A stretch of DNA of 63,856 nucleotides. Origin: Thermodesulfobacteriota bacterium (GTDB taxonomy: Bacteria; Desulfobacterota; Desulfobulbia; Desulfobulbales; BM004). Numbering within the stretch: the first letter of the stretch is position 1; each line of letters starts with the position of its first letter. The position numbers and the translations under genes are program-made. The stretch spans positions 1-63,856 of the forward strand of contig JBHPCH010000001.1 in assembly GCA_042576125.1 (NCBI GenBank), read 5' to 3'. A model generated the notes under the pieces. It was given only the letters and a program-made list of their open reading frames with translations, was not told where the DNA came from and did not search any database. Positions 1-63,856 of this stretch are shown here, in pieces.

Positions 1-1138
<1,138 letters not shown>

Positions 1139-1210
1139 CTATCTCCTCATATCCAATTTTTTCGATTGGTAATTATTAAAACAGGTTAGAATTGTATCAA
1201 GAAAGATCTA

Positions 1211-1501
1211 CTATCCTTCAACAACGGCAAGAATATCATCCTCACGCATAATGAGATGGTCTACGCCGTCAAACTTGACATCTGTACCGCCATATTTACT
1301 GAATAAGACCCTATCGCCAACCTTAACATCTATTTCTATGCGCTCGCCTTTATCATTAAGCTTGCCTTTGCCAATGGCAATTACTTCACCCTCAGCTGGT
1401 TTTTCCTTAGCAGAGTCTGGAATAATAATACCGCCTTTGGTTGTTTCCTCTTCTTCCAAACGCTTGACCAGAATTCGGTCATTCAGTGGACGAACTTTCA
1501 T
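1211..1501 (-). CDS. groES: Co-chaperonin GroES (Cpn10)
   Basis: 96 aa, [35 protein letters not shown]..., a typical Cpn10 sequence. It lies directly upstream of groEL and has a GGAGGAG Shine-Dalgarno. Confidence 0.95.
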
Positions 1502-1694
1502 TTTTCTCCTCCATATACTTGTTAGTTTGCACTTTTAATTTTGTCCGATTAAGCAGGTTGTGCTCAATCTTCAAGAACAAGACAGTTATAATTTAACTAA
1601 TACCCTGAAAAACAAGGTTATTTTGGCATAAAAGCCGGGATGGTGGAACTATAGGCATGATATTTGAAAAATCAAGAGAGGATCTAAAAAAAAA

Positions 1695-2762
1695 TTATAC
1701 TTCTACCACCCAGTCATAGGGGTCTTTCTGGTATCCATTCTGAATGGCCTGCAGTTCGTCGAATAATTTCTGGGCAAGTTCCCCTGTTTTTCCTTTATTT
1801 ATGGAGCAGACCTGGTCTTTGTAATTAATCTCACCAACCGGTGAAATTACTGCAGCTGTACCAGTACCGAAAACTTCCTGCAGGCTTCCGTTTTCATTGG
1901 CGGCAAGAACATCATCAATGGATATCCTTTTTTCAGAAACCTTAAGGCCCCAGTCTTTGGTCAGGCGAAGAACTGAATCCCTTGTGATTCCAGGCAGAAT
2001 ACTTCCCGAGAGTGGAGGAGTAATAAGCTCATCACCTATAAGGAAAAAAATATTCATGGTGCCAACTTCTTCTATGTACCGGCGCTCAATGGCATCAAGC
2101 CAGAGGACCTGGGTATAGCCGAGCTTTTGGGCTTCAACAGCAGCCATGATGCTGGCGGCATAATTGCCACCTGTCTTGACATTACCGACTCCACCGGCAA
2201 CAGCACGGACATACTTGTCGGTAACAAATATTTTTACCGGGTTGAAGCCTTCAGGGTAATAAGCCCCAACCGGACAATTAATAATAAAAAATATATATTG
2301 CCTGGCCGGCCTGACCCCAAGTCCTGCCTCGGAAGCAACCATAGTCGGCCTGATATAGAGAGTTGCTCCGTCGGCTTTGGGGACCCAGTCCTTATCCAGG
2401 GCAATCAGTTTTTTTAAACCGGTGTAAACATCATCTGCCGGGATTTCAGGCATGCACATCCTGGCTGCAGAGACATTCATTCTTTTCAGATTATCTTTCG
2501 GCCTGAACAGCAGGATTTTATTATCTTTGCCGCGATATGCTTTAAGGCCTTCAAAAATTTCCTGTCCGTAGTGCAGGACCATGGCAGCAGGATCAAGTGA
2601 AAAGTTGCCGTAGGGTTTTATCACAGCATCATGCCAGCCCATTTCTTCGTCATACTTCATGACGAACATGTGATCTGTCATATGCTGCCCAAACCCTAAA
2701 GAATTTTCATCCGGCTTCGCCTTGAGAAGGTCGGAAGCCGCTTTTTCGACCCGGATATCCAT
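1695..2762 (-). CDS. ilvE: Branched-chain amino acid aminotransferase (class IV PLP enzyme)
   Basis: 355 aa with length and motifs typical of long-form IlvE (FEGLKAYR, TGGNYAAS, EVGTMNIFF, PGITRDS). Confidence 0.85.
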   Translation of the reverse strand: MDIRVEKAASDLLKAKPDENSLGFGQHMTDHMFVMKYDEEMGWHDAVIKPYGNFSLDPAAMVLHYGQEIFEGLKAYRGKDNKILLFRPKDNLKRMNVSAARMCMPEIPADDVYTGLKKLIALDKDWVPKADGATLYIRPTMVASEAGLGVRPARQYIFFIINCPVGAYYPEGFNPVKIFVTDKYVRAVAGGVGNVKTGGNYAASIMAAVEAQKLGYTQVLWLDAIERRYIEEVGTMNIFFLIGDELITPPLSGSILPGITRDSVLRLTKDWGLKVSEKRISIDDVLAANENGSLQEVFGTGTAAVISPVGEINYKDQVCSINKGKTGELAQKLFDELQAIQNGYQKDPYDWVVEV

Positions 2763-3039
2763 GCTGAACTACTCCTTCCAATAAGCTTCTTTTTTGCTTT
2801 TCCTTTTTAGTACAGTATATTAGAAGATAAATGATATGTATTCTTTTTAAAAAAATGAAATATAGCCTATACCCCCAACCTCATGAAAATGCAACCGTAT
2901 ATAGTGTTTTCTTTGCAGGGGGTTAAAAAAGTGTGAAATTGTGAGTGAATATTTTGGCAGGATAAGTAAAAATTATTGTGAGATTGTTTCAGTTGGTATG
3001 AGAAAAAGGGCGGAGTTTTAAACAGCAAGGATCAGAGAT

Positions 3040-4143
3040 ATGGAAGAAAAACCTGCAAACAAGTCCGCAAAAACATTCAGTCCAATGGTGTTCAGGTATT
3101 TTCTTCTCCTCTTTTTACTATCTTTTCTGCTGCTTGGCAATCTTCTCTGGCCCTTCTTTTCTATCCTGATCCTGTCATTTCTTTTGTCCGGACTTTTTCA
3201 GCCTGTTTTTAAGCTTTTCCATTTGCGGTTTAAATTCTCTGAAGAATTTTCTTCTCTTGTTACCTGTTTTTTTATAGTTGTTCTCGTATTTGTGCCGCTC
3301 ATGATATTTGTTATTGCTCTGTCTAGGGAAGTGTTGGGGCTTTACCCCCTGATAAAAGGGAAAAATCTGGCCCTTATGCTGCAGCAGCTGCTGGAAGAGA
3401 ACCAGACGGTTGTGAGGTTGAAGGATATTTTGGCCGGATTTGGAATTGATCTGCATCCGGAAAGGATTTCAGCGACCCTTTCTGAGTTTGGGAAAGTGGC
3501 TGGACTCTTTCTTTATAACCAGGCAAGTTACTGGGCTGCAAATATTATGAACTTTGTTTTCAGTTTTTTCATGATGGTTATTGTTATTTTTTTCTTTTTG
3601 ATAGATCAGGAACGTTTTATTTCCTATATCCTTGAGCTTTCTCCTCTCCCGGACCAGCAGGAGCGGCAATTGTTTAAAAAATTTGAGGAAATTGCCAAGG
3701 CTGTTCTGGTTGGCAATGGTCTTTGCGGTCTGCTCCAGGGTTTTTTAGGTGGGGCGCTTTTTATGTTTATCGGAATTGATTCGCCCATATTATGGGGTGG
3801 TGTTATGTCGATTCTGGCATTTTTACCTGTTTTCGGTATCGGTCTAGTCCTGGTGCCAACCTCAGTTATCTTTTTTTTAAAAGGGCATGCAGGTGCAGCA
3901 ATTATGATACTTATTTTTTATGCGACGCTTTCATTTTCCGTTGAGTACATCCTTAAGCCCTGGATAGTAGGCGAGCGGGTCAAAATGCATACCCTGCTCG
4001 TTTTTTTATCAATTCTAGGGGGGTTAAGTGTTTATGGTATTTTAGGGATTATTTACGGCCCCCTGATTGTTACAGCGTTTCTATCCTTTGCGGATATTTA
4101 CCGAAGAAATTACAGTGAATATGTAAGGTCAACCAAGTGCTAG
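3040..4143 (+). CDS. AI-2E family transporter (PerM/UPF0118-like membrane protein)
   Basis: 367 aa and very hydrophobic, with multiple predicted TM segments. The C-terminal half resembles the PerM/YhhT family (GLLQGFLGG, ILAFLPVFG, KPWIVGERV). Confidence 0.7.
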   Translation: MEEKPANKSAKTFSPMVFRYFLLLFLLSFLLLGNLLWPFFSILILSFLLSGLFQPVFKLFHLRFKFSEEFSSLVTCFFIVVLVFVPLMIFVIALSREVLGLYPLIKGKNLALMLQQLLEENQTVVRLKDILAGFGIDLHPERISATLSEFGKVAGLFLYNQASYWAANIMNFVFSFFMMVIVIFFFLIDQERFISYILELSPLPDQQERQLFKKFEEIAKAVLVGNGLCGLLQGFLGGALFMFIGIDSPILWGGVMSILAFLPVFGIGLVLVPTSVIFFLKGHAGAAIMILIFYATLSFSVEYILKPWIVGERVKMHTLLVFLSILGGLSVYGILGIIYGPLIVTAFLSFADIYRRNYSEYVRSTKC

Positions 4144-4181
4144 ACAATTTTTTTGTTATATTTGCAGGGTCTGCAACAAAA

Positions 4182-4216
4182 AAGCCCGATCATAACTGAT
4201 CGGGCTTTGGGTTTTC
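4182..4216. terminator. Bidirectional intrinsic terminator between the AI-2E gene and tRNA-Asn
   Basis: Stem AAGCCCGATC / GATCGGGCTT with a 6-nt loop, an A-run upstream and a T-rich tract downstream. It could serve both convergent transcripts. Confidence 0.6.
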
Positions 4217-4292
4217 TGGCTCCCCCGGACGGACTCGAACCATCGACAAGGTGGTTAACAGCCACCTGCTCTACCAACTGAGCTACAGGGGA
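4217..4292 (-). tRNA. tRNA-Asn (anticodon GTT)
   Basis: The reverse complement reads TCCCCTGTAGCTCAGTTGGTAGAGCAGGTGGCTGTTAACCACCTTGTCGATGGTTCGAGTCCGTCCGGGGGAGCCA. It folds as a cloverleaf with anticodon loop CTGTTAA, a TTCGAGT T-loop and an encoded CCA. Confidence 0.9.
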
Positions 4293-4449
4293 ACAATATT
4301 TGAATCGGGTTGTATAGTATATAAATATTAGTTCGTCAATACCTTAGCAGCAAAGAAATCTAATTCTTTTCCCACTCAACTTCAACCTTTTTCCTTGACG
4401 AAAAAGAGTCTCAAATGGTAGGTAAGGGCTTCAATTCCCAGAAACGGAT

Positions 4450-4527
4450 CGGGGCGTAGCGCAGCCTGGTTAGCGCGCCTGCCTTGGGAGCAGGAGGTCG
4501 CAGGTTCAAATCCTGCCGCCCCGACCA
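4450..4527 (+). tRNA. tRNA-Pro (anticodon TGG)
   Basis: CGGGGCGTAGCGCAGCCTGGTTAGCGCGCCTGCCTTGGGAGCAGGAGGTCGCAGGTTCAAATCCTGCCGCCCCGACCA. Acceptor stem CGGGGCG/CGCCCCG, anticodon loop CTTGGGA, encoded CCA. Confidence 0.9.
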
Positions 4528-4564
4528 TGTTGTAAGAAGTTTTTCAGAAAAATTTCGTGAATAT

Positions 4565-4603
4565 AAAAAAGCCCCGGCTGCTGATGCTGCCGGGGCTTTT
4601 TTA
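4565..4603. terminator. Bidirectional intrinsic terminator (tRNA-Pro / outer-membrane protein gene)
   Basis: AAAAAAGCCCCGGC-(loop)-GCCGGGGCTTTTTT: a GC-rich 9-bp stem flanked by an A-run and a T-run. Confidence 0.65.
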
Positions 4604-4627
4604 TTATCCTGTATAACTCGATTATTA

Positions 4628-5872
4628 TTAAAACCTGTACTCAACACCAAGAGCCAGGAAGTAAATCTTTTTTTCATATTCAACAGGTATAAATGTTGTT
4701 GGCGACGTAAACTGGGGAAAAGAATCATCCTCGTAGAAAACATAACCCAAAGACAGGTTGGTGTGAAATTTTTCATTAAATGCATAGGCAATGCCAAAGC
4801 CGATGGTATCTGCATCAAGCTCCGGGTTTTCAGACAGCATATTTTCAGGATCAATGCCTGTTTCGGTTCTCAGATAGCCAATGGAGCCAAGGAGCGTATC
4901 ATTAAAGTGGTATTCAAGGGCAATACCCAGGTCATATCCATCATTAACAAGATTTTCATCCCCGGCCCAGTCTGCATGAGTATTTAAGTACTGGGTGTAA
5001 TTTGTCTCAAGCCGTAATTTGGGGGTGAGCCAGTAGGAAACACCAAGTGCAAAAAGGCCTGGCAGGTCCCGTGGCGGAGAGGTCCCGTCAATGTAGTCAA
5101 AGTAAGGCGTAAGACCTCCTGGAGGAAGATAAGTAGCAGTATCAGTAGTAACCTTTGTGTCTAAATTCAGACTCGTTTTTGATTCAAAACGCATACCGAT
5201 ATTCATTTTATCATTGGGTGCTATATTGATCCCGAAAATGGCACCCCAGCCATCGCCGTCCTGCTCGAAAGCAACCTGCTCAGGACTGATAGTAGTAGTT
5301 ACAGAACCATCCAGTTCTAAATGTGCATCCACATATCTCAATCCCACAGAAATGGAGAACATGTCATTAATTTCGTAGGCACCGCCAAGGGTGTACCCTA
5401 AATAGAAGCTTTCAGCTTCAAGTTGAGCACTTATTAGATTACCAGGGGCTCCTGTTAAAATAATAGAAGCTAGCACTGTTTTATAGTTACCCTGACTGAA
5501 GTCAACTTTGCCGCCGCCGCCAACCACGGACACGGAACCGAAAAGTGACCATTTATCTCTGTTATAGACGCCGAAGACTCCCGGAACAACAGAACCTTCA
5601 TCTGACTCAAAAGATGTACCGGAAAGGACGTTGGTATATTTTTTCCCAAGGTACTGGGCAGAACCGTTAATAATAAAACCGTCCTGAAGCTTTACCGTTC
5701 CTGCCGGGTTATAGACGGCAATGTCGGCATAATCCGTTGCCGCATTCCGGTTTAATGTCCTGATATATTCAGCACTCCAGTTCGTTTTATTATCAATTGC
5801 ACCTCCATATACAACTGATACAAAGGCAAAAGATAAAAGCAGTCCCCCTGCACATGTAAAAACTCTTTTCAT
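4628..5872 (-). CDS. Outer-membrane beta-barrel protein, FadL/OmpP1/TodX-like transport family
   Basis: Signal peptide MKRVFTCAGGLLLSFAFVSVVYG, an N-terminal NPAG motif (VYNPAGTV), an alternating beta-strand pattern and a C-terminal aromatic residue (...GVEYRF). Confidence 0.6.
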   Translation of the reverse strand: MKRVFTCAGGLLLSFAFVSVVYGGAIDNKTNWSAEYIRTLNRNAATDYADIAVYNPAGTVKLQDGFIINGSAQYLGKKYTNVLSGTSFESDEGSVVPGVFGVYNRDKWSLFGSVSVVGGGGKVDFSQGNYKTVLASIILTGAPGNLISAQLEAESFYLGYTLGGAYEINDMFSISVGLRYVDAHLELDGSVTTTISPEQVAFEQDGDGWGAIFGINIAPNDKMNIGMRFESKTSLNLDTKVTTDTATYLPPGGLTPYFDYIDGTSPPRDLPGLFALGVSYWLTPKLRLETNYTQYLNTHADWAGDENLVNDGYDLGIALEYHFNDTLLGSIGYLRTETGIDPENMLSENPELDADTIGFGIAYAFNEKFHTNLSLGYVFYEDDSFPQFTSPTTFIPVEYEKKIYFLALGVEYRF

Positions 5873-6101
5873 ACTCTCTCCTCCTTGAGGTTCTTCTTTT
5901 TCTCAGTGTAAAAAAGTGATACCCGATATTTACCTGACATGAAAATATTTTAACCCAACGATTCAGTTTCTAACTAATATTTGACCCCATTGTCAATCTA
6001 ATTTCTTGAATTAATTGGATTTTTATACATTTTGCATACAGGAATACCTGGAATACAAATAAAGGTAATATTTTAGGGAAAGTTGCTGATTATTCTGTAA
6101 A

Positions 6102-9100
6102 TCAAACTGGTTCTGCCTGCAATAGGTCAATAATTTCATTTGCAGCATGGAAAATAGCCTGGGGAGAGTGGGTCACTTTGCTTGCAAGAGGGACAATGAG
6201 TTTGGCATCGGGTGTAAAGCGGATAGTGTTTTTAGCTTTTTCGATGAGGAAAAGGATTTTTTCCGGTCCAATGGGTGTTTTTTCATGAAAGGAAAAAATG
6301 AGCATATCCTTGCCCTGCTCCAGTTTGGTGATCATGATCTCTTTCATTTTTATTTTCAGGGCCATCATATCAAAAAGATTTTGTATTTCCCGGGTCAGAG
6401 TGCCGTACCTGTCCTGCAACTCATCTATAAGGTCTGCCAACTGTTCAGTATCTGTTATTCCTGCTATTTTTCGGTATGCGATATACCGCTGCGGTGTATC
6501 TGCAATATACTTTTCAGAGATATAGGCTGAAATCTGCAGGTTGATTTCCGGATCGACCTCTTCAGTGATTTCCTGGTTGTCAGCCTGCCGTTTTAAGTCA
6601 GAGACAGTATTTTGCAGGAGTTCCAGGTACAGGTCATAACCGACAGCCGCAATATGACCACTTTGAGATATACCAAGAATATTGCCTCCCCCGCGTATCT
6701 GCAGGTCACTCATGGCAAGCTTGAAGCCGCCGCCCAACTCAGAATGGTCCAGAAGGGCGCGTAAGCGCTCCTTCGCCTCTTTTGCCAGGCCATCCAGGCT
6801 TGGAACCAGCAGGTATGCATATGATTGCTCACTACTTCTGCCTACCCGACCGCGCAGTTGATGTATTTCAGCCAATCCCAACCTGTCAGCCCTGGTGATG
6901 ATAATGGTGTTTGCGCTTGATATATCCAGACCGGACTCGATTATCGTGGTGCAGACCAGGACATCTATTTCCTTGTTGACAAAATCGACCATGATTTCCT
7001 CAAGCTGCTTACCCGGCATCTGGCCGTGAGCCACTGCAATTCTTGCCTGAGGTGCAAGTTTCCTTACCTTGCGTGCCATTTCCTCGATAGACCGCACCCT
7101 GTTATGTACCAGAAAGGTCTGGCCGCCCCGCTGCAACTCACGGGTAATTGCCTCCTTAATGACCAACTCGTCAAATCTGGCAACAAAGGTTTTTATAGGG
7201 CGTCGTTGTTCAGGGGGTGTGTTAATCACTGAGAGGTCCCTGATACCTAAAAGAGAGAGCTGCAATGTTCTGGGAATAGGAGTGGCACTGAGAGTGAGGA
7301 CGTTTACTTCCGCTTTGAAACGTTTAATCTTTTCCTTATGACTGACACCGAATCTGTGTTCTTCATCAATAATAAGAAGTCCAAGGTTTTTCAGTTGCAC
7401 ATCCTTTGAAAGAAGCCGGTGGGTACCTATAAGCATATCTATCTTGCCGGTTTTAAGGTCGGTGAGGATTTTTTTCTGCTCTGCCTTTGATCGAAACCGG
7501 TTTATGCTTTCAATATTTACCGGGAAACCCGCAAAACGTTCCTGAAAAGTTTTTGCATGCTGCTCTGCCAAAACAGTGGTCGGCACCAGCATGGCAACCT
7601 GAAAGCCGTCCTCGATAGTCTTGAAGGCGGCACGTACTGCCACCTCTGTTTTTCCATATCCCACATCACCACAGACAAGTCTGTCCATTATCTGCTCAGA
7701 TGTAAGGTCATCAATAACCTGGTTTATAGCTTTCTGCTGCCCCGATGTTTCCTCAAATGAAAACGACTCTTCCAGCTCATGAAAAAGTTCACCAGGTTGT
7801 GACAGTGCACATCCCTTCTGAAGTTCTCTTTTGGCGTAAAGCTTTAAAAGATCCTGGGCGACCTGCCAGACTGATTCCTTTATTTTCTTTTTTGTCTGCA
7901 ACCACGTTTGAGATCCCAGTTTGTCAAGCTTCGGCTTTTTGTCCGAGATTCCTTTGTATTTACTTATGGAATTTAGCCTGTCTACCGGTACATACAACTT
8001 GTCTGCTCCCTGGTAGTGTATCTCGATAAAATCGTTGGTAATATCTTTAAGTGTCAAGGTGACCAACCCTTGATATGCGCCTAAGCCGTGTTCTCTATGC
8101 ACAACAATGTCGTCCTGATTGAGTTCATCGAAACGGATGATTTCTTCACCGGCCGGCCTTCTTTTTTTTCTGGGTCCGAGGCGACGTTCGCCGAAGAGTT
8201 CACTTTCGGAAAGGACATGTATTTGCACGTCAGGATCCAGGCGCAGGTCAAAACCGGCTGAAAGAGGCTGGTCAAGCAACAGCACTGCAGAAGAGCCAGG
8301 TTGCTTAAAGGAATCCTGTTCCAGGGGAATTGTTGCGGTTCGACTTGGAATATCATAATGGCTTAACAACTCCTTAAGATGGAGAGCATGACGCGGCGAG
8401 CGACAGGCCATGATGACCCTTTCATCCCTGGCGAGCCATTTCTTAAGCAGATTGGCCAGAGGCAGGAGAATTCCCTGTTGTTTCCTTTGCAGGTCAATTT
8501 CCTGTTTTAGCAGAAGGTGGTTTTGGGAGGAAAACTCGATGTTTTTTGCAGTGCTCTTTTTCTCTTCAAGAAAATCGAGAACCTTTACCTGGGTAAACTT
8601 GTCAATTTTTTCAGAAAACAAGGCAGGTGAAACAAAAACCGTATCCGGTTGCAGTGCAGGTGTATTCGAGGAGACCGACGCATTGTAATTCGCCTCAATT
8701 CGTTCCCAGGCCAGTTCAATTGAGCGGTTGGTTTCAACTGCATCCGAGAAAACAGCAATAGTGTTTTCAGCGAGGTAGTGCAAAGGACAAGGACAGCCAT
8801 GCTCTGTGTCATAAAAGAGAGGCAGAAAAAATTCAATGCCTGGAAATCTTCTACCACTGCTTATTTTATCCAGGAGTGCATCAACTGTATCAAAAGGCCA
8901 GTTGAGTTTTTTTGCTTCATTTTGAAAACGATACTGAAGAGCGGCATAGTCTGCGGATTCAACCCGGGGAAACAGGATGTTACTTGCGGGAAGAATAATG
9001 GCTTCATCTATCTCTTGAATAGACCGTTGCGAAATCGGATTAAAAGTTCTGAGCGATTCAATGGTGTCACCGAAAAAATCAAGCCGTACGGGGGCCTCGT

Positions 9101-9623
9101 ATCCGGGTGGAAAGATATCGACAATCCCGCCACGAACTGAAAAATCACCTATGGTTTGTACGAGGGAAAGATGTTCATAACCCAAACCAGTCAGGCCCCG
9201 AACTAAACGTTCCTGCTCAACATCCTCACCAGTGATAATGAGTTCTGCCAAAGACCCCAGGATATTCTTGGGCATAATCCTGCGGAGCAGTGATTCACAT
9301 GACGCCACGAGGATCAGGGGTGTATCGTCTGTAAGGAGGCGGTATAGAGTATGCAGCCTTTCTGCGACAGTAGTCTGATCTGGAGAAAGCGGGGTATACG
9401 GCGGAATGTCAAATCCAGGGTACTGGATGACCGGCAATCCTGAAAACAAACTGATATCCTGTACAGCACGCTCAGCCAGACGTTCTGACGGGGTTATGTA
9501 AAGCAGGGGTCTTTGTGTTTTTTCAGCAAGCAGGGCAGTTATTACTGTTTTGCTGCTGCCTTGTAGTCCGGCAAGATTGATACACTTTTGGCCGGTTGCC
9601 AATAAACCTGAAAGTTCATCCAT
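6102..9623 (-). CDS. mfd: Transcription-repair coupling factor Mfd
   Basis: 1173 aa with a UvrB-homology N-terminus, a CarD-like segment (VVHREHGLG), and superfamily-2 helicase motifs (GDVGYGKTEVA, DEEHRFGV, LSATPIPRT, QLRGRVGR). Confidence 0.95.
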   Translation of the reverse strand: MDELSGLLATGQKCINLAGLQGSSKTVITALLAEKTQRPLLYITPSERLAERAVQDISLFSGLPVIQYPGFDIPPYTPLSPDQTTVAERLHTLYRLLTDDTPLILVASCESLLRRIMPKNILGSLAELIITGEDVEQERLVRGLTGLGYEHLSLVQTIGDFSVRGGIVDIFPPGYEAPVRLDFFGDTIESLRTFNPISQRSIQEIDEAIILPASNILFPRVESADYAALQYRFQNEAKKLNWPFDTVDALLDKISSGRRFPGIEFFLPLFYDTEHGCPCPLHYLAENTIAVFSDAVETNRSIELAWERIEANYNASVSSNTPALQPDTVFVSPALFSEKIDKFTQVKVLDFLEEKKSTAKNIEFSSQNHLLLKQEIDLQRKQQGILLPLANLLKKWLARDERVIMACRSPRHALHLKELLSHYDIPSRTATIPLEQDSFKQPGSSAVLLLDQPLSAGFDLRLDPDVQIHVLSESELFGERRLGPRKKRRPAGEEIIRFDELNQDDIVVHREHGLGAYQGLVTLTLKDITNDFIEIHYQGADKLYVPVDRLNSISKYKGISDKKPKLDKLGSQTWLQTKKKIKESVWQVAQDLLKLYAKRELQKGCALSQPGELFHELEESFSFEETSGQQKAINQVIDDLTSEQIMDRLVCGDVGYGKTEVAVRAAFKTIEDGFQVAMLVPTTVLAEQHAKTFQERFAGFPVNIESINRFRSKAEQKKILTDLKTGKIDMLIGTHRLLSKDVQLKNLGLLIIDEEHRFGVSHKEKIKRFKAEVNVLTLSATPIPRTLQLSLLGIRDLSVINTPPEQRRPIKTFVARFDELVIKEAITRELQRGGQTFLVHNRVRSIEEMARKVRKLAPQARIAVAHGQMPGKQLEEIMVDFVNKEIDVLVCTTIIESGLDISSANTIIITRADRLGLAEIHQLRGRVGRSSEQSYAYLLVPSLDGLAKEAKERLRALLDHSELGGGFKLAMSDLQIRGGGNILGISQSGHIAAVGYDLYLELLQNTVSDLKRQADNQEITEEVDPEINLQISAYISEKYIADTPQRYIAYRKIAGITDTEQLADLIDELQDRYGTLTREIQNLFDMMALKIKMKEIMITKLEQGKDMLIFSFHEKTPIGPEKILFLIEKAKNTIRFTPDAKLIVPLASKVTHSPQAIFHAANEIIDLLQAEPV

Positions 9624-9727
9624 CTGGAATGTAATTATGCGGTGTCAGCAACAATAAAAGCGAAAAAGCCCTGATGCTAAATACATGATTCAATATTCAC
9701 TCAACAAAAAAAATAATGAATCATACT

Positions 9728-12484
9728 TTAGTTAAAGGCTCCACCAATGCTGAATTCCCAGTTACTTGTATCTTCCCCTGGTAAGGGATCTATAACGTAT
9801 GCCCATTCAAGGCGTAAGGGTCCCATCGGTGATATCCAGCGAACACCGGCACCGACATTTTTCTTTATGTTATGAAAATCCCAGGCATTGTCATGTACAT
9901 TGCCGGCATCATAGAAGATAAGGCCCCGCAATCCACCATCCTTAATAAGCGGGAAGTGGTACTCAATATTCGTATACCACATGATTTGACCGCCAATTTC
10001 ATAGCCGGTAGCTGGGTCAATCACAGCAACAGTCCTTGATGGAAAACCACGTATGGAATTAATGCCCCCAAGGTAGAATTTTTCAAAGTCAGGGAGTTTA
10101 TTGGTCTCATTTTCCCAGACCTGGCCGGCGGCAATTTTATAGTGGAAGGAGGTTTCATCAAAGAAAAAACCAGGGAAGAACCAGCTGGTGGAGCCCTCTA
10201 ACTTTGTATACTGGCTGTCACCACCAAGTGCACCGCCGGCATACTCAACTCGAATAGTGTTTACCGAACCTGTGGTTGGTACATATAAATTATTACGTGT
10301 ATCGCGGGAAAAGCCCAGGGTGACAAAGCTCGTTGTGTTAACATTCATGGAGTAAATAATGGATGGGGCTGCATTTACCAGGTCCACATCGGTCAAGTTT
10401 GTATCATCAAAGCCGTAGGAAGTGGACATATGCCATTTCTCCCAGATCGGATAGCCGAACCGCAGACCGAACCCAGTAGAGTCCTTGGTGTAGGTATCAT
10501 AATCACGCTCCCAGTTGTAAAGGTCCACGCCCACCAGGAGTTTGGTATCATAAAAATGGGGCTCAGTAAAGCCAAGATTGTACCTGGCAGATCTGCTGCT
10601 GATAGATGCCTGCAATGCCATGTTCTGTCCACGGCCCAGAAAGTTTTTCTGGCTTATTTCGGCCATAAACATCAGGTTATCAACCGAACTGTAACCGCCG
10701 CCGATACTGAAGGCCCCAGTGGGTTTTTCTTTGACCTCAACAATGAGATCCATTTTTGTTTTATCTGAAGTGGGCTCCGGTGTAATGCTGACATCCTCAA
10801 AATAATCAATCCGTTGCAATCGTTGGTGGCTTTGGCGTAAAGCCTTTGAATCAAATATGTCCTGCTCTTTGTTTAAAATTTCCCGGCGGACAACTTTATC
10901 CCTGGTTCTGGTATTGCCCTGGATCACAATCCTGTTGATATAGACCAGATCACCCTTGTTAATATGAATATTTATATCAACCAGTTTTTTTTCTTTGTCT
11001 GTGTCTATAGTTGGGGTGGCTTCAGCAAATGCATAACCGTTTTCTGCGTAGTGATCATTTAAAGCGAGGATATCCTGACGCAGAATATTTCGGCTCAGGA
11101 ATTCTTCATCCCTGATTTTAAGCTGAGAGAGCAACTCTTCTTTTTCACCAATGAGGTCACCGGATAATTCGATGTTGCCCACCCTGTAACGATTGCCTTC
11201 AGAAATTTCAATGGTGATATAAAGCCATTTGTCTTCCTGGGTTACCTCCGGTTTTCCCACCATTGCTTCAATATATCCATGGTGGTGATAAAATCCCGCA
11301 ATTCTGGCAGCATCCTGTTCAAGGATTTCCCGTTTCAGTACTCCTGAGTCGGTGAACCATGACAAAAAGTCTTTTTCCTTGGTTCCCATGACTTTTTCAA
11401 GTTTGCTGTCTTTGAAAGAATCATTACCAACGAACCGTATTTCTTTAATAAAAACTTTATTGCCCTCTTCAATGACAAAGCGTACGTTGACCCTTTCCGG
11501 TTTTGGGTAAGTTAACTCTGTAGTCACCTCGGTGTTGTAAAACCCCTTGGATTTATAAAGGGAGCGGATATTGTCAACCGCCTCCCGAACCTTGTTGGGA
11601 TTGAGGATGGTGTTGGGCACTACTGATATGACTTCTCTGATTGCATCCTCTTTGAGCTCATCCTGACCTTGGATTGCAACCGTACCGATGACAGGTTTTT
11701 CCTTTACTTCAAAGATTATTTTTTTGCCCTTTTCGGTATCTTCGACCTTGAGGCGCACATCGTCAAAATAGCCCATTTTGAAAATGCTTTTTATGTCGTT
11801 ACGGAGTTGCTCAGGTATGTATAGGTCCCCTGACCGACTGCTAATACTTCTTAAAATTGCGCCGCTGTCAATCCTTTTGTTTCCTTCAGGAGCAATACTG
11901 GTGATGAGAAATGCACGGCCGGTATAGGATAGAATGTCAAAGGTTATTTTCTCCATTGACCGTTCAATATTTATTAATTCCTGGCCTTCAAGGTAATAGA
12001 ACGTCGGCGAGGCAGGGTTGATCAGGTCAAAAACTTTAATATCAATACTGACGCTATCACCAAGTTTTGTAAGGGATCCTGCTGCAATATAATCAACACC
12101 AGGGGCAACTTTTGAGCCGAATTCCTCAATTGTTTTAAAGTCAGGAGGCCAGGCAGCAGCATAGTCCAGATTTTTTTCTGCATCTATTCTTGACAGCACC
12201 TTAAATATTTTTTGACGGGCAAGGGTGGCCTCAAGGGTCTTTGCCATTGCAGCGTCAACCGTATCTGTCAAGCTTTCCTGGTCATCCGGGGTATTAATTT
12301 TTAAAGGCAGGATCATTGTGTTTGATTCTTCTGCTGCCAGGACCGGAATGGAGGTTGCGAAAGAAAGCATGGTGGCCAAGAGCATAATAAGAGCACAGGC
12401 GGCCAAGGAGATACATTTAATATTTGAAGGAAAAAAATCTTGTTTTTTTGCTTTCCTGAGTTGCTTCGTGATCATAAATTCCAT
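9728..12484 (-). CDS. bamA: Outer membrane protein assembly factor BamA with extra N-terminal domain
   Basis: 918 aa with a signal/anchor, repeated POTRA-like units (e.g. IKEIRFVGN, VGNIELSGD, INRIVIQGN), and a C-terminal Omp85 barrel ending ...WEFSIGGAFN. Confidence 0.9.
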   Translation of the reverse strand: MEFMITKQLRKAKKQDFFPSNIKCISLAACALIMLLATMLSFATSIPVLAAEESNTMILPLKINTPDDQESLTDTVDAAMAKTLEATLARQKIFKVLSRIDAEKNLDYAAAWPPDFKTIEEFGSKVAPGVDYIAAGSLTKLGDSVSIDIKVFDLINPASPTFYYLEGQELINIERSMEKITFDILSYTGRAFLITSIAPEGNKRIDSGAILRSISSRSGDLYIPEQLRNDIKSIFKMGYFDDVRLKVEDTEKGKKIIFEVKEKPVIGTVAIQGQDELKEDAIREVISVVPNTILNPNKVREAVDNIRSLYKSKGFYNTEVTTELTYPKPERVNVRFVIEEGNKVFIKEIRFVGNDSFKDSKLEKVMGTKEKDFLSWFTDSGVLKREILEQDAARIAGFYHHHGYIEAMVGKPEVTQEDKWLYITIEISEGNRYRVGNIELSGDLIGEKEELLSQLKIRDEEFLSRNILRQDILALNDHYAENGYAFAEATPTIDTDKEKKLVDINIHINKGDLVYINRIVIQGNTRTRDKVVRREILNKEQDIFDSKALRQSHQRLQRIDYFEDVSITPEPTSDKTKMDLIVEVKEKPTGAFSIGGGYSSVDNLMFMAEISQKNFLGRGQNMALQASISSRSARYNLGFTEPHFYDTKLLVGVDLYNWERDYDTYTKDSTGFGLRFGYPIWEKWHMSTSYGFDDTNLTDVDLVNAAPSIIYSMNVNTTSFVTLGFSRDTRNNLYVPTTGSVNTIRVEYAGGALGGDSQYTKLEGSTSWFFPGFFFDETSFHYKIAAGQVWENETNKLPDFEKFYLGGINSIRGFPSRTVAVIDPATGYEIGGQIMWYTNIEYHFPLIKDGGLRGLIFYDAGNVHDNAWDFHNIKKNVGAGVRWISPMGPLRLEWAYVIDPLPGEDTSNWEFSIGGAFN

Positions 12485-12663
12485 TTTGGGGCCTTCTATT
12501 CGTTTTTATCTGTTACCAGTGTCTTGTTGCAATTGCTATAGTATTCACCAATGAATTGTATATAGGGAATATCCTGCTAAAAGCAGCAGAGATCTGCTTC
12601 TTTATTAAGCTGGTTAGCTTTAGCGTATACAGTCGGATTAGTCAACTGTCATCACTCTACTGT

Positions 12664-13392
12664 TTAGGAAGACGTGTCATTTAAAAGTTTGGCCACTTCT
12701 TCCTGCAGAATTTTTGCCAGGGCATGCTTATCCTTTGAGGTCCGGCCCTTTGTTGCAATGGGTTCTCCAACGCGGATAGTCACATTCCCTGGATTTATTA
12801 AAAGCTTACCCTTGGGCAAAATTTCATAGGTTCCTTTAATGGCCACCGGCACAATATCCACACCGGATTTAATTGCCAGCACCATGGCACCGGCTTTGAA
12901 GTCCTGCATTATGCCGTTTGGGGTTCTAGTGCCTTCGGGGAAGATGATAACCGAAGTTCCTGCAGCAATTTTCAGTGCAGCCTCGCCAAGGCTTTTCAGG
13001 GCTTGCCTGCCCCGAGACCGGTCAACAGGAATATAGCCCGCTTTGCGCATGGCAGGTCCCCAGATGGGCACCCGGAAAAGTTCTTTTTTAGCCATCCAGC
13101 GGAAATCGACACCCAAAAATCCCTGCAGGGCAAAAATATCAAACTGGCTCTGGTGGTTTGCTGCAAAAATATAAGGTTTGCCGGAGTCAAGTTTTTCTGT
13201 TCCGGTTACTGAAACAGAGACTCCTGCTGCAGTACAGATAGACTTGGCCCACCATGCTGCCAAACCTTGCACTGAAGCGGCATCCCTGCGTAAAACCAAA
13301 GTCCAGAGAAGGGTCAAAATGCTGATAAGCAGGGTGAGAAATAAGGCAAAAGGTATAACTAATAATGCTCGGAGAAGGCGATATAAATTCAT
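12664..13392 (-). CDS. plsC: 1-acyl-sn-glycerol-3-phosphate acyltransferase
   Basis: 242 aa with an N-terminal TM segment, the acyltransferase HX4D motif (NHQSQFD) and the FPEGTR motif. Confidence 0.8.
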   Translation of the reverse strand: MNLYRLLRALLVIPFALFLTLLISILTLLWTLVLRRDAASVQGLAAWWAKSICTAAGVSVSVTGTEKLDSGKPYIFAANHQSQFDIFALQGFLGVDFRWMAKKELFRVPIWGPAMRKAGYIPVDRSRGRQALKSLGEAALKIAAGTSVIIFPEGTRTPNGIMQDFKAGAMVLAIKSGVDIVPVAIKGTYEILPKGKLLINPGNVTIRVGEPIATKGRTSKDKHALAKILQEEVAKLLNDTSS

Positions 13393-13405
13393 CAGGCTAT
13401 AGGGA

Positions 13406-14590
13406 TTATTGAATCTCTTTCATCGGTGCGATACCGTCCCTCTGGATGTTATCAAGCAATTTTTCGGGAGTATTCATGAACATTTCTGCCAGTATTTCAG
13501 ACGGGTCGACCGGTTTCTGTCCGGTATGCTGTGAACCCGGGTCTTTGCTGCTGAAGGAGGAAAACAGGTTCAAGTGCTCCCAACGCGTAAGGTAGTACTC
13601 AATTAAGGAAGGTAACTCTGTAAAAACACTCGCCTGGGGTTTAGGGTCGACAAAGCTGGAATTTTGCAGTTTTTTGCAGGAAAGGGTCTGCGTTTTGTAA
13701 AAGTTCTCCAGAAATATCATTTCTTGCGGCATATGGGCCTTATATCCTATACGGTTAAAAAGCTTTATAACCCCACTCATGAAATTATTACCGTTTTTAG
13801 CCAACTGATATGGAATATATATTTCTCTCGGGGTCTTGAGGTTCATATAAGACTTAATGGTCAGAATGAGCTGGGCAAGATCAACAGGTAGCGGATCAAC
13901 AAAGTGATAATGCTGCCCTGAAAACTCCTCGTTGTTTTTTAAAACGTGGTGAATAAAATAGGGGACCTTGCTCGCGTTGGAGTAGGAGTGAAGCACGCCC
14001 TTTTTTTTAGTCAGCATGAATGGCATGGCCCTGTCAACCACATTAAATAAAAGCCGGTTAATGCCCTGGATTTTATGATCGTGCGCACCATAAACGACGC
14101 CTAAGCGTATGAGGGTATATCGCAGGCCATGCTTTTCATGCATCTTCCTTAAAGTCATCTCAGTCATCAGCTTTGACTTGGCATAATTTGAAAGGGAAGA
14201 ATCCAGGGGCAGGTGGTCCTCTTCAGTCAGGTTCTCCCCAGACGGCAAAGTGGCGGCTGAACTCATGTGAATATAAGGGATATCCAGGGCAAGTGCTGCG
14301 CGCGCTAGGTTAATGCTGCCCAGGTAGTTGACTTCATATGACAGTAAGGCATCGCTTCTTATTGTCGTGATAGCACAATTAATAACAAAATCAGGCTTAT
14401 TTCTTTTAAAATAACCGACGATGTCATCGAATTGGCGGAGACTCAGTTTTTTGCTATTAGGGGATCTGACATCAATTTCAGGTGTTTTGGTTTTAAAATA
14501 ATGCAGCAGATAACCGCCGATGAGGCCTGAGCCCCCGATGATCAAACCGTTCAACTTAGGGGATGTTTCAGAATTATCCATATCTTTCAT
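13406..14590 (-). CDS. NAD-dependent epimerase/dehydratase-family (extended SDR) protein with C-terminal extension
   Basis: Rossmann motif GGSGLIGG near the N-terminus and catalytic YxxxK (YAKSK). The protein is 394 aa; its substrate cannot be inferred from sequence. Confidence 0.6.
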   Translation of the reverse strand: MKDMDNSETSPKLNGLIIGGSGLIGGYLLHYFKTKTPEIDVRSPNSKKLSLRQFDDIVGYFKRNKPDFVINCAITTIRSDALLSYEVNYLGSINLARAALALDIPYIHMSSAATLPSGENLTEEDHLPLDSSLSNYAKSKLMTEMTLRKMHEKHGLRYTLIRLGVVYGAHDHKIQGINRLLFNVVDRAMPFMLTKKKGVLHSYSNASKVPYFIHHVLKNNEEFSGQHYHFVDPLPVDLAQLILTIKSYMNLKTPREIYIPYQLAKNGNNFMSGVIKLFNRIGYKAHMPQEMIFLENFYKTQTLSCKKLQNSSFVDPKPQASVFTELPSLIEYYLTRWEHLNLFSSFSSKDPGSQHTGQKPVDPSEILAEMFMNTPEKLLDNIQRDGIAPMKEIQ

Positions 14591-14864
14591 TGAGTATACT
14601 TTTCTATGTTTGATTTTATAGTGTTTTTATAATGCCTGCATTCAATCTGAATCCCGGGGAAGCCTTTGTATAGGTAGTTCTTCCGGTATGCTCCTGAATG
14701 TATGTTCAATGTACTTACCCTCTCTATAATTCGAAGTCAAGTTGAAGCTTGAGCAGCACCTTATACTGTAATTGTTGCCATCTATAGTCTATTGCAGTAA
14801 GAAAAATCAAACAGGGGCGAATTTTTCCAGAAAAAATAAATTATACCCGGGATTTTAATGAAAT

Positions 14865-16232
14865 ATGCAGGATGATCAAAAAAGCAGACTCCGTTGTTTT
14901 AAAGCCTATGATATTCGGGGCCGGGTTCCTGATGAATTAAATGAGGATCTGGCATTTAAAATAGGACAGGCCTTTGCCTCTTTTTTAAAAGCAAGCCGTG
15001 TTGTGGTCGGATACGATATCCGTCTGTCGAGCAAAGATTTGGTATCTGCCCTGTCTCAGGGATTGATGACCGGCGGAACAGAGGTGCTCGACATCGGACT
15101 CTGTGGCACAGAAGAGGTATATTATGCAACAGGAGCCCTTGATGCTGATGGGGGCATAATGGTGACCGCTAGCCACAACCCGGCAGAATATAACGGCATG
15201 AAATTTGTGCGCAGCAAGGCCAGGCCCATAAGCAGTGATACAGGGTTGATGGAAATAAGAAAAATGGTGCAGGATGGTTCCTTTATAAAAGGAAAGGCAT
15301 CAGGAGCCATTCGCAAGGTAAAGATTCGTGACCGTTATATAGAACACATACTGAGCTATATAGAAGCAGACTCCCTGCAACCGCTAAGGGCTGTGGTCAA
15401 TGCCGGGAACGGATGCGCAGGCCCGGTAATTGATCTACTTGAAAAAAGATTGCCCATTACATTTATTAAGCTACAGCATGAACCGGACGGCAGTTTCCCC
15501 CATGGAGTTCCTAATCCTTTGCTTCCAGATAACAGGGAAAATACAGCAAGAGCAGTCATCCAGGAGAAAGCTGATATCGGTATTGCCTGGGATGGTGATT
15601 TTGACCGATGCTTCCTGTTTGATGAAAAGGGGGCCTTTGTGGAAGGATATTACCTGGTGGGGTTACTTGCTCAGGAGATGTTGCGTGAAAGAACTAAACC
15701 ACAGAAGATAATTCATGATCCCAGACTGGTCTGGAACACGAGGGAAATTGTCAGCAGGGAGGGGCATGTTCCGGTGCTGGCCAGAACCGGGCATGCCTTT
15801 ATTAAGGATAAGATGAGAGCCGAGGATGCGCTCTATGGCGGCGAAATGTCCGGGCATCATTATTTCAGGGATTTTAATTACTGTGATTCCGGCATGATTC
15901 CATGGCTGCTTGTCTGGCAGCTTATGAGCAGGACCCAAATGACACTGTCGGAAATGCTCGCTGAACGCATGCTCCGTTTTCCTGTGAGCGGTGAGATTAA
16001 CCGTTTAGTAGATGACCCTGATGCAGTAATTGCGCGTATTGAAAAGCTCTACAGTGATACGCCTTGTGAAATGGATTACACCGATGGTTTAAGTGTTGCC
16101 TGTAATGATTACCGTTTTAACGTGCGGAAATCAAACACCGAGCCCCTGCTGCGGCTCAACGTTGAAAGCCGGGGTGATCATGCCCTGATGCAGGCCAAAA
16201 CCGAAGAACTGCTGCAGTTGATTGAAGGCTAG
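14865..16232 (+). CDS. manB: Phosphomannomutase/phosphoglucomutase
   Basis: 455 aa. FKAYDIRG N-terminus, active-site [23 protein letters not shown] metal loop; collinear with enterobacterial ManB/CpsG. Confidence 0.85.
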
Positions 16233-18454
16233 ATCCCATCGATTATATCATTAAAAGTTCTACTCGGCCTCATTGCCTGGACGGCCTTGTCTTGATCCGG
16301 CCGGTAATAACCACCAATATCAACCGGTTGGCCCTGAGCGCTATTGAGTTCACCTATAATTTTTTCTTCATTCTCACCAAGCTTTTCTGCCACTTCAGTA
16401 AAACGTGCATGCAATTCGCTGTCACTGTCCTGCTCAGCCAGTGTCTGTGCCCAGTATAATGCCAGGTAGAATTGGCTGCCACGGGTATCCAGCTCATGCA
16501 CCTTGCGGGAAGGCGATTTTTCGTTTTCCAGAAACCGGCCTATTGCCCGGTCAAGGGTCTGAGCAAAAATCATGGCCTTTTCATTCTTGAATGTATTGTA
16601 AATATGCTCGAACGAAGGGACAAGGGCACAGAATTCGCCAAGTGAGTCCCAGCGCAGATGCCCTTCCTGGAGAAACTGCTGGACATGTTTGGGAGCAGAG
16701 CCGCCTGCCCCGGTCTCAAACAATCCCCCACCGCTCATAAGCGGTACGATTGACAACATTTTGGCACTGGTGCCCAACTCAAGGATCGGGAACAGGTCGG
16801 TGAGATAGTCACGCAGAACATTGCCGGTTACCGCAATGGTATCTTCACCCTTCCTGATCCTGGCAAGGGAGATGCGCATCGCTTCCACCGGATGCAGAAT
16901 ACGGATATCCAGCCCGGATGTATTGTGTTCAGGCAGATAGGTTTTGACCTTTGCAATAATCTCGGCATCGTGGCTCCTGTTTTCATCGAGCCAGAAGATC
17001 GCAGGGTCACCCGTCGTCCTGGCCCTGGTTACCGCCAGCTTGACCCAGTCCCTGATTGGTGCATCCTTTGTCTGGCACGACCTGAATATATCTCCTTCTT
17101 CCACATGCTGCTCGATCATGGTCATGCCGGAGTTATCAACAACACGGATCGTGCCTTCAGCCGGAGCCAGAAATGTCTTGTCGTGGGAGCCGTATTCCTC
17201 TGCTTTTTGCGCCATCAAGCCCACATTGGAAACACTCCCCATGGTGGCAGGATCAAAGGCTCCATGTTGTTTGCAATCCTCAACGACCTCCTGATAAATT
17301 GTTGCATAGCACCTGTCAGGCACCATGGCAATGCAGTCGTGGAGTTGGTCGTCCGGCCCCCACATTCTACCGCCGTCACGAATGAAGACGGGCATGGAAG
17401 CATCAACAATGACGTTGTTGGGGACATGCAGATTGGTTATGCCCTTGCTGGAATCTACCATGGCCAGTTTTGGATGCGTCTGGTATAAAGCTTCTATGTC
17501 AGCTTCTATCTCTTCTTTTTTTGATTCCGGCAGGCTCTGGATTTTAGTATAGAGATCCTCCAGACCATTGTTGATATTAACCCCCAGTTCTTCAATAAGA
17601 GCCTCATGTTTTTTAAAAATTTCCCTGTAGAAGACTGCGACACAGTGACCGAACATGATCGGATCCGAGACTTTCATCATTGTAGCCTTTAGGTGCAAAG
17701 ACAACAGGACTCCGTCGTTTTGGGCTGCAGCAATCTGTTCCTCATAAAATTTGCGCAGAGCACGGACATTCATGCACGAGGCATCAACAACTTCCCCGGC
17801 CTTTAGATCGATCTTTTCCTTAAGCACGGTTCTTTGTCCATCGTTTCCGACAAACTCAATCCGTGCCTCGCAAGCATCATTGAGCACAATGGATTTTTCA
17901 CTGGCGTAGAAATCGCCGGCTGTCATGTGTGCGACACGGGATTTTGATCCCACGGGCCACTCCTTCATTAAACGATGCGGATTTTTGCGGCCAAACATTT
18001 TGACTGATGCCGCTGCCCGCCTGTCAGAGTTGCCTTCTCTTAAAACAGGGTTAACAGCACTTCCGAGCACTTTAGCATATCGTTCCTGCAGTTTTTTTTC
18101 GGCATCCGTTTGGGGCTCTTCGGGATAGTCTGGAATAGTGTACCCCTTTTCCTGTAGCTCTTTGATCGCTGCTTTTAACTGCGGAATGGAAGCACTGATG
18201 TTTGGCAGTTTGATAATATTGGTCTGCGCCAGTTTGACGAGATCGCCGAGTTCAGTAAGGAAATCAGGAATTTTCTGGTTTTCGGTCAGGGATTCAGGAA
18301 AGTTTGCAACGATTCTGCCGGCCAGGGAGATATCTTTTTTTACAAAGACGACTCCGGAATCCTTTGTATAGGCCTGGAGAATAGGAAGCAGGGAATAGGT
18401 TGCCAGGGCGGGGGCTTCATCGATTTCTGTATATATAATGGTTTGTGCTGTCAT
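16229..18454 (-). CDS. icd: Isocitrate dehydrogenase (NADP), monomeric type
   Basis: 741 aa, the size typical of monomeric IDH, with the characteristic N-terminus ([20 protein letters not shown]). Confidence 0.9.
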
Positions 18455-18706
18455 GATCTTTCCTTAATTTATGAGTGACATATTGGTGGCCCAAAAAAAC
18501 TAGTAAAAAACTACAAATATCTGAGCTGGATCACAAGGAACTGTCCTGTTATTGTTTATAACAATCGCCAGCTAAAAGCTACTTATCTGTGACAAAAGAG
18601 CAGCAAGAATTAGCACATACGATCTCTGATTGCAATTGTGAATAACACTAAAATTCCCCTCAATGTTAAACAGGGGCTGAGCGGTCGTTGATTTTAAGCT
18701 TAAAAA

Positions 18707-18747
18707 CTGTCCGCATCGGGTTTTCCGATGCCGACAAATATGAATAA
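18707..18747 (+). repeat. Repeat unit 1: conserved hairpin followed by a DnaA-box-like motif
   Basis: CTGTCCGCATCGGGTTTTCCGATGCCGACAAATATGAATAA. Stem GTCCGCATCGG/CCGATGCCGAC with one C-C mismatch, then TATGAATAA. Confidence 0.6.
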
Positions 18748-18810
18748 ACCTTAAATTTTTCTGCAATAAGAAACAGGGTCTGTACTATCAATTAGTAATA
18801 GGTGTAACTT

Positions 18811-18852
18811 CTGTCCGCATCGTTTTCTGGCGATGCAGACAATTGTGAATAA
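18811..18852 (+). repeat. Repeat unit 2: conserved hairpin followed by a DnaA-box-like motif
   Basis: CTGTCCGCATCGTTTTCTGGCGATGCAGACAATTGTGAATAA. It has the same stem as unit 1, mismatched at the same position, then TGTGAATAA (one mismatch to TGTGGATAA). Confidence 0.6.
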
Positions 18853-19639
18853 TCTTTGTCGATGTGGAAAAGATATCCGGGATATAATGAACACTATTTT
18901 CAGGAAAGAATTTTGGCAGGCCTTCAGAGATGTCATTTTTCCGGCGAGCTGCCTTTGTTGCGGTGCAGGATTGAAAAGATACAATGGAATTTCTTTTTGT
19001 CAGATATGTCTGCAGAATGTCAGTTTAATTCAGGAACCATTCTGCACAACATGCGGTAAACCGTTTGATAGGAGTGCAGGCGAGAGTCATCTCTGTTCCT
19101 TTTGCCTGAAGAAAAGATGGTATTTTACCCAGGCAAGAGCCGTTGTGTGTTACCAAGGGCCAGTGGCAGCGGCTGTAAAAAATTTTAAATACAATGGCAG
19201 GATGTACGGACTTGAAACCTTCGCAGCCTTGACAGGACAATATTATTTGCATCACCCCCAGCCGGAACCGGACCTGATTCTACCAGTGCCGCTTCATCCA
19301 AGGCGCTTGCGAAAGAGGGGGTTTAATCAGTCCCTGGTTCTCTGCAGAAAATTATTTTCAAAGAGTAAAGCAAAAATTAATCCCCTTGTTTTGGAGCGTT
19401 CACATTGGACCCGTCCTCAAACAGGGTTAAACGGGGCAGAGCGAAGAAGGAATGTCAGAAATGCTTTCAGTGTAAAAAATCCTGAGAATTTAAAAAATAA
19501 AAGAATTCTCCTGGTGGATGATGTTTTCACTACGGGTTCAACCGTAAATGAGTGTGCCAAAGTTCTTTTAAAAAATAAGGCAATTGAAGTGGAAGTTTTT
19601 ACTTTTGCAAGAGTTGCTGACCGGCAAATTTATTTTTAA
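18833..19639 (+). CDS. comF: ComF family protein (phosphoribosyltransferase-like)
   Basis: N-terminal Cys pairs (CLCCG...CxxC, CTTCG...CSFC) and a C-terminal PRTase motif ILLVDDVFTTGST. The track start at 18833 overlaps repeat unit 2, so the in-frame ATG at 18887 (MNTIFRKEF...) is the more likely start. Confidence 0.75.
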   Translation: MQTIVNNLCRCGKDIRDIMNTIFRKEFWQAFRDVIFPASCLCCGAGLKRYNGISFCQICLQNVSLIQEPFCTTCGKPFDRSAGESHLCSFCLKKRWYFTQARAVVCYQGPVAAAVKNFKYNGRMYGLETFAALTGQYYLHHPQPEPDLILPVPLHPRRLRKRGFNQSLVLCRKLFSKSKAKINPLVLERSHWTRPQTGLNGAERRRNVRNAFSVKNPENLKNKRILLVDDVFTTGSTVNECAKVLLKNKAIEVEVFTFARVADRQIYF

Positions 19640-19800
19640 CTATATTTCCTGTCCTCAAGTATCTCAATAACCAGAAGAGAATAGTGAGGACTATGGGGAA
19701 AGGCAGAAAAAGCCTAGCACAAAAATGGAGCTTTTGCAAAAATGTTCATTTTATCATAAGTTTAGCAACATGTACCACAAAGTGGCATATTATTGTGCAG

Positions 19801-19860
19801 AAAAAGAATTAATATATATTTTTTGAATTTATTTTTAAAAAAACAGAAAAAATAGATTTT
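19801..19860. other. AT-rich tract (55 of 60 nt A/T), candidate DNA-unwinding element of oriC
   Basis: AAAAAGAATTAATATATATTTTTTGAATTTATTTTTAAAAAAACAGAAAAAATAGATTTT lies within the 677-bp non-coding gap upstream of dnaA. Only weak DnaA boxes are nearby. Confidence 0.3.
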
Positions 19861-20316
19861 GGGAGCAATATGGAGATATTTTGAGTAAACAGGACATAAT
19901 TGTTTATTAACATTTTTTATAAACCGGTCACCCCGTTCCATAACCCCATATAATCTTAATACAAATTTAAAATTTCAGAAAAGCATGATTTTTTGGGCAA
20001 TTAGCAGTTATGCTTTCTGCAAAACCAGCAATAGACTGCAATAGTAAATTGTTGAAAACTATCTTGGTCCTAATATTAAAATCATTGTAAATCGTCTTTG
20101 ACTGGCATCCGACTTTCTATTACAAAAAATGTCAAAGGAGAAAACAGGAGAACGGGCAAAATCATCTGTTCTATCACTTTCCGTTTCATATCCTCTGAAG
20201 TAAAAAAAACGACATAGCAATGCATTTTGGTAAAGAATTATGCAGTTGGGAAAGAACAAATTATCCGGACAAAATTTTTATTGTCCTAATTTTAGATTCT
20301 GGATGGAGTTGTCTTA

Positions 20317-21654
20317 ATGCTTTGGAATGAAGTCAAGGAAATATTAAAATATAAACTCCCTGAACCCGTACAGCATTTATGGATCGAACCTCTGGACTGT
20401 ATCAGTGCAGATGAGAATCATATTGAACTTGCGTGTCCTGATAAATTTTTTTGTTCCTGGGTGAAGGAGAATTACGCAAAGAGTATCGAAGAAAGTCTGG
20501 TGCAGTTGGGTAAGAACTCAGTGAAAATCGAGTTTACTGTATCCAGGGCATCTTTGAATGGGACAACGGTTCCTTTACTGGAAGGCAATACCGGAGAGCA
20601 ACTTCGCCTTCCGACAATTCCTGAAGTCAAATCAAATATCAGGTATCTGCATCCCAGGTATGTCTTTGAAGAATTCATGGTGGGAGATTCAAACCTTCTG
20701 GCCCATTCTGCCTGCCAAGCTATTGCCAATGGCGACACTTCCTTCGGATCATCACTTTTTATTAATGCCGGTACCGGTTTGGGCAAAAGCCATCTGACAC
20801 ATGCGGTGGCCCACTCGATAGTAAATAATTTTCCCGGAACAAGATTGCATTATTTAACTGCTCAGCAGTTTTCCTCCGAAATGGTTTCCCGGATCAGATC
20901 GAACTCCATGGATGTATTTAAGGATAAATATCATAATCACTGTGATGTTTTACTGGTTGAAGATGTGCAGAGCCTGACCGGTAAAGTAAAAACCCAGGAA
21001 GAACTCAATGAACTGCTCGATGTTTTGATGAAGGCAGGTAAACGTATTGTTTTGACCGGCTCAACAGTTCCGAGAAAACTAACCAATATTGACGAGGGGT
21101 TCCGCTCCCGCATGTCTGCAGGATTGATTTCAACCATCAATGCTCCTGATTTGCAGACAAGTCGTCTGATCATCATACGTAAGGCATCAAACTGCAACCT
21201 TGAACTTGACAATGATTTAGTGGAATACCTGGCCCAGAGCATACGGGGCGATATTCGTAAACTTGAAAGTGCAATAGTAGGCCTGAAAGCACAATCATCA
21301 TTGCTGAAAAGAGCTCCTGACCTTGCTATGGCCAAGGAGGTTGTTGCAGAGATTATCGGCAACAGCCAGGAATTGTCAGCTGAATTGATAAGAGATTTTA
21401 TCGCCCATCAATTCAAGGTCAGCATTCAGGATATGCAGTCGAGATCACGCAAGAAAACAATTACTTTCCCCCGACAGGTCTCAATGTACCTGGCAAGAAA
21501 ATATACTGAACAGGGGTTAGCTGAAATTGGCAAGGCGTTTAACAGGGATCACTCTACTGTGTTGCATTCAGTCAGAGTTATTTCCGAAGCAATCGCACGT
21601 AATGGCAGCATTCGTGGCCAGGTAAAACTGCTGGCCGATAAGCTGAAGAAATAG
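20317..21654 (+). CDS. dnaA: Chromosomal replication initiator protein DnaA
   Basis: 445 aa with N-terminus MLWNEVKEILKYKLPEPVQHLWIEPL, AAA+ Walker A GTGLGKSHL, and a C-terminal DNA-binding region (FNRDHSTVLHS). Confidence 0.95.
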   Translation: MLWNEVKEILKYKLPEPVQHLWIEPLDCISADENHIELACPDKFFCSWVKENYAKSIEESLVQLGKNSVKIEFTVSRASLNGTTVPLLEGNTGEQLRLPTIPEVKSNIRYLHPRYVFEEFMVGDSNLLAHSACQAIANGDTSFGSSLFINAGTGLGKSHLTHAVAHSIVNNFPGTRLHYLTAQQFSSEMVSRIRSNSMDVFKDKYHNHCDVLLVEDVQSLTGKVKTQEELNELLDVLMKAGKRIVLTGSTVPRKLTNIDEGFRSRMSAGLISTINAPDLQTSRLIIIRKASNCNLELDNDLVEYLAQSIRGDIRKLESAIVGLKAQSSLLKRAPDLAMAKEVVAEIIGNSQELSAELIRDFIAHQFKVSIQDMQSRSRKKTITFPRQVSMYLARKYTEQGLAEIGKAFNRDHSTVLHSVRVISEAIARNGSIRGQVKLLADKLKK

Positions 21655-21672
21655 ATTTTAGGAAAGGTTGGG

Positions 21673-21819
21673 CAGGCAAAGTTCAGAAGCCAGAATTCGG
21701 AAAACAATATTGTTTGCCTCCCGTAAACAGTTCATCTCCTGGGCTGTTTTAGTCTATACTATAACCTGAATTTAAGTAGCTGTTTTTCCTGGTTTTTTCT
21801 GGCTTCTGAACTTTGCCTG
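21673..21819. repeat. 147-bp element bounded by a perfect 23-bp inverted repeat
   Basis: CAGGCAAAGTTCAGAAGCCAGAA (21673-21695) is the exact reverse complement of 21797-21819. The 101-nt interior contains the palindrome AAACAATATTGTTT (21702-21715) and the hairpin AAACAG...CTGTTT (21725-21749). Confidence 0.85.
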
Positions 21820-21832
21820 TGCAACGTATCTA

Positions 21833-23233
21833 CTAGAAGTAGACCCCCTTAACCTCAGTCTCGCCTTTTGCTGAAATTCCTGCAGCGATTGCAGAAGCTA
21901 CCTGTTTGGCAGATTTGGTCATATCGTTTATCCCGATACCTTCCCAGCCGAAACCACATACATAAAGCCCCTGATTATTGTTAACCAGTTTGTCCCGCCA
22001 ATGAAGGAGCTTTGGATACCCTATTTCCAGCTGTGGGATTCCATGGGATGGTCTCAGGACTTTTGAAAATACAGGGGGATCTGGAAGGTGGATGAGTTGT
22101 TTAAGGTCAGCATATGTTTCACGTATCAAAATATCATCAGGCAGTTCAAGTTTTTCAGGGTGTCTTCTGCCGCCAACAAGAGCCTCGAGCAGCTGATGTC
22201 CTGCAGGAGCCCGACCTGGAAACATATGGGTTGAGAAAAGGGCACCCATGGCAAATCTTTTTTCCTCTTCCGGGGCCAGGTATCCAAAGCCAAAGGGTAT
22301 ATCGGCTGAATCTGTAAATCCAAGAACCACGTTTACTATCCGAGCTTCAGGTATTGCCTGTACAGGACTTGGAGCGTTCGTCAGACTTTCCGAATTGTTT
22401 AATAGCGATAGGGCCTGGTTAATTGAAAGTGCCAGGACGAGATTTTTGGCCTTATAGCTGTTTTTGGAAGTTCTTACTTCCCAGCCATTTTCATTTTTAA
22501 GAATGCTTTCAACTTCTGTGGAACATACCAGATGTTTATCTGCAGTCAGTGCTTCAGGCAGCCTGCCCATTCCCTCTGGGAAACTGATCATGGCAGGAAG
22601 TTTTATTGGTCCGTCGCCCTGTTTTTTTGCCTTGGCAGCCTTTTTTTTCCGTAAAAGTCCTTTTATTACAGAACCGTTTTCCAACTCGAGATTGCGTATG
22701 CCGGGAAAAACAGCATCAATACTTAACCGGTGTAAATCACCGGCATAGGTGCCGGTCAAAACGGCATCGACAAAGGGCAGCAGGCTGGAGCCGAAACGAT
22801 ACTCAGCCCATTGAGCAACAGTTTGTTCCCCGGGCCGTGGTTTTTTCCAGAGATCAGCCAGGACGCGAAGTTTGGCAGGCAAGGAAACCAGGTTTGATTT
22901 AATGATTTTTTTAGGATTCTGGGGAATGAGATTCAGTCTGCCGTTTAAACAGACATAACGGACAAATTCTCCAAGAGGTGCCTTCTGGGTCTCTTTGTCA
23001 AGGCCTGTGTCATCCAGAAGTTCCCGGCTCGCCTCCGCGTTATCAAGAAAACCGTGGGCGCCCCATTCGGCCAGGAAACCGTCCTGCTGAAATGAGCTTA
23101 TTGCACCCCCGGGTGTAGAGGATTTTTCTAAAATTTTTACCCTGGCATCGGGTTGGTATTTTTGAAGAAAGTGAGCCACTGTAAGCCCTGAAAGACCACC
23201 GCCTATGATTAATGTATCGATATCATTTCCCAT
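21833..23233 (-). CDS. hemY: FAD-dependent protoporphyrinogen/coproporphyrinogen oxidase (HemY family)
   Basis: 466 aa with an N-terminal dinucleotide-binding motif IIGGGLSGL and the pattern GGAISSFQQDGFLAEWGAHGF typical of HemY/PPOX. Confidence 0.6.
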   Translation of the reverse strand: MGNDIDTLIIGGGLSGLTVAHFLQKYQPDARVKILEKSSTPGGAISSFQQDGFLAEWGAHGFLDNAEASRELLDDTGLDKETQKAPLGEFVRYVCLNGRLNLIPQNPKKIIKSNLVSLPAKLRVLADLWKKPRPGEQTVAQWAEYRFGSSLLPFVDAVLTGTYAGDLHRLSIDAVFPGIRNLELENGSVIKGLLRKKKAAKAKKQGDGPIKLPAMISFPEGMGRLPEALTADKHLVCSTEVESILKNENGWEVRTSKNSYKAKNLVLALSINQALSLLNNSESLTNAPSPVQAIPEARIVNVVLGFTDSADIPFGFGYLAPEEEKRFAMGALFSTHMFPGRAPAGHQLLEALVGGRRHPEKLELPDDILIRETYADLKQLIHLPDPPVFSKVLRPSHGIPQLEIGYPKLLHWRDKLVNNNQGLYVCGFGWEGIGINDMTKSAKQVASAIAAGISAKGETEVKGVYF

Positions 23234-23253
23234 AATTTTTTTTGTAACCTTTT

Positions 23254-23907
23254 CTATAAATAATTGAGCGAAGCTGAAATCTCGCCTTTTTTAAAAAAAA
23301 TATCGATGTAACCTCCATTCCTGACCGCACCGGAATTGAGTACTAATGTTCTGCCGATAGAGTCCTGTCCCCCGGATTCATGGATGTGACCGGTCAAACA
23401 GAGGAGAGGCTGTTTCTCTTCAATATAAGTTCTTACCGCAGTGCTGCCAACATGCTTGCCATTTAAAAGTTTATCTGTGTTAGTCTTAAAAGGGGGAACA
23501 TGGGAAACAAGAATATGATATTTCGCATCTTTTACCTGTGAAATACCTGTGGCCAGAAAGTCTGAAAGTTCCTGCTCGCTGAATTCATTCGGTGTGTTAA
23601 AAGGAGTATAATTTGAGCCTCCCAAACCAACAATTGCCAATGAGTTAAATATTTTACCTCTTCCATGTAAACTCAAGCCCATGTCTTCAAGATAGTGCGC
23701 AACATCGGGCTGATCAAGGTTCCCTGCAACACCTAAGATATTGTTATTTATGGCCAGCAGTTCTCTGATAACCTTTTCGGCATCGTTCCTGAAACCGAAA
23801 TTGGTAATATCTCCTGTGATTATGATGATGTCAGCAGAATGTATACCCGGGATGCTTTCCACATCACCAATATTCATATGGATATCTCCAAAGGCAATAA
23901 TTCTCAT
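23254..23907 (-). CDS. Metallophosphoesterase (calcineurin-like)
   Basis: 217 aa with motifs MRIIAFGDIH, GDITN, GNLD and GHIH in the canonical order. Confidence 0.75.
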   Translation of the reverse strand: MRIIAFGDIHMNIGDVESIPGIHSADIIIITGDITNFGFRNDAEKVIRELLAINNNILGVAGNLDQPDVAHYLEDMGLSLHGRGKIFNSLAIVGLGGSNYTPFNTPNEFSEQELSDFLATGISQVKDAKYHILVSHVPPFKTNTDKLLNGKHVGSTAVRTYIEEKQPLLCLTGHIHESGGQDSIGRTLVLNSGAVRNGGYIDIFFKKGEISASLNYL

Positions 23908-23993
23908 GAGTCCAAACTTTCGGGTTCCTGTTTATCTGTTGAAAATTTTCTTCAAATAAAGCTGCCAAGGCCCATTTGGTTGATTTCTATTTC

Positions 23994-24021
23994 TTGACAG
24001 ACAGCTCATGATGATTATCAT
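23994..24021 (+). promoter_or_regulatory. Candidate sigma70-type promoter of htpG
   Basis: TTGACA (23994-23999), a 16-nt spacer, then TATCAT (24016-24021), about 55 nt upstream of the htpG start. Confidence 0.35.
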
Positions 24022-24075
24022 CTTTGCCGAAATAAAGGGTAAAAATATTTAATAAAGATAATAGGAGGCAGTAGA

Positions 24076-25965
24076 ATGGCCAAGAAAAAAACCAAAACAG
24101 AAACAAAAGAATTTCAGGCGGAAGTCAAGAAGTTACTCGATATTGTAATACATTCTCTTTATACGGAACGGGAAATTTTTGTGCGGGAGTTGGTTTCCAA
24201 CGCCGCTGATGCCCTGGAAAAATTCAGGCATCAGTCCCTTTTGGAAGAAGAGGTTTTTGACAGCCATGTGCCTCTTGAAATAACTATTGATGTTGATGAT
24301 GCAAACCATACGCTGACTATTACCGATACCGGTATTGGTATGACCAGGGAGGAACTTGAGGCAAATCTTGGCACCATAGCGCATTCAGGTTCAAATACTT
24401 TTTTATCTGAGCTGGCAGAGGCTGCGAAAAAGGATATCAGCCTGATAGGACAGTTTGGCGTTGGCTTTTATTCAGCCTTTATGGCGTCAAAAAAGGTGAG
24501 GGTCCTGTCGCGCTCGTATGTACCTGATGCTTTGGGCTATGAATGGTCATCGGATGGCAGTGGCAGTTATACGCTGAAAGAAGAGGATGGCCTGCACCGC
24601 GGTACCAAAATAATTGTTGAGCTTAAAGAAGATGCCCATGAATTTGCCAATGAGGAGAAAATTAAGGGAATTATCAAACAGTATTCAAACTTTGTGCCGT
24701 TTCCCATCAAGGTTAAAAGCGAAACAGTCAATACGGTTCAGGCCTTATGGGCAAGAAGTAAAAATGAGATTAAGGAGGAGGAGTATACTGAGTTTTACAA
24801 ATTCATCGGCAATGCTTTTGATGAGCCCCTTCAGCGTCTTCATTTTACCGCTGATGCTCCCTTGGCTATTAATGCACTGCTTTTTGTGCCCAAGGAAAAT
24901 CTTGAAAGACTTGGCTTTGGCCGTATGAAACCAGGGGTTAATCTTTACTGCCAGAAGGTGCTTATTGAGCAGCATAGCGAAAATATTCTGCCGGAATGGC
25001 TGCGTTTCCTGAAAGGGGTAGTTGACAGTGAGGACCTGCCGTTGAATATATCACGTCAGGCCCTGCAGGATTCTGCTCTGGTAGCAAAGTTGAAACAGGT
25101 TCTTACCAGGCGTTTTCTCAAGTTCCTCGGCGAGCAGGTTAAGGAAGATGCTGAAAAGTATAATGAGTTCTTTGCTGCTTTCGGCATTTATCTTAAAGAG
25201 GGCGCAACCTCTGATTATGCCTATCGTGATGAGATCGCCAAGTTGCTGCGCTTTGAATCATCGAAATCAGAAGCAGGGAAATTGATTTCCCTTGAAGAGT
25301 ATGTGGAACGTATGGTCGAAGGACAGAGAGAAATCTACTACATTAACGGCCCCTCAAGGACTGCTGCTGAATCAGGACCCTATGTCGAGGCCTTCAGAAA
25401 AAGAAATATTGAGATAATTTATACCCTGGAGCCGATAGATGACTTTGTCATGAACCATGTTGCTGAGTTTGATGGCAAGAAACTTGTCTCAGCCGACAGG
25501 GGTGATCTTGATCTTTCAGCCATAAAAAGCAGTGAGGATAAGGAAGAAAAGGAAACAGAATCTCCACTGGAGGGGGAGGTTGCCAAATCCCTTACCGGGT
25601 GGATCAAGGAAGCCCTTGGCGAGCGGGTTAAGAATGTGATTGTTTCAAAACGGCTGGTTGAAAGCCCTGCTATTATAGTAAATCCGGATGCTTATATGAC
25701 CAGCACCATGGAACGGGTGATGCAGGCTGCAAGGCTTGAAAAGGGGGATTCTTTCCAGGAGGCAAGTGCAAAAAACCTGGAAATAAACACCGGCCATCCT
25801 CTTATCAAGCAATTATCCCATCTGCGAGGTACTGATGAAGGTTTTGCCAAGAATGTAATTGAACAGATTTTTGATAATGCCTTGATCCAGGCAGGCCTCA
25901 TTGTTGATCCCAGAAAAATGGTGGAGCGAAGCTACAGAATTCTTGAGCGAGCTACAAAAGGGTGA
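24076..25965 (+). CDS. htpG: Molecular chaperone HtpG (Hsp90)
   Basis: 629 aa with an Hsp90 N-terminal ATPase signature (FQAEVKKLLDIVIHSLYTEREIFVRELVSNAADA, GQFGVGFYSAF). Confidence 0.95.
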   Translation: MAKKKTKTETKEFQAEVKKLLDIVIHSLYTEREIFVRELVSNAADALEKFRHQSLLEEEVFDSHVPLEITIDVDDANHTLTITDTGIGMTREELEANLGTIAHSGSNTFLSELAEAAKKDISLIGQFGVGFYSAFMASKKVRVLSRSYVPDALGYEWSSDGSGSYTLKEEDGLHRGTKIIVELKEDAHEFANEEKIKGIIKQYSNFVPFPIKVKSETVNTVQALWARSKNEIKEEEYTEFYKFIGNAFDEPLQRLHFTADAPLAINALLFVPKENLERLGFGRMKPGVNLYCQKVLIEQHSENILPEWLRFLKGVVDSEDLPLNISRQALQDSALVAKLKQVLTRRFLKFLGEQVKEDAEKYNEFFAAFGIYLKEGATSDYAYRDEIAKLLRFESSKSEAGKLISLEEYVERMVEGQREIYYINGPSRTAAESGPYVEAFRKRNIEIIYTLEPIDDFVMNHVAEFDGKKLVSADRGDLDLSAIKSSEDKEEKETESPLEGEVAKSLTGWIKEALGERVKNVIVSKRLVESPAIIVNPDAYMTSTMERVMQAARLEKGDSFQEASAKNLEINTGHPLIKQLSHLRGTDEGFAKNVIEQIFDNALIQAGLIVDPRKMVERSYRILERATKG

Positions 25966-26113
25966 GCTGAAATAACAGTTACAGAGTTATTGTATTGAAA
26001 AAGGGTGATGTTCAGTATATTCTTGCCTGGCTGCTTAATATTTTTAAAAAGTATCCGGACAGGAGACCGCAGTACTTAATAAGCCGGGAAGGTATACGAT
26101 GGGAGAAAAATTG

Positions 26114-26491
26114 ATGTATAAGAAAGTATTTATTGTTGCTGTTGCTCTAAGCTTGTTACTCATATCTGGCATGGTTGGTTGCGCCAAAAAAAATGTAAGG
26201 CATCTTGCTTCTGATGTATCACTGGTATCCCCGGGAACAACGAAGAAGCAGGAAGTCTTGAATTACCTGGGGCAGCCGGATGCAGAATATAAAACGGACG
26301 GAGGAGGTATTCTCTGGGTTTATTATGAAGAAAAAAACAACCTGATGGGCAAAACTCCGTATCTTGGGAAGAAATTTGGTAAGAAAACCTATGAGATTGT
26401 AAAGGTTGTATTCGCTGGTGATAATGTGCAATCCATTAATTACAGGACCATGAGAGAGGAGGATTTTAACGAGAGCGGGTTAGATGAGTAA
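26114..26491 (+). CDS. Small lipoprotein, BamE (SmpA/OmlA)-like
   Basis: Signal plus lipobox (LLISGMVGC) and the segment GTTKKQEVLNYLGQPD, which resembles the BamE core. The start was chosen at the ATG preceded by GGGAGA; the track start is 26099. Confidence 0.45.
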   Translation: MYKKVFIVAVALSLLLISGMVGCAKKNVRHLASDVSLVSPGTTKKQEVLNYLGQPDAEYKTDGGGILWVYYEEKNNLMGKTPYLGKKFGKKTYEIVKVVFAGDNVQSINYRTMREEDFNESGLDE

Positions 26492-26493
26492 GT

Positions 26494-27147
26494 ATGTTTG
26501 CATCTGATTTTGAAAAAGCCCGGGCCAGGATGGTTGACGAGCAGTTGATACCCCGCTCCATAAATGACCCGAAAACTCTGGAGGCCATGAAAAAGGTCCC
26601 GCGTCATTTTTTTGTTGAAGATGCGATGAAGAACCAGGCTTATGGCGACTTTCCGCTGCCGATTGGCAGGGGGCAGACCATTTCCCAACCTTATATAGTT
26701 GCCCTGATGACTCAGGCCTTGGCCTTGCAGGGCCATGAACATGTTCTGGAGATAGGCACCGGGTCCGGATACCAGGCCGCAATTCTCTCGCAGATATGTG
26801 AAAAGGTCTACACGGTTGAGAGGATTGATACCCTTCTTGTGCAGGCCAGAAAGGTTTTTGACTCTTTGCACTATCTGAATATTCTTACCAAGCTGGATGA
26901 TGGCACAAACGGGTGGCTGGAATATGCACCCTACGATGCAATAATTGTTACCGCAGGCGGCCCGAAGGTTCCCTTGCCGCTCCTGGATCAACTTACAGAT
27001 CCAGGCACCCTCATTATTCCGGTCGGGGACCGTGGGGTGCAGGATTTGCGGCTTGTCACAAAAAAAGATGGCGAAATCACGGAAAAAACCATCGAATATG
27101 TTCGTTTTGTCAATCTGATCGGCGATCATGGCTGGAAAAACGACTGA
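26494..27147 (+). CDS. pcm: Protein-L-isoaspartate O-methyltransferase
   Basis: 217 aa with QTISQPYIVALM and the SAM motif LEIGTGSGYQAA. Confidence 0.9.
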   Translation: MFASDFEKARARMVDEQLIPRSINDPKTLEAMKKVPRHFFVEDAMKNQAYGDFPLPIGRGQTISQPYIVALMTQALALQGHEHVLEIGTGSGYQAAILSQICEKVYTVERIDTLLVQARKVFDSLHYLNILTKLDDGTNGWLEYAPYDAIIVTAGGPKVPLPLLDQLTDPGTLIIPVGDRGVQDLRLVTKKDGEITEKTIEYVRFVNLIGDHGWKND

Positions 27148-27171
27148 TTCAAGTTTACCCTCTCAATTACT

Positions 27172-27804
27172 ATGACAGAACAGGATTTGCAGCCGGACGT
27201 AAAAGCTGCCCAAAAGATTGGCTGGTTCAGGCAACTCTATGACCGGTCTCTGTTATGGGTTCAGTCGCCAAGTGGTATCTGGGCCCTGTTTTTTCTTGCG
27301 GTTGCAGAGTCATCTTTTTTCCCTATCCCGCCAGACGTTTTTCTCATTGTCATGTGCATTTCAGTACCGCGAAAGTCTTTTCGCTACGCAGCTGTCTGTG
27401 CAGCCGGTTCGGTAATTGGCGGAGTAATCGGCTATGGATTGGGTCTGGGGTTTATGGACACCATCGGGGTGAAAATTCTTGACTGGTACGGCCTGCAGGA
27501 CAAATATGAAGTAGTGCAGAATCTTTACAGGCAATATGATGCTCTCGCAGTAGGGGCCGCAGGTTTTACGCCACTGCCTTATAAGCTTTTTACCATTACG
27601 GCAGGAGCTTTTAAGATCAATTTTGTGACCTTTATCCTTGTTTCTCTGCTGTCGCGCTCAGCCCGTTTTTTTCTGGTTGCAGCCTTTATATTCAAGTTCG
27701 GTGCGCCGGTCAGGAAATTTATTGAGCGTTATTTCAACCTCTTGTCTATTTTGTTTTTTATTCTGCTGATAGGCGGTTTTCTCGTGGTTAAATTATTTTT
27801 TTAG
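27172..27804 (+). CDS. YqaA/DedA-family membrane protein
   Basis: 210 aa, polytopic, with AESSFFPIPPDV and a TPLPYK motif characteristic of YqaA-like (COG1238) proteins. Confidence 0.7.
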   Translation: MTEQDLQPDVKAAQKIGWFRQLYDRSLLWVQSPSGIWALFFLAVAESSFFPIPPDVFLIVMCISVPRKSFRYAAVCAAGSVIGGVIGYGLGLGFMDTIGVKILDWYGLQDKYEVVQNLYRQYDALAVGAAGFTPLPYKLFTITAGAFKINFVTFILVSLLSRSARFFLVAAFIFKFGAPVRKFIERYFNLLSILFFILLIGGFLVVKLFF

Positions 27805-27894
27805 ATGAGAATTCTTTTGAAATAGGCTAGAGTCTGCGCCAGTATAAATACGGATATAAGTTCGATAACGATAGATAATAATGGAGGAAGAAAC

Positions 27895-28008
27895 ATGTCA
27901 GATCATGACAGTGAACATGCCCATGAACCTGAAGATGAAAATGTCGGTGTCAAAGCAGGCATCTTTTTGATAGTGGTTCTGGTAGCACTTTACTTTATCG
28001 CACTATAA
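27895..28008 (+). CDS. Unlisted 37-aa small membrane protein (acidic/His-rich N-terminus plus one TM helix)
   Basis: GGAGGA Shine-Dalgarno 6 nt upstream of the ATG. Product MSDHDSEHAHEPEDENVGVKAGIFLIVVLVALYFIAL. A strong intrinsic terminator follows about 35 nt downstream. Confidence 0.45.
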   Translation: MSDHDSEHAHEPEDENVGVKAGIFLIVVLVALYFIAL

Positions 28009-28042
28009 TCGAGTTGAATTTCTGCATTTTCTGCGTTATCAG

Positions 28043-28080
28043 CTGATCCGCGTAGACTTGCTACAGCGGATCAGTTTCTG
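28043..28080 (+). terminator. Intrinsic terminator after the small ORF
   Basis: CTGATCCGCGTAG-ACTTG-CTACAGCGGATCAG (13 bp with a one-base bulge) followed by TTTCTGTCTT. Confidence 0.65.
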
Positions 28081-28178
28081 TCTTGAATCTACCAAGATTT
28101 CATCTCGATTATAGCTCTCGACAAATCTGTCTGTCTCAAAAGTGAATAAATAATAGATTGAAAGGATGCTAGGATGTT

Positions 28179-28424
28179 GGCCATTTCACGCAGCCGAGCA
28201 GTGGAAAAATAACCGGAATAGTGCGAGAGGTAAGCGGAACCATGAAATGGCGTAGACTCCGACTGTTTGAGCACCCCTGCGGGGCATAAACTCCGCGAGT
28301 CTCGCAGCGCCCGGTTATTTTGAGTAGCGCAGGGCATCCCGTTTCAAGCGGGACAAGTGACCGGCTGCACTTTCTTCGCCGCTTTGCTGCTGGTTCGTTT
28401 CTTTATGCAAGTAAAGAATTGAAC
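28179..28424 (-). repeat. Structured intergenic repeat, copy A
   Basis: The reverse complement aligns end-to-end with copies B and C. It carries a 31-32 nt insertion (about 28229-28260) relative to C. Confidence 0.8.
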
Positions 28425-28517
28425 GTAAATAAACTATAACGAGAATTAATTGTGTTGTTAAATTTTTCGACTGATTCTCAGTTTAGAAAAACCAAGCTTA
28501 CCCACCTGATTAAGAGC

Positions 28518-29834
28518 TTAATGATTTATTAAATTTTTAGCTAACTCCCTGACCTTTGCCATTGCTTCATCTGCATCGAAGGTGAGGATTTTCCTGTCCT
28601 GCATTACGATTTCACCGTTAATGATTACGGTGCTGACATCAGCGCCTCTGGCAGCGTATACCAGCGGATAAGGATGATAAAAGGGCTGCAGATGCGGCTG
28701 CATGAGATCCAGCAGTATAACATCAGCTTTTTTGCCGGGAGAAAGGCTGCCGATCTGGTCTGCCAGCCCAAGAACAGTAGCCCCGCCAATTGTGGCCATC
28801 TCAAGAACAGTCTTTGCAGGAAGTGCAGTCGGGTCTAGGTCTTTTACCTTATGGAGCTTGGCACAAATATTCATTTCAGAAAATAAATCGAGGGTGTTGT
28901 TACTGGCACAGCCGTCGGTTCCCAGTCCGACTGATATCCCGGCTGCAAGCATTTTGCTGAGCGGTGCGATGCCGGAGCCGAGTTTCATGTTACTCTGGGG
29001 GCAGGTAGAGACCTTGGCCCCGTTTTTCGCCAATATTACAATATCTCCTTCATCCAGCCACACACAGTGGACGCAGATGGTGTCCTTATCAAGAATATCC
29101 AGACTATCCAGGTATCGTACCGGAGTAGTGTTGTGCTGTTCCTGTATCTGTTGAATTTCTGTTTTTGTTTCGGCAAGATGTATGAAAAACCTGACATTTT
29201 TCTGCCGTGCAGCTTCTTTGGCCCTTTTCAAGGTGTCAGGGGAGCAAGTGTAGGGTGAATGGCAGAAAATTGCCGGGATAATCAATTTGTTTTTGGCCTG
29301 CCAGCGATCAATAAAGTGTGCGGCTGCCTCAATATTTTGTGTTGGGTCCGGAACGCCGGGAACCGGGAAGTCGATGACACCCTGGGCGACTACAGATCGC
29401 ATACCGCTGTCAGCAAAGGCCTCGGCCGCACTGTCTTCCAGAAAATAACCGTCAGCTACAGTTGTTGTCCCTGAAAGGATCATCTCTGCAGCGGCAAGTT
29501 TTGAGCACCAGTAAACCATCTCCGGGTTCACGCTTTTGGCCTCAGCCGGAAAGATATGTTCTTTGAGCCAGGTCATCAGCTCCAGATCGTCTGCTAAACC
29601 CCGGAAAAGACTCATGGCTGCATGGGTATGGGTGTTGACCAGGCCGGGCATGACCAGGTGACCGGTAGCATCAATTGTTCTTTCAGCCCCACTTGAAGCA
29701 GGCAGATCGGTCATGGACCCCAAAGCAGAGATTGCACCATCCTTGACTGAGAGAAATCCCTTATCAATAAACTTTACCTTATTATCAGACAAAGGCAGGA
29801 TGGAACAGTTTTTAATAAGAATGTCGTCGAGCAT
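28518..29834 (-). CDS. mtaD: Amidohydrolase, 5-methylthioadenosine/S-adenosylhomocysteine deaminase-like (MtaD/TRZ-ATZ family)
   Basis: 438 aa with the metal-binding motif VNTHTHAAMSLFRG, HLAET, and GTDG..SNN. Confidence 0.75.
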   Translation of the reverse strand: MLDDILIKNCSILPLSDNKVKFIDKGFLSVKDGAISALGSMTDLPASSGAERTIDATGHLVMPGLVNTHTHAAMSLFRGLADDLELMTWLKEHIFPAEAKSVNPEMVYWCSKLAAAEMILSGTTTVADGYFLEDSAAEAFADSGMRSVVAQGVIDFPVPGVPDPTQNIEAAAHFIDRWQAKNKLIIPAIFCHSPYTCSPDTLKRAKEAARQKNVRFFIHLAETKTEIQQIQEQHNTTPVRYLDSLDILDKDTICVHCVWLDEGDIVILAKNGAKVSTCPQSNMKLGSGIAPLSKMLAAGISVGLGTDGCASNNTLDLFSEMNICAKLHKVKDLDPTALPAKTVLEMATIGGATVLGLADQIGSLSPGKKADVILLDLMQPHLQPFYHPYPLVYAARGADVSTVIINGEIVMQDRKILTFDADEAMAKVRELAKNLINH

Positions 29835-29993
29835 AATCGATATCGGCTATTGTTAAAAAGTCGTTAGAAATTGATTATTCTATGGCATTGTAGAATTGCT
29901 GCTGTAAAGTATGGATACCACGCATGTAACCGTTAAGTATAGTTTAAAAATGATCCAGCGTCTATTCTGATATAAACTGTGGAGCGCATTATA

Positions 29994-31538
29994 ATGGAGA
30001 AAAAGAAAGTAAGGGCTCTGTTTCTTTGTACGGCCAATGCGGCCCGTAGCCAGATGGCAGCCGGGATTGTCAAAAACGATTTTGGTGACAGGATTGAGAC
30101 ATTTTCAGCCGGGACGAATCCGAAAGGTGTAAGCCGGCTGGCCATCATGGTCCTTGATGAGATCGGTATTGATATCAGTTCCGAAACCTCTGATCATCTG
30201 GACAAATACAAGGACATGCAGTTTGATTACGTTATCACCCTTTGCAATGATGCCAATGAAAACTGCCCGGTATTCTTCGGGGGCATCCAGAGGCTGCATA
30301 TGGGATTTAACGATCCGCCCCATTCCAATGATGCAACTGAGGAAAACCTTGAGGAGTTCAGAGAGGTGCGGGATGCCATTCGTTTTAAGATGAAGAATTT
30401 TTTTGCCGCAGAACTGGCAAAAAAAGATACTGAAGCCCCAAGAGAAGTGGAAGATCAGCAGGTAAAAAAGCTGAGCTTTCTCGACAGGTTTTTAACCCTG
30501 TGGATATTTCTGGCGATGTTTGTTGGAGTCGGGGGTGGTTATTTTTTTCCGGGCATTAAGGATGTTATTAATTCCTTCCAGGTTGGGACAACAAATATAC
30601 CCATTGCCATAGGTCTGATTCTGATGATGTACCCGCCGCTTGCCAAGGTGAAGTACGAGCAGCTGCACCAGGTTTTCAGGAATACCCGGGTACTGGTTCT
30701 GTCGCTCGTGCAGAACTGGATAATCGGGCCGGTACTCATGTTTCTCCTGGCCATAGCCTTTCTTTCCGGCCACCAGGAATATATGGTGGGCCTCATCCTT
30801 ATCGGCCTGGCCCGCTGCATTGCCATGGTCATTGTCTGGAATGATCTGGCCCGGGGTGATACGGAGTACTGCGCCGGCCTGGTGGCATTCAACTCAATCT
30901 TCCAGGTGCTGTTTTTCTCTGTCTATGCCTACCTGTTTATCACAGTCATACCGGGTTGGCTCGGCATGAAAGGGGCAGTGGTAGACATTACCATGGGGGA
31001 AATTGCCAAATCCGTTTTCATTTATCTCGGTATCCCCTTCCTGGCCGGTATGTTTTCGCGCCTGATCGGCATAAAAACAATGGGCAAGACCTGGTATGAA
31101 GAGACTTTTATTCCTAAAATCAGTCCCATTACCCTGATCGCTCTTTTGTTTACCATCCTGGTCATGTTCTCCCTCAAAGGTGAAATTATTGTGCAGCTTC
31201 CCTTTGATGTGTTTCGGATAGCTGTGCCGCTCTGTATCTATTTTGTCGTAATGTTTCTGGTCTCTTTTTTCCTTTCCCTGAAAGCGGGGGCAACTTACGA
31301 ACAGTCAACCACCTTGAGCTTTACCGCTGCCTCTAACAATTTTGAGCTGGCAATTGCCGTGGCGGTTTCCGTATTCGGCATAGACTCAGGCCAGGCTTTT
31401 GCCGCGGTGATAGGCCCGCTGGTCGAAGTGCCGGTGCTTATAGGCCTGGTGTCTGTTGCTTTGAAATTCAAACAGAAATATTTCCCCCATGTTTTAGAGA
31501 CGCCCACAGGGATATGCCATGTGTCATGCAAACAATAA
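29994..31538 (+). CDS. Fusion protein: LMW-PTP-type arsenate reductase (ArsC) plus ACR3 arsenite efflux permease
   Basis: The N-terminal ~140 aa carry the CX5R P-loop ([10 protein letters not shown]) and the Cys pair [11 protein letters not shown], as in thioredoxin-coupled ArsC. An acidic linker follows, then the ACR3 body ([13 protein letters not shown]..., RCIAMV). The track starts at GTG 29979; the ATG at 29994 is more likely. Confidence 0.85.
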
Positions 31539-31880
31539 TTCTTTTATTTTTGAAGGGATAGGAGATGCACAATAAGAAGATCCTCGTAGTTGAGGACGAA
31601 TAAGTTCTACAGGAAGCCAGGTGGTCTGATTTTTGTTGCTGATAAAACTAAAATTTATTGCCTGATTAAGGAAAATATGTTTTCAAGGCGAAGAATTCTT
31701 ACCATTTAAAATCATTAATAATGAAAATTTGCCCGAGAGGAATAAACTACTTAATGTTAAAAGAAATAAACAGTCTTGTTATGTAATACTCATAAAAATC
31801 TAACAAAAATGATTAATAATAACCAGCATGGAAAATGGCCGACAAAGCCATATACCCGTCAAAGCAATTGAGGTAAACAT

Positions 31881-32552
31881 ATGAATATCATACGGGATTT
31901 ATTCGGTAAATCGCCTTTCGCTCCTTTAGTTGAGCATACAAAAAAGGTTCACGAATGCGTCGAAATGCTTAAACCGCTCATGGAAGCGCTGGTAAATGAG
32001 GATTATGACGAAATCCGCAAAATCCAGGATAAAATTTCCAGACTTGAATATGAGGCGGATACAATCAAGCATGATGTGCGTGAGCATCTGCCCCGGCGTT
32101 ACTTTATGCCGGTTGAGCGGGGGGACCTGGAAGGCTTTATCAGCTGTCAGGACAATATAGCTGACAAAGCTGAGGATTTTGCAGTTATCCTTACCTTGCG
32201 CAAGACCAAACTTCATCCTGCTGTCATGGATAAGTTCTTTGATTTCCTGGATCAGATCTTTCAGGTTACCGGAACACTCCTTGGCGCTGCGGTAGAGCTG
32301 AATAATCTTGCAGAGGTTTCTTTCAGCGGTGCTGAAGCCAAACATGTCCTTGACATCCTCCATGGGCTTAACGAGGAGGAATGGAAGGCAGACCGGTTAG
32401 CACGTAGTCTGAGTAAGGATGTCTACCGTCTAGAAGATCAACTGGATCCGATCACTATTATATTTTATGAAAAGATGATCATTGCTTTAGGCTCTATCGC
32501 CAATGAAGCAGAAAATGCCGGCGACAAGCTCAGGACCATGATCCTTAAATAG
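31881..32552 (+). CDS. PhoU-like DUF47 (TIGR00153) protein, phosphate-transport accessory/regulator
   Basis: 223 aa and all-helical, positioned directly upstream of a PiT transporter as in the conserved DUF47-PiT gene pair. Confidence 0.75.
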   Translation: MNIIRDLFGKSPFAPLVEHTKKVHECVEMLKPLMEALVNEDYDEIRKIQDKISRLEYEADTIKHDVREHLPRRYFMPVERGDLEGFISCQDNIADKAEDFAVILTLRKTKLHPAVMDKFFDFLDQIFQVTGTLLGAAVELNNLAEVSFSGAEAKHVLDILHGLNEEEWKADRLARSLSKDVYRLEDQLDPITIIFYEKMIIALGSIANEAENAGDKLRTMILK

Positions 32553-32579
32553 TTTTATTCAGAACCCACCACTGATTCC

Positions 32580-33902
32580 ATGGATATTATAATATTAGCC
32601 GCGATGGCCCTCCTGGGGCTTTATATGGCCTGGAACATAGGAGCGAACGATGTGGCTAATTCCATGGCCGATGCCGTCGGCTCCGGGGCCTTATCCGTTA
32701 AACAGGCGGTCATTGCAGCAGGCATCTGTGAGTTTGCCGGTGCTGTCCTGGTCGGCTCCCACGTAACAGATACAATCCGCAAAGGTATTGTTGACCCCTC
32801 AGCCATAGCCTCGATTCCTGGTATGCTGGAGGGTGAACCGGCAGCACTCCTGGTCATCGGCATGTCAGCTGCCCTGTTGTCAGCAGCCCTCTGGCTTAAT
32901 TTTGCCACCTGGACCGGAATGCCTGTTTCCACTACCCACTCCATTGTCGGCGCAGTGGCTGGTTTCGGCATTGTTGCAGCCGGTATCGGTTCTGTCCACT
33001 GGGGCAAGATGGGGCAGATTGTGGCCAGCTGGTTTATTTCTCCCTTTGCCGGCGGCCTCATGGCCTTTATTCTTTTCAAAATCATCAGTAAAGCCATTCT
33101 CGGCCAGGAAAAGCCGGCTAAGGCAGCCATCAAAGTCACGCCGTATATTGTTTTCTTTTTAGCCATGGTTGTAACCCTGGCCACAATTTATAAAGGATTT
33201 AAGCATGTCATTAAAGGGCTTGACTGGCTGACCGATACCCATACATTGCTTATCGCTGTGGTTATAAGTGTAATAGCTACCCTTGTATCAAGGATTCATG
33301 TAAAGAAGAAACTGGAAGGCAAGGAATCCCTGCCACTTCATCAACAGCTTGAGAAGGTTGAAGAAGTCTATGTACCCCTGGTTATTATAAGCTCCTGTGC
33401 TGTGGCTTTTGCCCATGGTGCCAATGATGTGGCGAATTCGGTAGGTCCCCTGGCCGCCGTGGCAAATATATTAAAGACTGGCACGGTGGAGATGAAAGTG
33501 CCCGTGCCCATGTGGATCCTGATGCTGGGTGGTGGTGGCATTGTGCTTGGCCTGGGTACTTATGGCTACAGGGTTATGGCAACTGTTGGGACCAAGATTA
33601 CCGAAATCACCCCAACCCGTGGAGTTGCTGCCGATATTGCCGCAACTGCCACGGTTCTCATCTGCACCCGTATGAAACTGCCTGTTTCAACAACGCATAC
33701 CCTGGTGGGAGCTATAATGGGTATTGGCCTGGCCCGTGGTCTTTCAGGTATTGACAGCCGTATCGCAAAAAAGATTTTTAAATCCTGGATTATCACTGTC
33801 CCCGCTGCAGCAATAGTTTGTATCATTCTTTTTCTGCTTGGCAGGGCATTTATGCTTGATTTTGTAAGGGGGTTGGTGCTCGCTGCCAGGGCCGCCGGTT
33901 AA
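32580..33902 (+). CDS. pit: Inorganic phosphate transporter, PiT family
   Basis: 440 aa with two copies of the PiT signature GANDVANS (GANDVANSMADAVGSG and GANDVANSVGPL). Confidence 0.9.
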   Translation: MDIIILAAMALLGLYMAWNIGANDVANSMADAVGSGALSVKQAVIAAGICEFAGAVLVGSHVTDTIRKGIVDPSAIASIPGMLEGEPAALLVIGMSAALLSAALWLNFATWTGMPVSTTHSIVGAVAGFGIVAAGIGSVHWGKMGQIVASWFISPFAGGLMAFILFKIISKAILGQEKPAKAAIKVTPYIVFFLAMVVTLATIYKGFKHVIKGLDWLTDTHTLLIAVVISVIATLVSRIHVKKKLEGKESLPLHQQLEKVEEVYVPLVIISSCAVAFAHGANDVANSVGPLAAVANILKTGTVEMKVPVPMWILMLGGGGIVLGLGTYGYRVMATVGTKITEITPTRGVAADIAATATVLICTRMKLPVSTTHTLVGAIMGIGLARGLSGIDSRIAKKIFKSWIITVPAAAIVCIILFLLGRAFMLDFVRGLVLAARAAG

Positions 33903-33903
33903 C

Positions 33904-34049
33904 CCGCATTTCTCAAAAACAATAGAGCCGCATCTACATCGGAGTTTCCTTACAGGCGTTTACCTGTCGCAGGGAATTGGGCATATTCTTAATATAGCGC
34001 AATTCCCTGTTCCTCGTATCTGCAACTTTCTCGCCTGTGAGAAATGCGG
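33904..34049. repeat. Compound palindromic element between convergent pit and nfo
   Basis: Outer perfect 12-bp inverted repeat CCGCATTTCTCA (33904-33915) / TGAGAAATGCGG (34038-34049). Inner perfect 10-bp inverted repeat CAGGGAATTG (33970-33979) / CAATTCCCTG (34000-34009). Confidence 0.75.
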
Positions 34050-34065
34050 ATTAAGGTCTACTTGA

Positions 34066-34929
34066 TTATTTTTCCTTTTTTTCTATCAGACTTCTTAACA
34101 ATTTCAGGTTTTCAATATCTTCCTTCAGGTCTTTTTCTTTGGGAGTTTCCAGTATCATGGGATGCCCTGCAAAACGCGGATCGTTCATAAGAAGTCTGAA
34201 TCCCTCCAATCCAATTTCTCCTTTGCCGATATGTTCATGGCGGTCAACTTTGGAGCCCAATCCTTTTTTTGAATCATTGAGATGGAAAAATTTCAGCCGC
34301 TCTAGTCCTATAATTTTGTCAAAAACTGCAAAGGTCTTTTCATATCCTGCTGAAGTGTTTATTTCATACCCTGCTGCAAAGGCATGACAGGTATCAAAAC
34401 AGACACCCAAGCGTTTACTGAAGGTAGAGTTGTTAATAACATAAGACAACTCCTCAAAGCTTGAACCGAGACCGGTGCCCTGGCCTGCTGTTGTTTCAAG
34501 CAGGATCATAACCGATTGAGCATCAGCTGCCGCTGTAAAAGCCCGGTCCAGATTTACAGTCAGCTGCTCAAGGCCTTTTTCAATGCCTGAACCTAAATGG
34601 GAGCCAGGGTGCATGATCAGGTAGGGAATAGATAGTTGATCAGCCCGGCGGATCTCTTCTGCAAAAGCACCAACCGCCCTGTTCGCCTTTTTTTCATCAG
34701 GATTTGCCAGGTTGATAAGATATGAGTTGTGGACGGCGACAGGGCCTTTACCCCATTGGTTCCAAGTCTTAATAAATTCTTCAATCCCGGCAGGACTCAA
34801 CTCCGGCACTTTCCATTGCCGCTGATTCTTGGAGAATATCTGCAGGGACTGCCCCCCGACCAGGGTGATCCTTTCAAAGGCTTTATGCAGGCCTCCCTCA
34901 ATGGACATGTGAGCACCTAAAAGTGGCAT
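34066..34929 (-). CDS. nfo: Endonuclease IV (AP endonuclease)
   Basis: 287 aa with N-terminus MPLLGAHMSIEGG and the metal-ligand motifs HNSYLINL, HPGSH and FHLNDSK. Confidence 0.9.
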   Translation of the reverse strand: MPLLGAHMSIEGGLHKAFERITLVGGQSLQIFSKNQRQWKVPELSPAGIEEFIKTWNQWGKGPVAVHNSYLINLANPDEKKANRAVGAFAEEIRRADQLSIPYLIMHPGSHLGSGIEKGLEQLTVNLDRAFTAAADAQSVMILLETTAGQGTGLGSSFEELSYVINNSTFSKRLGVCFDTCHAFAAGYEINTSAGYEKTFAVFDKIIGLERLKFFHLNDSKKGLGSKVDRHEHIGKGEIGLEGFRLLMNDPRFAGHPMILETPKEKDLKEDIENLKLLRSLIEKKEK

Positions 34930-35209
34930 TTTTATTCCTCAAAAAAATTATTTAGACCTGATTTCAATGAAATTATTTATTACTGTATATTGTATTGGTG
35001 TAGTTTTAAAATAAAAAACGACACTAATTGACGGCAGGCCCTGGCCTGACAATTGCATGTATGTTTTTGTAATTTTTTTTCATTCCCGGCAGAGTTTGTA
35101 AACTATATTGTTGACCAGAAAACCAAAAAATTATAGGTTAATTAACTTGTTAGTCTAATTTTTCAATAAAGTCAGTTGTCAGCCAAGAGCTAATAACAGG
35201 AGGACCCCG

Positions 35210-37075
35210 ATGAATGCAAAGATGATGACAGGCCGAAAAGTAGTTTTTGGGGCCTTGATATTCTTGTTTGCTTTAATCCCTCAACTTGCTGCTGCTGGAG
35301 AATCGTGCGAAGAGCGCGAAGCCTTGCTGCAGCAATCGGTGACAGTGCCGGACTATGATAAATTCATCAGTGATAACAGTCCATGCGAGTTAGCCTTTGT
35401 TGCTGTGCAGAGGCTTGCCGCATCCTATGTTAATAATAAAAACTGGCCCGCTGCAGCTGCTGTCTATAAAAAATATAAAGCGAATTTTTCCGTCATGGAT
35501 GACAGGTTTGATAAGATAATAAACCTGCTTGAAGCCCCTGAAGAGAATTTACAGAACTATCCTGTTGGCAGTGGTGTGAACACACGGGGATCTGAATTCA
35601 GACCGATAATTTCTGCCGACAGCCAGACGCTTTATTTTACGCGAAACAGGGGTGAAGAAGCCGGAGGTGAGGATATTTATTCTTCAAACTGGTATAGACG
35701 CAGCTGGCAAAAGGCTGACAATATAGGGCCACCGGTTTCAACGCCGAGCCATGAAATGATCCTTGGTGTTTCTGCAGACAACAATAAAATCACCCTGTTT
35801 GCCAATTACCCGGAGTCATTTGGGCGCGGGGATATCTTTTATGCTGAAAAGGGCAAGCAATGCTGGTCTGAAATCAAACATTACCCTGCCCCGATAAACA
35901 CCGAGTATTTTGACAGTGATGCCATGCTTGCTGCTGATGGCAGAACCATGTTGCTTGTGTCTGACCGACCGGGGAATGTCGGTTCCTTTAAGGAAAAGGA
36001 AGAATTGTTTCATGGTGGGTATGCAGGTAATACAGATATTTACGTTTATGCTCAAACACCTTCAGGAGAAGGTCAGCTTATCAACCTTGGCGCAACAGTA
36101 AATACCCCTTTTGCAGAATATTCACCGTTCCTGCATCCGGACGGCAGGACATTGTATTTCAGTTCAGAGGGGCATTACGGACTTGGCGGACTTGATGTCT
36201 TTGTAACGACCAGGAAAAGTATGTCTTCCTGGACTGAGTGGACCGAACCTGTAAACCTTGGCAAGGAAGTAAATGGCCCCTACCATGACTGGGGATTCCA
36301 GATAACCACTGGCGGAGATCTTGCCTATTATGCCACATCAGAGAAGAAAAATGATTGTTGGGAGGGGGATATCTCCTCACCGCAGACAGGATGCGGCCCC
36401 AGTGATATTTTTGCAACCGAACTACCTGCAGCAGCCAGGCCTTTTGTGGCTGTGGCTGTTTACGGCAAGGTCATGGACCCTGATAAAAAACCCCTGGAAG
36501 CCCGGATTCTCTGGAATGATCTGACCCTTAATAAAACTGCCGGTGAAGCCAAAAGCGATCCGGATTCCGGTGATTATTTTATTGTCTTGCCTGCAGGCCA
36601 TAAGTATGGATATTCTGCAGAAAAAGAAGGGTATATGGGAGCCTCTGAAACCCTGGATTTCACAGATGTCAAGATGTATACCGAGTACAGGCATGACATT
36701 ATCCTCTATCCCATCGAAAAGCTGGTGGAAGAGAAGATTGCCCTGACAATGAATAATATCTTTTTTGATTTTGATAAGTCCACTCTCCGTCCCGAGTCAT
36801 ACCACGAGTTGAACCGCTGGGTGGATGTGTTTAAGAAAAATCGCGATCTCAAGGCAGAAATTCATGGCCATACATGCTGGTTAGGCACTGAAGAATATAA
36901 TCAGGGTCTTTCCGAGAGAAGGGCAACAGCGGTCATGGAATACCTTGTCTCTAAAGGAGTGGTCCAAAGCAGGCTCAGCATGATTGGATTTGGAGAGACG
37001 AAGCCTGCTGCCTCGAACGAGACTCAAAAAGGACGTGAAGCGAACAGGCGCGTCGAGGTTCTATTCACTAAATAG
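35210..37075 (+). CDS. OmpA-family protein with TolB-like (PD40) beta-propeller repeats
   Basis: Signal peptide, PD40-like repeats (FRPIISADSQTLYFTRN; EYSPFLHPDGRTLYFSS), and a C-terminal OmpA_C domain (NIFFDFDKSTL...GLSERRA...NRRVEV). Confidence 0.8.
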   Translation: MNAKMMTGRKVVFGALIFLFALIPQLAAAGESCEEREALLQQSVTVPDYDKFISDNSPCELAFVAVQRLAASYVNNKNWPAAAAVYKKYKANFSVMDDRFDKIINLLEAPEENLQNYPVGSGVNTRGSEFRPIISADSQTLYFTRNRGEEAGGEDIYSSNWYRRSWQKADNIGPPVSTPSHEMILGVSADNNKITLFANYPESFGRGDIFYAEKGKQCWSEIKHYPAPINTEYFDSDAMLAADGRTMLLVSDRPGNVGSFKEKEELFHGGYAGNTDIYVYAQTPSGEGQLINLGATVNTPFAEYSPFLHPDGRTLYFSSEGHYGLGGLDVFVTTRKSMSSWTEWTEPVNLGKEVNGPYHDWGFQITTGGDLAYYATSEKKNDCWEGDISSPQTGCGPSDIFATELPAAARPFVAVAVYGKVMDPDKKPLEARILWNDLTLNKTAGEAKSDPDSGDYFIVLPAGHKYGYSAEKEGYMGASETLDFTDVKMYTEYRHDIILYPIEKLVEEKIALTMNNIFFDFDKSTLRPESYHELNRWVDVFKKNRDLKAEIHGHTCWLGTEEYNQGLSERRATAVMEYLVSKGVVQSRLSMIGFGETKPAASNETQKGREANRRVEVLFTK

Positions 37076-37097
37076 TTAATTATTATATAATTATAGA

Positions 37098-37135
37098 AGC
37101 CGACCACAGTCTTGTGGTCGGCTTTTTTGTTTTTC
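37098..37135 (+). terminator. Intrinsic terminator of the OmpA-family gene
   Basis: AGCCGACCACA-GTCT-TGTGGTCGGCT (11-bp stem) followed by TTTTTGTTTTT. Confidence 0.75.
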
Positions 37136-37160
37136 AAATAAAAAATATTTTATAGCTATA

Positions 37161-37371
37161 TGTTCATTTTCTTTGCTTGTCCAAAGAAAACGAACCAGCA
37201 GTGAAGCGGCGAAAGAAAAGACAGCCTCTCACTCGCCGTTTCACTGCTGGCCTTCGGCTACTCTGCGCTGCTTGAAAAATTCGGGCGCTGAAAAACTCGC
37301 CATAATAAATGGCTCAGACAGTTTCAGCGCTATTCCGATTTTTTCTACACTGCTCGACTGCGTGAAATGGC
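37161..37371 (+). repeat. Structured intergenic repeat, copy B
   Basis: The first 66 nt match copy C at 65 positions. The element ends with CTGCTCGACTGCGTGAAATGGC. Confidence 0.8.
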
Positions 37372-37453
37372 AAAAACAAAAACTATGCCTCCTCTTGGTT
37401 TTCCCTGTTGAATACCAAAGGTTGTCTTATAACCAAACATTTTTAAAATGGCT

Positions 37454-38224
37454 TTATTGTTTGGACTCCAGCAGGTCCTGCCAATCCTGTTGAAGTATTT
37501 TTAGGGCGTCGTAGTTAGTGGGATCAAGATGCATGGGTGTTATGGAAATTTTGTTTACACTTATGGCAGCCGAATCAGTGTCTTCACCTGCATCAAATGA
37601 CGGGGTACCTCCGCCTATCCAGTAATGTTTTCGTCCCCACGGGTCGCAAGTCTCCTTGATAGCATCTTCATAAAGCCTCCTGCCTCTCCTGGTAAATGCC
37701 ACCCCGGCAATTTTGTCTGTAGTCGTGTTTGGAACATTGACATTGAGCAGGGTGTCCTGCGGCAGCCCTCTCTCCAGTATAAGGGCGGCAAGTTTCACCC
37801 CAAAGTCAGCTGCAGTTTCATAATAAAGAGGCGCTTCGTCTGGAAGGGCCAGGGACAGAGCCATTGACGGTATACCGAGCATGGTAGCCTCAATGGCTGC
37901 CGATACCGTTCCTGAGTAGCTCACATCATCGCCCAGGTTGGCACCCGGATTAATTCCTGAAATCAAAAGGTCCGGTTTTTCGGTCAGTATTTTACCAATA
38001 CCAATTGTGACGCAATCCGTTGGTGTGCCGTCAATGGAGTAGATATCCTTTTCGAGTTCCCTGACCCGCAGGGGTCTGTTCATGGTTAATGAGTGGGAGG
38101 CCGCACTGTTGTCATGGACCGGGGCGATAATGACTGTACTGCCTAATTTTTGAACTTTGCTGAAAAGGATTTGCAGTCCTGGGGCGTGAATTCCATCATC
38201 GTTAGTTAGCAGTATTTTTATCAT
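37454..38224 (-). CDS. surE: 5'/3'-nucleotidase SurE
   Basis: 256 aa with the signature N-terminus MIKILLTNDDGIHAPGL. Confidence 0.9.
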   Translation of the reverse strand: MIKILLTNDDGIHAPGLQILFSKVQKLGSTVIIAPVHDNSAASHSLTMNRPLRVRELEKDIYSIDGTPTDCVTIGIGKILTEKPDLLISGINPGANLGDDVSYSGTVSAAIEATMLGIPSMALSLALPDEAPLYYETAADFGVKLAALILERGLPQDTLLNVNVPNTTTDKIAGVAFTRRGRRLYEDAIKETCDPWGRKHYWIGGGTPSFDAGEDTDSAAISVNKISITPMHLDPTNYDALKILQQDWQDLLESKQ

Positions 38225-38249
38225 GTACCCGGCCCTGTGTGGAAAAAAT

Positions 38250-40085
38250 TTATTGTTGACGACTCCAGGCTTTCAGGTTTGCAGGCCATCTTTTATGAAG
38301 GAAAAAATCCATTTGACGCCTGTAAAAAACATGGTTCGCAGGGTCATAACGAATAGCCATTTCTTCATACTCAATAGCCTTTTCCAGCATATTGTTGGCC
38401 CAGTAGGCTGATGCCAGGGTGTCCAGGATATATCCTGTTCTCGGACTTAGCGATGACGCTTGTAAGGCCAGAGATAATGCCCGCTCAGGGTCAGAAACAA
38501 CCGGATTGCCGGACGTTATAAGAAGCCACGCCAGATTATTCAATATCTGAGGATTGTCCGGCTCCAGGGCAAGAGCTTTTTCATAAGCTGCCAGAGATTG
38601 TGCACCCTGACTCAACTCCTGTTTGAGGTCGCCCAGCAGACGATGCCAGATTGCTTTTTCCGGTTCCCGGTGCGCTTTTTGCTGTAATACAGCTTCAACG
38701 AATTTACTATTGGCCTGATCATCAAGCTCCATGGGCATGTTCCAGAATATTCCACCGCTGAATGCAAGCAGGACAATAAAAAGAATGAGACTTCCGTAAA
38801 CTTTGCGGTCGTGACGGGCAATTAATGGCTTGTCTTTACTGCATTTTTCCAAAAAGTCCACCCGCTGTCCGATACCGAAGTGATGCCAACTCGGTTTGTC
38901 GCGAATATTACCGCTCAACCAGCCGATTTTTTCCAGGGAACTGATCAGGGGTGTACTGTCACCAAGAGCTTTGAATACCTGCGTGTCTGCCTGCCGTTCA
39001 AAATTTCTCATAAAAAAACCAAAAACATAACGGAAGTAGACAATCATGATGATAAACATCGGAGCTGTACCCCAGAAATTTAATGCAGTTTCAGGGGCAA
39101 TCTTGGTTGCGTTGATTATGTGGTAAAAAAAATTTGAGTTTAATAGAAGGTAGAGTAAAGGGCTGGCGATCATGCTGGCTACAAGTCCGAAACCCATTAA
39201 AAGCAGGAGGTAAAGCTGAAGATGGTGTTTTTTGACATGACCGATTTCATGAGCCAGAACAGCTTCAATTTCATAAGGGGTTAGAGCTTCCAGAAGAGCC
39301 GGTGTGATGAGAAGGTACCTGTATCTTTTTGACAGACCCATAACTCCTGCTGTTAGCATTTTCCCTTCGTAAAAAGGCCAAAGCATTATGTCAGTGTAGC
39401 TGAATTGCTGTTTACGGCAGAATTCTTCCATATGTTCGCGGGCAGGACCTTCCGGCATTGTTTGGCAGTTCCAAAGATGTTTTATGAGCACAGGGAAAAA
39501 AACAGCCAGCAGAAGGAAGAAAAACAGTAACAGTATTGATTCCCCCCATTCTGATGAAACCAGACTTTTTACCAGCGGAAAAGGTAGAATATTGAGAATG
39601 TCAGCAATGAAATTGACTATGAGCCAAGGTAGAATTATTGGAATATTAAACTTAATATTGTTAATGACAAATTCTTTGGCAGAGTAGTGGCAATTGAAAA
39701 TTTTCAGGTAATTTTTTCTGGCAGCTACCCACAAAAGGGAAAGATAAAAGAAAAACAGGGCTATGCCTGCCAAGCTGAGCAATACAGGCAAATTACCGTT
39801 AAAGGAGAGAAAAGAAAGGTAATACTTTAAGTCTAGCAGATAGACATCAATTGCAAAAATTATAATTGCGAGAAGTGAAAACTTCTGCTCTATGTCAAAA
39901 TATCGCTTGTCATTGGAGACCCGTCTCCTGGAGTGGGCATAGTGGACGAGATAAAGATATGCTCCCCCTTTAACCAGGAAAACAATCAAGGCTGCAGTGA
40001 AGGGGATTTGCGGTGTATCCGGAACACTTACAGTTGAGAATATAATGATGACTGTGATGAGGTAAAGGAGGTTCTTGTAGATCAA
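38250..40085 (-). CDS. Membrane M48-family zinc metallopeptidase with C-terminal TPR repeats
   Basis: 611 aa with multiple TM helices, the zinc motif HEIGH (LAHEIGHVKKHH), and a TPR-like C-terminus. Confidence 0.75.
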   Translation of the reverse strand: MIYKNLLYLITVIIIFSTVSVPDTPQIPFTAALIVFLVKGGAYLYLVHYAHSRRRVSNDKRYFDIEQKFSLLAIIIFAIDVYLLDLKYYLSFLSFNGNLPVLLSLAGIALFFFYLSLLWVAARKNYLKIFNCHYSAKEFVINNIKFNIPIILPWLIVNFIADILNILPFPLVKSLVSSEWGESILLLFFFLLLAVFFPVLIKHLWNCQTMPEGPAREHMEEFCRKQQFSYTDIMLWPFYEGKMLTAGVMGLSKRYRYLLITPALLEALTPYEIEAVLAHEIGHVKKHHLQLYLLLLMGFGLVASMIASPLLYLLLNSNFFYHIINATKIAPETALNFWGTAPMFIIMIVYFRYVFGFFMRNFERQADTQVFKALGDSTPLISSLEKIGWLSGNIRDKPSWHHFGIGQRVDFLEKCSKDKPLIARHDRKVYGSLILFIVLLAFSGGIFWNMPMELDDQANSKFVEAVLQQKAHREPEKAIWHRLLGDLKQELSQGAQSLAAYEKALALEPDNPQILNNLAWLLITSGNPVVSDPERALSLALQASSLSPRTGYILDTLASAYWANNMLEKAIEYEEMAIRYDPANHVFYRRQMDFFLHKRWPANLKAWSRQQ

Positions 40086-40330
40086 AGTTGTGACCTGTTA
40101 TAAAAAGTGAAATGGTTATTTGATTAGCAGGAAAAGCATTTGCCCATAGGACAAGACAGGCTTTGCCATGAGTCATGCAAAATTTATATTAAAGAATGAG
40201 TAGGGTCAAGAGAAACCATTTTATCTGCATCAATCCTGGAGCATTAGTTAATCCCATTCAAATTACAGTGATTTAGAAGTTGACAAATATAATAGCCTGG
40301 AGTAAAAAAACAAATTCGGTTTTTTGGGAT

Positions 40331-40407
40331 GGGCCTATAGCTCAGTTGGCTAGAGCCACCGGCTCATAACCGGTCGGTCCCTGGTTCGAGTCCAGGTAGG
40401 CCCACCA
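40331..40407 (+). tRNA. tRNA with CAT anticodon (elongator type; Ile2/lysidine or Met)
   Basis: GGGCCTATAGCTCAGTTGGCTAGAGCCACCGGCTCATAACCGGTCGGTCCCTGGTTCGAGTCCAGGTAGGCCCACCA. G1-C72 is paired and there is no GGG/CCC anticodon stem, so it is not an initiator. The T-arm and variable region resemble tRNA-Ile2. Confidence 0.85.
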
Positions 40408-40740
40408 GCTAACAAGGCAGACCATCCATCTGTATTTACAGATAGCCGGCTTCGTTAAAGTTCTCATCTTACAGATTCTTTACATATAACATATTGATAG
40501 TATTAGAATCTGTTGTGACTGAGGGATTTGCTACAATGTAATTAATACTTGAGCTTATGTCTGTATGTATTCCCTGTCCGGTAGCAATATACAGATCTTG
40601 AGCCTTTTTGCAGCAACATAAAATGAAATGGCAGGTAAGTAGTAATAAAATTGTGGTTTCCAGGTTTTATCGACTGAAAAAGTGGCCCTGGGGGTTAATT
40701 CTCAAGGGGAAGCCACGAATAGTTTTCTGGATTGAAAGAA

Positions 40741-40777
40741 AAGGTGCACCTGAAAAAGAGGTGTGCCTTTTTTCTTT
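40741..40777 (+). terminator. Candidate intrinsic terminator about 30 nt upstream of nif3
   Basis: AAGGTGCACC-TGAAAAAGA-GGTGTGCCTT (10 bp including 2 G-T pairs) followed by TTTTCTTT. Confidence 0.45.
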
Positions 40778-40809
40778 GTGATAAATGAATGCATTCTTTT
40801 TGACTTGAG

Positions 40810-41652
40810 ATGGGAAGAAATCTGACAATAAAAGACTTACTTCAAACACTGGACAAGATCGCGGCTTTCGGCCTGGCAGAACAATGGGATAATGTCGGCC
40901 TCATGGTTGGAGACCCGAAACAGGAGATAAAAGGCATCCTGGTAGCGCTTGATCCTACTGAAGATTTACTTGCCGAGGCAGAGAAATGCGGAGCAGACTG
41001 CATCATTACCCACCACCCCCTCATTTTTACCCCCCTCAAAGCAATATATACGAATCAGCCGTTGGGCAGGTTTTTAAGCCAGGCTCTGAAGAATGAGATT
41101 TCAATAATAGGCTGCCATACGAATTTGGACCAGGCTATCGGAGGAGTCAATGATGTACTTGCCTCCAGTCTTGGTATGGTGGAAACAAGGCCCCTTGCCC
41201 CAACTGTTCAGAGTCATGATACATCAGTCACAGAAATTGGATTTGGGCGTGTTGGTCGTCTTGTCAAAACTTTGAGTCGGCAAGCATTTATTGAAAAGTT
41301 ATGCCTGTTTTTTAATTTGCCGGCCTTGCGTGTTGCAGGACAGATACCCGAGACAGTAAGCACAGTCGCAGTGTGTGGTGGCAGCGGGTCTGAATTGGCG
41401 GAAGCAGCCTTTGCCGTTGGAGCGGAAGTGTATATAACAGGTGAAGTGAAGCACAGCACAGCAAGATGGGTTGAGGCCTCAGGTTTTTGTATTATTGATG
41501 CAGGCCATTTTGCAACAGAGAATCCGGTTGTTGAATCTTTAGTCAGTACCCTTGAGACCGTTTTGGCTGAAAAAGGGATCGGCATCCCGATAAAATCCTC
41601 TGCAAAACAGCAAAACCCTTTTACATTTTATCAACCCGGAGTGCAGGGGTAA
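40810..41652 (+). CDS. Nif3-like dinuclear metal centre protein (YbgI family)
   Basis: 280 aa. The N-terminal pattern AEQWDNVGLMVGD and the ITHHPLIF motif are typical of NIF3/YbgI. Confidence 0.85.
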   Translation: MGRNLTIKDLLQTLDKIAAFGLAEQWDNVGLMVGDPKQEIKGILVALDPTEDLLAEAEKCGADCIITHHPLIFTPLKAIYTNQPLGRFLSQALKNEISIIGCHTNLDQAIGGVNDVLASSLGMVETRPLAPTVQSHDTSVTEIGFGRVGRLVKTLSRQAFIEKLCLFFNLPALRVAGQIPETVSTVAVCGGSGSELAEAAFAVGAEVYITGEVKHSTARWVEASGFCIIDAGHFATENPVVESLVSTLETVLAEKGIGIPIKSSAKQQNPFTFYQPGVQG

Positions 41653-41766
41653 TTGATTGGACGTACGCTCATCCATAAATACATCAACCGAGCTTAGAAT
41701 TTTTAAAAAAATTATCATATAAAAATAAAAAGACGAAAATAACGTTAGCTATCAAGGAGACAACCA

Positions 41767-42486
41767 TTGAATGAAGAGATTAAGCAGTTGACAGAACTGC
41801 AGGTAATTGATCTGGAAATCGCTCTGCTGGACGCTGAGATAAGCTCTGAGGAGAAGGAACTTGCAAAAAGAGAAAAGGCTTTTAATGAACGTCGGGAATC
41901 CATCACTGAATTGAAGGAAAAAATTGAAGCCGCCGAAGCGCAGCGCCGGGAAATTGAAGCAGAACTTGCTGATGAGATGGCCCGGATTAAAGAGCGTCAG
42001 TCCAAAATGATGCAGGTACAGACAAACCGTGAGTACCAAAGTCTGTTGAAAGAGATTGAAGACGCCAAAAAAAATATTAAGGACAAGGAAGAGGAAATTG
42101 TCAGCCTTATGGAAACCAGTGAAGCCAATAGTAAAATTATGGCTGAGCAGGAGAATCTGATATCAGATGAAAATAAGATTCTTGACGAGGAAAACGCAAA
42201 AATCAAGAAGCATGCAGCATCCATTCAAAGGAAAATAAAGAAAATTGCCACGACGCGTAATAAAATGGCAAAAGAGATTAAGGCTTCCGTCCTGAGAAAA
42301 TACGATATGCTTCGTGTACGACGCAACAATAAAGCTGTTGTAGGCGTTGTCAATGGTGTTTGCCAGGGATGTTTCATGAGCATTCCTCCCCAGCATTTTA
42401 ATAATATTTTGAAGGGAGACATGATGCTTGACTGTCCAACCTGTCAGCGCATTCTTTTTCATGATCCGGAGAGCTCGGAGGAGTAA
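41767..42486 (+). CDS. Coiled-coil protein with C-terminal C4 zinc ribbon (COG1579/DUF164-like)
   Basis: TTG start preceded by AAGGAG. A long heptad-rich region is followed by CQGC...CPTC. Confidence 0.8.
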   Translation: MNEEIKQLTELQVIDLEIALLDAEISSEEKELAKREKAFNERRESITELKEKIEAAEAQRREIEAELADEMARIKERQSKMMQVQTNREYQSLLKEIEDAKKNIKDKEEEIVSLMETSEANSKIMAEQENLISDENKILDEENAKIKKHAASIQRKIKKIATTRNKMAKEIKASVLRKYDMLRVRRNNKAVVGVVNGVCQGCFMSIPPQHFNNILKGDMMLDCPTCQRILFHDPESSEE

Positions 42487-42629
42487 GTTCCGGGTTTAGC
42501 AAATAGATCTCTTTACCTTTTGGGGGAAGCCAGGCAAAAGCCTTTGGTTTTGTCTCATTCATTACAGTACAGCCTCATGGTAACTGAAATCACTTTACAC
42601 ATGGCTGACTGGACCTAACTATAAATTTT

Positions 42630-42979
42630 GGAGTGGGCGCATGATCGCTGGCCTTTTGGGACCAGAGGAAAGTCCGAACTTCACAGGGCAGGGTGGTTCG
42701 TAACGCGAACTCCGAGTGATCGGAGGAAAGTGCCACAGAAAACATACCGCCCGTTTTTGGCGGGTAAGGGTGAAATGGTGAGGTAAGAGCTCACCGCTTT
42801 CATGGCGACATGAAAGGCAGGGTAAACCCCACCCGAAGCAAGATCAAATAGGGAAACGTTTGAGGGCTGCCCGTCTGATGTTTCCGGGTAGATCGCTGGA
42901 GGTGCCGGGTGACCGGCATCCAAGATAAATGATCATGGTCCCCATGCGGGATACAGAATTCGGCTTACAGCCCACTCCA
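42630..42979 (+). ncRNA. rnpB: RNase P RNA, bacterial type A
   Basis: P1 GGAGTGGGC / GCCCACTCC, the universally conserved GAGGAAAGTCCG and ACAGAA..CGGCTTA(C), plus GGTAAGGGTGAAA and AGCAAG..CAAATAGG blocks in canonical order. Confidence 0.95.
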
Positions 42980-42988
42980 ATTTTTTAT

Positions 42989-43203
42989 TGTTCATTTTCT
43001 TTGCTTGTCCAAAGAAAACGAACCAGCAGCGAAGCGGCGAAAGAAAAGACAGCCGATCACTTATCCGCCTAAGGCGGATTCCCTGCGCTGCTCAAAATAA
43101 CCGGGCGCTGTGAAACTCGCGAAGTTTATGCCCCGCAGGGGTACTCAAACAGTCCTCGCGCTGTTCCGGTTATTTCTGCGCTGCTCGGTTGCGTGAAATG
43201 GCG
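42989..43203 (+). repeat. Structured intergenic repeat, copy C (starts 9 nt after rnpB)
   Basis: The reference copy: 5' hairpin at 42996-43017, variable hairpin at 43063-43079, a long central hairpin capped by GCCCCGCAGGGG, and a 3' end ...CTGCTCGGTTGCGTGAAATGGC. Confidence 0.8.
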
Positions 43204-43275
43204 CAAAAAGTAAAAACCTAAAGTTTATATAATATTTTAAGGTTATTAACCTTTAATTTTTAGCCTTGCGTATAA

Positions 43276-44487
43276 ATGAATCCCTCCAAAGTAGCCGCAA
43301 TCATACCAGCCGCAGGAAGCGGCATCCGTATGGGGTTGCCTTCCCCAAAGCAGTTTTTCGAACTGGACGGGATCCCCATCCTCATCCGTACACTCCAGGT
43401 ATTTCAGCAGGCAGATGCAGTAGGGTGTATCGTTGTGGTTGTTCCACAGGACAGTTGTTCTCAGGTTGCTGAGCTGGTGCAGAAATACGAACTTGCCAAG
43501 GTGTTCAAAGTTGTTGCCGGGGGCGAATATCGCCAAGATTCCGTCCTCTCAGGCCTTGAAGTCTTGCCCCGGGAAATAGAACTTGTACTGGTCCATGATG
43601 GGGTCAGGCCCTTTGTCCCTGTTTCTGTTATTGAAAACTGCATTGATGTAGCAGAAAAAGAAGGGGCAGCAATGGCAGCAATACCTGTCAAGGATACCCT
43701 GAAGGCAGTTTTGCCAGATGGAGTTATTGAACATACCATTGACAGAACAGGGGTCTGGCAGGCACAGACACCACAGGCTGCAAGAGTTTCACTTTTAAAG
43801 AAAGCTTTTGCCGGTGCAACAGAGAATAAAAGTTTTATTGCCACAGACGAGGCATCATTACTTGAACGCATCAATATCCCTGTAAAGGTGGTTGAGGGGT
43901 CGGAGAAAAACATAAAAATAACCAGGCCTGAAGATCTCTTTCTTGCCCAAGCCATACTTATGGAAAGCAGGGGCGACAAAAATGTTCTGGATGGAAGTCG
44001 GGACTATCGTATTGGCTATGGATATGATGCGCATACTCTGATCGATGGGAGACCTCTCATATTAGGGGGCACCACAGTTTCGCATGCCAGGGGATTGCTG
44101 GGTCATTCAGATGCAGACGTGCTGCTCCATGCCCTGTGTGATGCCATGCTCGGAGCTGTTGCCATGGGGGATATAGGGCAGCATTTCCCAGATACTGACA
44201 AAAAATATAAAGATATCAGTAGTTTGAAAATTCTGAAAGCTGTCTACGGTTTGGTAGAAGAGTTTGGCTATATGTTGCATAATGCAGATATAACTGTGGT
44301 GGCTCAGAAACCCAAACTGGCTCCCTACTTAGAGGACATGACAAAGAACATTGCAGCTGAAATAGGAACCGATCAGGACAATATTAACATAAAGGCCACG
44401 ACCACTGAAGGCATGGGGTTTGAGGGAAGAGAGGAAGGCATATCAGCCTATGCTGTTGTACTTCTTAAAAAAAGCAATCAGTCTTAA
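43276..44487 (+). CDS. ispDF: Bifunctional IspD/IspF (MEP cytidylyltransferase / MEcPP synthase)
   Basis: 403 aa. The N-terminal IspD motif is AAIIPAAGSGIRMG; the C-terminal IspF motif is RIGYGYDAHTL...GHSDADVLLHA. Confidence 0.95.
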   Translation: MNPSKVAAIIPAAGSGIRMGLPSPKQFFELDGIPILIRTLQVFQQADAVGCIVVVVPQDSCSQVAELVQKYELAKVFKVVAGGEYRQDSVLSGLEVLPREIELVLVHDGVRPFVPVSVIENCIDVAEKEGAAMAAIPVKDTLKAVLPDGVIEHTIDRTGVWQAQTPQAARVSLLKKAFAGATENKSFIATDEASLLERINIPVKVVEGSEKNIKITRPEDLFLAQAILMESRGDKNVLDGSRDYRIGYGYDAHTLIDGRPLILGGTTVSHARGLLGHSDADVLLHALCDAMLGAVAMGDIGQHFPDTDKKYKDISSLKILKAVYGLVEEFGYMLHNADITVVAQKPKLAPYLEDMTKNIAAEIGTDQDNINIKATTTEGMGFEGREEGISAYAVVLLKKSNQS

Positions 44488-44580
44488 GCGGTCATCTTTC
44501 AGAAAAAATATCCATAAACTCTACTATGTTAAGCAAGACAGAATAGGATTTAAAAGAAACTTAAATTGTTTTAAGGGTTT

Positions 44581-44778
44581 TGTCATTTTACGTAGCCGAG
44601 CAGCGGAGTAAAAAGTAGATAAACGACTCGGCGGAGCAACGCGACTTTCCGAGGCGTCTGCTTTTTGTGAGCAGCACAGGGTAGTCCCGCTGTGCGGGAC
44701 CAAGTGAACGGCTGCCTTTTCTTTGGTTCGTTTCTTTGCACCCTTAAAACAGGGCATGAAGGCAAGCAAAGAAATGAA
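44581..44778 (-). repeat. Structured intergenic repeat, copy D (diverged, with internal deletion/insertion)
   Basis: The reverse complement shares the 5' hairpin arms (TTTCTTTGC/GCAAAGAAA), the variable hairpin GTCCCGC-N3-GCGGGAC, and the 3' end CTGCTCGGCTACGTAAAATGAC. Confidence 0.7.
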
Positions 44779-44851
44779 TAATAAATCTAGATATAGAGAT
44801 AATTACTTCGATTTTTTACTTCGGGAATTTAGAAGATTATAAAACGTAATA

Positions 44852-45394
44852 CTACGTTAAAGAATAAACCCTTTCCACCTTATGTATCGCCCCTTTCGGG
44901 GTGAGTGTGCTTGAGTAAAGCTTAAAGTCATCAATTTGGAACGGTTCCTGACTGAATAATCCATTACCGGAAAGAAAGTTGGCAACTTTTTGAGGCGGAG
45001 TATTTTTCAGCCGTGCCAGTGTTATATGCGGTGAGAATTTTCTCTTTTCAGGCTTCACACCTACTTTTAAGAGTGCAGCGTCGATTTTTTTTCTTAAAAG
45101 CTGCAATGGTTCACTTTTTTCAAGACCTGTCCAGATAACCCGTGGTGCACCTCTCGGCGGAAAATGCCCTACCCCCTTCAGTTGTATGTTAAAAGGTGAA
45201 ATATTTACTTCTGCAAGCGCGTTTTTTATGTCAAGAAACAGTGCTCCATCGACGTCCCCGATAAATCGCACAGTGAGGTGCAGCTGATCAAGAGCGATCC
45301 ACCGGGCACCCGGAATGCCAAAAAACATTGATTCCAGATTTTTCTTTATTGTGTCAGGCAGGTCTACGGCTATGAATAATCTAGGCATGAACAA
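44852..45394 (-). CDS. thpR: RNA 2',3'-cyclic phosphodiesterase (2H family, ThpR/LigT)
   Basis: 180 aa with two HxT motifs (HLTVRF and HITLAR). Confidence 0.8.
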   Translation of the reverse strand: MFMPRLFIAVDLPDTIKKNLESMFFGIPGARWIALDQLHLTVRFIGDVDGALFLDIKNALAEVNISPFNIQLKGVGHFPPRGAPRVIWTGLEKSEPLQLLRKKIDAALLKVGVKPEKRKFSPHITLARLKNTPPQKVANFLSGNGLFSQEPFQIDDFKLYSSTLTPKGAIHKVERVYSLT

Positions 45395-45477
45395 TTATAA
45401 ATTATGAGTTATGAATTAACTAAATAAAGAAATCTACATTACATAATAGTGTAAAATTCAAGATTTAAAAATAATTT

Positions 45478-46167
45478 ATGAAAAACGATAATTTGAATAA
45501 CGCCCCCATCCGCTGGGAACCACATTGGGATGCTGTCGATACCGTGCTGCTGGATATGGACGGTACTTTGCTGGACAAACATTTTGATGATTATTTCTGG
45601 GAACATTATGTTCCAGAAATTTTTGCAGAGCAAAACGATTTGACCCCTCCCGAAGCCCGAAAGGAACTTCTTGCCCGCTATAAAAGCATAGAAGGGACCC
45701 TGGCCTGGACAGACCTTGATTACTGGTCTGAAAAACTCGGTCTCGATATTCCTGCCCTGAAACTGAAGATCAACCACCTCATTCAGGTCCATCCTTATGT
45801 CGTTGATTTTTTGAAATATTGCAAGTTGTTAGGCAAAAAGATACACCTGGTGACCAATGCTCACAGCAAGACCCTGGATATCAAAATGCGGAAAACAGAC
45901 CTCGGCGGTTATTTTGACAGGATCATCTGTTCCGAAGAGGTCGGTCTCCCCAAGGAGGATCCTGAATTCTGGGAGCGTCTTGAGTCAATACTCGGTTATG
46001 ATAAACAAAGAACTCTCCTGGCCGATGACAATGATAATGTGCTTCAAGCAGCACAAGCGTATGGCATGGGGGTACTCATTTTTGTCGCCAGGCCAAGCAG
46101 CCGGGCCGAGATCCACTATTCTGTCAAATTCCCCTCCATCGTATATTTTAAGGAATTGATAGTTTGA
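45478..46167 (+). CDS. HAD-superfamily hydrolase (nucleotidase/phosphatase-like)
   Basis: 229 aa with motif I LLDMDGTLLD and a later VTNA / DD pattern. Confidence 0.7.
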   Translation: MKNDNLNNAPIRWEPHWDAVDTVLLDMDGTLLDKHFDDYFWEHYVPEIFAEQNDLTPPEARKELLARYKSIEGTLAWTDLDYWSEKLGLDIPALKLKINHLIQVHPYVVDFLKYCKLLGKKIHLVTNAHSKTLDIKMRKTDLGGYFDRIICSEEVGLPKEDPEFWERLESILGYDKQRTLLADDNDNVLQAAQAYGMGVLIFVARPSSRAEIHYSVKFPSIVYFKELIV

Positions 46168-46282
46168 TCCTGATGTTGCCGTTGTACTGAGCGGTAAAAA
46201 TTAATATTGCTTCTGGTATTTTTTTCTGTCAAGTTAATTACTCTTATGCCTATCCAGGTTCCTTACACTAAACGGGGGGAAG

Positions 46283-47878
46283 ATGAGCCGTCCACGAACA
46301 CCTGATGAAAGTTTTCAGTCTTTGGAACAAGAGAAACGTAAATTCAAAATTCTGCAGAAAATTCAGAAAAGGATTGGTGCGGAAAGAGACATTGACAAAC
46401 TTTTGCCCCTTATCATAAGTGAAATATCGAAATTAATCGGAGCTGACAGGACTTCACTTTTTTTGGTGGACTGGGAAACCTTGGAATTAAAGGCAAAATT
46501 TGCAGAAGGGGTAGCCAATAATTCAATCAGAATAAAATTGCGAATGGGCATTGTTGGCTGGTCAGTGCTCTCAAAAAAGGTTGTTAATATTGCCAATGCC
46601 CACGAACACCCCTATTTTAATCCTGACATCGATCAGGTGCTGGACTATAAAACTGAAAGTATTCTCGTTGCCCCGGTACAGGACGATAAAGGCCATGTAG
46701 TCGGTGCAATTGAACTGCTTAATAAGGATACCGGTCATTACAGTGATGTGGATATGGCCCTGATCAAGGACTGTGCGAATAAGTTAAGCCATGAAGAAAC
46801 CCCTCTCACCGACATGCGGCCGGAAGAAGCAAAAGAACTGGTTCTGGAGTTGATGGATAAAACCAGCAGCGAACGGGGGTCGGTTTTTATTGTGGACCAG
46901 GATGCCGGCCAGCTCTGGTCCCTCTACGCTCACGGCGTTGAAAAGTCCCAAATAAAACTCAACATCAAACTCGGCATTGCCGGCCTGATTGCTGTTTCCG
47001 GGCATGTGCTTAATATTAAAGATGCAGCCAAGGACGAGCGTTTCGATTCCAGCATCGACGCAAAGACCGGTTACAGGACAAAGACAATACTTGGCCTGCC
47101 CATTATTGATCATAAAGGGGATACCATCGGTGTCATAGAGGTAATAAATAAACTGAAAGGCACATTTAACGATTCCGACATTGATATCCTTAAAGGATTA
47201 TCATCAATAGTGGCTATCGCAATTGGCAATGCCATGATGTTTGCTGAACAGGAAAAACAGTTTCGGAGTATTCTTGAGGTGATGGCGGCCTCCATTGATG
47301 CAAAAGATACGTTAACGGCCGGCCACTCAATTAATGTCACCCGTTACGCGATGGGGATTGCCACAGAACTCGGGTTCAAAGACTCTGAGATCGATGTGGT
47401 CAGAACAGCGGGGCTTCTCCATGATTACGGCAAACTGGGGATTGATGACCAAGTCTTGAAAAAACCCGGCAAACTGAACAAGGAGGAGTATAATCACATA
47501 AAGAAGCATGTGACCATTACTCGCAGTATTCTCGAAAAAATGAGTTTTGCCCGCAAGTACAGAAATGTACCGGTTATAGCTGCATGCCACCACGAATGTC
47601 TTGATGGCTCGGGCTATGACTGCGGTCTGACATCCAAAGAAATTCCCTTTATGTCAAAAATCATTACTGTTGCAGATGTTTTTGAGGCGCTGACCGCCGA
47701 CCGACATTACCGTCCTGCCATGCCTGAAGAAAAGGCCCTGTCCATTCTCCAGGAAGGTGTTGCCGACGGAAAATTTGACGGCAACATTGTCAATGCCCTG
47801 AGAGGTTATCTGGAAAAAGCATCCAACGAGAGTCATGAAGCATCCAGTAATTTTAATTATTTAGATATTAATTCTTGA
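46283..47878 (+). CDS. Tandem GAF domains plus HD-GYP-type phosphohydrolase domain
   Basis: 531 aa with two GAF-like segments and an HD domain (GLLHDYGKLG, HHECLDGSGYDCG). Confidence 0.8.
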   Translation: MSRPRTPDESFQSLEQEKRKFKILQKIQKRIGAERDIDKLLPLIISEISKLIGADRTSLFLVDWETLELKAKFAEGVANNSIRIKLRMGIVGWSVLSKKVVNIANAHEHPYFNPDIDQVLDYKTESILVAPVQDDKGHVVGAIELLNKDTGHYSDVDMALIKDCANKLSHEETPLTDMRPEEAKELVLELMDKTSSERGSVFIVDQDAGQLWSLYAHGVEKSQIKLNIKLGIAGLIAVSGHVLNIKDAAKDERFDSSIDAKTGYRTKTILGLPIIDHKGDTIGVIEVINKLKGTFNDSDIDILKGLSSIVAIAIGNAMMFAEQEKQFRSILEVMAASIDAKDTLTAGHSINVTRYAMGIATELGFKDSEIDVVRTAGLLHDYGKLGIDDQVLKKPGKLNKEEYNHIKKHVTITRSILEKMSFARKYRNVPVIAACHHECLDGSGYDCGLTSKEIPFMSKIITVADVFEALTADRHYRPAMPEEKALSILQEGVADGKFDGNIVNALRGYLEKASNESHEASSNFNYLDINS

Positions 47879-48380
47879 GGTCGGCCTGCCAGTTTTTGTT
47901 TTTGTTGCTGTGATTGTCAACATAGTTGACATTATTGTTATTATATGAACTGTAAAGAACCTGGTCCTGATTACCGTCACCATATAAATCATGACCGTTT
48001 TTAAGGGCATGGAACGCCATTGACCCAGGCTTGACTCCCAAACTTTTGGCCAGTGTGATCCAACCTTTATCCTTATTATGCCTGTATTTCTTAACAGCTG
48101 CGATGCCCTGTTCCCGGGATAAACTTTTGAGCATTCCCTGCATCTCACCAAGCCTCAGCATTATGTAAGCATCCGCTGGACTGTCAAAAACACTGAGCAA
48201 AGCAATGACCTGGATATCGCGAAGATTAAATCGTGCTGCAAGCTTTGCTCTGAATTCTGAAGGGTCGGCTTGAGCCTGGATGTTGAAATCCCTGGTCCAG
48301 CCAAAATCACTGGCTATTGCAGCCGTTGAAACAACGAAAAATGCCAGCGATGCAATAAGCAAGATTTTTAATGATTTCAT
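47868..48380 (-). CDS. Secreted hypothetical protein
   Basis: AGGAGG Shine-Dalgarno before the ATG at 48380. Signal peptide MKSLKILLIASLAFFVVSTAAIA and an Asn-rich C-terminal tail. No family recognised. Confidence 0.5.
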   Translation of the reverse strand: MKSLKILLIASLAFFVVSTAAIASDFGWTRDFNIQAQADPSEFRAKLAARFNLRDIQVIALLSVFDSPADAYIMLRLGEMQGMLKSLSREQGIAAVKKYRHNKDKGWITLAKSLGVKPGSMAFHALKNGHDLYGDGNQDQVLYSSYNNNNVNYVDNHSNKNKNWQADLKN

Positions 48381-48655
48381 GTTATCCCCTCCTGTTGATT
48401 TATTACTCATATAAGTAATTAGCAAAAATTATGCCTCTTTGTTGAGGGGAGAGAATATACGTTAAGATCTGTACAGAAATGGATATGCTTTATGCAATTT
48501 ACTGCCTGAAAAGAAGAGATAAACCCTGGGGGTAAAAAAATTCTGTTCCCTGGTTTTATCCGGGATTTTTTTTTAAGGAGTGTTTTTACAGAACCAGAAA
48601 ACAAGTCCTTCGGAAACAATGTTTACATTGTGATTTGGGTGAGGTTGGAGGGGTG

Positions 48656-50113
48656 TTATTTTACCGCTTGCAGAAAATGAATCTGGTAGTTCACTGTGCA
48701 GCTGCCATAGGTTTTGACAAACCAATTGTCAAGCTGCTTGAGCCTGGCCTTGGTAAGTGCTGGAGAGCCACGGTGATGCCAGCCGCCTGTTCCGGTTTTC
48801 TTAATATGGACTAACAGATCATGAACTGATTCATATTGCTTTGCAATTAATTCCTGTTCAGCTGTTCCCATGGTAAAATATGCTCTGAGGGAGTTCTGCA
48901 GAGAGGTAACATCCGGGAATGCATTGGCTGCAACGTTTCCGGGAAATCCGAAAAGAGTTTTCATGCCCAGCCCCAATTTCTTTAAAGATTCAGGGCCAAA
49001 AATTGAACACAGAAAAACGCCTCCAGGTTTGAGAATCCTGGCAATATTCTTGAGTGAGTGGTCATGGTCTGAAAACCACTGCAGGGAGCCGTTGCTGGCT
49101 ATCAGGTCAAAGGATTCGTCAGAGGCTTTTTCCAGAAATTCCTCTCCCTCTGCGCAAATAAATTCAATAGTGTTTTTATGCAGTTTTTGACTGGCTTTTG
49201 CAATCATTTCAGGAGAAAAATCAAGTGCCACAATTTTTGCTGCAGGAAATTTGGCCGCCAGCAGGGAGGTGAAATTCCCGGTACCGCAGCCTATCTCAAG
49301 AATTGTTTTTACATTTGCAGCGTCCTGCGATTGAGGCAGTTTTGCCGCCAGTTTCTGTGCCACATCAGCCTGGATTTTGGCATAGTTGTCATACGATTCA
49401 GCAGCCTTGGAAAATTTTACCTGGATTGCATGTTTTTTCAATTCATCCTGCAGGGAGCATTTTTCAGAAAGAAATACTGCATGACCGCTATTTTCAATAA
49501 TTTCTAAAGTTGAGCCCTTGAGAGCCGCCATTTCTTTTAAAGGTGTAATGATGTCCTGTTTCCCGTGGATCAGGCGTACAGGAATTTCGGGCACAGGATT
49601 GGGAAGGATATATTTACTTAGAAAATGTAAACCCTGTTGCAAACGTTCAGTGTTCATTGCATCGAGATAAAGAGGTTCCAGGCTACCGCAGAAGTTTCTG
49701 TAGGACTCTTTGTCACCCAGGAAGCATTTTCGATAGAAGTTTTTTAGAAAAGCAACACGATTTTCAGCTAATTGAAGCTGCAATTCCTTAATTTCATGCC
49801 CGGGCCAGTGGGAGCGGAGTGAAACGAGTACCAGGGATTCAACCTTTTCCGGATGGCTGGCAGCAAAATCAAGTCCCAGCATGGCTCCCATGGACCACCC
49901 TATAATGCGTACTGGTTTTAAGTTATTTGCATCAAGAAGATGCAACAGGTCTACTGCAAACGTTTGAGGATCAATGGAGCTTTCCGGACAGATCCAGGCC
50001 GGTGATGGTTTAAGCAATCTAAGAATCCTGCCGTCAAAACCCCAGCCCGGCAAAAAAACAGTAACCGTTTTTTTGTCAATATCCGGCTCAATATTTAAAA
50101 ATGAATGGTTCAT
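48656..50113 (-). CDS. Fusion: BioH-like alpha/beta hydrolase plus BioC malonyl-ACP O-methyltransferase
   Basis: The N-terminal half has the nucleophile elbow GWSMGA. The C-terminal half has the SAM motif ILEIGCGTGNFT. It lies adjacent to bioF. Confidence 0.7.
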   Translation of the reverse strand: MNHSFLNIEPDIDKKTVTVFLPGWGFDGRILRLLKPSPAWICPESSIDPQTFAVDLLHLLDANNLKPVRIIGWSMGAMLGLDFAASHPEKVESLVLVSLRSHWPGHEIKELQLQLAENRVAFLKNFYRKCFLGDKESYRNFCGSLEPLYLDAMNTERLQQGLHFLSKYILPNPVPEIPVRLIHGKQDIITPLKEMAALKGSTLEIIENSGHAVFLSEKCSLQDELKKHAIQVKFSKAAESYDNYAKIQADVAQKLAAKLPQSQDAANVKTILEIGCGTGNFTSLLAAKFPAAKIVALDFSPEMIAKASQKLHKNTIEFICAEGEEFLEKASDESFDLIASNGSLQWFSDHDHSLKNIARILKPGGVFLCSIFGPESLKKLGLGMKTLFGFPGNVAANAFPDVTSLQNSLRAYFTMGTAEQELIAKQYESVHDLLVHIKKTGTGGWHHRGSPALTKARLKQLDNWFVKTYGSCTVNYQIHFLQAVK

Positions 50114-50170
50114 GTATTTTAGTCTATCGGATTATGAGTAAGACAGGCAAGGGCCAGAAAGCAAAATGGT

Positions 50171-51352
50171 TTAAACAGATGCTTTACGTAAAGCGTCGGC
50201 CAGTACCCTGGCGCATTTTTTCAGATCAGCCTCTTGGTGGAATCTTGTAATGGAAAATCTCAGGCGGGCTGAGCCTTCCGGCACAGTCGGCGGACGTACA
50301 GCCTTGACATAGATTTGGTTTTTCTGGAGTGTTTCTGCTACGACAAGGGCTTTAGCACTGTCGCCAATCATTACAGGGATAATCTGGGATGGTCCCGGGT
50401 CATCCCTTAAGCCGTTTTTGCGAAGTTGTTTTTTAAAGAAAGCAACCTTCTGGTGCAGTTCAAGGCGCAGTTGCGGTTCTGATTTGACGAGGTACAGGGC
50501 TGCAAGAGTAGCACCAACAACAGCCGGGGGCAAAGCTGTTGAATATATGAAGGTGCGGGCCCTGTTAATTAAAAAATCGATAACATCCCGGGCAGCAGCG
50601 GCATAGGCACCATAGCTGCCCAGGGCCTTGCCAAAGGTTCCCAGGGCTAAGTCCACCCCGTCGTTGACATTATCCTCCTCAATAATGCCGGAACCGTTCT
50701 GGCCATACAACCCAGTGGCGTGGGCCTCGTCAACCATTAATAAAAAGCCATAACGTTTTTTCAGGTTCACCAGCTCGGCCAGGGGGCAACGGTCTCCGTC
50801 CATACTGTAAATCGATTCGACGACGACCATTACCGTGTTGAACTGGCTGCGTTTTTCATGCAGGATCTGTTCAAGGTGCTCCAGGTCATTATGTCTGAAC
50901 CGTATGGTTCTTGCACCTGAAAGCATGCAACCGTCATAGATGCTTGCATGACTCAACCGGTCTGTAATAATGAGATCGCCCCTTCCCACCAGGGCAGGAA
51001 TAATGCCTGTATTGGCCAGGTAGCCGCTGCCGAAAGTCAGGGCAGCTTCTTTGGACTTGAGTTGTGCAATCTCCTGTTCCAGGAGGTGATTTATTTCCAG
51101 GTCGCCACTCATCAATCGAGCCGCCCCGGCTCCAGCCCCGAACATTTCCAGATATTTTTTGCTTGCAGAAATGACTTCAGGGTGCTCCGACAAAGCAAGG
51201 TAATCATTAGATGAAAAGTCCAGCATTTCATCCTCAGAGTCCAAAAGCCTGACCCAGCCGTGGCCAAGTCGGATTAAAGGTGATAACTCTCGCAGAGTTC
51301 CTGCTTTTTTTCTTTCCAAAAGGAATTTTTTCATCAATTCCATCAATTTCAC
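50171..51352 (-). CDS. bioF: 8-amino-7-oxononanoate synthase
   Basis: 393 aa, alpha-oxoamine synthase family (SNDYLAL, DEAHATG, PLP-lysine context GTFGKALG). Confidence 0.85.
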   Translation of the reverse strand: MKLMELMKKFLLERKKAGTLRELSPLIRLGHGWVRLLDSEDEMLDFSSNDYLALSEHPEVISASKKYLEMFGAGAGAARLMSGDLEINHLLEQEIAQLKSKEAALTFGSGYLANTGIIPALVGRGDLIITDRLSHASIYDGCMLSGARTIRFRHNDLEHLEQILHEKRSQFNTVMVVVESIYSMDGDRCPLAELVNLKKRYGFLLMVDEAHATGLYGQNGSGIIEEDNVNDGVDLALGTFGKALGSYGAYAAAARDVIDFLINRARTFIYSTALPPAVVGATLAALYLVKSEPQLRLELHQKVAFFKKQLRKNGLRDDPGPSQIIPVMIGDSAKALVVAETLQKNQIYVKAVRPPTVPEGSARLRFSITRFHQEADLKKCARVLADALRKASV

Positions 51353-51375
51353 CTTTTAAGTTCTAGTGCTGGGGA

Positions 51376-52743
51376 TTATTTTTTCAACCCGAAAATGGAC
51401 GTACGTTTTTTACCGGCAAAAGCCGGTCCGGATTTCCCTCTTTTTTTGTTTTTTCTTTTTTCTGAGGGCTTACGTTTAGCCTTGCCTTTGAAATACTCAA
51501 TTGATTCTGCCAGGACATGTTCAGGGATTTTTTTGTTGACTGTGGCTTCTGAATAAATACGGAAAAAAAGATCGCATTCCCGGTAATAACTTTTTCTTTT
51601 CACCCATTTGGGCCAACTGTTCTCTTTTGCATAGCGCATGAACTGTGGCAGGGTGACCAACTGCAGCGAAATGCTTTCTTTGTGGGCACGTTTGATGCTC
51701 ATGGGCCCGAGGATTTCATCAAGGTGTGCCCGTACTTTAATTAAGAGGCGATGAAATTCGGGTCCTTTGCTGTTTTTGTTAAGGATATCCAGCTCGGCTA
51801 TAGCCCAGGGAGCTAGGAGCAGGGAGAAGATGAGCTGGTCCGGCAGCTTCATGCCCCTGGTGTGCAGCCTGGCAACTACAGCCTGGATAGCAAGAAGCAG
51901 CTCCAGGTTCTGATTTCTGTCATCAGGAGTAAGAATTTCCTTATAAAAAGGGAAAAGCACATAGAAAATACCACTGTCGATTGCCAGTGCAACCCAGTCC
52001 CTGCAGGCAGTGCTGCGGAGATCTTTCATCAGTTCATCCCGAATTCGGGAAACAGGACAGAGATTCAGTTTATCTCTGTGGTCAATGATAGCCTGCCAGG
52101 TTTCTGAATCAATGGTAAAATTGTTACGTGCTGCATGGCGGATAACCCGCATCATTCGGCCCGGGTCCCTCTGTATTCTAATATCCGGTTCACCGATAAA
52201 ACGGATTATGCCCTGCTGCAGATCATTAACTCCATCAGTGTAGTCTATGATGGAAGAGTTCTCTATTTCATAGAAAAGCCCGTTGATAGTCAGGTCGCGG
52301 CGTAATGCATCATCCGGAGGGGTCCCAAAGGTGTTATTGGCTGCCAGGACTTTTTCTTTGGCATCGCTTTTCTCGCCATTTAAATCATATTCACTCTTAC
52401 AGCGGAAGGTTGAAACTTCGATGATCTTGCCGCCATGGAAAAAGATCTGAACCAATCTGAAGCGTCTGCCGATCAGACGGCTGTTTTTAAAAATTTTACG
52501 GAGTTGTCCGGGTTTGGCATTGGTACTGATGTCAAAATCTTTCGGGGTTTTGCCAAGGTAAAGGTCTCGGACCCCTCCACCAACCAGGTAGGCAACATAG
52601 CCGGCATCCCGCAGGCGGTATAGAACCTTCAGTGCTTCCCGGTCAATTTTTTTTCTCGAAATGGTATGGTTTGACCTGGGAATGATACGGGGTGTTGGGA
52701 TAGTCTCAACGGGCTTGCTTCCGGCTTCCGGGGAAGTAGGCAT
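51376..52743 (-). CDS. pcnB: Poly(A) polymerase I / tRNA nucleotidyltransferase-family protein
   Basis: 455 aa with GGGVRDLYLGKTPKDFD, RRDLTINGL, and a basic C-terminal tail. Confidence 0.8.
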   Translation of the reverse strand: MPTSPEAGSKPVETIPTPRIIPRSNHTISRKKIDREALKVLYRLRDAGYVAYLVGGGVRDLYLGKTPKDFDISTNAKPGQLRKIFKNSRLIGRRFRLVQIFFHGGKIIEVSTFRCKSEYDLNGEKSDAKEKVLAANNTFGTPPDDALRRDLTINGLFYEIENSSIIDYTDGVNDLQQGIIRFIGEPDIRIQRDPGRMMRVIRHAARNNFTIDSETWQAIIDHRDKLNLCPVSRIRDELMKDLRSTACRDWVALAIDSGIFYVLFPFYKEILTPDDRNQNLELLLAIQAVVARLHTRGMKLPDQLIFSLLLAPWAIAELDILNKNSKGPEFHRLLIKVRAHLDEILGPMSIKRAHKESISLQLVTLPQFMRYAKENSWPKWVKRKSYYRECDLFFRIYSEATVNKKIPEHVLAESIEYFKGKAKRKPSEKRKNKKRGKSGPAFAGKKRTSIFGLKK

Positions 52744-52775
52744 GGCTTATATTTTTATGCAGGATAACATCAGGG

Positions 52776-53750
52776 TTAGGAGGCTGCGAGTTCTTTATAA
52801 ACAGATTCAGCCTGCGAAGTAAACATGTCAAATACCTCTTTTACTGAGAGAATTTCTTTCATTTTGTAGACATTCTCCCCTGAAAAAACAAGGCCATCTT
52901 CGATATTTCCATCCCTTGCCTCTCTCAGTCTTTCAGAGATGCAATAAAAATGATCACATTTTTTCAGGCATTTGTACTTGCATTCCTTGGCCTTTAATTC
53001 TTTTCCGGCTTCCATTTTTTTAACAAATGGGGTCCTGATAGCCCTTCCAGGTAGTCCAACAGGGGAATGGATAAGAGTCACATCTTCTTTTTTGGCATTG
53101 AGATAGGCCTGCTTGAATGAGTCGGCAACGGAGCATTCATGGGTCAGGACAAAACGAGTGGCAATCTGTATGCCGTCAGCACCGTAATTATCCATCATTT
53201 CAGCCATTTCATAGCCGTTGGTTATACCACCGGCTGCAATGAGCGGAACTTTTTTTACCACCTTGCGGATCTTGGGAAACAGGTCCCGCAACGCAATGTC
53301 GGTACCCAGATGGCCGCCGGCCTCTTTGGCTTCAACAATAATTGCAGATGCTCCGAGTTTTTCTGCTAGCCTTGCAAAGGCTGGCGAGGAGACGATAGAA
53401 ACAATAGGCGTGTTGGTCTCTTTACCAATCTTGAAGATATCCCTTGAAAACCCGGCGCCGGTGATAATCATGTCCACCCCTGCTTCAATGGAGGCTTTAA
53501 CCGATTGGTAGAAATTTTTCATGGCAAACATGATGTTCACCGCAATAATGCCTTTTGTGGCAGCCTTTGCCTTTTGGATGTCTGCCATCAGTTCATCTAT
53601 TGGAATGGAAGAACCTCCGATTGTGCCTATTCCGCCGCATTCTGCGACAGGTATTGCAAGGTCAGAGGTAGAGACCCTGATTGACATTCCTCCCTGGATA
53701 AGGGGGATGGGGGCAACGAATGGTCCAATTTTAAGTGGGGGTAATTTCAT
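52776..53750 (-). CDS. Nitronate monooxygenase / FabK-like FMN oxidoreductase
   Basis: 324 aa TIM-barrel NMO family pattern (PLIQGGMS, GGIGTIG, AGGHLG, AAGGI), with a C-terminal CX3CX3CX4C cluster. Confidence 0.7.
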   Translation of the reverse strand: MKLPPLKIGPFVAPIPLIQGGMSIRVSTSDLAIPVAECGGIGTIGGSSIPIDELMADIQKAKAATKGIIAVNIMFAMKNFYQSVKASIEAGVDMIITGAGFSRDIFKIGKETNTPIVSIVSSPAFARLAEKLGASAIIVEAKEAGGHLGTDIALRDLFPKIRKVVKKVPLIAAGGITNGYEMAEMMDNYGADGIQIATRFVLTHECSVADSFKQAYLNAKKEDVTLIHSPVGLPGRAIRTPFVKKMEAGKELKAKECKYKCLKKCDHFYCISERLREARDGNIEDGLVFSGENVYKMKEILSVKEVFDMFTSQAESVYKELAAS

Positions 53751-54043
53751 GAGGTAATTAAAAGTGCGGAAATACTATGGAATTCGTGCAAGGTTCTCCG
53801 CTGCTTGTATTGCAACAATGCTGATGTTGTAAAGTATTAATAATAAGAAAATGGCTAAAGTTTTATAAATATAAATTAATAATATAAATTAATAACGGAG
53901 GAATATGCCCATCTTCCGGTCGTTTGTCAAGTCAAAGCGTTTTTCAATGGGTGACATTGCTTGACTTTTTGATGTAGGTGCGGGTAAAGTTGTCCGTTTA
54001 TTTTTATATTGTAATACATTTTTGCTGTTATTAGGAGATTATT

Positions 54044-55315
54044 TTGAGCTTAAAAGCTTTAAAAGGTTTTAAGGATATTTTACCTGATGAGGTTGGCCTC
54101 TGGCAATTCATAGAACAGAAAGCCCGGGACATTTATCACAGATACGGTTTTGAAGAGATTAAAGTCCCGATCCTTGAGAAGACAGAACTTTTTGTTCGCA
54201 CTATTGGCGAGAGCACCGATATAGTAGAAAAAGAGATGTACACCTTTAAAGACCGTAATGGTGCTTCCATAACCATGCGGCCAGAGGGAACTGCTTCGGT
54301 GATTCGCTCATATATTGAAAACGGTCTTTATGTCAGGGGGTCTGTGCAGCGTCTTTACACCATTGGCCCAATGTTCAGGCATGAAAGACCACAGAAGGGG
54401 CGCCTCAGGCAGTTCCATCAGATGAGCGTGGAAGTACTCGGCTCTGACCGTGCCATGGTAGACACAGAACTTATAGCCATGGCATGGCAACTCTTGCACG
54501 ATATAGGCCTGGAGGCAAGCCTTGAGATAAATTCACTTGGATGTCCTGACTGCCGCCCGTCTTTCAAGGAAACATTGCAGGATTTCATTAATGAGCGCTT
54601 GGAGCATCTTTGTGAAGACTGCCAGCGTCGCAGCGTCACCAATCCGCTGCGTGTGCTTGACTGCAAAAGTGTTCACTGCCAGGAACAGTACACCTCGGCG
54701 CCATCAATTCTTCAGCATCTTTGTGGGGTGTGCAGTGCACATTTTGATGAAGTCAAAGGAGGCATGGATCTTCTTGGTGTGCCGTATTCTGTCAACCCAA
54801 GAATGGTGCGGGGTCTCGATTATTATACAAGGACTGCTTTTGAGTTGATTACCACTGAACTTGGCGCCCAGGGTGCAATTGGCGCCGGAGGAAGATACAA
54901 CGGTCTGGTGAAACAGCTTGGTGGTCCGGATGTGCCTGGTATCGGTTTTGCCATGGGTATTGAAAGACTGGTTATGCTGTTGAATCAAAAAGATAAGCTT
55001 GAAGGCCACACTGGTCCTGACCTTTTTCTGGTTGCCCTGGGAGAGGCCGCCTATGAAAAGGGATTTCAGTTGATGCAGAAGCTGCGGTCCCTTGGAGTTC
55101 GGGTAATGATGGATCATGAGGGGAGGAGCATGAAAAACCAGATGAAGCAGGCGAATAAGCAGAAAGCAGGGTTTGTACTTATTCTGGGTGAGAATGAGCT
55201 GGAAAATAATGAAGCAGTCCTGAAAGACATGCTGTCCGGCGAGCAGGAACGTGTTGATCTTGCAGCTGATCTTGGAAAATGGGCCGCAGACGTCAAAACA
55301 AAAATCAGGCAATAA
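54044..55315 (+). CDS. hisS: Histidine--tRNA ligase
   Basis: 423 aa with a TTG start preceded by AGGAG, and class II motifs (MRPEGTASVIRSY, FRHERPQKGRLRQFHQ, GGRYNGL). Confidence 0.95.
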   Translation: MSLKALKGFKDILPDEVGLWQFIEQKARDIYHRYGFEEIKVPILEKTELFVRTIGESTDIVEKEMYTFKDRNGASITMRPEGTASVIRSYIENGLYVRGSVQRLYTIGPMFRHERPQKGRLRQFHQMSVEVLGSDRAMVDTELIAMAWQLLHDIGLEASLEINSLGCPDCRPSFKETLQDFINERLEHLCEDCQRRSVTNPLRVLDCKSVHCQEQYTSAPSILQHLCGVCSAHFDEVKGGMDLLGVPYSVNPRMVRGLDYYTRTAFELITTELGAQGAIGAGGRYNGLVKQLGGPDVPGIGFAMGIERLVMLLNQKDKLEGHTGPDLFLVALGEAAYEKGFQLMQKLRSLGVRVMMDHEGRSMKNQMKQANKQKAGFVLILGENELENNEAVLKDMLSGEQERVDLAADLGKWAADVKTKIRQ

Positions 55316-55397
55316 TATAGAAAAAATTCAGTACTCGGCTGAAAAACAGAATTTTACAGGCTGATTGCGCTGTTTACAAAAAATGAGGAGCAATAAA

Positions 55398-57179
55398 ATG
55401 GAATCGATGGGGGGACTCAAACGGAGTCATTCCTGTAATGATCTTGCAGTGGATAATGTCGGGGAAAATGTCACCCTGATGGGTTGGGTGCTGAGGCGCC
55501 GTGACCATGGCGGCGTTATATTCATTGATCTGCGGGACCGTTGGGGAATAACCCAGGTTGTTTTTAATCCTGAAATTCATGCCGAGGTTCATGCCAAGGC
55601 GCATCAATTAAGAAGTGAATGGGTTATAGCTGTTCAGGGCCGGGTGGAAAGAAGGCCTGCAGACATGGAGAATCACAACCTTAAAACAGGTTCGATCGAG
55701 GTACTGGTTGATACCTTGAAAATATTAAACTCAAGCCTTACTCCTCCGTTCCCACTGGATGAGGATATTGAGGTTTCGGAGAACCTGAGGCTTAAATACA
55801 GATATATTGACTTGCGGCGCCCTTTTATGACCTCGAATCTGATCGTACGGCATAAGGTGTCCCAGTCTGTGCGGAACTATCTGGATGAGAATGAGTTCCT
55901 GGAAATTGAAACACCGATACTGACCCGTTCAACCCCGGAAGGGGCAAGGGATTACCTGGTCCCAAGCAGGGTGAATGCAGGGAAATTCTACGCTCTGCCG
56001 CAGTCTCCTCAACTTTTCAAGCAGCTTTTAATGATGTCCGGAATGGACAGATATTACCAGATAGTTCGCTGTTTTCGCGATGAAGATCTCAGGGCTGACC
56101 GGCAGCCTGAGTTCACCCAGATCGATATGGAGCTTTCCTTTATTGAGGAGGAAGATATCTATAGCATTATTGAGGGTATGATGCTGAGGCTGTTCAAAGA
56201 TGTCATGAACATTGAGTTGTCACTACCATTCTCCAGAATGGATTATGATGAGGTAATTGCCCGTTTTGGCACGGACAGGCCTGATACAAGATTTGGTCTC
56301 GAGCTTGTTGATCTGACTGATATTGCAAGGGATTGCGGCTTCAATGTTTTTCAGTCCGTGACCAAGAAGGGCGGGCTGGTGAAAAGTATTAATGCCAAGG
56401 GATGCAGTGATTTTTCACGGAAAGATCTTGATGTCCTTACTGAATATGTCGGACAGTTCGGAGCCAAAGGGCTCGCCTGGGTTAAAGTAAAGGCTGCAGG
56501 AGAATGGCAGTCACCTATTACCAAGTTTTTTTCGGATAAGGAACGTGAGGCAATAAGCAGTGCACTTGGAGCAGAAGAAGATGATGTTCTTTTCTTTGTT
56601 GCTGACAAGGGGGCCATTGTCCATCAGGCATTGTCAGAACTGCGGCTGGAACTTGCACGGAGACTTGGCCTGATTGATAAGACCTCTTTTAATTTTGTCT
56701 GGGTCGTTGACTTTCCCTTATTGGAATATGATCACGATGAAAAAAGGCATACTGCAGTGCATCACCCATTTACGGCCCCCAAGGAAGAGGATATGGATCT
56801 CCTGGAAAAGGAGCCAGAACGTGTTCGCAGCAAGGCCTATGACCTGGTTTTAAACGGAGTTGAAATAGGTGGAGGCAGTATTCGTATACACCAGAAAAAA
56901 ATCCAGGATATTATTTTTAAAGCTTTGGGAATAAGCAGGGAAGAGGCTGAAGACAAATTCGGCTTTCTTCTGCAGGCCCTGGAACTTGGTGCCCCGCCCC
57001 ATGGAGGCATTGCATTTGGTCTTGACCGGCTTCTCATGATTTTAACCGGTCGGGAATCGATACGCGACGTAATTGCCTTTCCAAAGACCCAGAAGGCAAC
57101 CTGTCCACTCACCGAGGCACCAGCCTCTGTGTCCAGGAAGCAGCTTACCGAGTTGTATCTGCGCCCTGACTGGGAATAA
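55398..57179 (+). CDS. aspS: Aspartate--tRNA ligase
   Basis: The start was chosen at the ATG preceded by GAGGAG; the track ORF begins at 55365. Motifs FRDEDLRADRQPEFTQIDME and GGGSIRIH. Confidence 0.95.
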   Translation: MESMGGLKRSHSCNDLAVDNVGENVTLMGWVLRRRDHGGVIFIDLRDRWGITQVVFNPEIHAEVHAKAHQLRSEWVIAVQGRVERRPADMENHNLKTGSIEVLVDTLKILNSSLTPPFPLDEDIEVSENLRLKYRYIDLRRPFMTSNLIVRHKVSQSVRNYLDENEFLEIETPILTRSTPEGARDYLVPSRVNAGKFYALPQSPQLFKQLLMMSGMDRYYQIVRCFRDEDLRADRQPEFTQIDMELSFIEEEDIYSIIEGMMLRLFKDVMNIELSLPFSRMDYDEVIARFGTDRPDTRFGLELVDLTDIARDCGFNVFQSVTKKGGLVKSINAKGCSDFSRKDLDVLTEYVGQFGAKGLAWVKVKAAGEWQSPITKFFSDKEREAISSALGAEEDDVLFFVADKGAIVHQALSELRLELARRLGLIDKTSFNFVWVVDFPLLEYDHDEKRHTAVHHPFTAPKEEDMDLLEKEPERVRSKAYDLVLNGVEIGGGSIRIHQKKIQDIIFKALGISREEAEDKFGFLLQALELGAPPHGGIAFGLDRLLMILTGRESIRDVIAFPKTQKATCPLTEAPASVSRKQLTELYLRPDWE

Positions 57180-57197
57180 CGAGTTGATGTTGCCGTC

Positions 57198-57481
57198 TCT
57201 GCTTCGTCATCAAGAGTCTCGCATACTAACTGTATAGCGAGCCTCACTCTTCCTTGCATAAACAGGCAACCTAAACTCGCTATTAGAGTTGAACAATAAT
57301 TACGACCTAATACCCTTTATGCGCCAAGAACAGAAATAATCTCTTTAATGAGTTTTGGGAATAATCCTTAATTAATCAGTTTACAATATTTTGGTTAAAG
57401 ACTTTTAAGTTTGCAGAAGATGCAAGGAAGAAGTCGTTTTGTAGGAGTATGACTACACGAAGCGACTGATGACGCAGCAGA
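57198..57481. repeat. Two inverted copies of a ~62-nt hairpin module flanking an AT-rich spacer
   Basis: TCTGCTTCGTCATCA (57198-57212) vs the reverse complement of 57467-57481 (14/15 match). CTTCCTTGCAT (57249-57259) is the exact reverse complement of 57420-57430. Confidence 0.7.
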
Positions 57482-57507
57482 TTTTGTGAAATTGAAAGTC
57501 TTTGTGT

Positions 57508-59418
57508 CTATAAAAATTGTTCGTTGATAGAAATTTCAGCCTTACTCCTCACATTCGCCAGCCATGATTCGAGTATGGAAGCCTTTTTTCTTTCCAGCAG
57601 GCCTGTTCTGAAGTCGTTTTCTTTTTCAGTAAAGAGATCAGAAGCAGGTGGTCTTCTCTCCTTGAGCCTGAAAACATAAAACCTGCCATTGCTGGAAACT
57701 ACTTCTTCCGGATAGGGCGACTCTGCCGACAGTTCAAAACCAAGGGTTGCTATTTGCGTTGGCAGCTGGGAGCCTGCAGTATCATTTCGGGTTAAATAAC
57801 CGGAATCTTCAACTGTTTTATTATGCTTTTGGGCCTCAGAAGCAAATTCAACTGATTCCTTTTCCCTGAGGGCTGAGAACATTGATTCAGCTGTCTCTTT
57901 TGCCATGGTTTCTGATTTTTTGCTGATATAGTCCTGCCTGACCTGTTCTTTAACACCCTCAAACAAGGTAACCTCAGGGTCTTTTTTGTCTGTAGCAAAG
58001 ATTATTGCATATCCTTTTGGGGTTTCTATCAAAGAGCTGAGTTCCCCCTTGTTCAGGGTGAATGCCGCATTGAGAAAGGCAGGTTCATTGACTATTCCCC
58101 TGGTAAAGCCACTTTTTTCCGGTGATTTTCTTGGGAAATAATCCGTCTGTTCCACAGTTATTTCCGTATTCTGCTGGTTGAATTTTTCCAGGCTGCCGGC
58201 CAGGATAATTTTTTCATATGCCTCTGTTGCGTTATTAAAGGCCAGTTCATCAGCCTTTTTGCCCTGGATTTGGGATGCGATCTCACCTTTCACCTCTTCC
58301 AGGGGTTTGATACGGGATGGCTCTATCTTCTCAACTTTTATGATATGGAAGCCGAACTGGGTTTCCACTATGTCGCTTATCTCTCCTTCGTTCAAAGCAA
58401 ATGCCGCATCATCAAAAGGTTTTACCATCCTTCCCTGGGCAAACGATCCAAGGTCACCTCCTCTGGTGGCAGTCGGCCCTTCTGAATACTGTTTTGCCAG
58501 TTCTGCAAAATCCTCACCAGACCTGGCCAGCTCAAGAACCAGTTCAGCCTTTTCGAGTTTCTTACGTAACACATCTTCGGAGTCTTCTGCAGTAGTCTTT
58601 AAAAGGATGTGGCGTGCTTTCCTCTGTTCCGGGATACTGTAACGGTTTATGTTCTGGCGGTAGAAAGACTCCGCCTCTTCATCGGAGATTTCCGGTTTGT
58701 CATCAGAGTTGAACGGGAAGAGAATAAAGTCGAGTTTAACCTGGGGGTCTGTCATGTAATTATTTTTGTTTTCCTCGTAAAATACCTTCAACTTCTCTTC
58801 GTCCACCTCAACTTTATCTTTATAGTCTGCAGCAGTAAAAGAGGCATACTCAATGCTGATCTGCTCATTGTCCAGACCAAATTGCTCGTTAACCTCCAAA
58901 GGGGTCAATTTGGCAAAACGTGAGAGATGTGCAAGTACTTTGCCGGCAAGGAGGTCTGTTCGCATTGTTGCCTCAAAAGAAGCAGGAGTCATACCTGAAC
59001 TTGAAATAATATTTTTATACTGTTGGACATCAAAAACGCCGTTTGTCTTAAATGCCTCCATTTTTTCAACAGCCTGCTGGACTTCAAGGTTGCTTACCAT
59101 GATTCCCATTTCTCCTGCGCCCTGGCGCAAAAGGGTCCGTTGAATCAGTTGTTCAATGGTCTGACCTTCCAGGTCAAGACTTTCCAGCAACCCCTTGGGT
59201 ATGTTTCCACCGAATTGATCGCGGTATTTGCTTGCCAATTGTTCATAAGCTTTTTGAAAGGCCTCATAGGGTATGGGTTCATCATTGACTGTTGCAACAG
59301 AGTTTGTGCTCCCGCGGTAACTGCTTCCTACACCCCAGAAAACAAAAACAAGTACAATGATCAGGATGATACCCTGAATGAGTGGTGATTGAGCTTTTTT
59401 TCGAAGCAAATCAAGCAT
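57508..59418 (-). CDS. ppiD: Periplasmic chaperone/peptidyl-prolyl isomerase PpiD-like
   Basis: 636 aa with an N-terminal membrane anchor and a parvulin domain (GGDLGSFAQGRMVKPFDDAAF...FGFHIIKV). Confidence 0.8.
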   Translation of the reverse strand: MLDLLRKKAQSPLIQGIILIIVLVFVFWGVGSSYRGSTNSVATVNDEPIPYEAFQKAYEQLASKYRDQFGGNIPKGLLESLDLEGQTIEQLIQRTLLRQGAGEMGIMVSNLEVQQAVEKMEAFKTNGVFDVQQYKNIISSSGMTPASFEATMRTDLLAGKVLAHLSRFAKLTPLEVNEQFGLDNEQISIEYASFTAADYKDKVEVDEEKLKVFYEENKNNYMTDPQVKLDFILFPFNSDDKPEISDEEAESFYRQNINRYSIPEQRKARHILLKTTAEDSEDVLRKKLEKAELVLELARSGEDFAELAKQYSEGPTATRGGDLGSFAQGRMVKPFDDAAFALNEGEISDIVETQFGFHIIKVEKIEPSRIKPLEEVKGEIASQIQGKKADELAFNNATEAYEKIILAGSLEKFNQQNTEITVEQTDYFPRKSPEKSGFTRGIVNEPAFLNAAFTLNKGELSSLIETPKGYAIIFATDKKDPEVTLFEGVKEQVRQDYISKKSETMAKETAESMFSALREKESVEFASEAQKHNKTVEDSGYLTRNDTAGSQLPTQIATLGFELSAESPYPEEVVSSNGRFYVFRLKERRPPASDLFTEKENDFRTGLLERKKASILESWLANVRSKAEISINEQFL

Positions 59419-59760
59419 GTATTTTCTCCTTTATTAACTATCAAGGGGCTTTATCCGTAAGATAATATGCCGCCAGTATACATTATAATGATCGTATAGT
59501 GAAACGCCAAGAACAGCACAGCTGTTTATACCATATAAAATAATAACCTATTCTTTTATCCGAAAAATATTACTTATTGCCAGTAAAAAAAAGAGAACAG
59601 GAAATTATGGTAGTATTATTTAAAATAATCTTTGTCAATTTTGATAGTTAAGTGAGTATTTGTTTTCTGGGAAAAAGATGGTGTAATCCGGCACATCTGG
59701 GAATTTATTTTTTGGTAATTTCTAGGCAGGTAATTAGAGAAAGAAATTGTGAATGATTAC

Positions 59761-59789
59761 TTGACAAAGAATAGACGCTATATTATGAA
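59761..59789 (+). promoter_or_regulatory. Candidate promoter of dsrC
   Basis: TTGACA (59761-59766), a 17-nt spacer, then TATGAA. This would give a ~85-nt leader. The -10 element is weak. Confidence 0.3.
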
Positions 59790-59877
59790 GGACTATTCAT
59801 TTTGTGTTTTAAAGTTCGGTGAAGACTGAAACAATTAACAATATACAAGTAGACTGAAACCAAGGAGGAAAATTAAA

Positions 59878-60198
59878 ATGGCAAGTATCGAGCATAATGG
59901 CAAAGCTTATGATGTGGATGAAGATGGCTTTTTGAGCAAAGGCATGGAAGACTGGGATGAAGGTTGGGTTGACTATGTTAAGGGTATTGAAGGTATCGGC
60001 GAGATGACCGAAGAGCATCAGAAAGTTATTGATGCCCTGCAGGAATACTACAAGAAAAATGGTATCGCTCCAATGGTACGTATCCTTTCCAAAACTACCG
60101 GCTTCCCGCTGAAGAGAATCTACGAGCTCTTCCCATCAGGACCAGGTAAGGGAGCATGTAAAATGGCTGGTCTGCCTAAACCGACCGGTTGTGTATAA
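59878..60198 (+). CDS. dsrC: DsrC (TusE/DsrC family sulfur relay protein)
   Basis: 106 aa. The C-terminal arm ...GKGACKMAGLPKPTGCV carries the two conserved Cys residues diagnostic of bona fide DsrC. Confidence 0.9.
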   Translation: MASIEHNGKAYDVDEDGFLSKGMEDWDEGWVDYVKGIEGIGEMTEEHQKVIDALQEYYKKNGIAPMVRILSKTTGFPLKRIYELFPSGPGKGACKMAGLPKPTGCV

Positions 60199-60219
60199 TT
60201 AGTTATACGTTATTTAATA

Positions 60220-60256
60220 AAAAAGGGAGATGGCATAAGCCGTCTCCCTTTTTTTA
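60220..60256. terminator. Bidirectional intrinsic terminator (dsrC / ATP-grasp gene)
   Basis: AAAAAGGGAGATGGC-ATAA-GCCGTCTCCCTTTTTTT: a 10-bp stem flanked by A- and T-runs. Confidence 0.75.
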
Positions 60257-60272
60257 TTGTTTTATTTGAAAA

Positions 60273-61040
60273 TTAAGCCAGATAATTTTTCAGTTGCTTC
60301 TGGTGAATTGCTTCCACCTTTTTCTGATACTCTTCAGGAGAGATTTTCGCTCCCTGTAAGCCCCCCCTGAGATTAACTTCCCCCAGAAACGATTTTCCCT
60401 CTCCGGTAACCATGATGTCGATGTGGGCATAGGGAAAATGACCGCGTTCCATGACCCTTTGGCAGAGCTTTGCCTGCTCTTCTGAAAGTTCGCAGGGCTC
60501 ACTCTGGCCGCCATGATGCAGGTTGTTTCTGAAGCTGTAGGGATTATGGCGCCAATAAGCCTCAATATAATCATCCAAAAAAACAACGCGAATATCACGA
60601 CAATCAGGTTTAAATGGCTGAAGAACAAAAGGGAAAGGTATATTGTCTAATGAGGCATGGGTAAATACCTCTTCAATCGATTGCCAGAGATGCACCCCCA
60701 TACCTGCGTTTCCACGGTCCTGCTTGGTAATAACAGCACTTACAGCGTTTTTTTGATACTCTGAGATTGCTTCAATAAGATCATGAAGTGCATGGATGGT
60801 CCGGGTTTCGGGCAACATGGATCTGGAAAAAATTGTTGCCTGTAAGGTTTTTGAGCGGCTGACAAGTTGAGAAAGTCCGGAGGGGATAAGCTGCACTCCT
60901 CTCGCGCCAAGGTCAAGAAGCATAGGTTCTTCAGATTCCCGCAGGCGCAGGCGGCCAACTACAATATCCCCCTGCTGCAGAGAGTTATAGTGAGCACGCA
61001 GAGTTGAATTGTCCCTGATAATGAGCTTCTCACGGCTCAA
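60273..61040 (-). CDS. ATP-grasp domain protein (RimK-like ligase, short form)
   Basis: 255 aa with a TTG start preceded by AGGAGG. ATP-grasp-like blocks: ITKQDRGNAGMGV, FVLQPF, DIRVVFL, FRNNLHHGG, HIDIMV..LGEVN. Confidence 0.6.
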   Translation of the reverse strand: MSREKLIIRDNSTLRAHYNSLQQGDIVVGRLRLRESEEPMLLDLGARGVQLIPSGLSQLVSRSKTLQATIFSRSMLPETRTIHALHDLIEAISEYQKNAVSAVITKQDRGNAGMGVHLWQSIEEVFTHASLDNIPFPFVLQPFKPDCRDIRVVFLDDYIEAYWRHNPYSFRNNLHHGGQSEPCELSEEQAKLCQRVMERGHFPYAHIDIMVTGEGKSFLGEVNLRGGLQGAKISPEEYQKKVEAIHQKQLKNYLA

Positions 61041-61093
61041 ACCACTTTCCTCCTTTTGGTGGACCGCAGTTATCTGTTTCTGATATATTAACC

Positions 61094-61381
61094 CTAGAAG
61101 AGCATTTCCAGAAATCTTTTATGGAACTGGGTGAGGTCAGCACCGCAATCCCCACAATAAAGTTTTACCTGGCCCAGGACCTGGGAATCATCCAGTTCCT
61201 GGCTGAAACTACCGTCACTGTTCTGGATAAAGCGCGTTGTGAGAATTACACCGTCGGATACTTCGAGAAATTCCTTGTTGTTGCTGCATTCAGGACAGTT
61301 AATCCGTTGAGCGCTGGGAAGTGTTGTCACTTTGGGCGTTATTTTTTTTCTACTGATCTTATTTGTATCAGAATAACTCAT
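61094..61381 (-). CDS. Hypothetical zinc-ribbon protein
   Basis: 95 aa, preceded by an AGGAGG Shine-Dalgarno. Two Cys pairs, CPEC and CGDC, are separated by about 45 residues. Confidence 0.5.
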   Translation of the reverse strand: MSYSDTNKISRKKITPKVTTLPSAQRINCPECSNNKEFLEVSDGVILTTRFIQNSDGSFSQELDDSQVLGQVKLYCGDCGADLTQFHKRFLEMLF

Positions 61382-61606
61382 TACGAGAGAAATCCTCCTT
61401 TTGAAATGAATCGTACTCTATAAGGCAGTGGCGGCTAATTGTCAATACCTGTGTAGGAATACATACAAAAGCTTTGCAGGACAAATACACTTTTTTGCCC
61501 GACAACTTAACATAACAAGCTGATTTTTTTAAGTAAAATCAATAGAAAAAGATAGTCATGCAGAAAGCGCTGCTGGTGAAGGTGCAGAGAAAAGAAATTC
61601 AGAATA

Positions 61607-61891
61607 TCAGGAATAATGTATTTCAAAGGCCGTATTGTCATTAACAGGAGATTCCTCAGTGGCAAGAACCTTTGCCACCTGAGAATGCGGCGATCCCTGG
61701 AGAAACCATTGCAGCATTTTGTTAACAGCCGCTTCCTGTCCTTCGATTATGGCTTCAACCGAACCGTCCGGCCTGTTCCGCACCCAGCCAGTAAGACCAA
61801 GTTTTAAGGCTTCGTCCCTGGTAAAAGCCCTGAAAAAAACGCCCTGAACCCTTCCCTCAACAATGACGTGGACCCGTTTGCTGTCAGTCAT
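61607..61891 (-). CDS. acyP: Acylphosphatase
   Basis: 94 aa with the signature VHVIVEGRVQGVFFRAFT and GWVRN. Confidence 0.85.
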   Translation of the reverse strand: MTDSKRVHVIVEGRVQGVFFRAFTRDEALKLGLTGWVRNRPDGSVEAIIEGQEAAVNKMLQWFLQGSPHSQVAKVLATEESPVNDNTAFEIHYS

Positions 61892-61903
61892 GATTGGCCT
61901 CTC

Positions 61904-63856
<1,953 letters not shown>

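Follow-up and report, generated by a model that had tools for sequence, protein, structure and literature searches.

The four related intergenic elements in the window analysed here, a stretch of 63,856 nt, are copies of a mosaic repeat, built of hairpins and hitherto undescribed, that is dispersed across the genomes of Desulfobulbales. A scan for its 22-nt end box returned 56 loci in GTDB genomes, nearly all of them Desulfobulbia/Desulfobulbaceae MAGs, and 102 metagenome contigs, with no match in viral contigs. Roughly a dozen Desulfobulbales MAGs, together with marine or estuarine sediment metagenomes, carry the repeat, and the 158 loci hold about 120 copies; nhmmer recovered 96 near-full-length copies of a family that we call F1 (about 120 including those cut by contig ends) and about 20 copies of a sister family, F2, and solo 22-nt boxes also occur. 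The original prediction, made from the window alone, was of a multi-copy, highly structured intergenic family to which no name could be given, and both parts are borne out: the family is real and its helices covary, and we found no Rfam, Pfam or literature assignment for it, nor any description in the literature of such repeats in Desulfobulbales.

Copies in the window

All four window copies (A to D, Table 1) are intergenic singletons, with C and D inverted around ispDF, and refinement shifted their predicted coordinates by only 1-2 nt. Copies B and C are 96% identical over the first 73 nt, with the single mismatch that had been noted within the first 66. At three or fewer mismatches the 3' box CTGCTCGGYTGCGTGAAATGGC matches the window four times, with zero matches expected from shuffles, and a repeat scan of the whole window yielded no real repeat family besides these four copies. 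The adjoining genes are those for an amidohydrolase (MtaD-like), an OmpA/PD40 protein, rnpB and LigT/ThpR, in agreement with the first annotation, and also for IspDF and SurE.

Table 1 Positions in the window of the four element copies, their parts and two neighbouring features.
Feature	Position	Strand	Remarks
Copy A	28180-28424	-	Family F1, 245 nt
Copy A, H1	28393-28424		
Copy A, CAGCAGCAAAGCGGCG module	28377-28392		Left arm only
Copy A, H2	28337-28353		
Copy A, DR1	28322-28332		
Copy A, H3 (long hairpin)	28206-28321		
Copy A, mini-hairpin	28270-28294		Inside H3
Copy A, extra CGGAGTCT..CCGCTTACC module	28229-28262		Within H3
Copy A, 3' box	28180-28201		
Terminator of OmpA-family gene	37095-37136	+	Intrinsic; GCCGACCAC..GTGGTCGGC hairpin and T-run
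Copy B	37162-37371	+	F1, 210 nt
Copy B, H1	37162-37195		
Copy B, CAGCAGYG / CGCCG..CTGCTG stem module	37196-37211 and 37234-37249		Both arms
Copy B, H2	37249-37259		
Copy B, DR1	37263-37273		
Copy B, H3	37274-37345		
Copy B, 3' box	37350-37371		
rnpB (RNase P RNA gene)	42629-42983	+	Conserved left neighbour of copy C
Copy C	42990-43202	+	F1, 213 nt; start 7 nt past rnpB 3' end
Copy C, H1	42990-43023		
Copy C, module	43024-43039		Left arm only
Copy C, A-rich linker	43040-43051		
Copy C, closing helix, 5' strand	43052-43060		
Copy C, H2	43064-43078		
Copy C, DR1	43083-43093		CTGCGCTGCTC
Copy C, H3	43094-43175		
Copy C, mini-hairpin	43121-43145		Inside H3
Copy C, DR2	43176-43186		
Copy C, 3' box	43181-43202		
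Copy C, closing helix, 3' strand	43193-43202		Inside 3' box
Copy D	44582-44779	-	F1, 198 nt, most diverged
Copy D, H1	44726-44779		
Copy D, mini-hairpin	44739-44760		22 nt, in H1 loop
Copy D, H2	44683-44701		
Copy D, DR1	44669-44679		
Copy D, H3	44608-44668		Subtype II
Copy D, 3' box	44582-44603		3 mismatches

Architecture, covariation and folded strand

Structurally, each copy runs from a 5' hairpin (H1) through an A-rich linker and a variable hairpin (H2) to a long hairpin (H3) and the 22-nt end box; the order first described for the window, with a purine-rich linker and a long imperfect hairpin, is correct and recurs in about 120 other copies. H1 is a polypyrimidine/polypurine hairpin with a conserved GCTTGCCC loop, H3 is bracketed by an 11-nt direct repeat (CTGYGCTGCTC), and the nearly invariant end box pairs back to GCCNTCAC. 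The minimal unit, of about 110 nt, consists of H1, linker, H2 and end box, and units range from 110 to 300 nt with three or four hairpins. Small hairpin cassettes sit nested at sites that recur, commonly immediately 5' of GCTGCTC, a recurrent linear motif (GAGCAGC on the folded strand) that adjoins H2, H3 and many mini-hairpins. The sequences of the H1 loop and of an internal loop in H3 (GAAACTC / CTCAGACAG) are conserved across F1 subtypes and F2; the latter has the same architecture in a different sequence, including its closing helix (CTGTACCG/CGGTACAG). A pairing proposed between 5' CGAACCAGCAGCG and 3' CGCTGCTCGG does not generalise, because the module it needs is optional and missing from most copies; in the conserved closing helix, GCC-N-TCAC pairs with GTGA-AAT-GGC.

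The helices are maintained by compensatory changes, which occur at 22 of 37 pairs. Paired cells make up 93.2% as observed versus 81.4% in shuffles, and the covariation score of 0.331 (0.131 when shuffled) was reached by none of 500 shuffles and compares with 0.05-0.10 for slid partners, so that covariation lies well beyond both controls.

Wobble-pair asymmetry and folding energies point to the strand complementary to the orientation in which the element was first read (hereafter the reader's orientation) as the one that folds. In 77 of 91 copies the more stable fold is that of the complementary strand (mean 6.1 kcal/mol, p=1.5e-13), and a GU-blind fold of the reader's strand left 75 A.C versus 10 G.T single mismatches inside helices, part of this asymmetry being inherited sites (e.g. 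A.C in H1) rather than independent events. Transcription of an RNA from the complementary strand would account for the asymmetry just as well.

Module turnover at orthologous sites

The element had been described as one unit. As a repeat family it is real, but the unit is in fact a mosaic of nested hairpin modules that come and go independently: in situ, modules have been acquired, deleted, amplified in tandem or exchanged. Elements of minimal size, about 110 nt, that lack H3 and one direct repeat occur at locus L019 and also at L099, L101 and L090. The rnpB junction holds an element in at least five related genomes, L096 being near-identical to the window; at the same site L099 has no H3, lacks one 11-nt repeat and bears three 23-nt mini-hairpins in tandem within its H1 loop. 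The window copy has H3 and none of these mini-hairpins. Loci L081 and L149 represent one site, share 99.8% identity and are told apart by a 33-nt hairpin cassette 5' of CGCTGCTC. The site orthologous to that of copy B is filled in L026 and empty in L083, L072 and L153; between copy B and its L026 orthologue, H1, linker and H2 are 96% identical in flanks of 60-70% identity, and the two H3 hairpins belong to different subtypes that are 52% identical. From an evolutionary perspective, the family is both widespread and persistent in vertical descent. Among the loci examined, no empty site could be paired cleanly with a filled one at near-identical flanks, and we therefore infer the element boundaries and the insertion chemistry.

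Some copies are arranged in F1/F2/F1 arrays of alternating inverted orientation (L112, L087, L100), in which head-to-head spacers measure 26-42 nt and tail-to-tail spacers 15-45 nt. Of 14 F2 copies, 11 have an F1 copy as their tail-to-tail neighbour at a distance of 15-45 nt.

Searches for known families and coding capacity

At the gathering threshold, Rfam release 15 identified only rnpB and three tRNAs in the whole window, and thus no family for the element. Permissive scans of copy C and of loci L112, L087, L154 and L019 gave Flavo-1 (RF01705) as the best candidate, at 22-25 bits against a threshold of 42. We rejected it: the match covers H1 of L019 alone and leaves the rest of the element unmatched, and the likeness, top Rfam score notwithstanding, is a compositional resemblance of one hairpin, an H1 with a U-rich and an A-rich arm in one copy. 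A small protein-coding gene was likewise rejected, since frames differ between copies, with indels of 14 nt and 21-23 nt, and translations of the element match no Pfam family; no reading frame is conserved, as first noted, because indels are not multiples of three, and related predicted ORFs number only five among 5.8 billion proteins.

A probable REP/BIME-like superfamily

We posit, with somewhat better than even confidence, that F1 and F2 form a superfamily of non-autonomous, extragenic, REP/BIME/REPIN-like DNA mosaic repeats of one Desulfobulbales clade, and their behaviour is closer to that of an oversized REP/BIME than to that of either an RNA switch tied to a gene or a fragment of an ordinary transposon. 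Mechanistically, the elements would spread and be remodelled at the DNA level via hairpins of one single strand, the putative complement of the reader's orientation. A trans-acting, probably single-copy enzyme would recognise the hairpins together with the invariant box, in the manner of RAYT/Y1 HUH transposases on REP/REPIN. The rest of the remodelling would come from gene conversion and from slippage during replication between the 11-nt repeats, copies would accumulate where harm is small (after terminators and between convergent genes), and any host use, such as mRNA 3'-end protection or protein binding, would be secondary.

The REP/BIMEs of Enterobacteria and Pseudomonas, which come with RAYT / TnpA-REP Y1 transposases (PMC2817692, PMC3333891), share many traits with the present elements: both are extragenic, multi-copy, imperfect palindromes built as mosaics of few recurrent motifs, with units in alternating orientation and short linkers (here in L112, L087 and L100), no target-site duplications (TSDs), no coding capacity and a preference for gene 3' ends. 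REPs are also known as specific targets of insertion sequences (PMC1525189), a role taken here by an IS481-family IS. A REP/BIME palindrome, however, is single and 20-40 nt long, whereas the present units span 110-300 nt, contain three or four distinct hairpins and are closed by a long-range helix; the GTAG-type 5' tetranucleotide is absent and the recurrent motif is GCTGCTC, the H2 sequence is free to vary, and the host clade is Desulfobulbales. Against the REP/BIME-like reading we counted that no mobilising enzyme was found in the locus sequences, that units are about five times REP length, that H2 is variable, unlike the hairpins recognised by RAYTs, and that multi-helix covariation and conserved internal and H1 loops would also be expected of a functional RNA.

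REPINs are REP doublets that form hairpins and behave as vertically inherited sequence populations (PMC3116915). The likeness extends to apparently vertically persistent populations, genome-specific subfamilies, copies at orthologous sites across species, and inverted doublets (the F2 and F1 tail-to-tail pairs), but doublet halves here come from two diverged families, each half is multi-hairpin, and most copies are singletons. Pneumococcal BOX elements, with modules arranged linearly (A-Bn-C), and Neisseria Correia and enterobacterial ERIC/IRU elements, with clear terminal inverted repeats and, in Correia, a TA duplication, resemble the present ones in modular build, variable number of internal modules, intergenic position, a rich predicted secondary structure and the possibility of being co-transcribed with neighbours; they differ in that our elements have neither terminal inverted repeats nor a duplication and nest small hairpins within larger ones in several places.

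IS200/IS605-derived PATEs and TnpB omega-RNA regions likewise have asymmetric ends, no TSD and structure on one strand only. The 5' flank of our elements has as its consensus a T-run and then A(T/C); in 16 of 76 copies it ends in TTAT or TTAC, which is reminiscent of the IS608 target. Here, however, H1 stands at the very first base and not subterminally, no tnpA/tnpB parent was found in the loci, the flank past the conserved end is a fixed A-rich tract and not a variable guide, and no IS-associated Rfam family matched. A crude motif search, together with tblastn using an IS200 TnpA query, found no Y1/HUH-like ORF in the locus sequences or the window, which is a weak test because a single-copy gene would rarely fall in these loci.

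To our knowledge, in-depth work on interspersed palindromic repeats has been confined almost entirely to Proteobacteria such as E. coli and Pseudomonas. As it stands, the superfamily is a solid new family of a familiar kind, without a new principle; it is well populated, belongs to an environmentally important, mostly uncultured clade of sediment sulfur cycling, and is far more elaborate than the classic models. It offers a natural system in which hairpin cassettes enter, leave, duplicate and swap between near-identical strains, a testable case of REP/RAYT-like domesticated transposition outside the classic hosts and, for Desulfobulbales MAGs, both a means of strain typing and an assembly-breaking feature.

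Alternative readings

Alternatively, and in our view rather unlikely, the elements could be a family of structured ncRNA genes of about 170-250 nt, read from the complementary strand, with GCCAUUUCACGCAGCCGAGCAG as the start and the H1 hairpin as the end; the functional product would then be the fold itself (a trans-acting sRNA, a protein-binding or a guide-type RNA) and the copies would be paralogous genes. Strong covariation of several helices, conservation of the H1 loop and H3 internal loop across F1 subtypes and F2, tolerance of G.U-type pairs on one strand only, the 96% identity of the 5' part at orthologous sites within flanks of 60-70%, and retention of the position beside rnpB all speak for such genes. 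However, neither end has a conserved promoter-like motif (one flank offers no more than a T-run, the other no more than an A-run), no U-tract terminator follows the terminal hairpin in either orientation, and Rfam holds no match. Furthermore, whole H3 hairpins and half-stems are present or absent between copies and near-identical strains, which is hard to reconcile with one functional fold, and solo boxes and head-to-head and tail-to-tail arrays exist; the high conservation is also explicable by concerted evolution of repeats. Were the fold an RNA with a mobility or regulatory role, it would constitute a new RNA class.

A cis-acting 3'-UTR module (a terminator, mRNA-stabilising structure or processing signal) that serves the co-directional upstream gene seems to us improbable. 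All four window copies begin 7-93 nt past a co-directional gene or rnpB, convergent gaps are enriched relative to divergent ones, and REP/BIME elements are known to act as such modules. The original rule that copies lie downstream of a same-direction gene nevertheless holds for the window and fails for the family: 18 of 66 copies lie between tandem genes in the reader's orientation, 24 between tandem genes of opposite orientation, 17 in convergent and 7 in divergent gaps, and relative to the upstream gene 35 copies are co-directional and 31 opposite, which is no orientation bias. Copy B is not simply a 3'-UTR extension, because it lies beyond the canonical intrinsic terminator of the OmpA-family gene, which ends 26 nt upstream and is context outside the element; at the orthologous site in four relatives, a gap of about 50 nt holds only this terminator, and the gene thus functions without the element. 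No intrinsic terminator-like site (hairpin plus U-run) was found at the element ends in either orientation, and the wobble asymmetry favours the opposite strand.

Very doubtful, too, is a reading of the fold as a complementary-strand RNA, with an invariant 22-nt start and a GUGA.../...UCAC closure, that is active in its own propagation; in one form, it may be a guide-, bridge- or template-type RNA of a trans-encoded enzyme. If true, the elements would form a new class of mobile elements in Desulfobulbales that depend on RNA, and the nested cassettes would be their variable parts.

An ordinary MITE, derived by internal deletion from a DDE-transposase IS and moved by TIR-based cut-and-paste that leaves TSDs, is scarcely probable: the elements are non-coding and numerous, insert at AT-rich sites and have ends with a weak YCATTT similarity (5' GTTCATTTTC and the reverse complement GCCATTTCAC; the 3' end reads GTGAAATGGC), but this core is all that the asymmetric ends have in common and they are not inverted repeats, TSDs are no commoner than chance, flank matches of 78 copies being distributed as in shuffled pairings at exact boundaries or with 3-nt slack, no parent in the loci at hand shares the termini, no transposase family recurs among 828 neighbouring ORFs, and orthologous persistence across species is atypical of IS-driven MITEs.

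Only three copies in the loci at hand are split around a gene, in each case by an IS481-family IS (rve transposase). These insertions are 85-88% identical to each other and occupy the same site, the junction of linker and closing helix, in three unrelated copies. The element offers a specific IS target site. Physical association with an IS could recall a MITE parent, but this IS sits inside the element and has its own, unrelated 25-nt inverted repeats, with no remnant of them in the element consensus. At the copy-D site, the element of L129 has also been invaded by an IS481-family IS.

A repeat family with four copies in the window

The four structured intergenic repeats in the window (copies A to D) had been proposed to belong together, and direct reading and alignment of all four stretches confirm a single family, here called F1. 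Their near-invariant 22-nt 3' end, the box CTGCTCGGYTGCGTGAAATGGC, has four matches in the window at ≤3 mismatches, with 0.00 expected from shuffles, and no further genuine repeat family emerged when the full 63.9 kb was scanned for repeats. The neighbours are housekeeping genes, namely those for an amidohydrolase, an OmpA/PD40 protein, SurE, IspDF and LigT/ThpR, together with rnpB. Folding z-scores for copy C are −3.1 as RNA, whichever strand is taken, and −4.4 as DNA.

The window also holds a 34-nt inverted repeat (21662-21695 and 21797-21830; 88% complementary, 101 nt between arms), whose arms, GAAAGGTTGGGCAGGCAAAGTTCAGAAGCCAGAA / TTCTGGCTTCTGAACTTTGCCTG..., are unrelated to the element family, and a 39-nt inverted repeat (33899-33937 and 34016-34054; 72% complementary, 78 nt between arms) in a gap between convergent ORFs (ORF ends 33902 and 34066).

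Coordinates and sequence definitions of elements, solo boxes, insertion sequences, cassettes and neighbouring features (window positions unless a locus is named)
Feature	Location	Strand	Basis or remark
Copy A, F1	28180-28424	-	direct reading and alignment
Copy B, F1	37162-37371	+	direct reading and alignment
Copy C, F1	42990-43202	+	direct reading and alignment
Copy D, F1	44582-44779	-	direct reading and alignment
Bacterial type A RNase P RNA (rnpB)	42629-42983	+	327 bits
tRNA gene	4220-4292	-	
tRNA gene	4450-4524	+	
tRNA gene	40331-40404	+	
Canonical terminator upstream of copy B	37095-37136		
Solo 22-nt box	L004 2433-2468		A-rich tail, no recognisable remainder of element
Solo 22-nt box	L028 7261-7293		A-rich tail, no recognisable remainder of element
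Solo 22-nt box	L038 7648-7669		A-rich tail; starts directly after stop codon
Solo 22-nt box	L045 6389-6410		A-rich tail; tail-to-tail with F2 3'-end fragment
IS481-family IS	L149 5400-6720 (= L081 1-611)		
IS481-family IS	L064 90-1412		
IS481-family IS	L129 1581-2905		locus orthologous to site D
Optional cassette, stem extension			CAGCAGCGAAGCGGCG ... CGCCGCTTCGCTGCTGG; single arm at times, as in A and C
Optional cassette, mini-hairpin			SGRAG-TTTATRCCCC-N-GGGGTR-CTS
Optional cassette			GTCGGCA..TGCCGAC-GATTGACA
Optional cassette			CGGAGTCT..CCGCTTACC; in copy A, also outside elements

Element anatomy and a sister family

Structurally, and in the orientation of the original prediction (the reader's orientation), the element opens with a terminal hairpin, H1, composed of a pyrimidine arm GTTCWTTTTCTTTG, a purine arm CAAAGAAAANGAAC and a conserved loop, GCTTGCCC, the arms shortening or changing jointly (GTTCATTTTG/CAAAACGAAC; GTATAC../..GTATC). 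An A-rich linker ending in GGCAGCC follows H1, and the final ten bases, GTGAAATGGC, pair with GCC-N-TCAC as a closing helix. The short hairpin H2 has a nearly free sequence but retained pairing, and after it comes CCCTGCGCTGCTC; H3 is a long imperfect hairpin with at least three subtypes. The internal-loop sequences GAAACTC and CTCAGACAG are kept in H3 subtypes I and III and in the sister family F2, and the helices flanking this loop covary (for example GGCGCTG/CAGCGCC, GGAGTTTGA/TCAAACTCC, GACGCTG/CAGCGTC). Since CTGYGCTGCTC occurs at both sides, H3 is bracketed by a direct repeat of ~11 nt, the second copy of which leads into the box. The flanks are stereotyped, with a T-run and then A(T/C) before H1, and AWWW and then A6 after the box.

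The build is mosaic. The element in L019 (~110 nt) lacks H3 and one copy of the direct repeat, as do those in L099, L101 and L090; such H3 loss would be the expected product of replication slippage between the flanking repeats. Solo boxes with the usual A-tract are also present, and optional cassettes are inserted at various points (Table). The mini-hairpin occurs inside the H1 loop, behind H2, at the apex of H3 and before the box; it has 70 distinct instances, a number of them outside elements, and its tandem runs reach at least four.

F2 (~20 copies, none in the window) repeats the architecture of F1 in a different sequence, with ...GCTCAGCGGTACAGAAYGGG at its end. The F2 closing helix, CCCG-CTGTACCG / CGGTACAG-AA-CGGG, is the counterpart of that of F1 and covaries from copy to copy. 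In 11 of 14 cases F2 lies tail-to-tail with F1 at a distance of 15-45 nt, and three loci (L112, L087 and L100) carry F1/F2/F1 or F2/F1/F2 arrays of strictly alternating orientation, the arrangement by which BIMEs are defined (PMC2817692). In kind, the family varies the REP/BIME theme, with far larger units, nested cassettes, two alternating families and a new host clade.

We regard a non-autonomous, REP/BIME/REPIN-like mosaic repeat system as the best-supported reading, and hold it with somewhat better than even confidence. Mechanistically, we infer a single-stranded DNA process with a trans-acting enzyme: one DNA strand would fold, the invariant box and hairpins would probably serve as recognition features of this putative enzyme, slippage and gene conversion would reshape the copies, and the elements would persist vertically in harmless intergenic positions.

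Distribution and database status

Exact scanning of GTDB (one genome per species) for the box in degenerate form gave 56 loci, almost all of them in roughly a dozen MAGs assigned to Desulfobulbaceae, Desulfobulbia or Thermodesulfobacteriota, and a metagenome scan added 102 contigs, whose sources are sediments of marine, estuarine and salt-marsh sites; a viral collection scanned with the box gave zero matches. A few box matches in Planctomycetota, Verrucomicrobiae and one Sphingomonadaceae MAG, and those in a group of four contigs from 'uncultured delta proteobacterium' MAGs (L001, L012, L029 and L031), fall in unrelated or coding sequence, were not confirmed by nhmmer, and were set aside as chance. 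A profile search of the 158 loci recovered 96 near-full-length copies, or ~120 when those cut by contig ends are included. Among these loci, L096 comes from essentially the same strain as the window, and L026 and L014 (MAG CSMAG_2950) are syntenic with the window at 75-85% identity. This places the window's organism in the Desulfobulbales; the species representatives do not include its own genome. A Bacteroidetes origin, first suggested by familiar-looking translations (FFACPKK...LLGCVKW), was ruled out by the genome scan.

No Rfam family at gathering threshold in the window matched the element, and permissive searches brought none close to threshold, the best score being a sub-threshold Flavo-1 on one H1 hairpin, so the earlier failure to assign a named RNA family stands. 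A Pfam search of element pseudo-translations found no family, and only 5 related ORF predictions occur among 5.8 billion proteins, too few to claim a wider protein family. The box sequence appears in no paper found by literature search; the closed-genome paper on Ca. Electrothrix scaldis, a cable bacterium related to the hosts, analysed repeats only if >250 bp and >99% identical, and thus covered long, near-identical repeats only. Within the limits of the libraries searched, the repeat family is undescribed.

Conserved structure and the folded strand

RNAalifold on 46 diverse copies recovered H1, the closing helix, H2 and outer H3, with compensatory double changes in 22 of 37 pairs. On this structure, 93.2% of cells are paired (81.4% shuffled), 218 are double-change cells (67 ± 8 shuffled), and the covariation score is 0.331 versus 0.131 for shuffles, a value reached by 0 of 500 shuffles; with partners slid by 1-3 columns the score is 0.05-0.10. 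The original prediction called the element highly structured, which this covariation beyond both controls bears out, and the structure is under selection. The closing helix is nearly invariant within F1, and what supports it is covariation seen when F1 is set against F2.

Covariation is equally compatible with RNA and single-stranded DNA; the asymmetry of the broken pairs concerns the strand. On the reader's strand these pairs are mostly A.C, equivalent to G.U on the complement: the alifold table has ~58 A.C versus 16 G.U with two constant columns left out, and folding with G.U treated as a mismatch gives 75 A.C versus 10 G.T on the reader's strand and 79 versus 16 on the complement. F2 shows the same trend. 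The complement is the more stable strand in 77 of 91 copies (mean 6.1 kcal/mol; p = 1.5e-13). Copies point either way with respect to their neighbours, which makes a mutational strand bias improbable as the cause, and the folded strand is therefore probably the complement of the reader's orientation, with the caveat that inherited positions, such as the A.C in H1, contribute part of the mismatch count. A tetraloop argument (UUCG or GNRA) for strand choice was dropped, the loops being uninformative tri- or pentaloops.

Multi-helix covariation, conserved loops and wobble tolerance on one strand are RNA-like too, as a family of noncoding RNAs read from the complementary strand would have them. 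However, whole modules are present in some copies and missing in others, solo boxes and inverted arrays occur, and the element has no promoter or terminator signature that we could find, with no consistent sigma-70 or sigma-54 hexamers at its ends; we therefore consider the noncoding RNA reading unlikely, if still worth weighing.

Genomic context and turnover in place

The original prediction placed every copy after a gene read in the same direction, and raised transcription as 3'-UTR extensions as a possibility. The placement is true in the window, but orientation counts over 66 copies with both neighbours called (by a crude ORF heuristic) show that it is not general: the neighbours are tandem in the reader's orientation for 18 copies, tandem in the opposite one for 24, convergent for 17 and divergent for 7, and a smaller context set agrees. 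Copy B itself lies downstream of a canonical terminator, and in L083, L072 and L153 the convergent gap at the B site is ~50 nt and holds the terminator only, so the B insertion is younger than the splits from these loci and older than that between the window and L026. We judge a role as a cis-acting 3'-UTR element improbable.

Evolutionarily, at least five related genomes preserve the element/rnpB junction of copy C, the element adjoining the rnpB 3' end in the window, L099, L014, L072 and L082 (with L096 nearly the same strain as the window). At this site L099 has near-identical flanks, lacks H3 and one 11-nt repeat, and carries three tandem 23-nt mini-hairpins in its H1 loop, and L014 has kept only the two element ends around a rearranged interior. 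Copy B and its L026 counterpart are 96% identical over H1, linker and H2, and differ in H3 subtype (52% identity), with flanking intergenic DNA at 60-70%. L081 and L149 represent one locus at 99.8% identity, differing by one 33-nt cassette just 5' of CGCTGCTC. Modules thus come and go, multiply and are swapped in place. More distant relatives lack an element at the B and D sites, where their intergenic DNA is too diverged for boundaries to be read base by base, and all-against-all screening for indels yielded no clean pair of an empty and a filled site for a whole element.

At ~395-430, L014 also carries AACCTTT five times in tandem, a microsatellite-like expansion of this 7-nt unit in the ispDF leader region (upstream of ispDF); the window has a single TTAACCTTTAATTTTTAGCC at 43240-43262.

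Transposon tests and IS481-family insertions

The prediction had named target-site duplications and a transposase-bearing parent as the marks of an ordinary MITE. Direct repeats at the flanks are no commoner than in shuffled pairings, terminal inverted repeats are absent from the element ends, and the loci contain no parent with the element's termini; neighbour proteins cluster by synteny only, with no recurrent transposase family among them. A classical MITE is thus the least credible of the readings, and very improbable. For the REP/BIME-like system that we prefer, a Y1/HUH transposase gene was sought in the DNA of the loci and not found, which is a weak test.

Among the loci searched, only L149/L081, L064 and L129 have element halves split by a gene. 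In these three unrelated copies the intruder is a 1.32-kb IS481-family IS (85-88% identical between copies) that encodes an rve/DDE transposase of 396 aa and bears 25-nt inverted repeats of its own (TIR GTACGGTTTATAGACATAGGTAACA), always at one junction, between the linker (...AAAGGGCA) and GCCNNTCAC. We rejected this independent IS as the autonomous parent: its ends have left no trace in the element consensus, which marks it as an invader with a site preference. Recombination between IS copies is suggested by L064, where the IS links an F2-type head with an F1-type body. For REP/BIME, insertion of IS elements at specific sites is well documented (PMC1525189), a further likeness to those repeats.

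Associated small repeats

The contigs L102 and L077 are 99% identical, and a 311-nt indel at L102 1964-2276, absent from L077, contains a CGGAGTCTCGC...CGCTTACC motif also present in H3 of copy A (28229-28262), so this cassette is part of yet another small mobile repeat. A 1028-nt presence/absence polymorphism lies at L077 11946-12975 and is absent from L102 (flanks 99% identical); the unit starts with two mini-hairpin cassettes, encodes a 174-aa ORF (Pfam DUF7826), includes three tandem ~22-nt copies (ATTATTCAACACGTTGTTGAGTT-like), and may be a small mobile unit using the same mini-hairpin cassettes. Finally, the 3' box is immediately followed by a second short repeat (~50-85 nt) in L007, L015, L024, L056, L030 and L046 and in the FO_M loci L043, L035, L009 and L013, with the sequence AAAAACATTTTATTACTGTGRACA...AAGACCCTTTTAGGG in Ww487/MB4D and AAAAAGCTTGACTGCCGATATTGATTACCCTTTTAGGGT in FO_M; it also stands alone and inverted at L041 734-785, and probably represents a further repeat family in the genomes concerned.

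Follow-up and report, generated by a model that had tools for sequence, protein, structure and literature searches.

The repeat family described here is, on balance, probably a structured, interspersed, RNA-like element that ends in a 3′ pseudoknot-triplex tail and spreads in a selfish or semi-selfish manner. Its members are non-coding, about 190–250 nt long and intergenic in every case. In the Desulfobulbales MAG (about 3 Mb) that contains the 63,856-nt stretch of DNA analysed here (the window), nhmmer returns 90 matches, of which 76 cover the full length, and copies share a median pairwise identity of 65%. Selection on secondary structure is supported by a covariation test on 63 copies and by RNAalifold, and the pattern of changes at one end of the element points to a three-stranded helix.

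Covariation and overall fold

Copies A to D lie in the window. Copy C (42989–43215, minus as the likely folded strand), delimited by nhmmer and BLAST family matches, begins 6 nt past the RNase P RNA gene (rnpB, 42629–42983, Rfam match), and copy B (37161–37385, minus) lies directly past a terminator-like hairpin of the upstream gene. Copies A (28177–28424, plus as the likely folded strand) and D (44580–44778, plus) are inverted relative to B and C, and D carries a 26-nt mini-hairpin in its P1 loop at 44740–44765. The strings and coordinates on which the sequence-only reading built its argument are all correct on re-check against the sequence. Its 5′ hairpin of copy C, TTTCTTTGCTTGTCCAAAGAAA, is found at 42996–43017; copy A has TTCTTTA-TGCAAG-TAAAGAA at 28399–28418, with A:T in place of G:C on both arms; and in copy D the arms TTTCTTTGC and GCAAAGAAA (44731–44739 and 44766–44774) flank the 26-nt insert, which contains CCCT-TAAAAC-AGGG. 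The variable hairpin is ATCCGCC-TAA-GGCGGAT in copy C (43063–43079), TCCCG-N7-CGGGA in copy A (28337–28353), GTCCCGC-N3-GCGGGAC in copy D (44684–44700) and GCC-TTC-GGC in copy B, and in the long hairpin the arms of copy C read AAATAACCGG/CCGGTTATTT and those of copy B AAAAATTCGG/CCGATTTTTT.

From these copies it had been proposed that compensatory stem changes reflect selection on secondary structure. Set against more copies and against chance, the pattern persists far above both shuffled and slid controls, and the outcome favours selection on structure. When 63 distinct copies are aligned by MAFFT blind to structure, a conservative choice, and scored on a 48-pair structure, 88.4% of stem cells are paired against 75.0 ± 0.4 in shuffles (0/500 reach it), 369 cells are changed on both sides against 108 ± 8.5 (0/500), and the covariation score is 0.354 against 0.145, the shuffle significance being overstated because the copies of one genome are related, a stated caveat of the covariation tool. 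When the partner column is slid by 1–3 columns, pairing falls to 34–46% and the score to 0.04–0.08. Double changes occur in 35 of the 48 pairs, the variable hairpin (seven of seven) and the outer helix of the long hairpin (11 of 11) having them throughout, and RNAalifold independently finds compensatory changes in 20 of its 24 predicted pairs.

In the overall layout, an outer helix (P2) surrounds two hairpins, one long (P4/P5) and one hypervariable (P3), and is followed by a terminal hairpin (P1). Beyond the hairpins recognised in the sequence-only reading, the fold has a long-range closing helix, a pseudoknot and a third strand that covaries as a mirror. In copy C, where all of the following features are assigned to the minus strand, P2 pairs GCCGATCAC (43052–43060) with GTGAAATGGC (43193–43202), the latter being the 5′-most part of the fold when the likely RNA strand is read, and closes the element body. 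Four of its pairs have nine double changes each, and in other phyla P2 sequences are wholly different with the pairing retained. P3 (43063–43079), in which 7/7 pairs have double changes, forms in nearly all copies and has more than 15 distinct stem sequences. P4 (43094–43176) has outer arms AAAATAACCGG and CCGGTTATTT, with double changes in 11/11 outer pairs (for example UA 28, AU 22 and CG 4), and conserved internal strands GAAACTCGC and CTCAAACAGTCC. Its tip, P5 (43121–43144), is here a mini-hairpin module, GAAGTTTATGCCCC-GCA-GGGGTAC, of a kind that occurs 35 times in the genome, 24 of them within elements. The conserved junction motif CCCTGCGCTGCTC (43081–43093) has a second instance, CTGCGCTGCTCGG, across P4 at 43177–43189, and the junction motifs CCCT and CTCGG are retained in other phyla.

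Terminal pseudoknot and folded strand

The terminal hairpin P1 of copy C (42990–43023, minus) consists of GTTC-A-TTTTCTTTG, the loop CTTGTC and CAAAGAAAA-C-GAAC, one arm being homopyrimidine and the other homopurine. Its closing pair varies across copies (GC 46, AU 15, GU 1), and 4-nt indels are coordinated on both arms. With rising window coordinates it is followed, the features again assigned to the minus strand, by an optional 16-nt insert (CAGCAGCGAAGCGGCG, 43024–43039) that alignments place in copies B, C and a few others, by the third-strand tract R′ (43040–43047; AAAGAAAA on the plus strand and UUUUCUUU on the folded strand), and by the pseudoknot strand GACA (43048–43051), whose partner TGTC lies in the P1 loop at 43006–43009. 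Across the family this pseudoknot, formed by the P1 loop and a downstream GGCA, is paired in 95.6% of cells and has double changes in three of its four pairs (UA 60; GC 61 and AU 1; CG 56 and UA 6; CG 45 and AU 11). The variants are TGCC:GGCA, TGCA:TGCA, TGTC:GACA and TGTA:TACA, with CGCC:GGCG in distant relatives.

The third homopurine tract mirrors the P1 purine arm perfectly in 17 of 18 informative classes, whereas 5000 mirror shuffles average 9.8 perfect classes and reach 15 at most (P < 2e-4). The three tracts are matched in length (9/9/9, 8/8/8, 7/7/7, 5/5/5 and 4/4/4), and in asymmetric classes the register of the G is mirrored as well (AAAGAAAA/AAAAGAAA, AAAAGAAA/AAAGAAAA, AAAAGAAG../AAGAAAA and AAAGAAAAA/AAAAAGAAA); in copy C, R′ mirrors that arm with a shift of 1 nt. 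As the third strand covaries in the manner of a mirror repeat, which is the signature of a triple helix, a triplex is indicated and a three-stranded helix at one end of the element is probable on this covariation evidence. The 3′ end would then be an H-type pseudoknot in which loop 1, rich in U (UUUCUUUU), occupies the major groove of P1 and may form 4–9 U.A-U and C+.G-C triples with it. The GUUC/GAAC extension of P1 leaves a linker of 1–2 nt, which is sterically tight for the predicted triplex; deep-groove crossings with such short linkers occur in known H-type pseudoknots. A switch in which the third tract pairs in Watson-Crick fashion with the pyrimidine arm was considered and rejected. Such pairing has a 7-bp core in symmetric variants and only 5 bp in type-2 copies, and leaves the equal tract lengths and the mirrored G unexplained.

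We infer that the element functions as one strand, most likely of RNA and complementary to the consensus as oriented here; for copies B and C this is the minus strand of the window. Folding of the minus strand relative to the consensus is more stable in 63 of 76 copies (Wilcoxon p = 7e-9), and one-sided interior transitions that preserve G.U are more numerous on the minus than on the other strand (20 vs 8 in P4 and 7 vs 0 in P3). The hit of Rfam family RF01731 in locus L183 lies on the strand opposite to the consensus as oriented here, in agreement with the energy and wobble data. On the strand that these data favour, the triplex is placed at the 3′ end; the hairpin that the sequence-only reading had termed 5′ is real as a hairpin and likely 3′-terminal, the folded strand being most likely the complement of the one quoted for B and C. 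On the other strand, G/T juxtapositions are conserved at helix ends and might be taken for wobble pairs that speak for it. The plus-strand assignment based on them was rejected, as these are probably unpaired junction bases and relatives have C/T or A/T in their place.

Orientation relative to neighbouring genes has no significant bias, 43 of 70 copies having, with respect to their favoured strand, a co-oriented gene upstream, a count that depends on a crude ORF caller which also calls spurious ORFs across elements. Scans for promoters and terminators at the copies gave nothing above chance and none that was consistently associated. P1 is followed by an A-run rather than a U-run, an observation that, like the results on orientation, promoters and terminators, counts against the leading explanation.

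Relatives, gain and loss of copies

TwoAYGGAY (RF01731) is an RNA motif in Rfam whose function is unknown (Weinberg et al. 2010, PMC2864571). A search of the repeat copies against 4227 Rfam families gave no match, and RF01731 itself has none in the window at the gathering threshold, in copy C at E ≤ 10 or at 19 copy-bearing loci at E ≤ 5, the positive controls L183 and L184 scoring 56.7 and 45.7 bits (gathering score 43). AYGGAY loops were sought in the repeat consensus on both strands and none was found, the P3 loops being 3 nt long and variable and the P4/P5 tips variable. The body of the element on its likely RNA strand nonetheless appears to share the layout of TwoAYGGAY, an outer helix enclosing two hairpins: on the Rfam strand P2 encloses P4 and P3, and UGCC(C), the U-tract, the P1 hairpin and its loop GGCA follow in this order directly past the outer helix. 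In Pseudoalteromonas sp. NC201 (L183) the full-length RF01731 hit stops exactly at UGCC-UUUU and the tail comes directly after, while in L165 (Desulfobacterota) RF01731 scores 31.3 bits, again on that strand, and both the tail and hairpins of the AYGGAY type are present. The 46-nt tail module is 85–98% identical in L157–L171, L173–L181, L182 and L183 and is present in Desulfobacterota, Pseudomonadota and Fusobacteriota. Term counts for the Minerva preprint (10.64898/2026.09.22.753630) give 52 mentions of TwoAYGGAY, 12 of 'pseudoknot' and 0 of 'triplex', 'triple helix' or 'transposon'.

The element is found in 22 of 41 relatives and nine of 24 genera. A phylum-wide sample contains matches in 11 of 301 genomes, mostly of the tail only and at 83–98% identity, and a Pseudomonadota sample has the tail module in three of 401, with none in the reversed-pattern control. 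The module also occurs in Ilyobacter, Pseudoalteromonas and Aeromonas records, and a scan of 2.9 million viral contigs for the module pattern gave 0 matches. Full copies in named MAGs all belong to Desulfobulbaceae or Desulfobulbia, and a Bacteroidota origin, suggested at first by the A+T-rich flanks, was rejected on this ground.

Species within a single genus differ by gain or loss of copies. The site downstream of rnpB, occupied in this genome, holds a decayed copy in G009 and is empty in G006, G003, G005 and G004, where 10–95 nt separate rnpB from the next gene compared with about 290 nt here. A T-run/A-run junction is suggested as the target. Presence and absence at this one orthologous site, the patchy distribution and the decayed copies are the basis for speaking of mobility. 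Copies are often close neighbours, 34 of 90 elements having another within 60 nt, and 13 of 14 type-2 copies are inverted beside a type-1 copy, forming alternating-orientation doublets. Target-site duplications were sought as direct repeats in the flanks (longest common substring 4.83 vs 4.68 ± 0.13 in controls) and a flank-derived closing helix as inverted complementarity (4.87 vs 5.01 in the control), with neither emerging above control; the aligned copies have no visible terminal inverted repeats.

The search for a mobility partner gave a similar result, no transposase or reverse transcriptase among the families tested (Y1, TnpB, RT) co-occurring consistently with the repeat. The Y1/RAYT family PF01797 is absent in the copy-bearing genomes G000, G002, G003, G005 (93% complete), G011 and G014 (95% complete) and present in many genomes without repeat copies, and IS200-like loci, including a six-copy element of G010, have no sequence similarity to the repeat. 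TnpB (PF07282) was found in 0 of 13 carriers tested, including the complete G010, with a control that detects it in eight of 14 known genomes. Reverse transcriptase (RVT_1) is absent in G000 and G014 and numbers 1–2 per genome in the other carriers tested, and an autonomous longer version, sought in this genome as partial matches flanking an ORF, did not appear.

Explanations and known systems

The account that we favour would cast the family as a selfish or semi-selfish repeat, spreading within and between genomes by a mechanism that the element does not encode, with lineages that lose the fold ceasing to spread or decaying. The most likely role of the tail would be that of a compact 3′-end cap shielding the RNA from 3′-to-5′ exonucleases; alternatively, it may be a docking site for a partner. 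A bolder claim, that these are cross-phylum self-propagating structured RNAs with triplex-pseudoknot 3′ ends and no transposase or reverse transcriptase, whether encoded by the element or dedicated to it, is advanced tentatively, as possible and open to considerable doubt. Multiplication without a dedicated enzyme would imply an unrecognised RNA- or ssDNA-mediated mobility, or a new abundant class of structural RNA.

Should the fold be one of single-stranded DNA, the repeat would be a non-autonomous transposon akin to REP/REPIN-RAYT or the IS200/IS605 PATEs, its folded strand being recognised in trans by a strand-specific enzyme (HUH/Y1-type or another structure-reading recombinase), with the mirror repeat forming a purine-motif or H-DNA-like triplex. 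We consider this unlikely, even though exclusively intergenic copies in two orientations, clusters and alternating doublets like those of BIMEs, insertion-polymorphic copies and the lack of target-site duplications and terminal inverted repeats would all suit it. DNA purine-motif triplexes are stable, and DNA hairpins tolerate G.T pairs, so that the wobble asymmetry fixes the strand and not the chemistry. Yet Y1_Tnp is missing from several many-copy genomes (G005, G014, G002, G003 and G011), the IS200-like element of G010 is unrelated in sequence, and TnpB is absent in 13/13 carriers tested. A three-way junction with pseudoknot and triplex also far exceeds known transposase hairpin substrates in complexity, and in relatives the corresponding position is occupied by a catalogued RNA motif, TwoAYGGAY. 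ANGGA-like loops are the type of site bound by CsrA-type proteins, and the presence of such hairpin loops in TwoAYGGAY relatives would fit host-beneficial trans-acting sRNA genes or protein sponges (CsrB/RsmZ-like) multiplied by duplication. The protein sites would be the twice-repeated GAGCAGCGCAG motif or the AYGGAY loops of relatives, and the triplex tail a stabiliser. Conserved single-stranded motifs flank P4 in every subfamily and across phyla, and structure is retained at 65% median identity, both of which speak for this reading. About 90 copies in about 3 Mb is, however, far above known regulatory sRNA families, and the copies have no conserved promoter or terminator, are patchy among genera, are missing from orthologous sites in sister species (with one orthologous copy decayed) and contain small hairpin modules nested at several positions; we judge the sRNA explanation improbable.

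Matched changes might also arise neutrally, through hairpin-templated repair, template switching or subfamily founders. Quasi-palindrome correction can match hairpin arms without selection, and the shuffle tests overstate significance for related copies. It is nevertheless very hard to credit that no selection on structure has acted: the slid-partner control preserves relatedness and the score still collapses from 0.354 to 0.04–0.08, and distant pairs covary too, in P2 over about 150 nt and in the pseudoknot. Templated repair cannot make a mirror repeat, and both the strand-specific wobble asymmetry and an architecture common to three phyla with unrelated helix sequences stand against a neutral origin.

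The repeat ties the orphan motif TwoAYGGAY to a far larger uncatalogued superfamily, whose conserved part falls beyond the reach of the Rfam model. If the tail is indeed a 3′-end triple-helix cap, it would to our knowledge be the first described in bacteria, a portable and compact module for RNA stabilisation and a bacterial counterpart of the ENE/MALAT1 stability elements known from eukaryotic and viral RNAs. These questions are directly testable, as cultured carriers are available in Pseudoalteromonas sp. NC201, P. piscicida, Aeromonas caviae and Ilyobacter polytropus DSM 2926.

The element shares with TwoAYGGAY an outer helix and two hairpins on the like strand, and the junction motifs CCCT and CTCGG. 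It differs in having a long arm with internal loop and tip (P4/P5) for one hairpin, a 3-nt variable loop on the other (P3) and about 90 copies per genome. The Rfam model ends short of the triplex tail, in place of which at least one bona fide member, L184, carries a simple GC hairpin. Most repeats in bacteria are short palindromes or remnants of transposons, whereas five covarying helices, a pseudoknot and a triplex signature are found here. High copy number, intergenic location in both orientations, doublets or arrays, insertion polymorphism and structure retained within the repeat are nonetheless common to this family and to REP/BIME, REPINs and the ERIC/Correia MITEs. In contrast to these, the repeat is about 200 nt long with a multi-helix junction, rather than a 20–40-nt palindrome or a single long hairpin, and has no tracking RAYT/Y1 gene, terminal inverted repeats or target-site duplications.

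The predicted tail resembles the H-type major-groove triplex pseudoknots of telomerase RNA and of the SAM-II and preQ1-II riboswitches, with the same order of S1a, U-rich loop 1, S2a, S1b, short loop 3 and S2b, a loop 1 parallel to the stem 2 purine strand, and covariation as expected for U.A-U and C+.G-C triples in parallel register. With as many as nine triples, the triplex that covariation predicts here would be far longer, and it stands at the end of a multicopy repeat. Triple helices of the ENE/MALAT1 type at RNA 3′ ends, including those of plant and fungal transposable-element RNAs, have reportedly been described by Tycowski and Steitz. As in these, the repeat would combine a U-rich Hoogsteen strand, a U-rich Watson-Crick strand and an A-rich tract at the RNA 3′ end, with a lone C+.G-C among U.A-U triples and a proposed role in 3′-end protection. 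While the ENE clamps a separate A-rich tail in a U-rich internal loop, the A-tract of the repeat would be the 3′ arm of a hairpin, with its third strand supplied from upstream through the pseudoknot, and the host is a bacterium.

A multi-helix fold under selection

The window holds four copies of a ~200-nt interspersed non-coding repeat, A (28177-28424, inverted), B (37161-37385), C (42989-43215) and D (44580-44778, inverted), and every stem string quoted in the sequence-only reading was found in its place. Copy C begins 6 nt downstream of the RNase P RNA gene (42629-42983), and no copy matched an Rfam family at gathering score or E <= 10. Iterated nhmmer searching of the window's own genome, a MAG of 2.5 Mb (72.7% complete, G+C 43.8%), gave 90 matches, 76 of them full length (182-348 nt). 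Median pairwise identity is 65% and exceeds 90% in five pairs only; the copies are old and diverse.

In the consensus orientation, which for copies B and C is the + strand, a short linker separates the terminal hairpin P1 (GTTC-A-TTTTCTTTG / CTTGCC / CAAAGAAAA-C-GAAC) from a second purine tract, R' (AAAAGAAAG); next comes a GGCA strand whose pseudoknot partner is TGCC in the P1 loop. The body is closed by P2, in which GCCGTTCAC pairs with the 3'-terminal GTGAAATGGC. After GCCGTTCAC come the hypervariable hairpin P3 and a junction (CCCTGCGCTGCTC), then the long hairpin P4, whose internal strands GAAACTCGC and GCTCAGACAGTCC are conserved and whose tip (P5) varies, and a further junction (CTGCGCTGCTCGG).

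The 48 pairs tested (P1, pseudoknot, P2, P3, and outer and inner parts of P4) were scored on a structure-blind MAFFT alignment of 63 distinct copies from the own genome and relatives. Pairing cells amounted to 88.4% against 75.0 +/- 0.4 in shuffles, and double-change cells to 369 against 108 +/- 8.5, values reached in 0/500 shuffles; the covariation score was 0.354 against 0.145. As a control that leaves the relatedness of the copies intact, partners were shifted by 1-3 columns; pairing fell to 34-46% and scores to 0.04-0.08. The earlier claim that compensatory stem changes reflect selection on structure thus holds on 63 copies, having survived the test named for its refutation, a larger copy set with compensation compared against chance. 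RNAalifold predicted 24 pairs on this alignment, 20 with double changes, and double changes occur in 7/7 P3 and 11/11 P4 outer-helix pairs; one example pair reads UA 28 / AU 22 / CG 4. P3, with more than 15 different stems, folds in almost all copies. Between subfamilies P2 covaries, and in other phyla its sequences are unrelated yet remain paired. The pseudoknot is likewise present and covaries, with pair counts of CG 45 / AU 11 and CG 56 / UA 6, variants TGCA:TGCA, TGTC:GACA and TGTA:TACA, and CGCC:GGCG in other families.

Optional inserts occupy fixed positions: CAGCAGCGAAGCGGCG, complementary to the junction motif CGCTGCTG, between P1 and R' (43024-43039, 37196-37211); TCGCCGTTTCACTGCTGG before P3 (37232-37249); and a ~35-nt module, GTCGGAGTCTACGCC...CTTACCTCTCGC, in the P4 3' arm (28228-28260). 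The genome contains at least 35 instances of a 20-28-nt mini-hairpin, (A)GTTTATRCCC(C)-loop-(G)GGGTR, among them those in the window at 43121-43144, 44740-44765 and 28272-28291. Eleven lie outside repeat copies, some in tandem. The 24 inside always share the host element's orientation and are spread over five internal sites, among them the P1 loop, the junction and the P5 tip; the module resembles a very small, nested insertion element. Mechanically called ORFs of 81-106 codons cross the copies at 28089-28337 (-), 37173-37493 (+) and 44524-44769 (-), and simple gene callers would likely annotate them as hypothetical proteins.

Mirror-repeat third strand and strand asymmetry

The P1 pyrimidine arm, its purine arm and R' are always equal in length (9/9/9, 8/8/8, 7/7/7, 5/5/5 or 4/4/4). 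In asymmetric variants the G of R' stands at the mirror position of the purine-arm G: arm AAAGAAAA accompanies R' AAAAGAAA, arm AAAAGAAA accompanies AAAGAAAA (at the Desulfobacterota locus L165), AAAGAAAAA accompanies AAAAAGAAA and, in type 2, AAAAGAAGAAG accompanies AAGAAAA. Mirror matches are perfect in 17/18 informative classes; shuffling R' among classes gave a mean of 9.8 and a maximum of at most 15 in 5000 trials. R' is a mirror-repeat third strand, and a triple helix requires such mirroring of a homopurine arm. Ordinary alternative pairing of R' was rejected, as type-2 copies permit only 5 bp and equal lengths would not be required.

The repeat is strand-asymmetric. The complement of the consensus is favoured as the folded strand because it folds more stably in 63/76 copies (mean 4.9 kcal/mol; p = 7e-9), because one-sided transitions keep G.U on it more often than on the reverse in the interiors of P4 (20 vs 8; p = 0.036) and P3 (7 vs 0), because the Rfam TwoAYGGAY model matches this strand in tail-sharing relatives, and because a pyrimidine third strand falls in the major groove on this strand only. 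The conserved G/T juxtapositions seen where helices end on the consensus strand are probably junction bases. On the complement, the 46-nt tail (pseudoknot strand, R'/U-tract and P1) runs UGCC(C), UUUCUUUU, GG, UUCG-UUUUCUUUG, GGCAAG, CAAAGAAAA-UGAA, from which we infer an H-type pseudoknot. Its U-rich loop 1 would occupy the deep groove in parallel with the purine strand, making U.A-U and C+.G-C triples.

Insertion polymorphism and distribution

All copies are intergenic and occur in both orientations, with no significant orientation bias toward neighbouring genes. One flank is T-rich and the other carries an A-run; neither target-site duplications nor flank-specific complementarity were found at the copies. 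Another element lies within 60 nt of 34/90 elements, and the type-2 subfamily is inverted beside a type-1 copy in 13/14 cases, sometimes in arrays of three, an arrangement resembling BIMEs. Type 2 (TTCTTTTG...CAAAAGAAGAAGC AAGAAAAGGGCACCC, 3' end GCTCAGCGGGACAGAATGGG) is almost never solitary and stands head-to-head or tail-to-tail with type 1, 14-35 nt apart (for example C5:4046-4726, C23:19590-20198 and C44:565-918). One subfamily carries an additional inverted repeat on its two sides, AGTAATATATTGTTTT ... AAAACATTTTATTACT (C153:1601-1800, C3:47669-47847, C44:5210-5388), within a further repeated context, ..CCAAATATTAA and GTGGACACAAAGACCC... on either side. At C55:14150-14326 the inner element lies in inverted orientation within the outer repeated context, which suggests inversion, or two-orientation insertion into a palindromic target.

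Insertion polymorphism is seen after rnpB, where the own genome has an intact copy, G009 a decayed one, and just 10-95 nt separate rnpB from the next gene in G006, G003, G005 and G004. We read these filled, decayed and empty sites as gain or loss, and therefore as mobility. In the window (42629-43275) copy C directly follows the RNase P RNA gene; ~70 nt of A+T-rich DNA come next, before the gene that starts at 43276, which in sister species lies 10-95 nt after rnpB. In G009 a short tandem run of AACCTTT follows the decayed copy.

The element is patchy among relatives (22/41, in 9/24 genera), and GTDB records with full copies, where named, are Desulfobulbaceae, Desulfobulbia or 'Deltaproteobacteria' MAGs. 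A phylum-wide sample gave matches in 11/301 genomes, mostly to positions 7-52 only at 83-98% identity; beyond these positions the architecture is kept and the sequences differ. The tail is conserved across phyla. BLAST placed the module at six places on Ilyobacter polytropus pILYOP01 (Fusobacteriota) and in Pseudoalteromonas sp. NC201, P. piscicida and Aeromonas caviae, and the exact 40-nt pattern occurs in 3/401 genomes sampled from the phylum of a Gammaproteobacteria MAG (reversed control pattern, 0).

Proposed mechanism and known relatives

Our favoured picture, which we hold to be somewhat probable, is that the element acts as an RNA read from the complement of the consensus, that its tail would form a triple-helix pseudoknot capping the 3' end or docking a partner, and that the family may propagate as a selfish element. 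The main rival, which seems unlikely to us, takes the fold to be single-stranded DNA recognised by a recombinase acting in trans. It shares with the RNA picture the fold and the filled and empty rnpB sites. No partner enzyme emerged: the presence of Y1 transposases does not track the element, G010 has an IS200-like element with no relation to the repeat, and TnpB is absent in 13/13 carriers. The module pattern has 0 matches in 2.9 million viral contigs. RVT_1 is absent in G014 and in the own genome, an incomplete MAG in which gene absence has limited weight, the complete relative G010 being excepted. Less likely than the single-stranded-DNA reading are a host-beneficial sRNA or sponge family, a rather doubtful alternative that also invokes a selected fold and is set against the patchy distribution, and neutral palindrome maintenance, which we consider highly improbable beside the collapse of pairing under slid partners.

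Among known families the closest to the repeat is TwoAYGGAY, listed as a probable RNA, not cis-regulatory and with no known function (Weinberg et al. 2010, PMC2864571). Term counts in a 2026 preprint with 52 mentions of TwoAYGGAY return neither 'triplex' nor 'triple helix'. In NC201 a full-length RF01731 (TwoAYGGAY) match (56.7 bits; gathering score 43) terminates right at UGCC-UUUU, where the tail begins, and L165 has hairpin loops AUGGAG and AUGGAU, then the tail (31.3 bits). The repeat family therefore shares with tail-bearing TwoAYGGAY its layout of outer helix, two hairpins and then tail; it differs in lacking AYGGAY loops and fails the RF01731 model. L184, a bona fide TwoAYGGAY, has a plain GC hairpin in place of the tail. 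On pNC201 (locus L183), partial matches to the core hairpins only (784-851 and 1662-1728; 34.1 and 43.1 bits) flank the full-length tail-bearing copy within ~1 kb, and TwoAYGGAY-type elements thus cluster locally in that genome too. Triples between a U-rich loop and a deep groove occur in the telomerase and SAM-II pseudoknots, whose geometry is like that proposed here for the putative triplex of the repeat tail.
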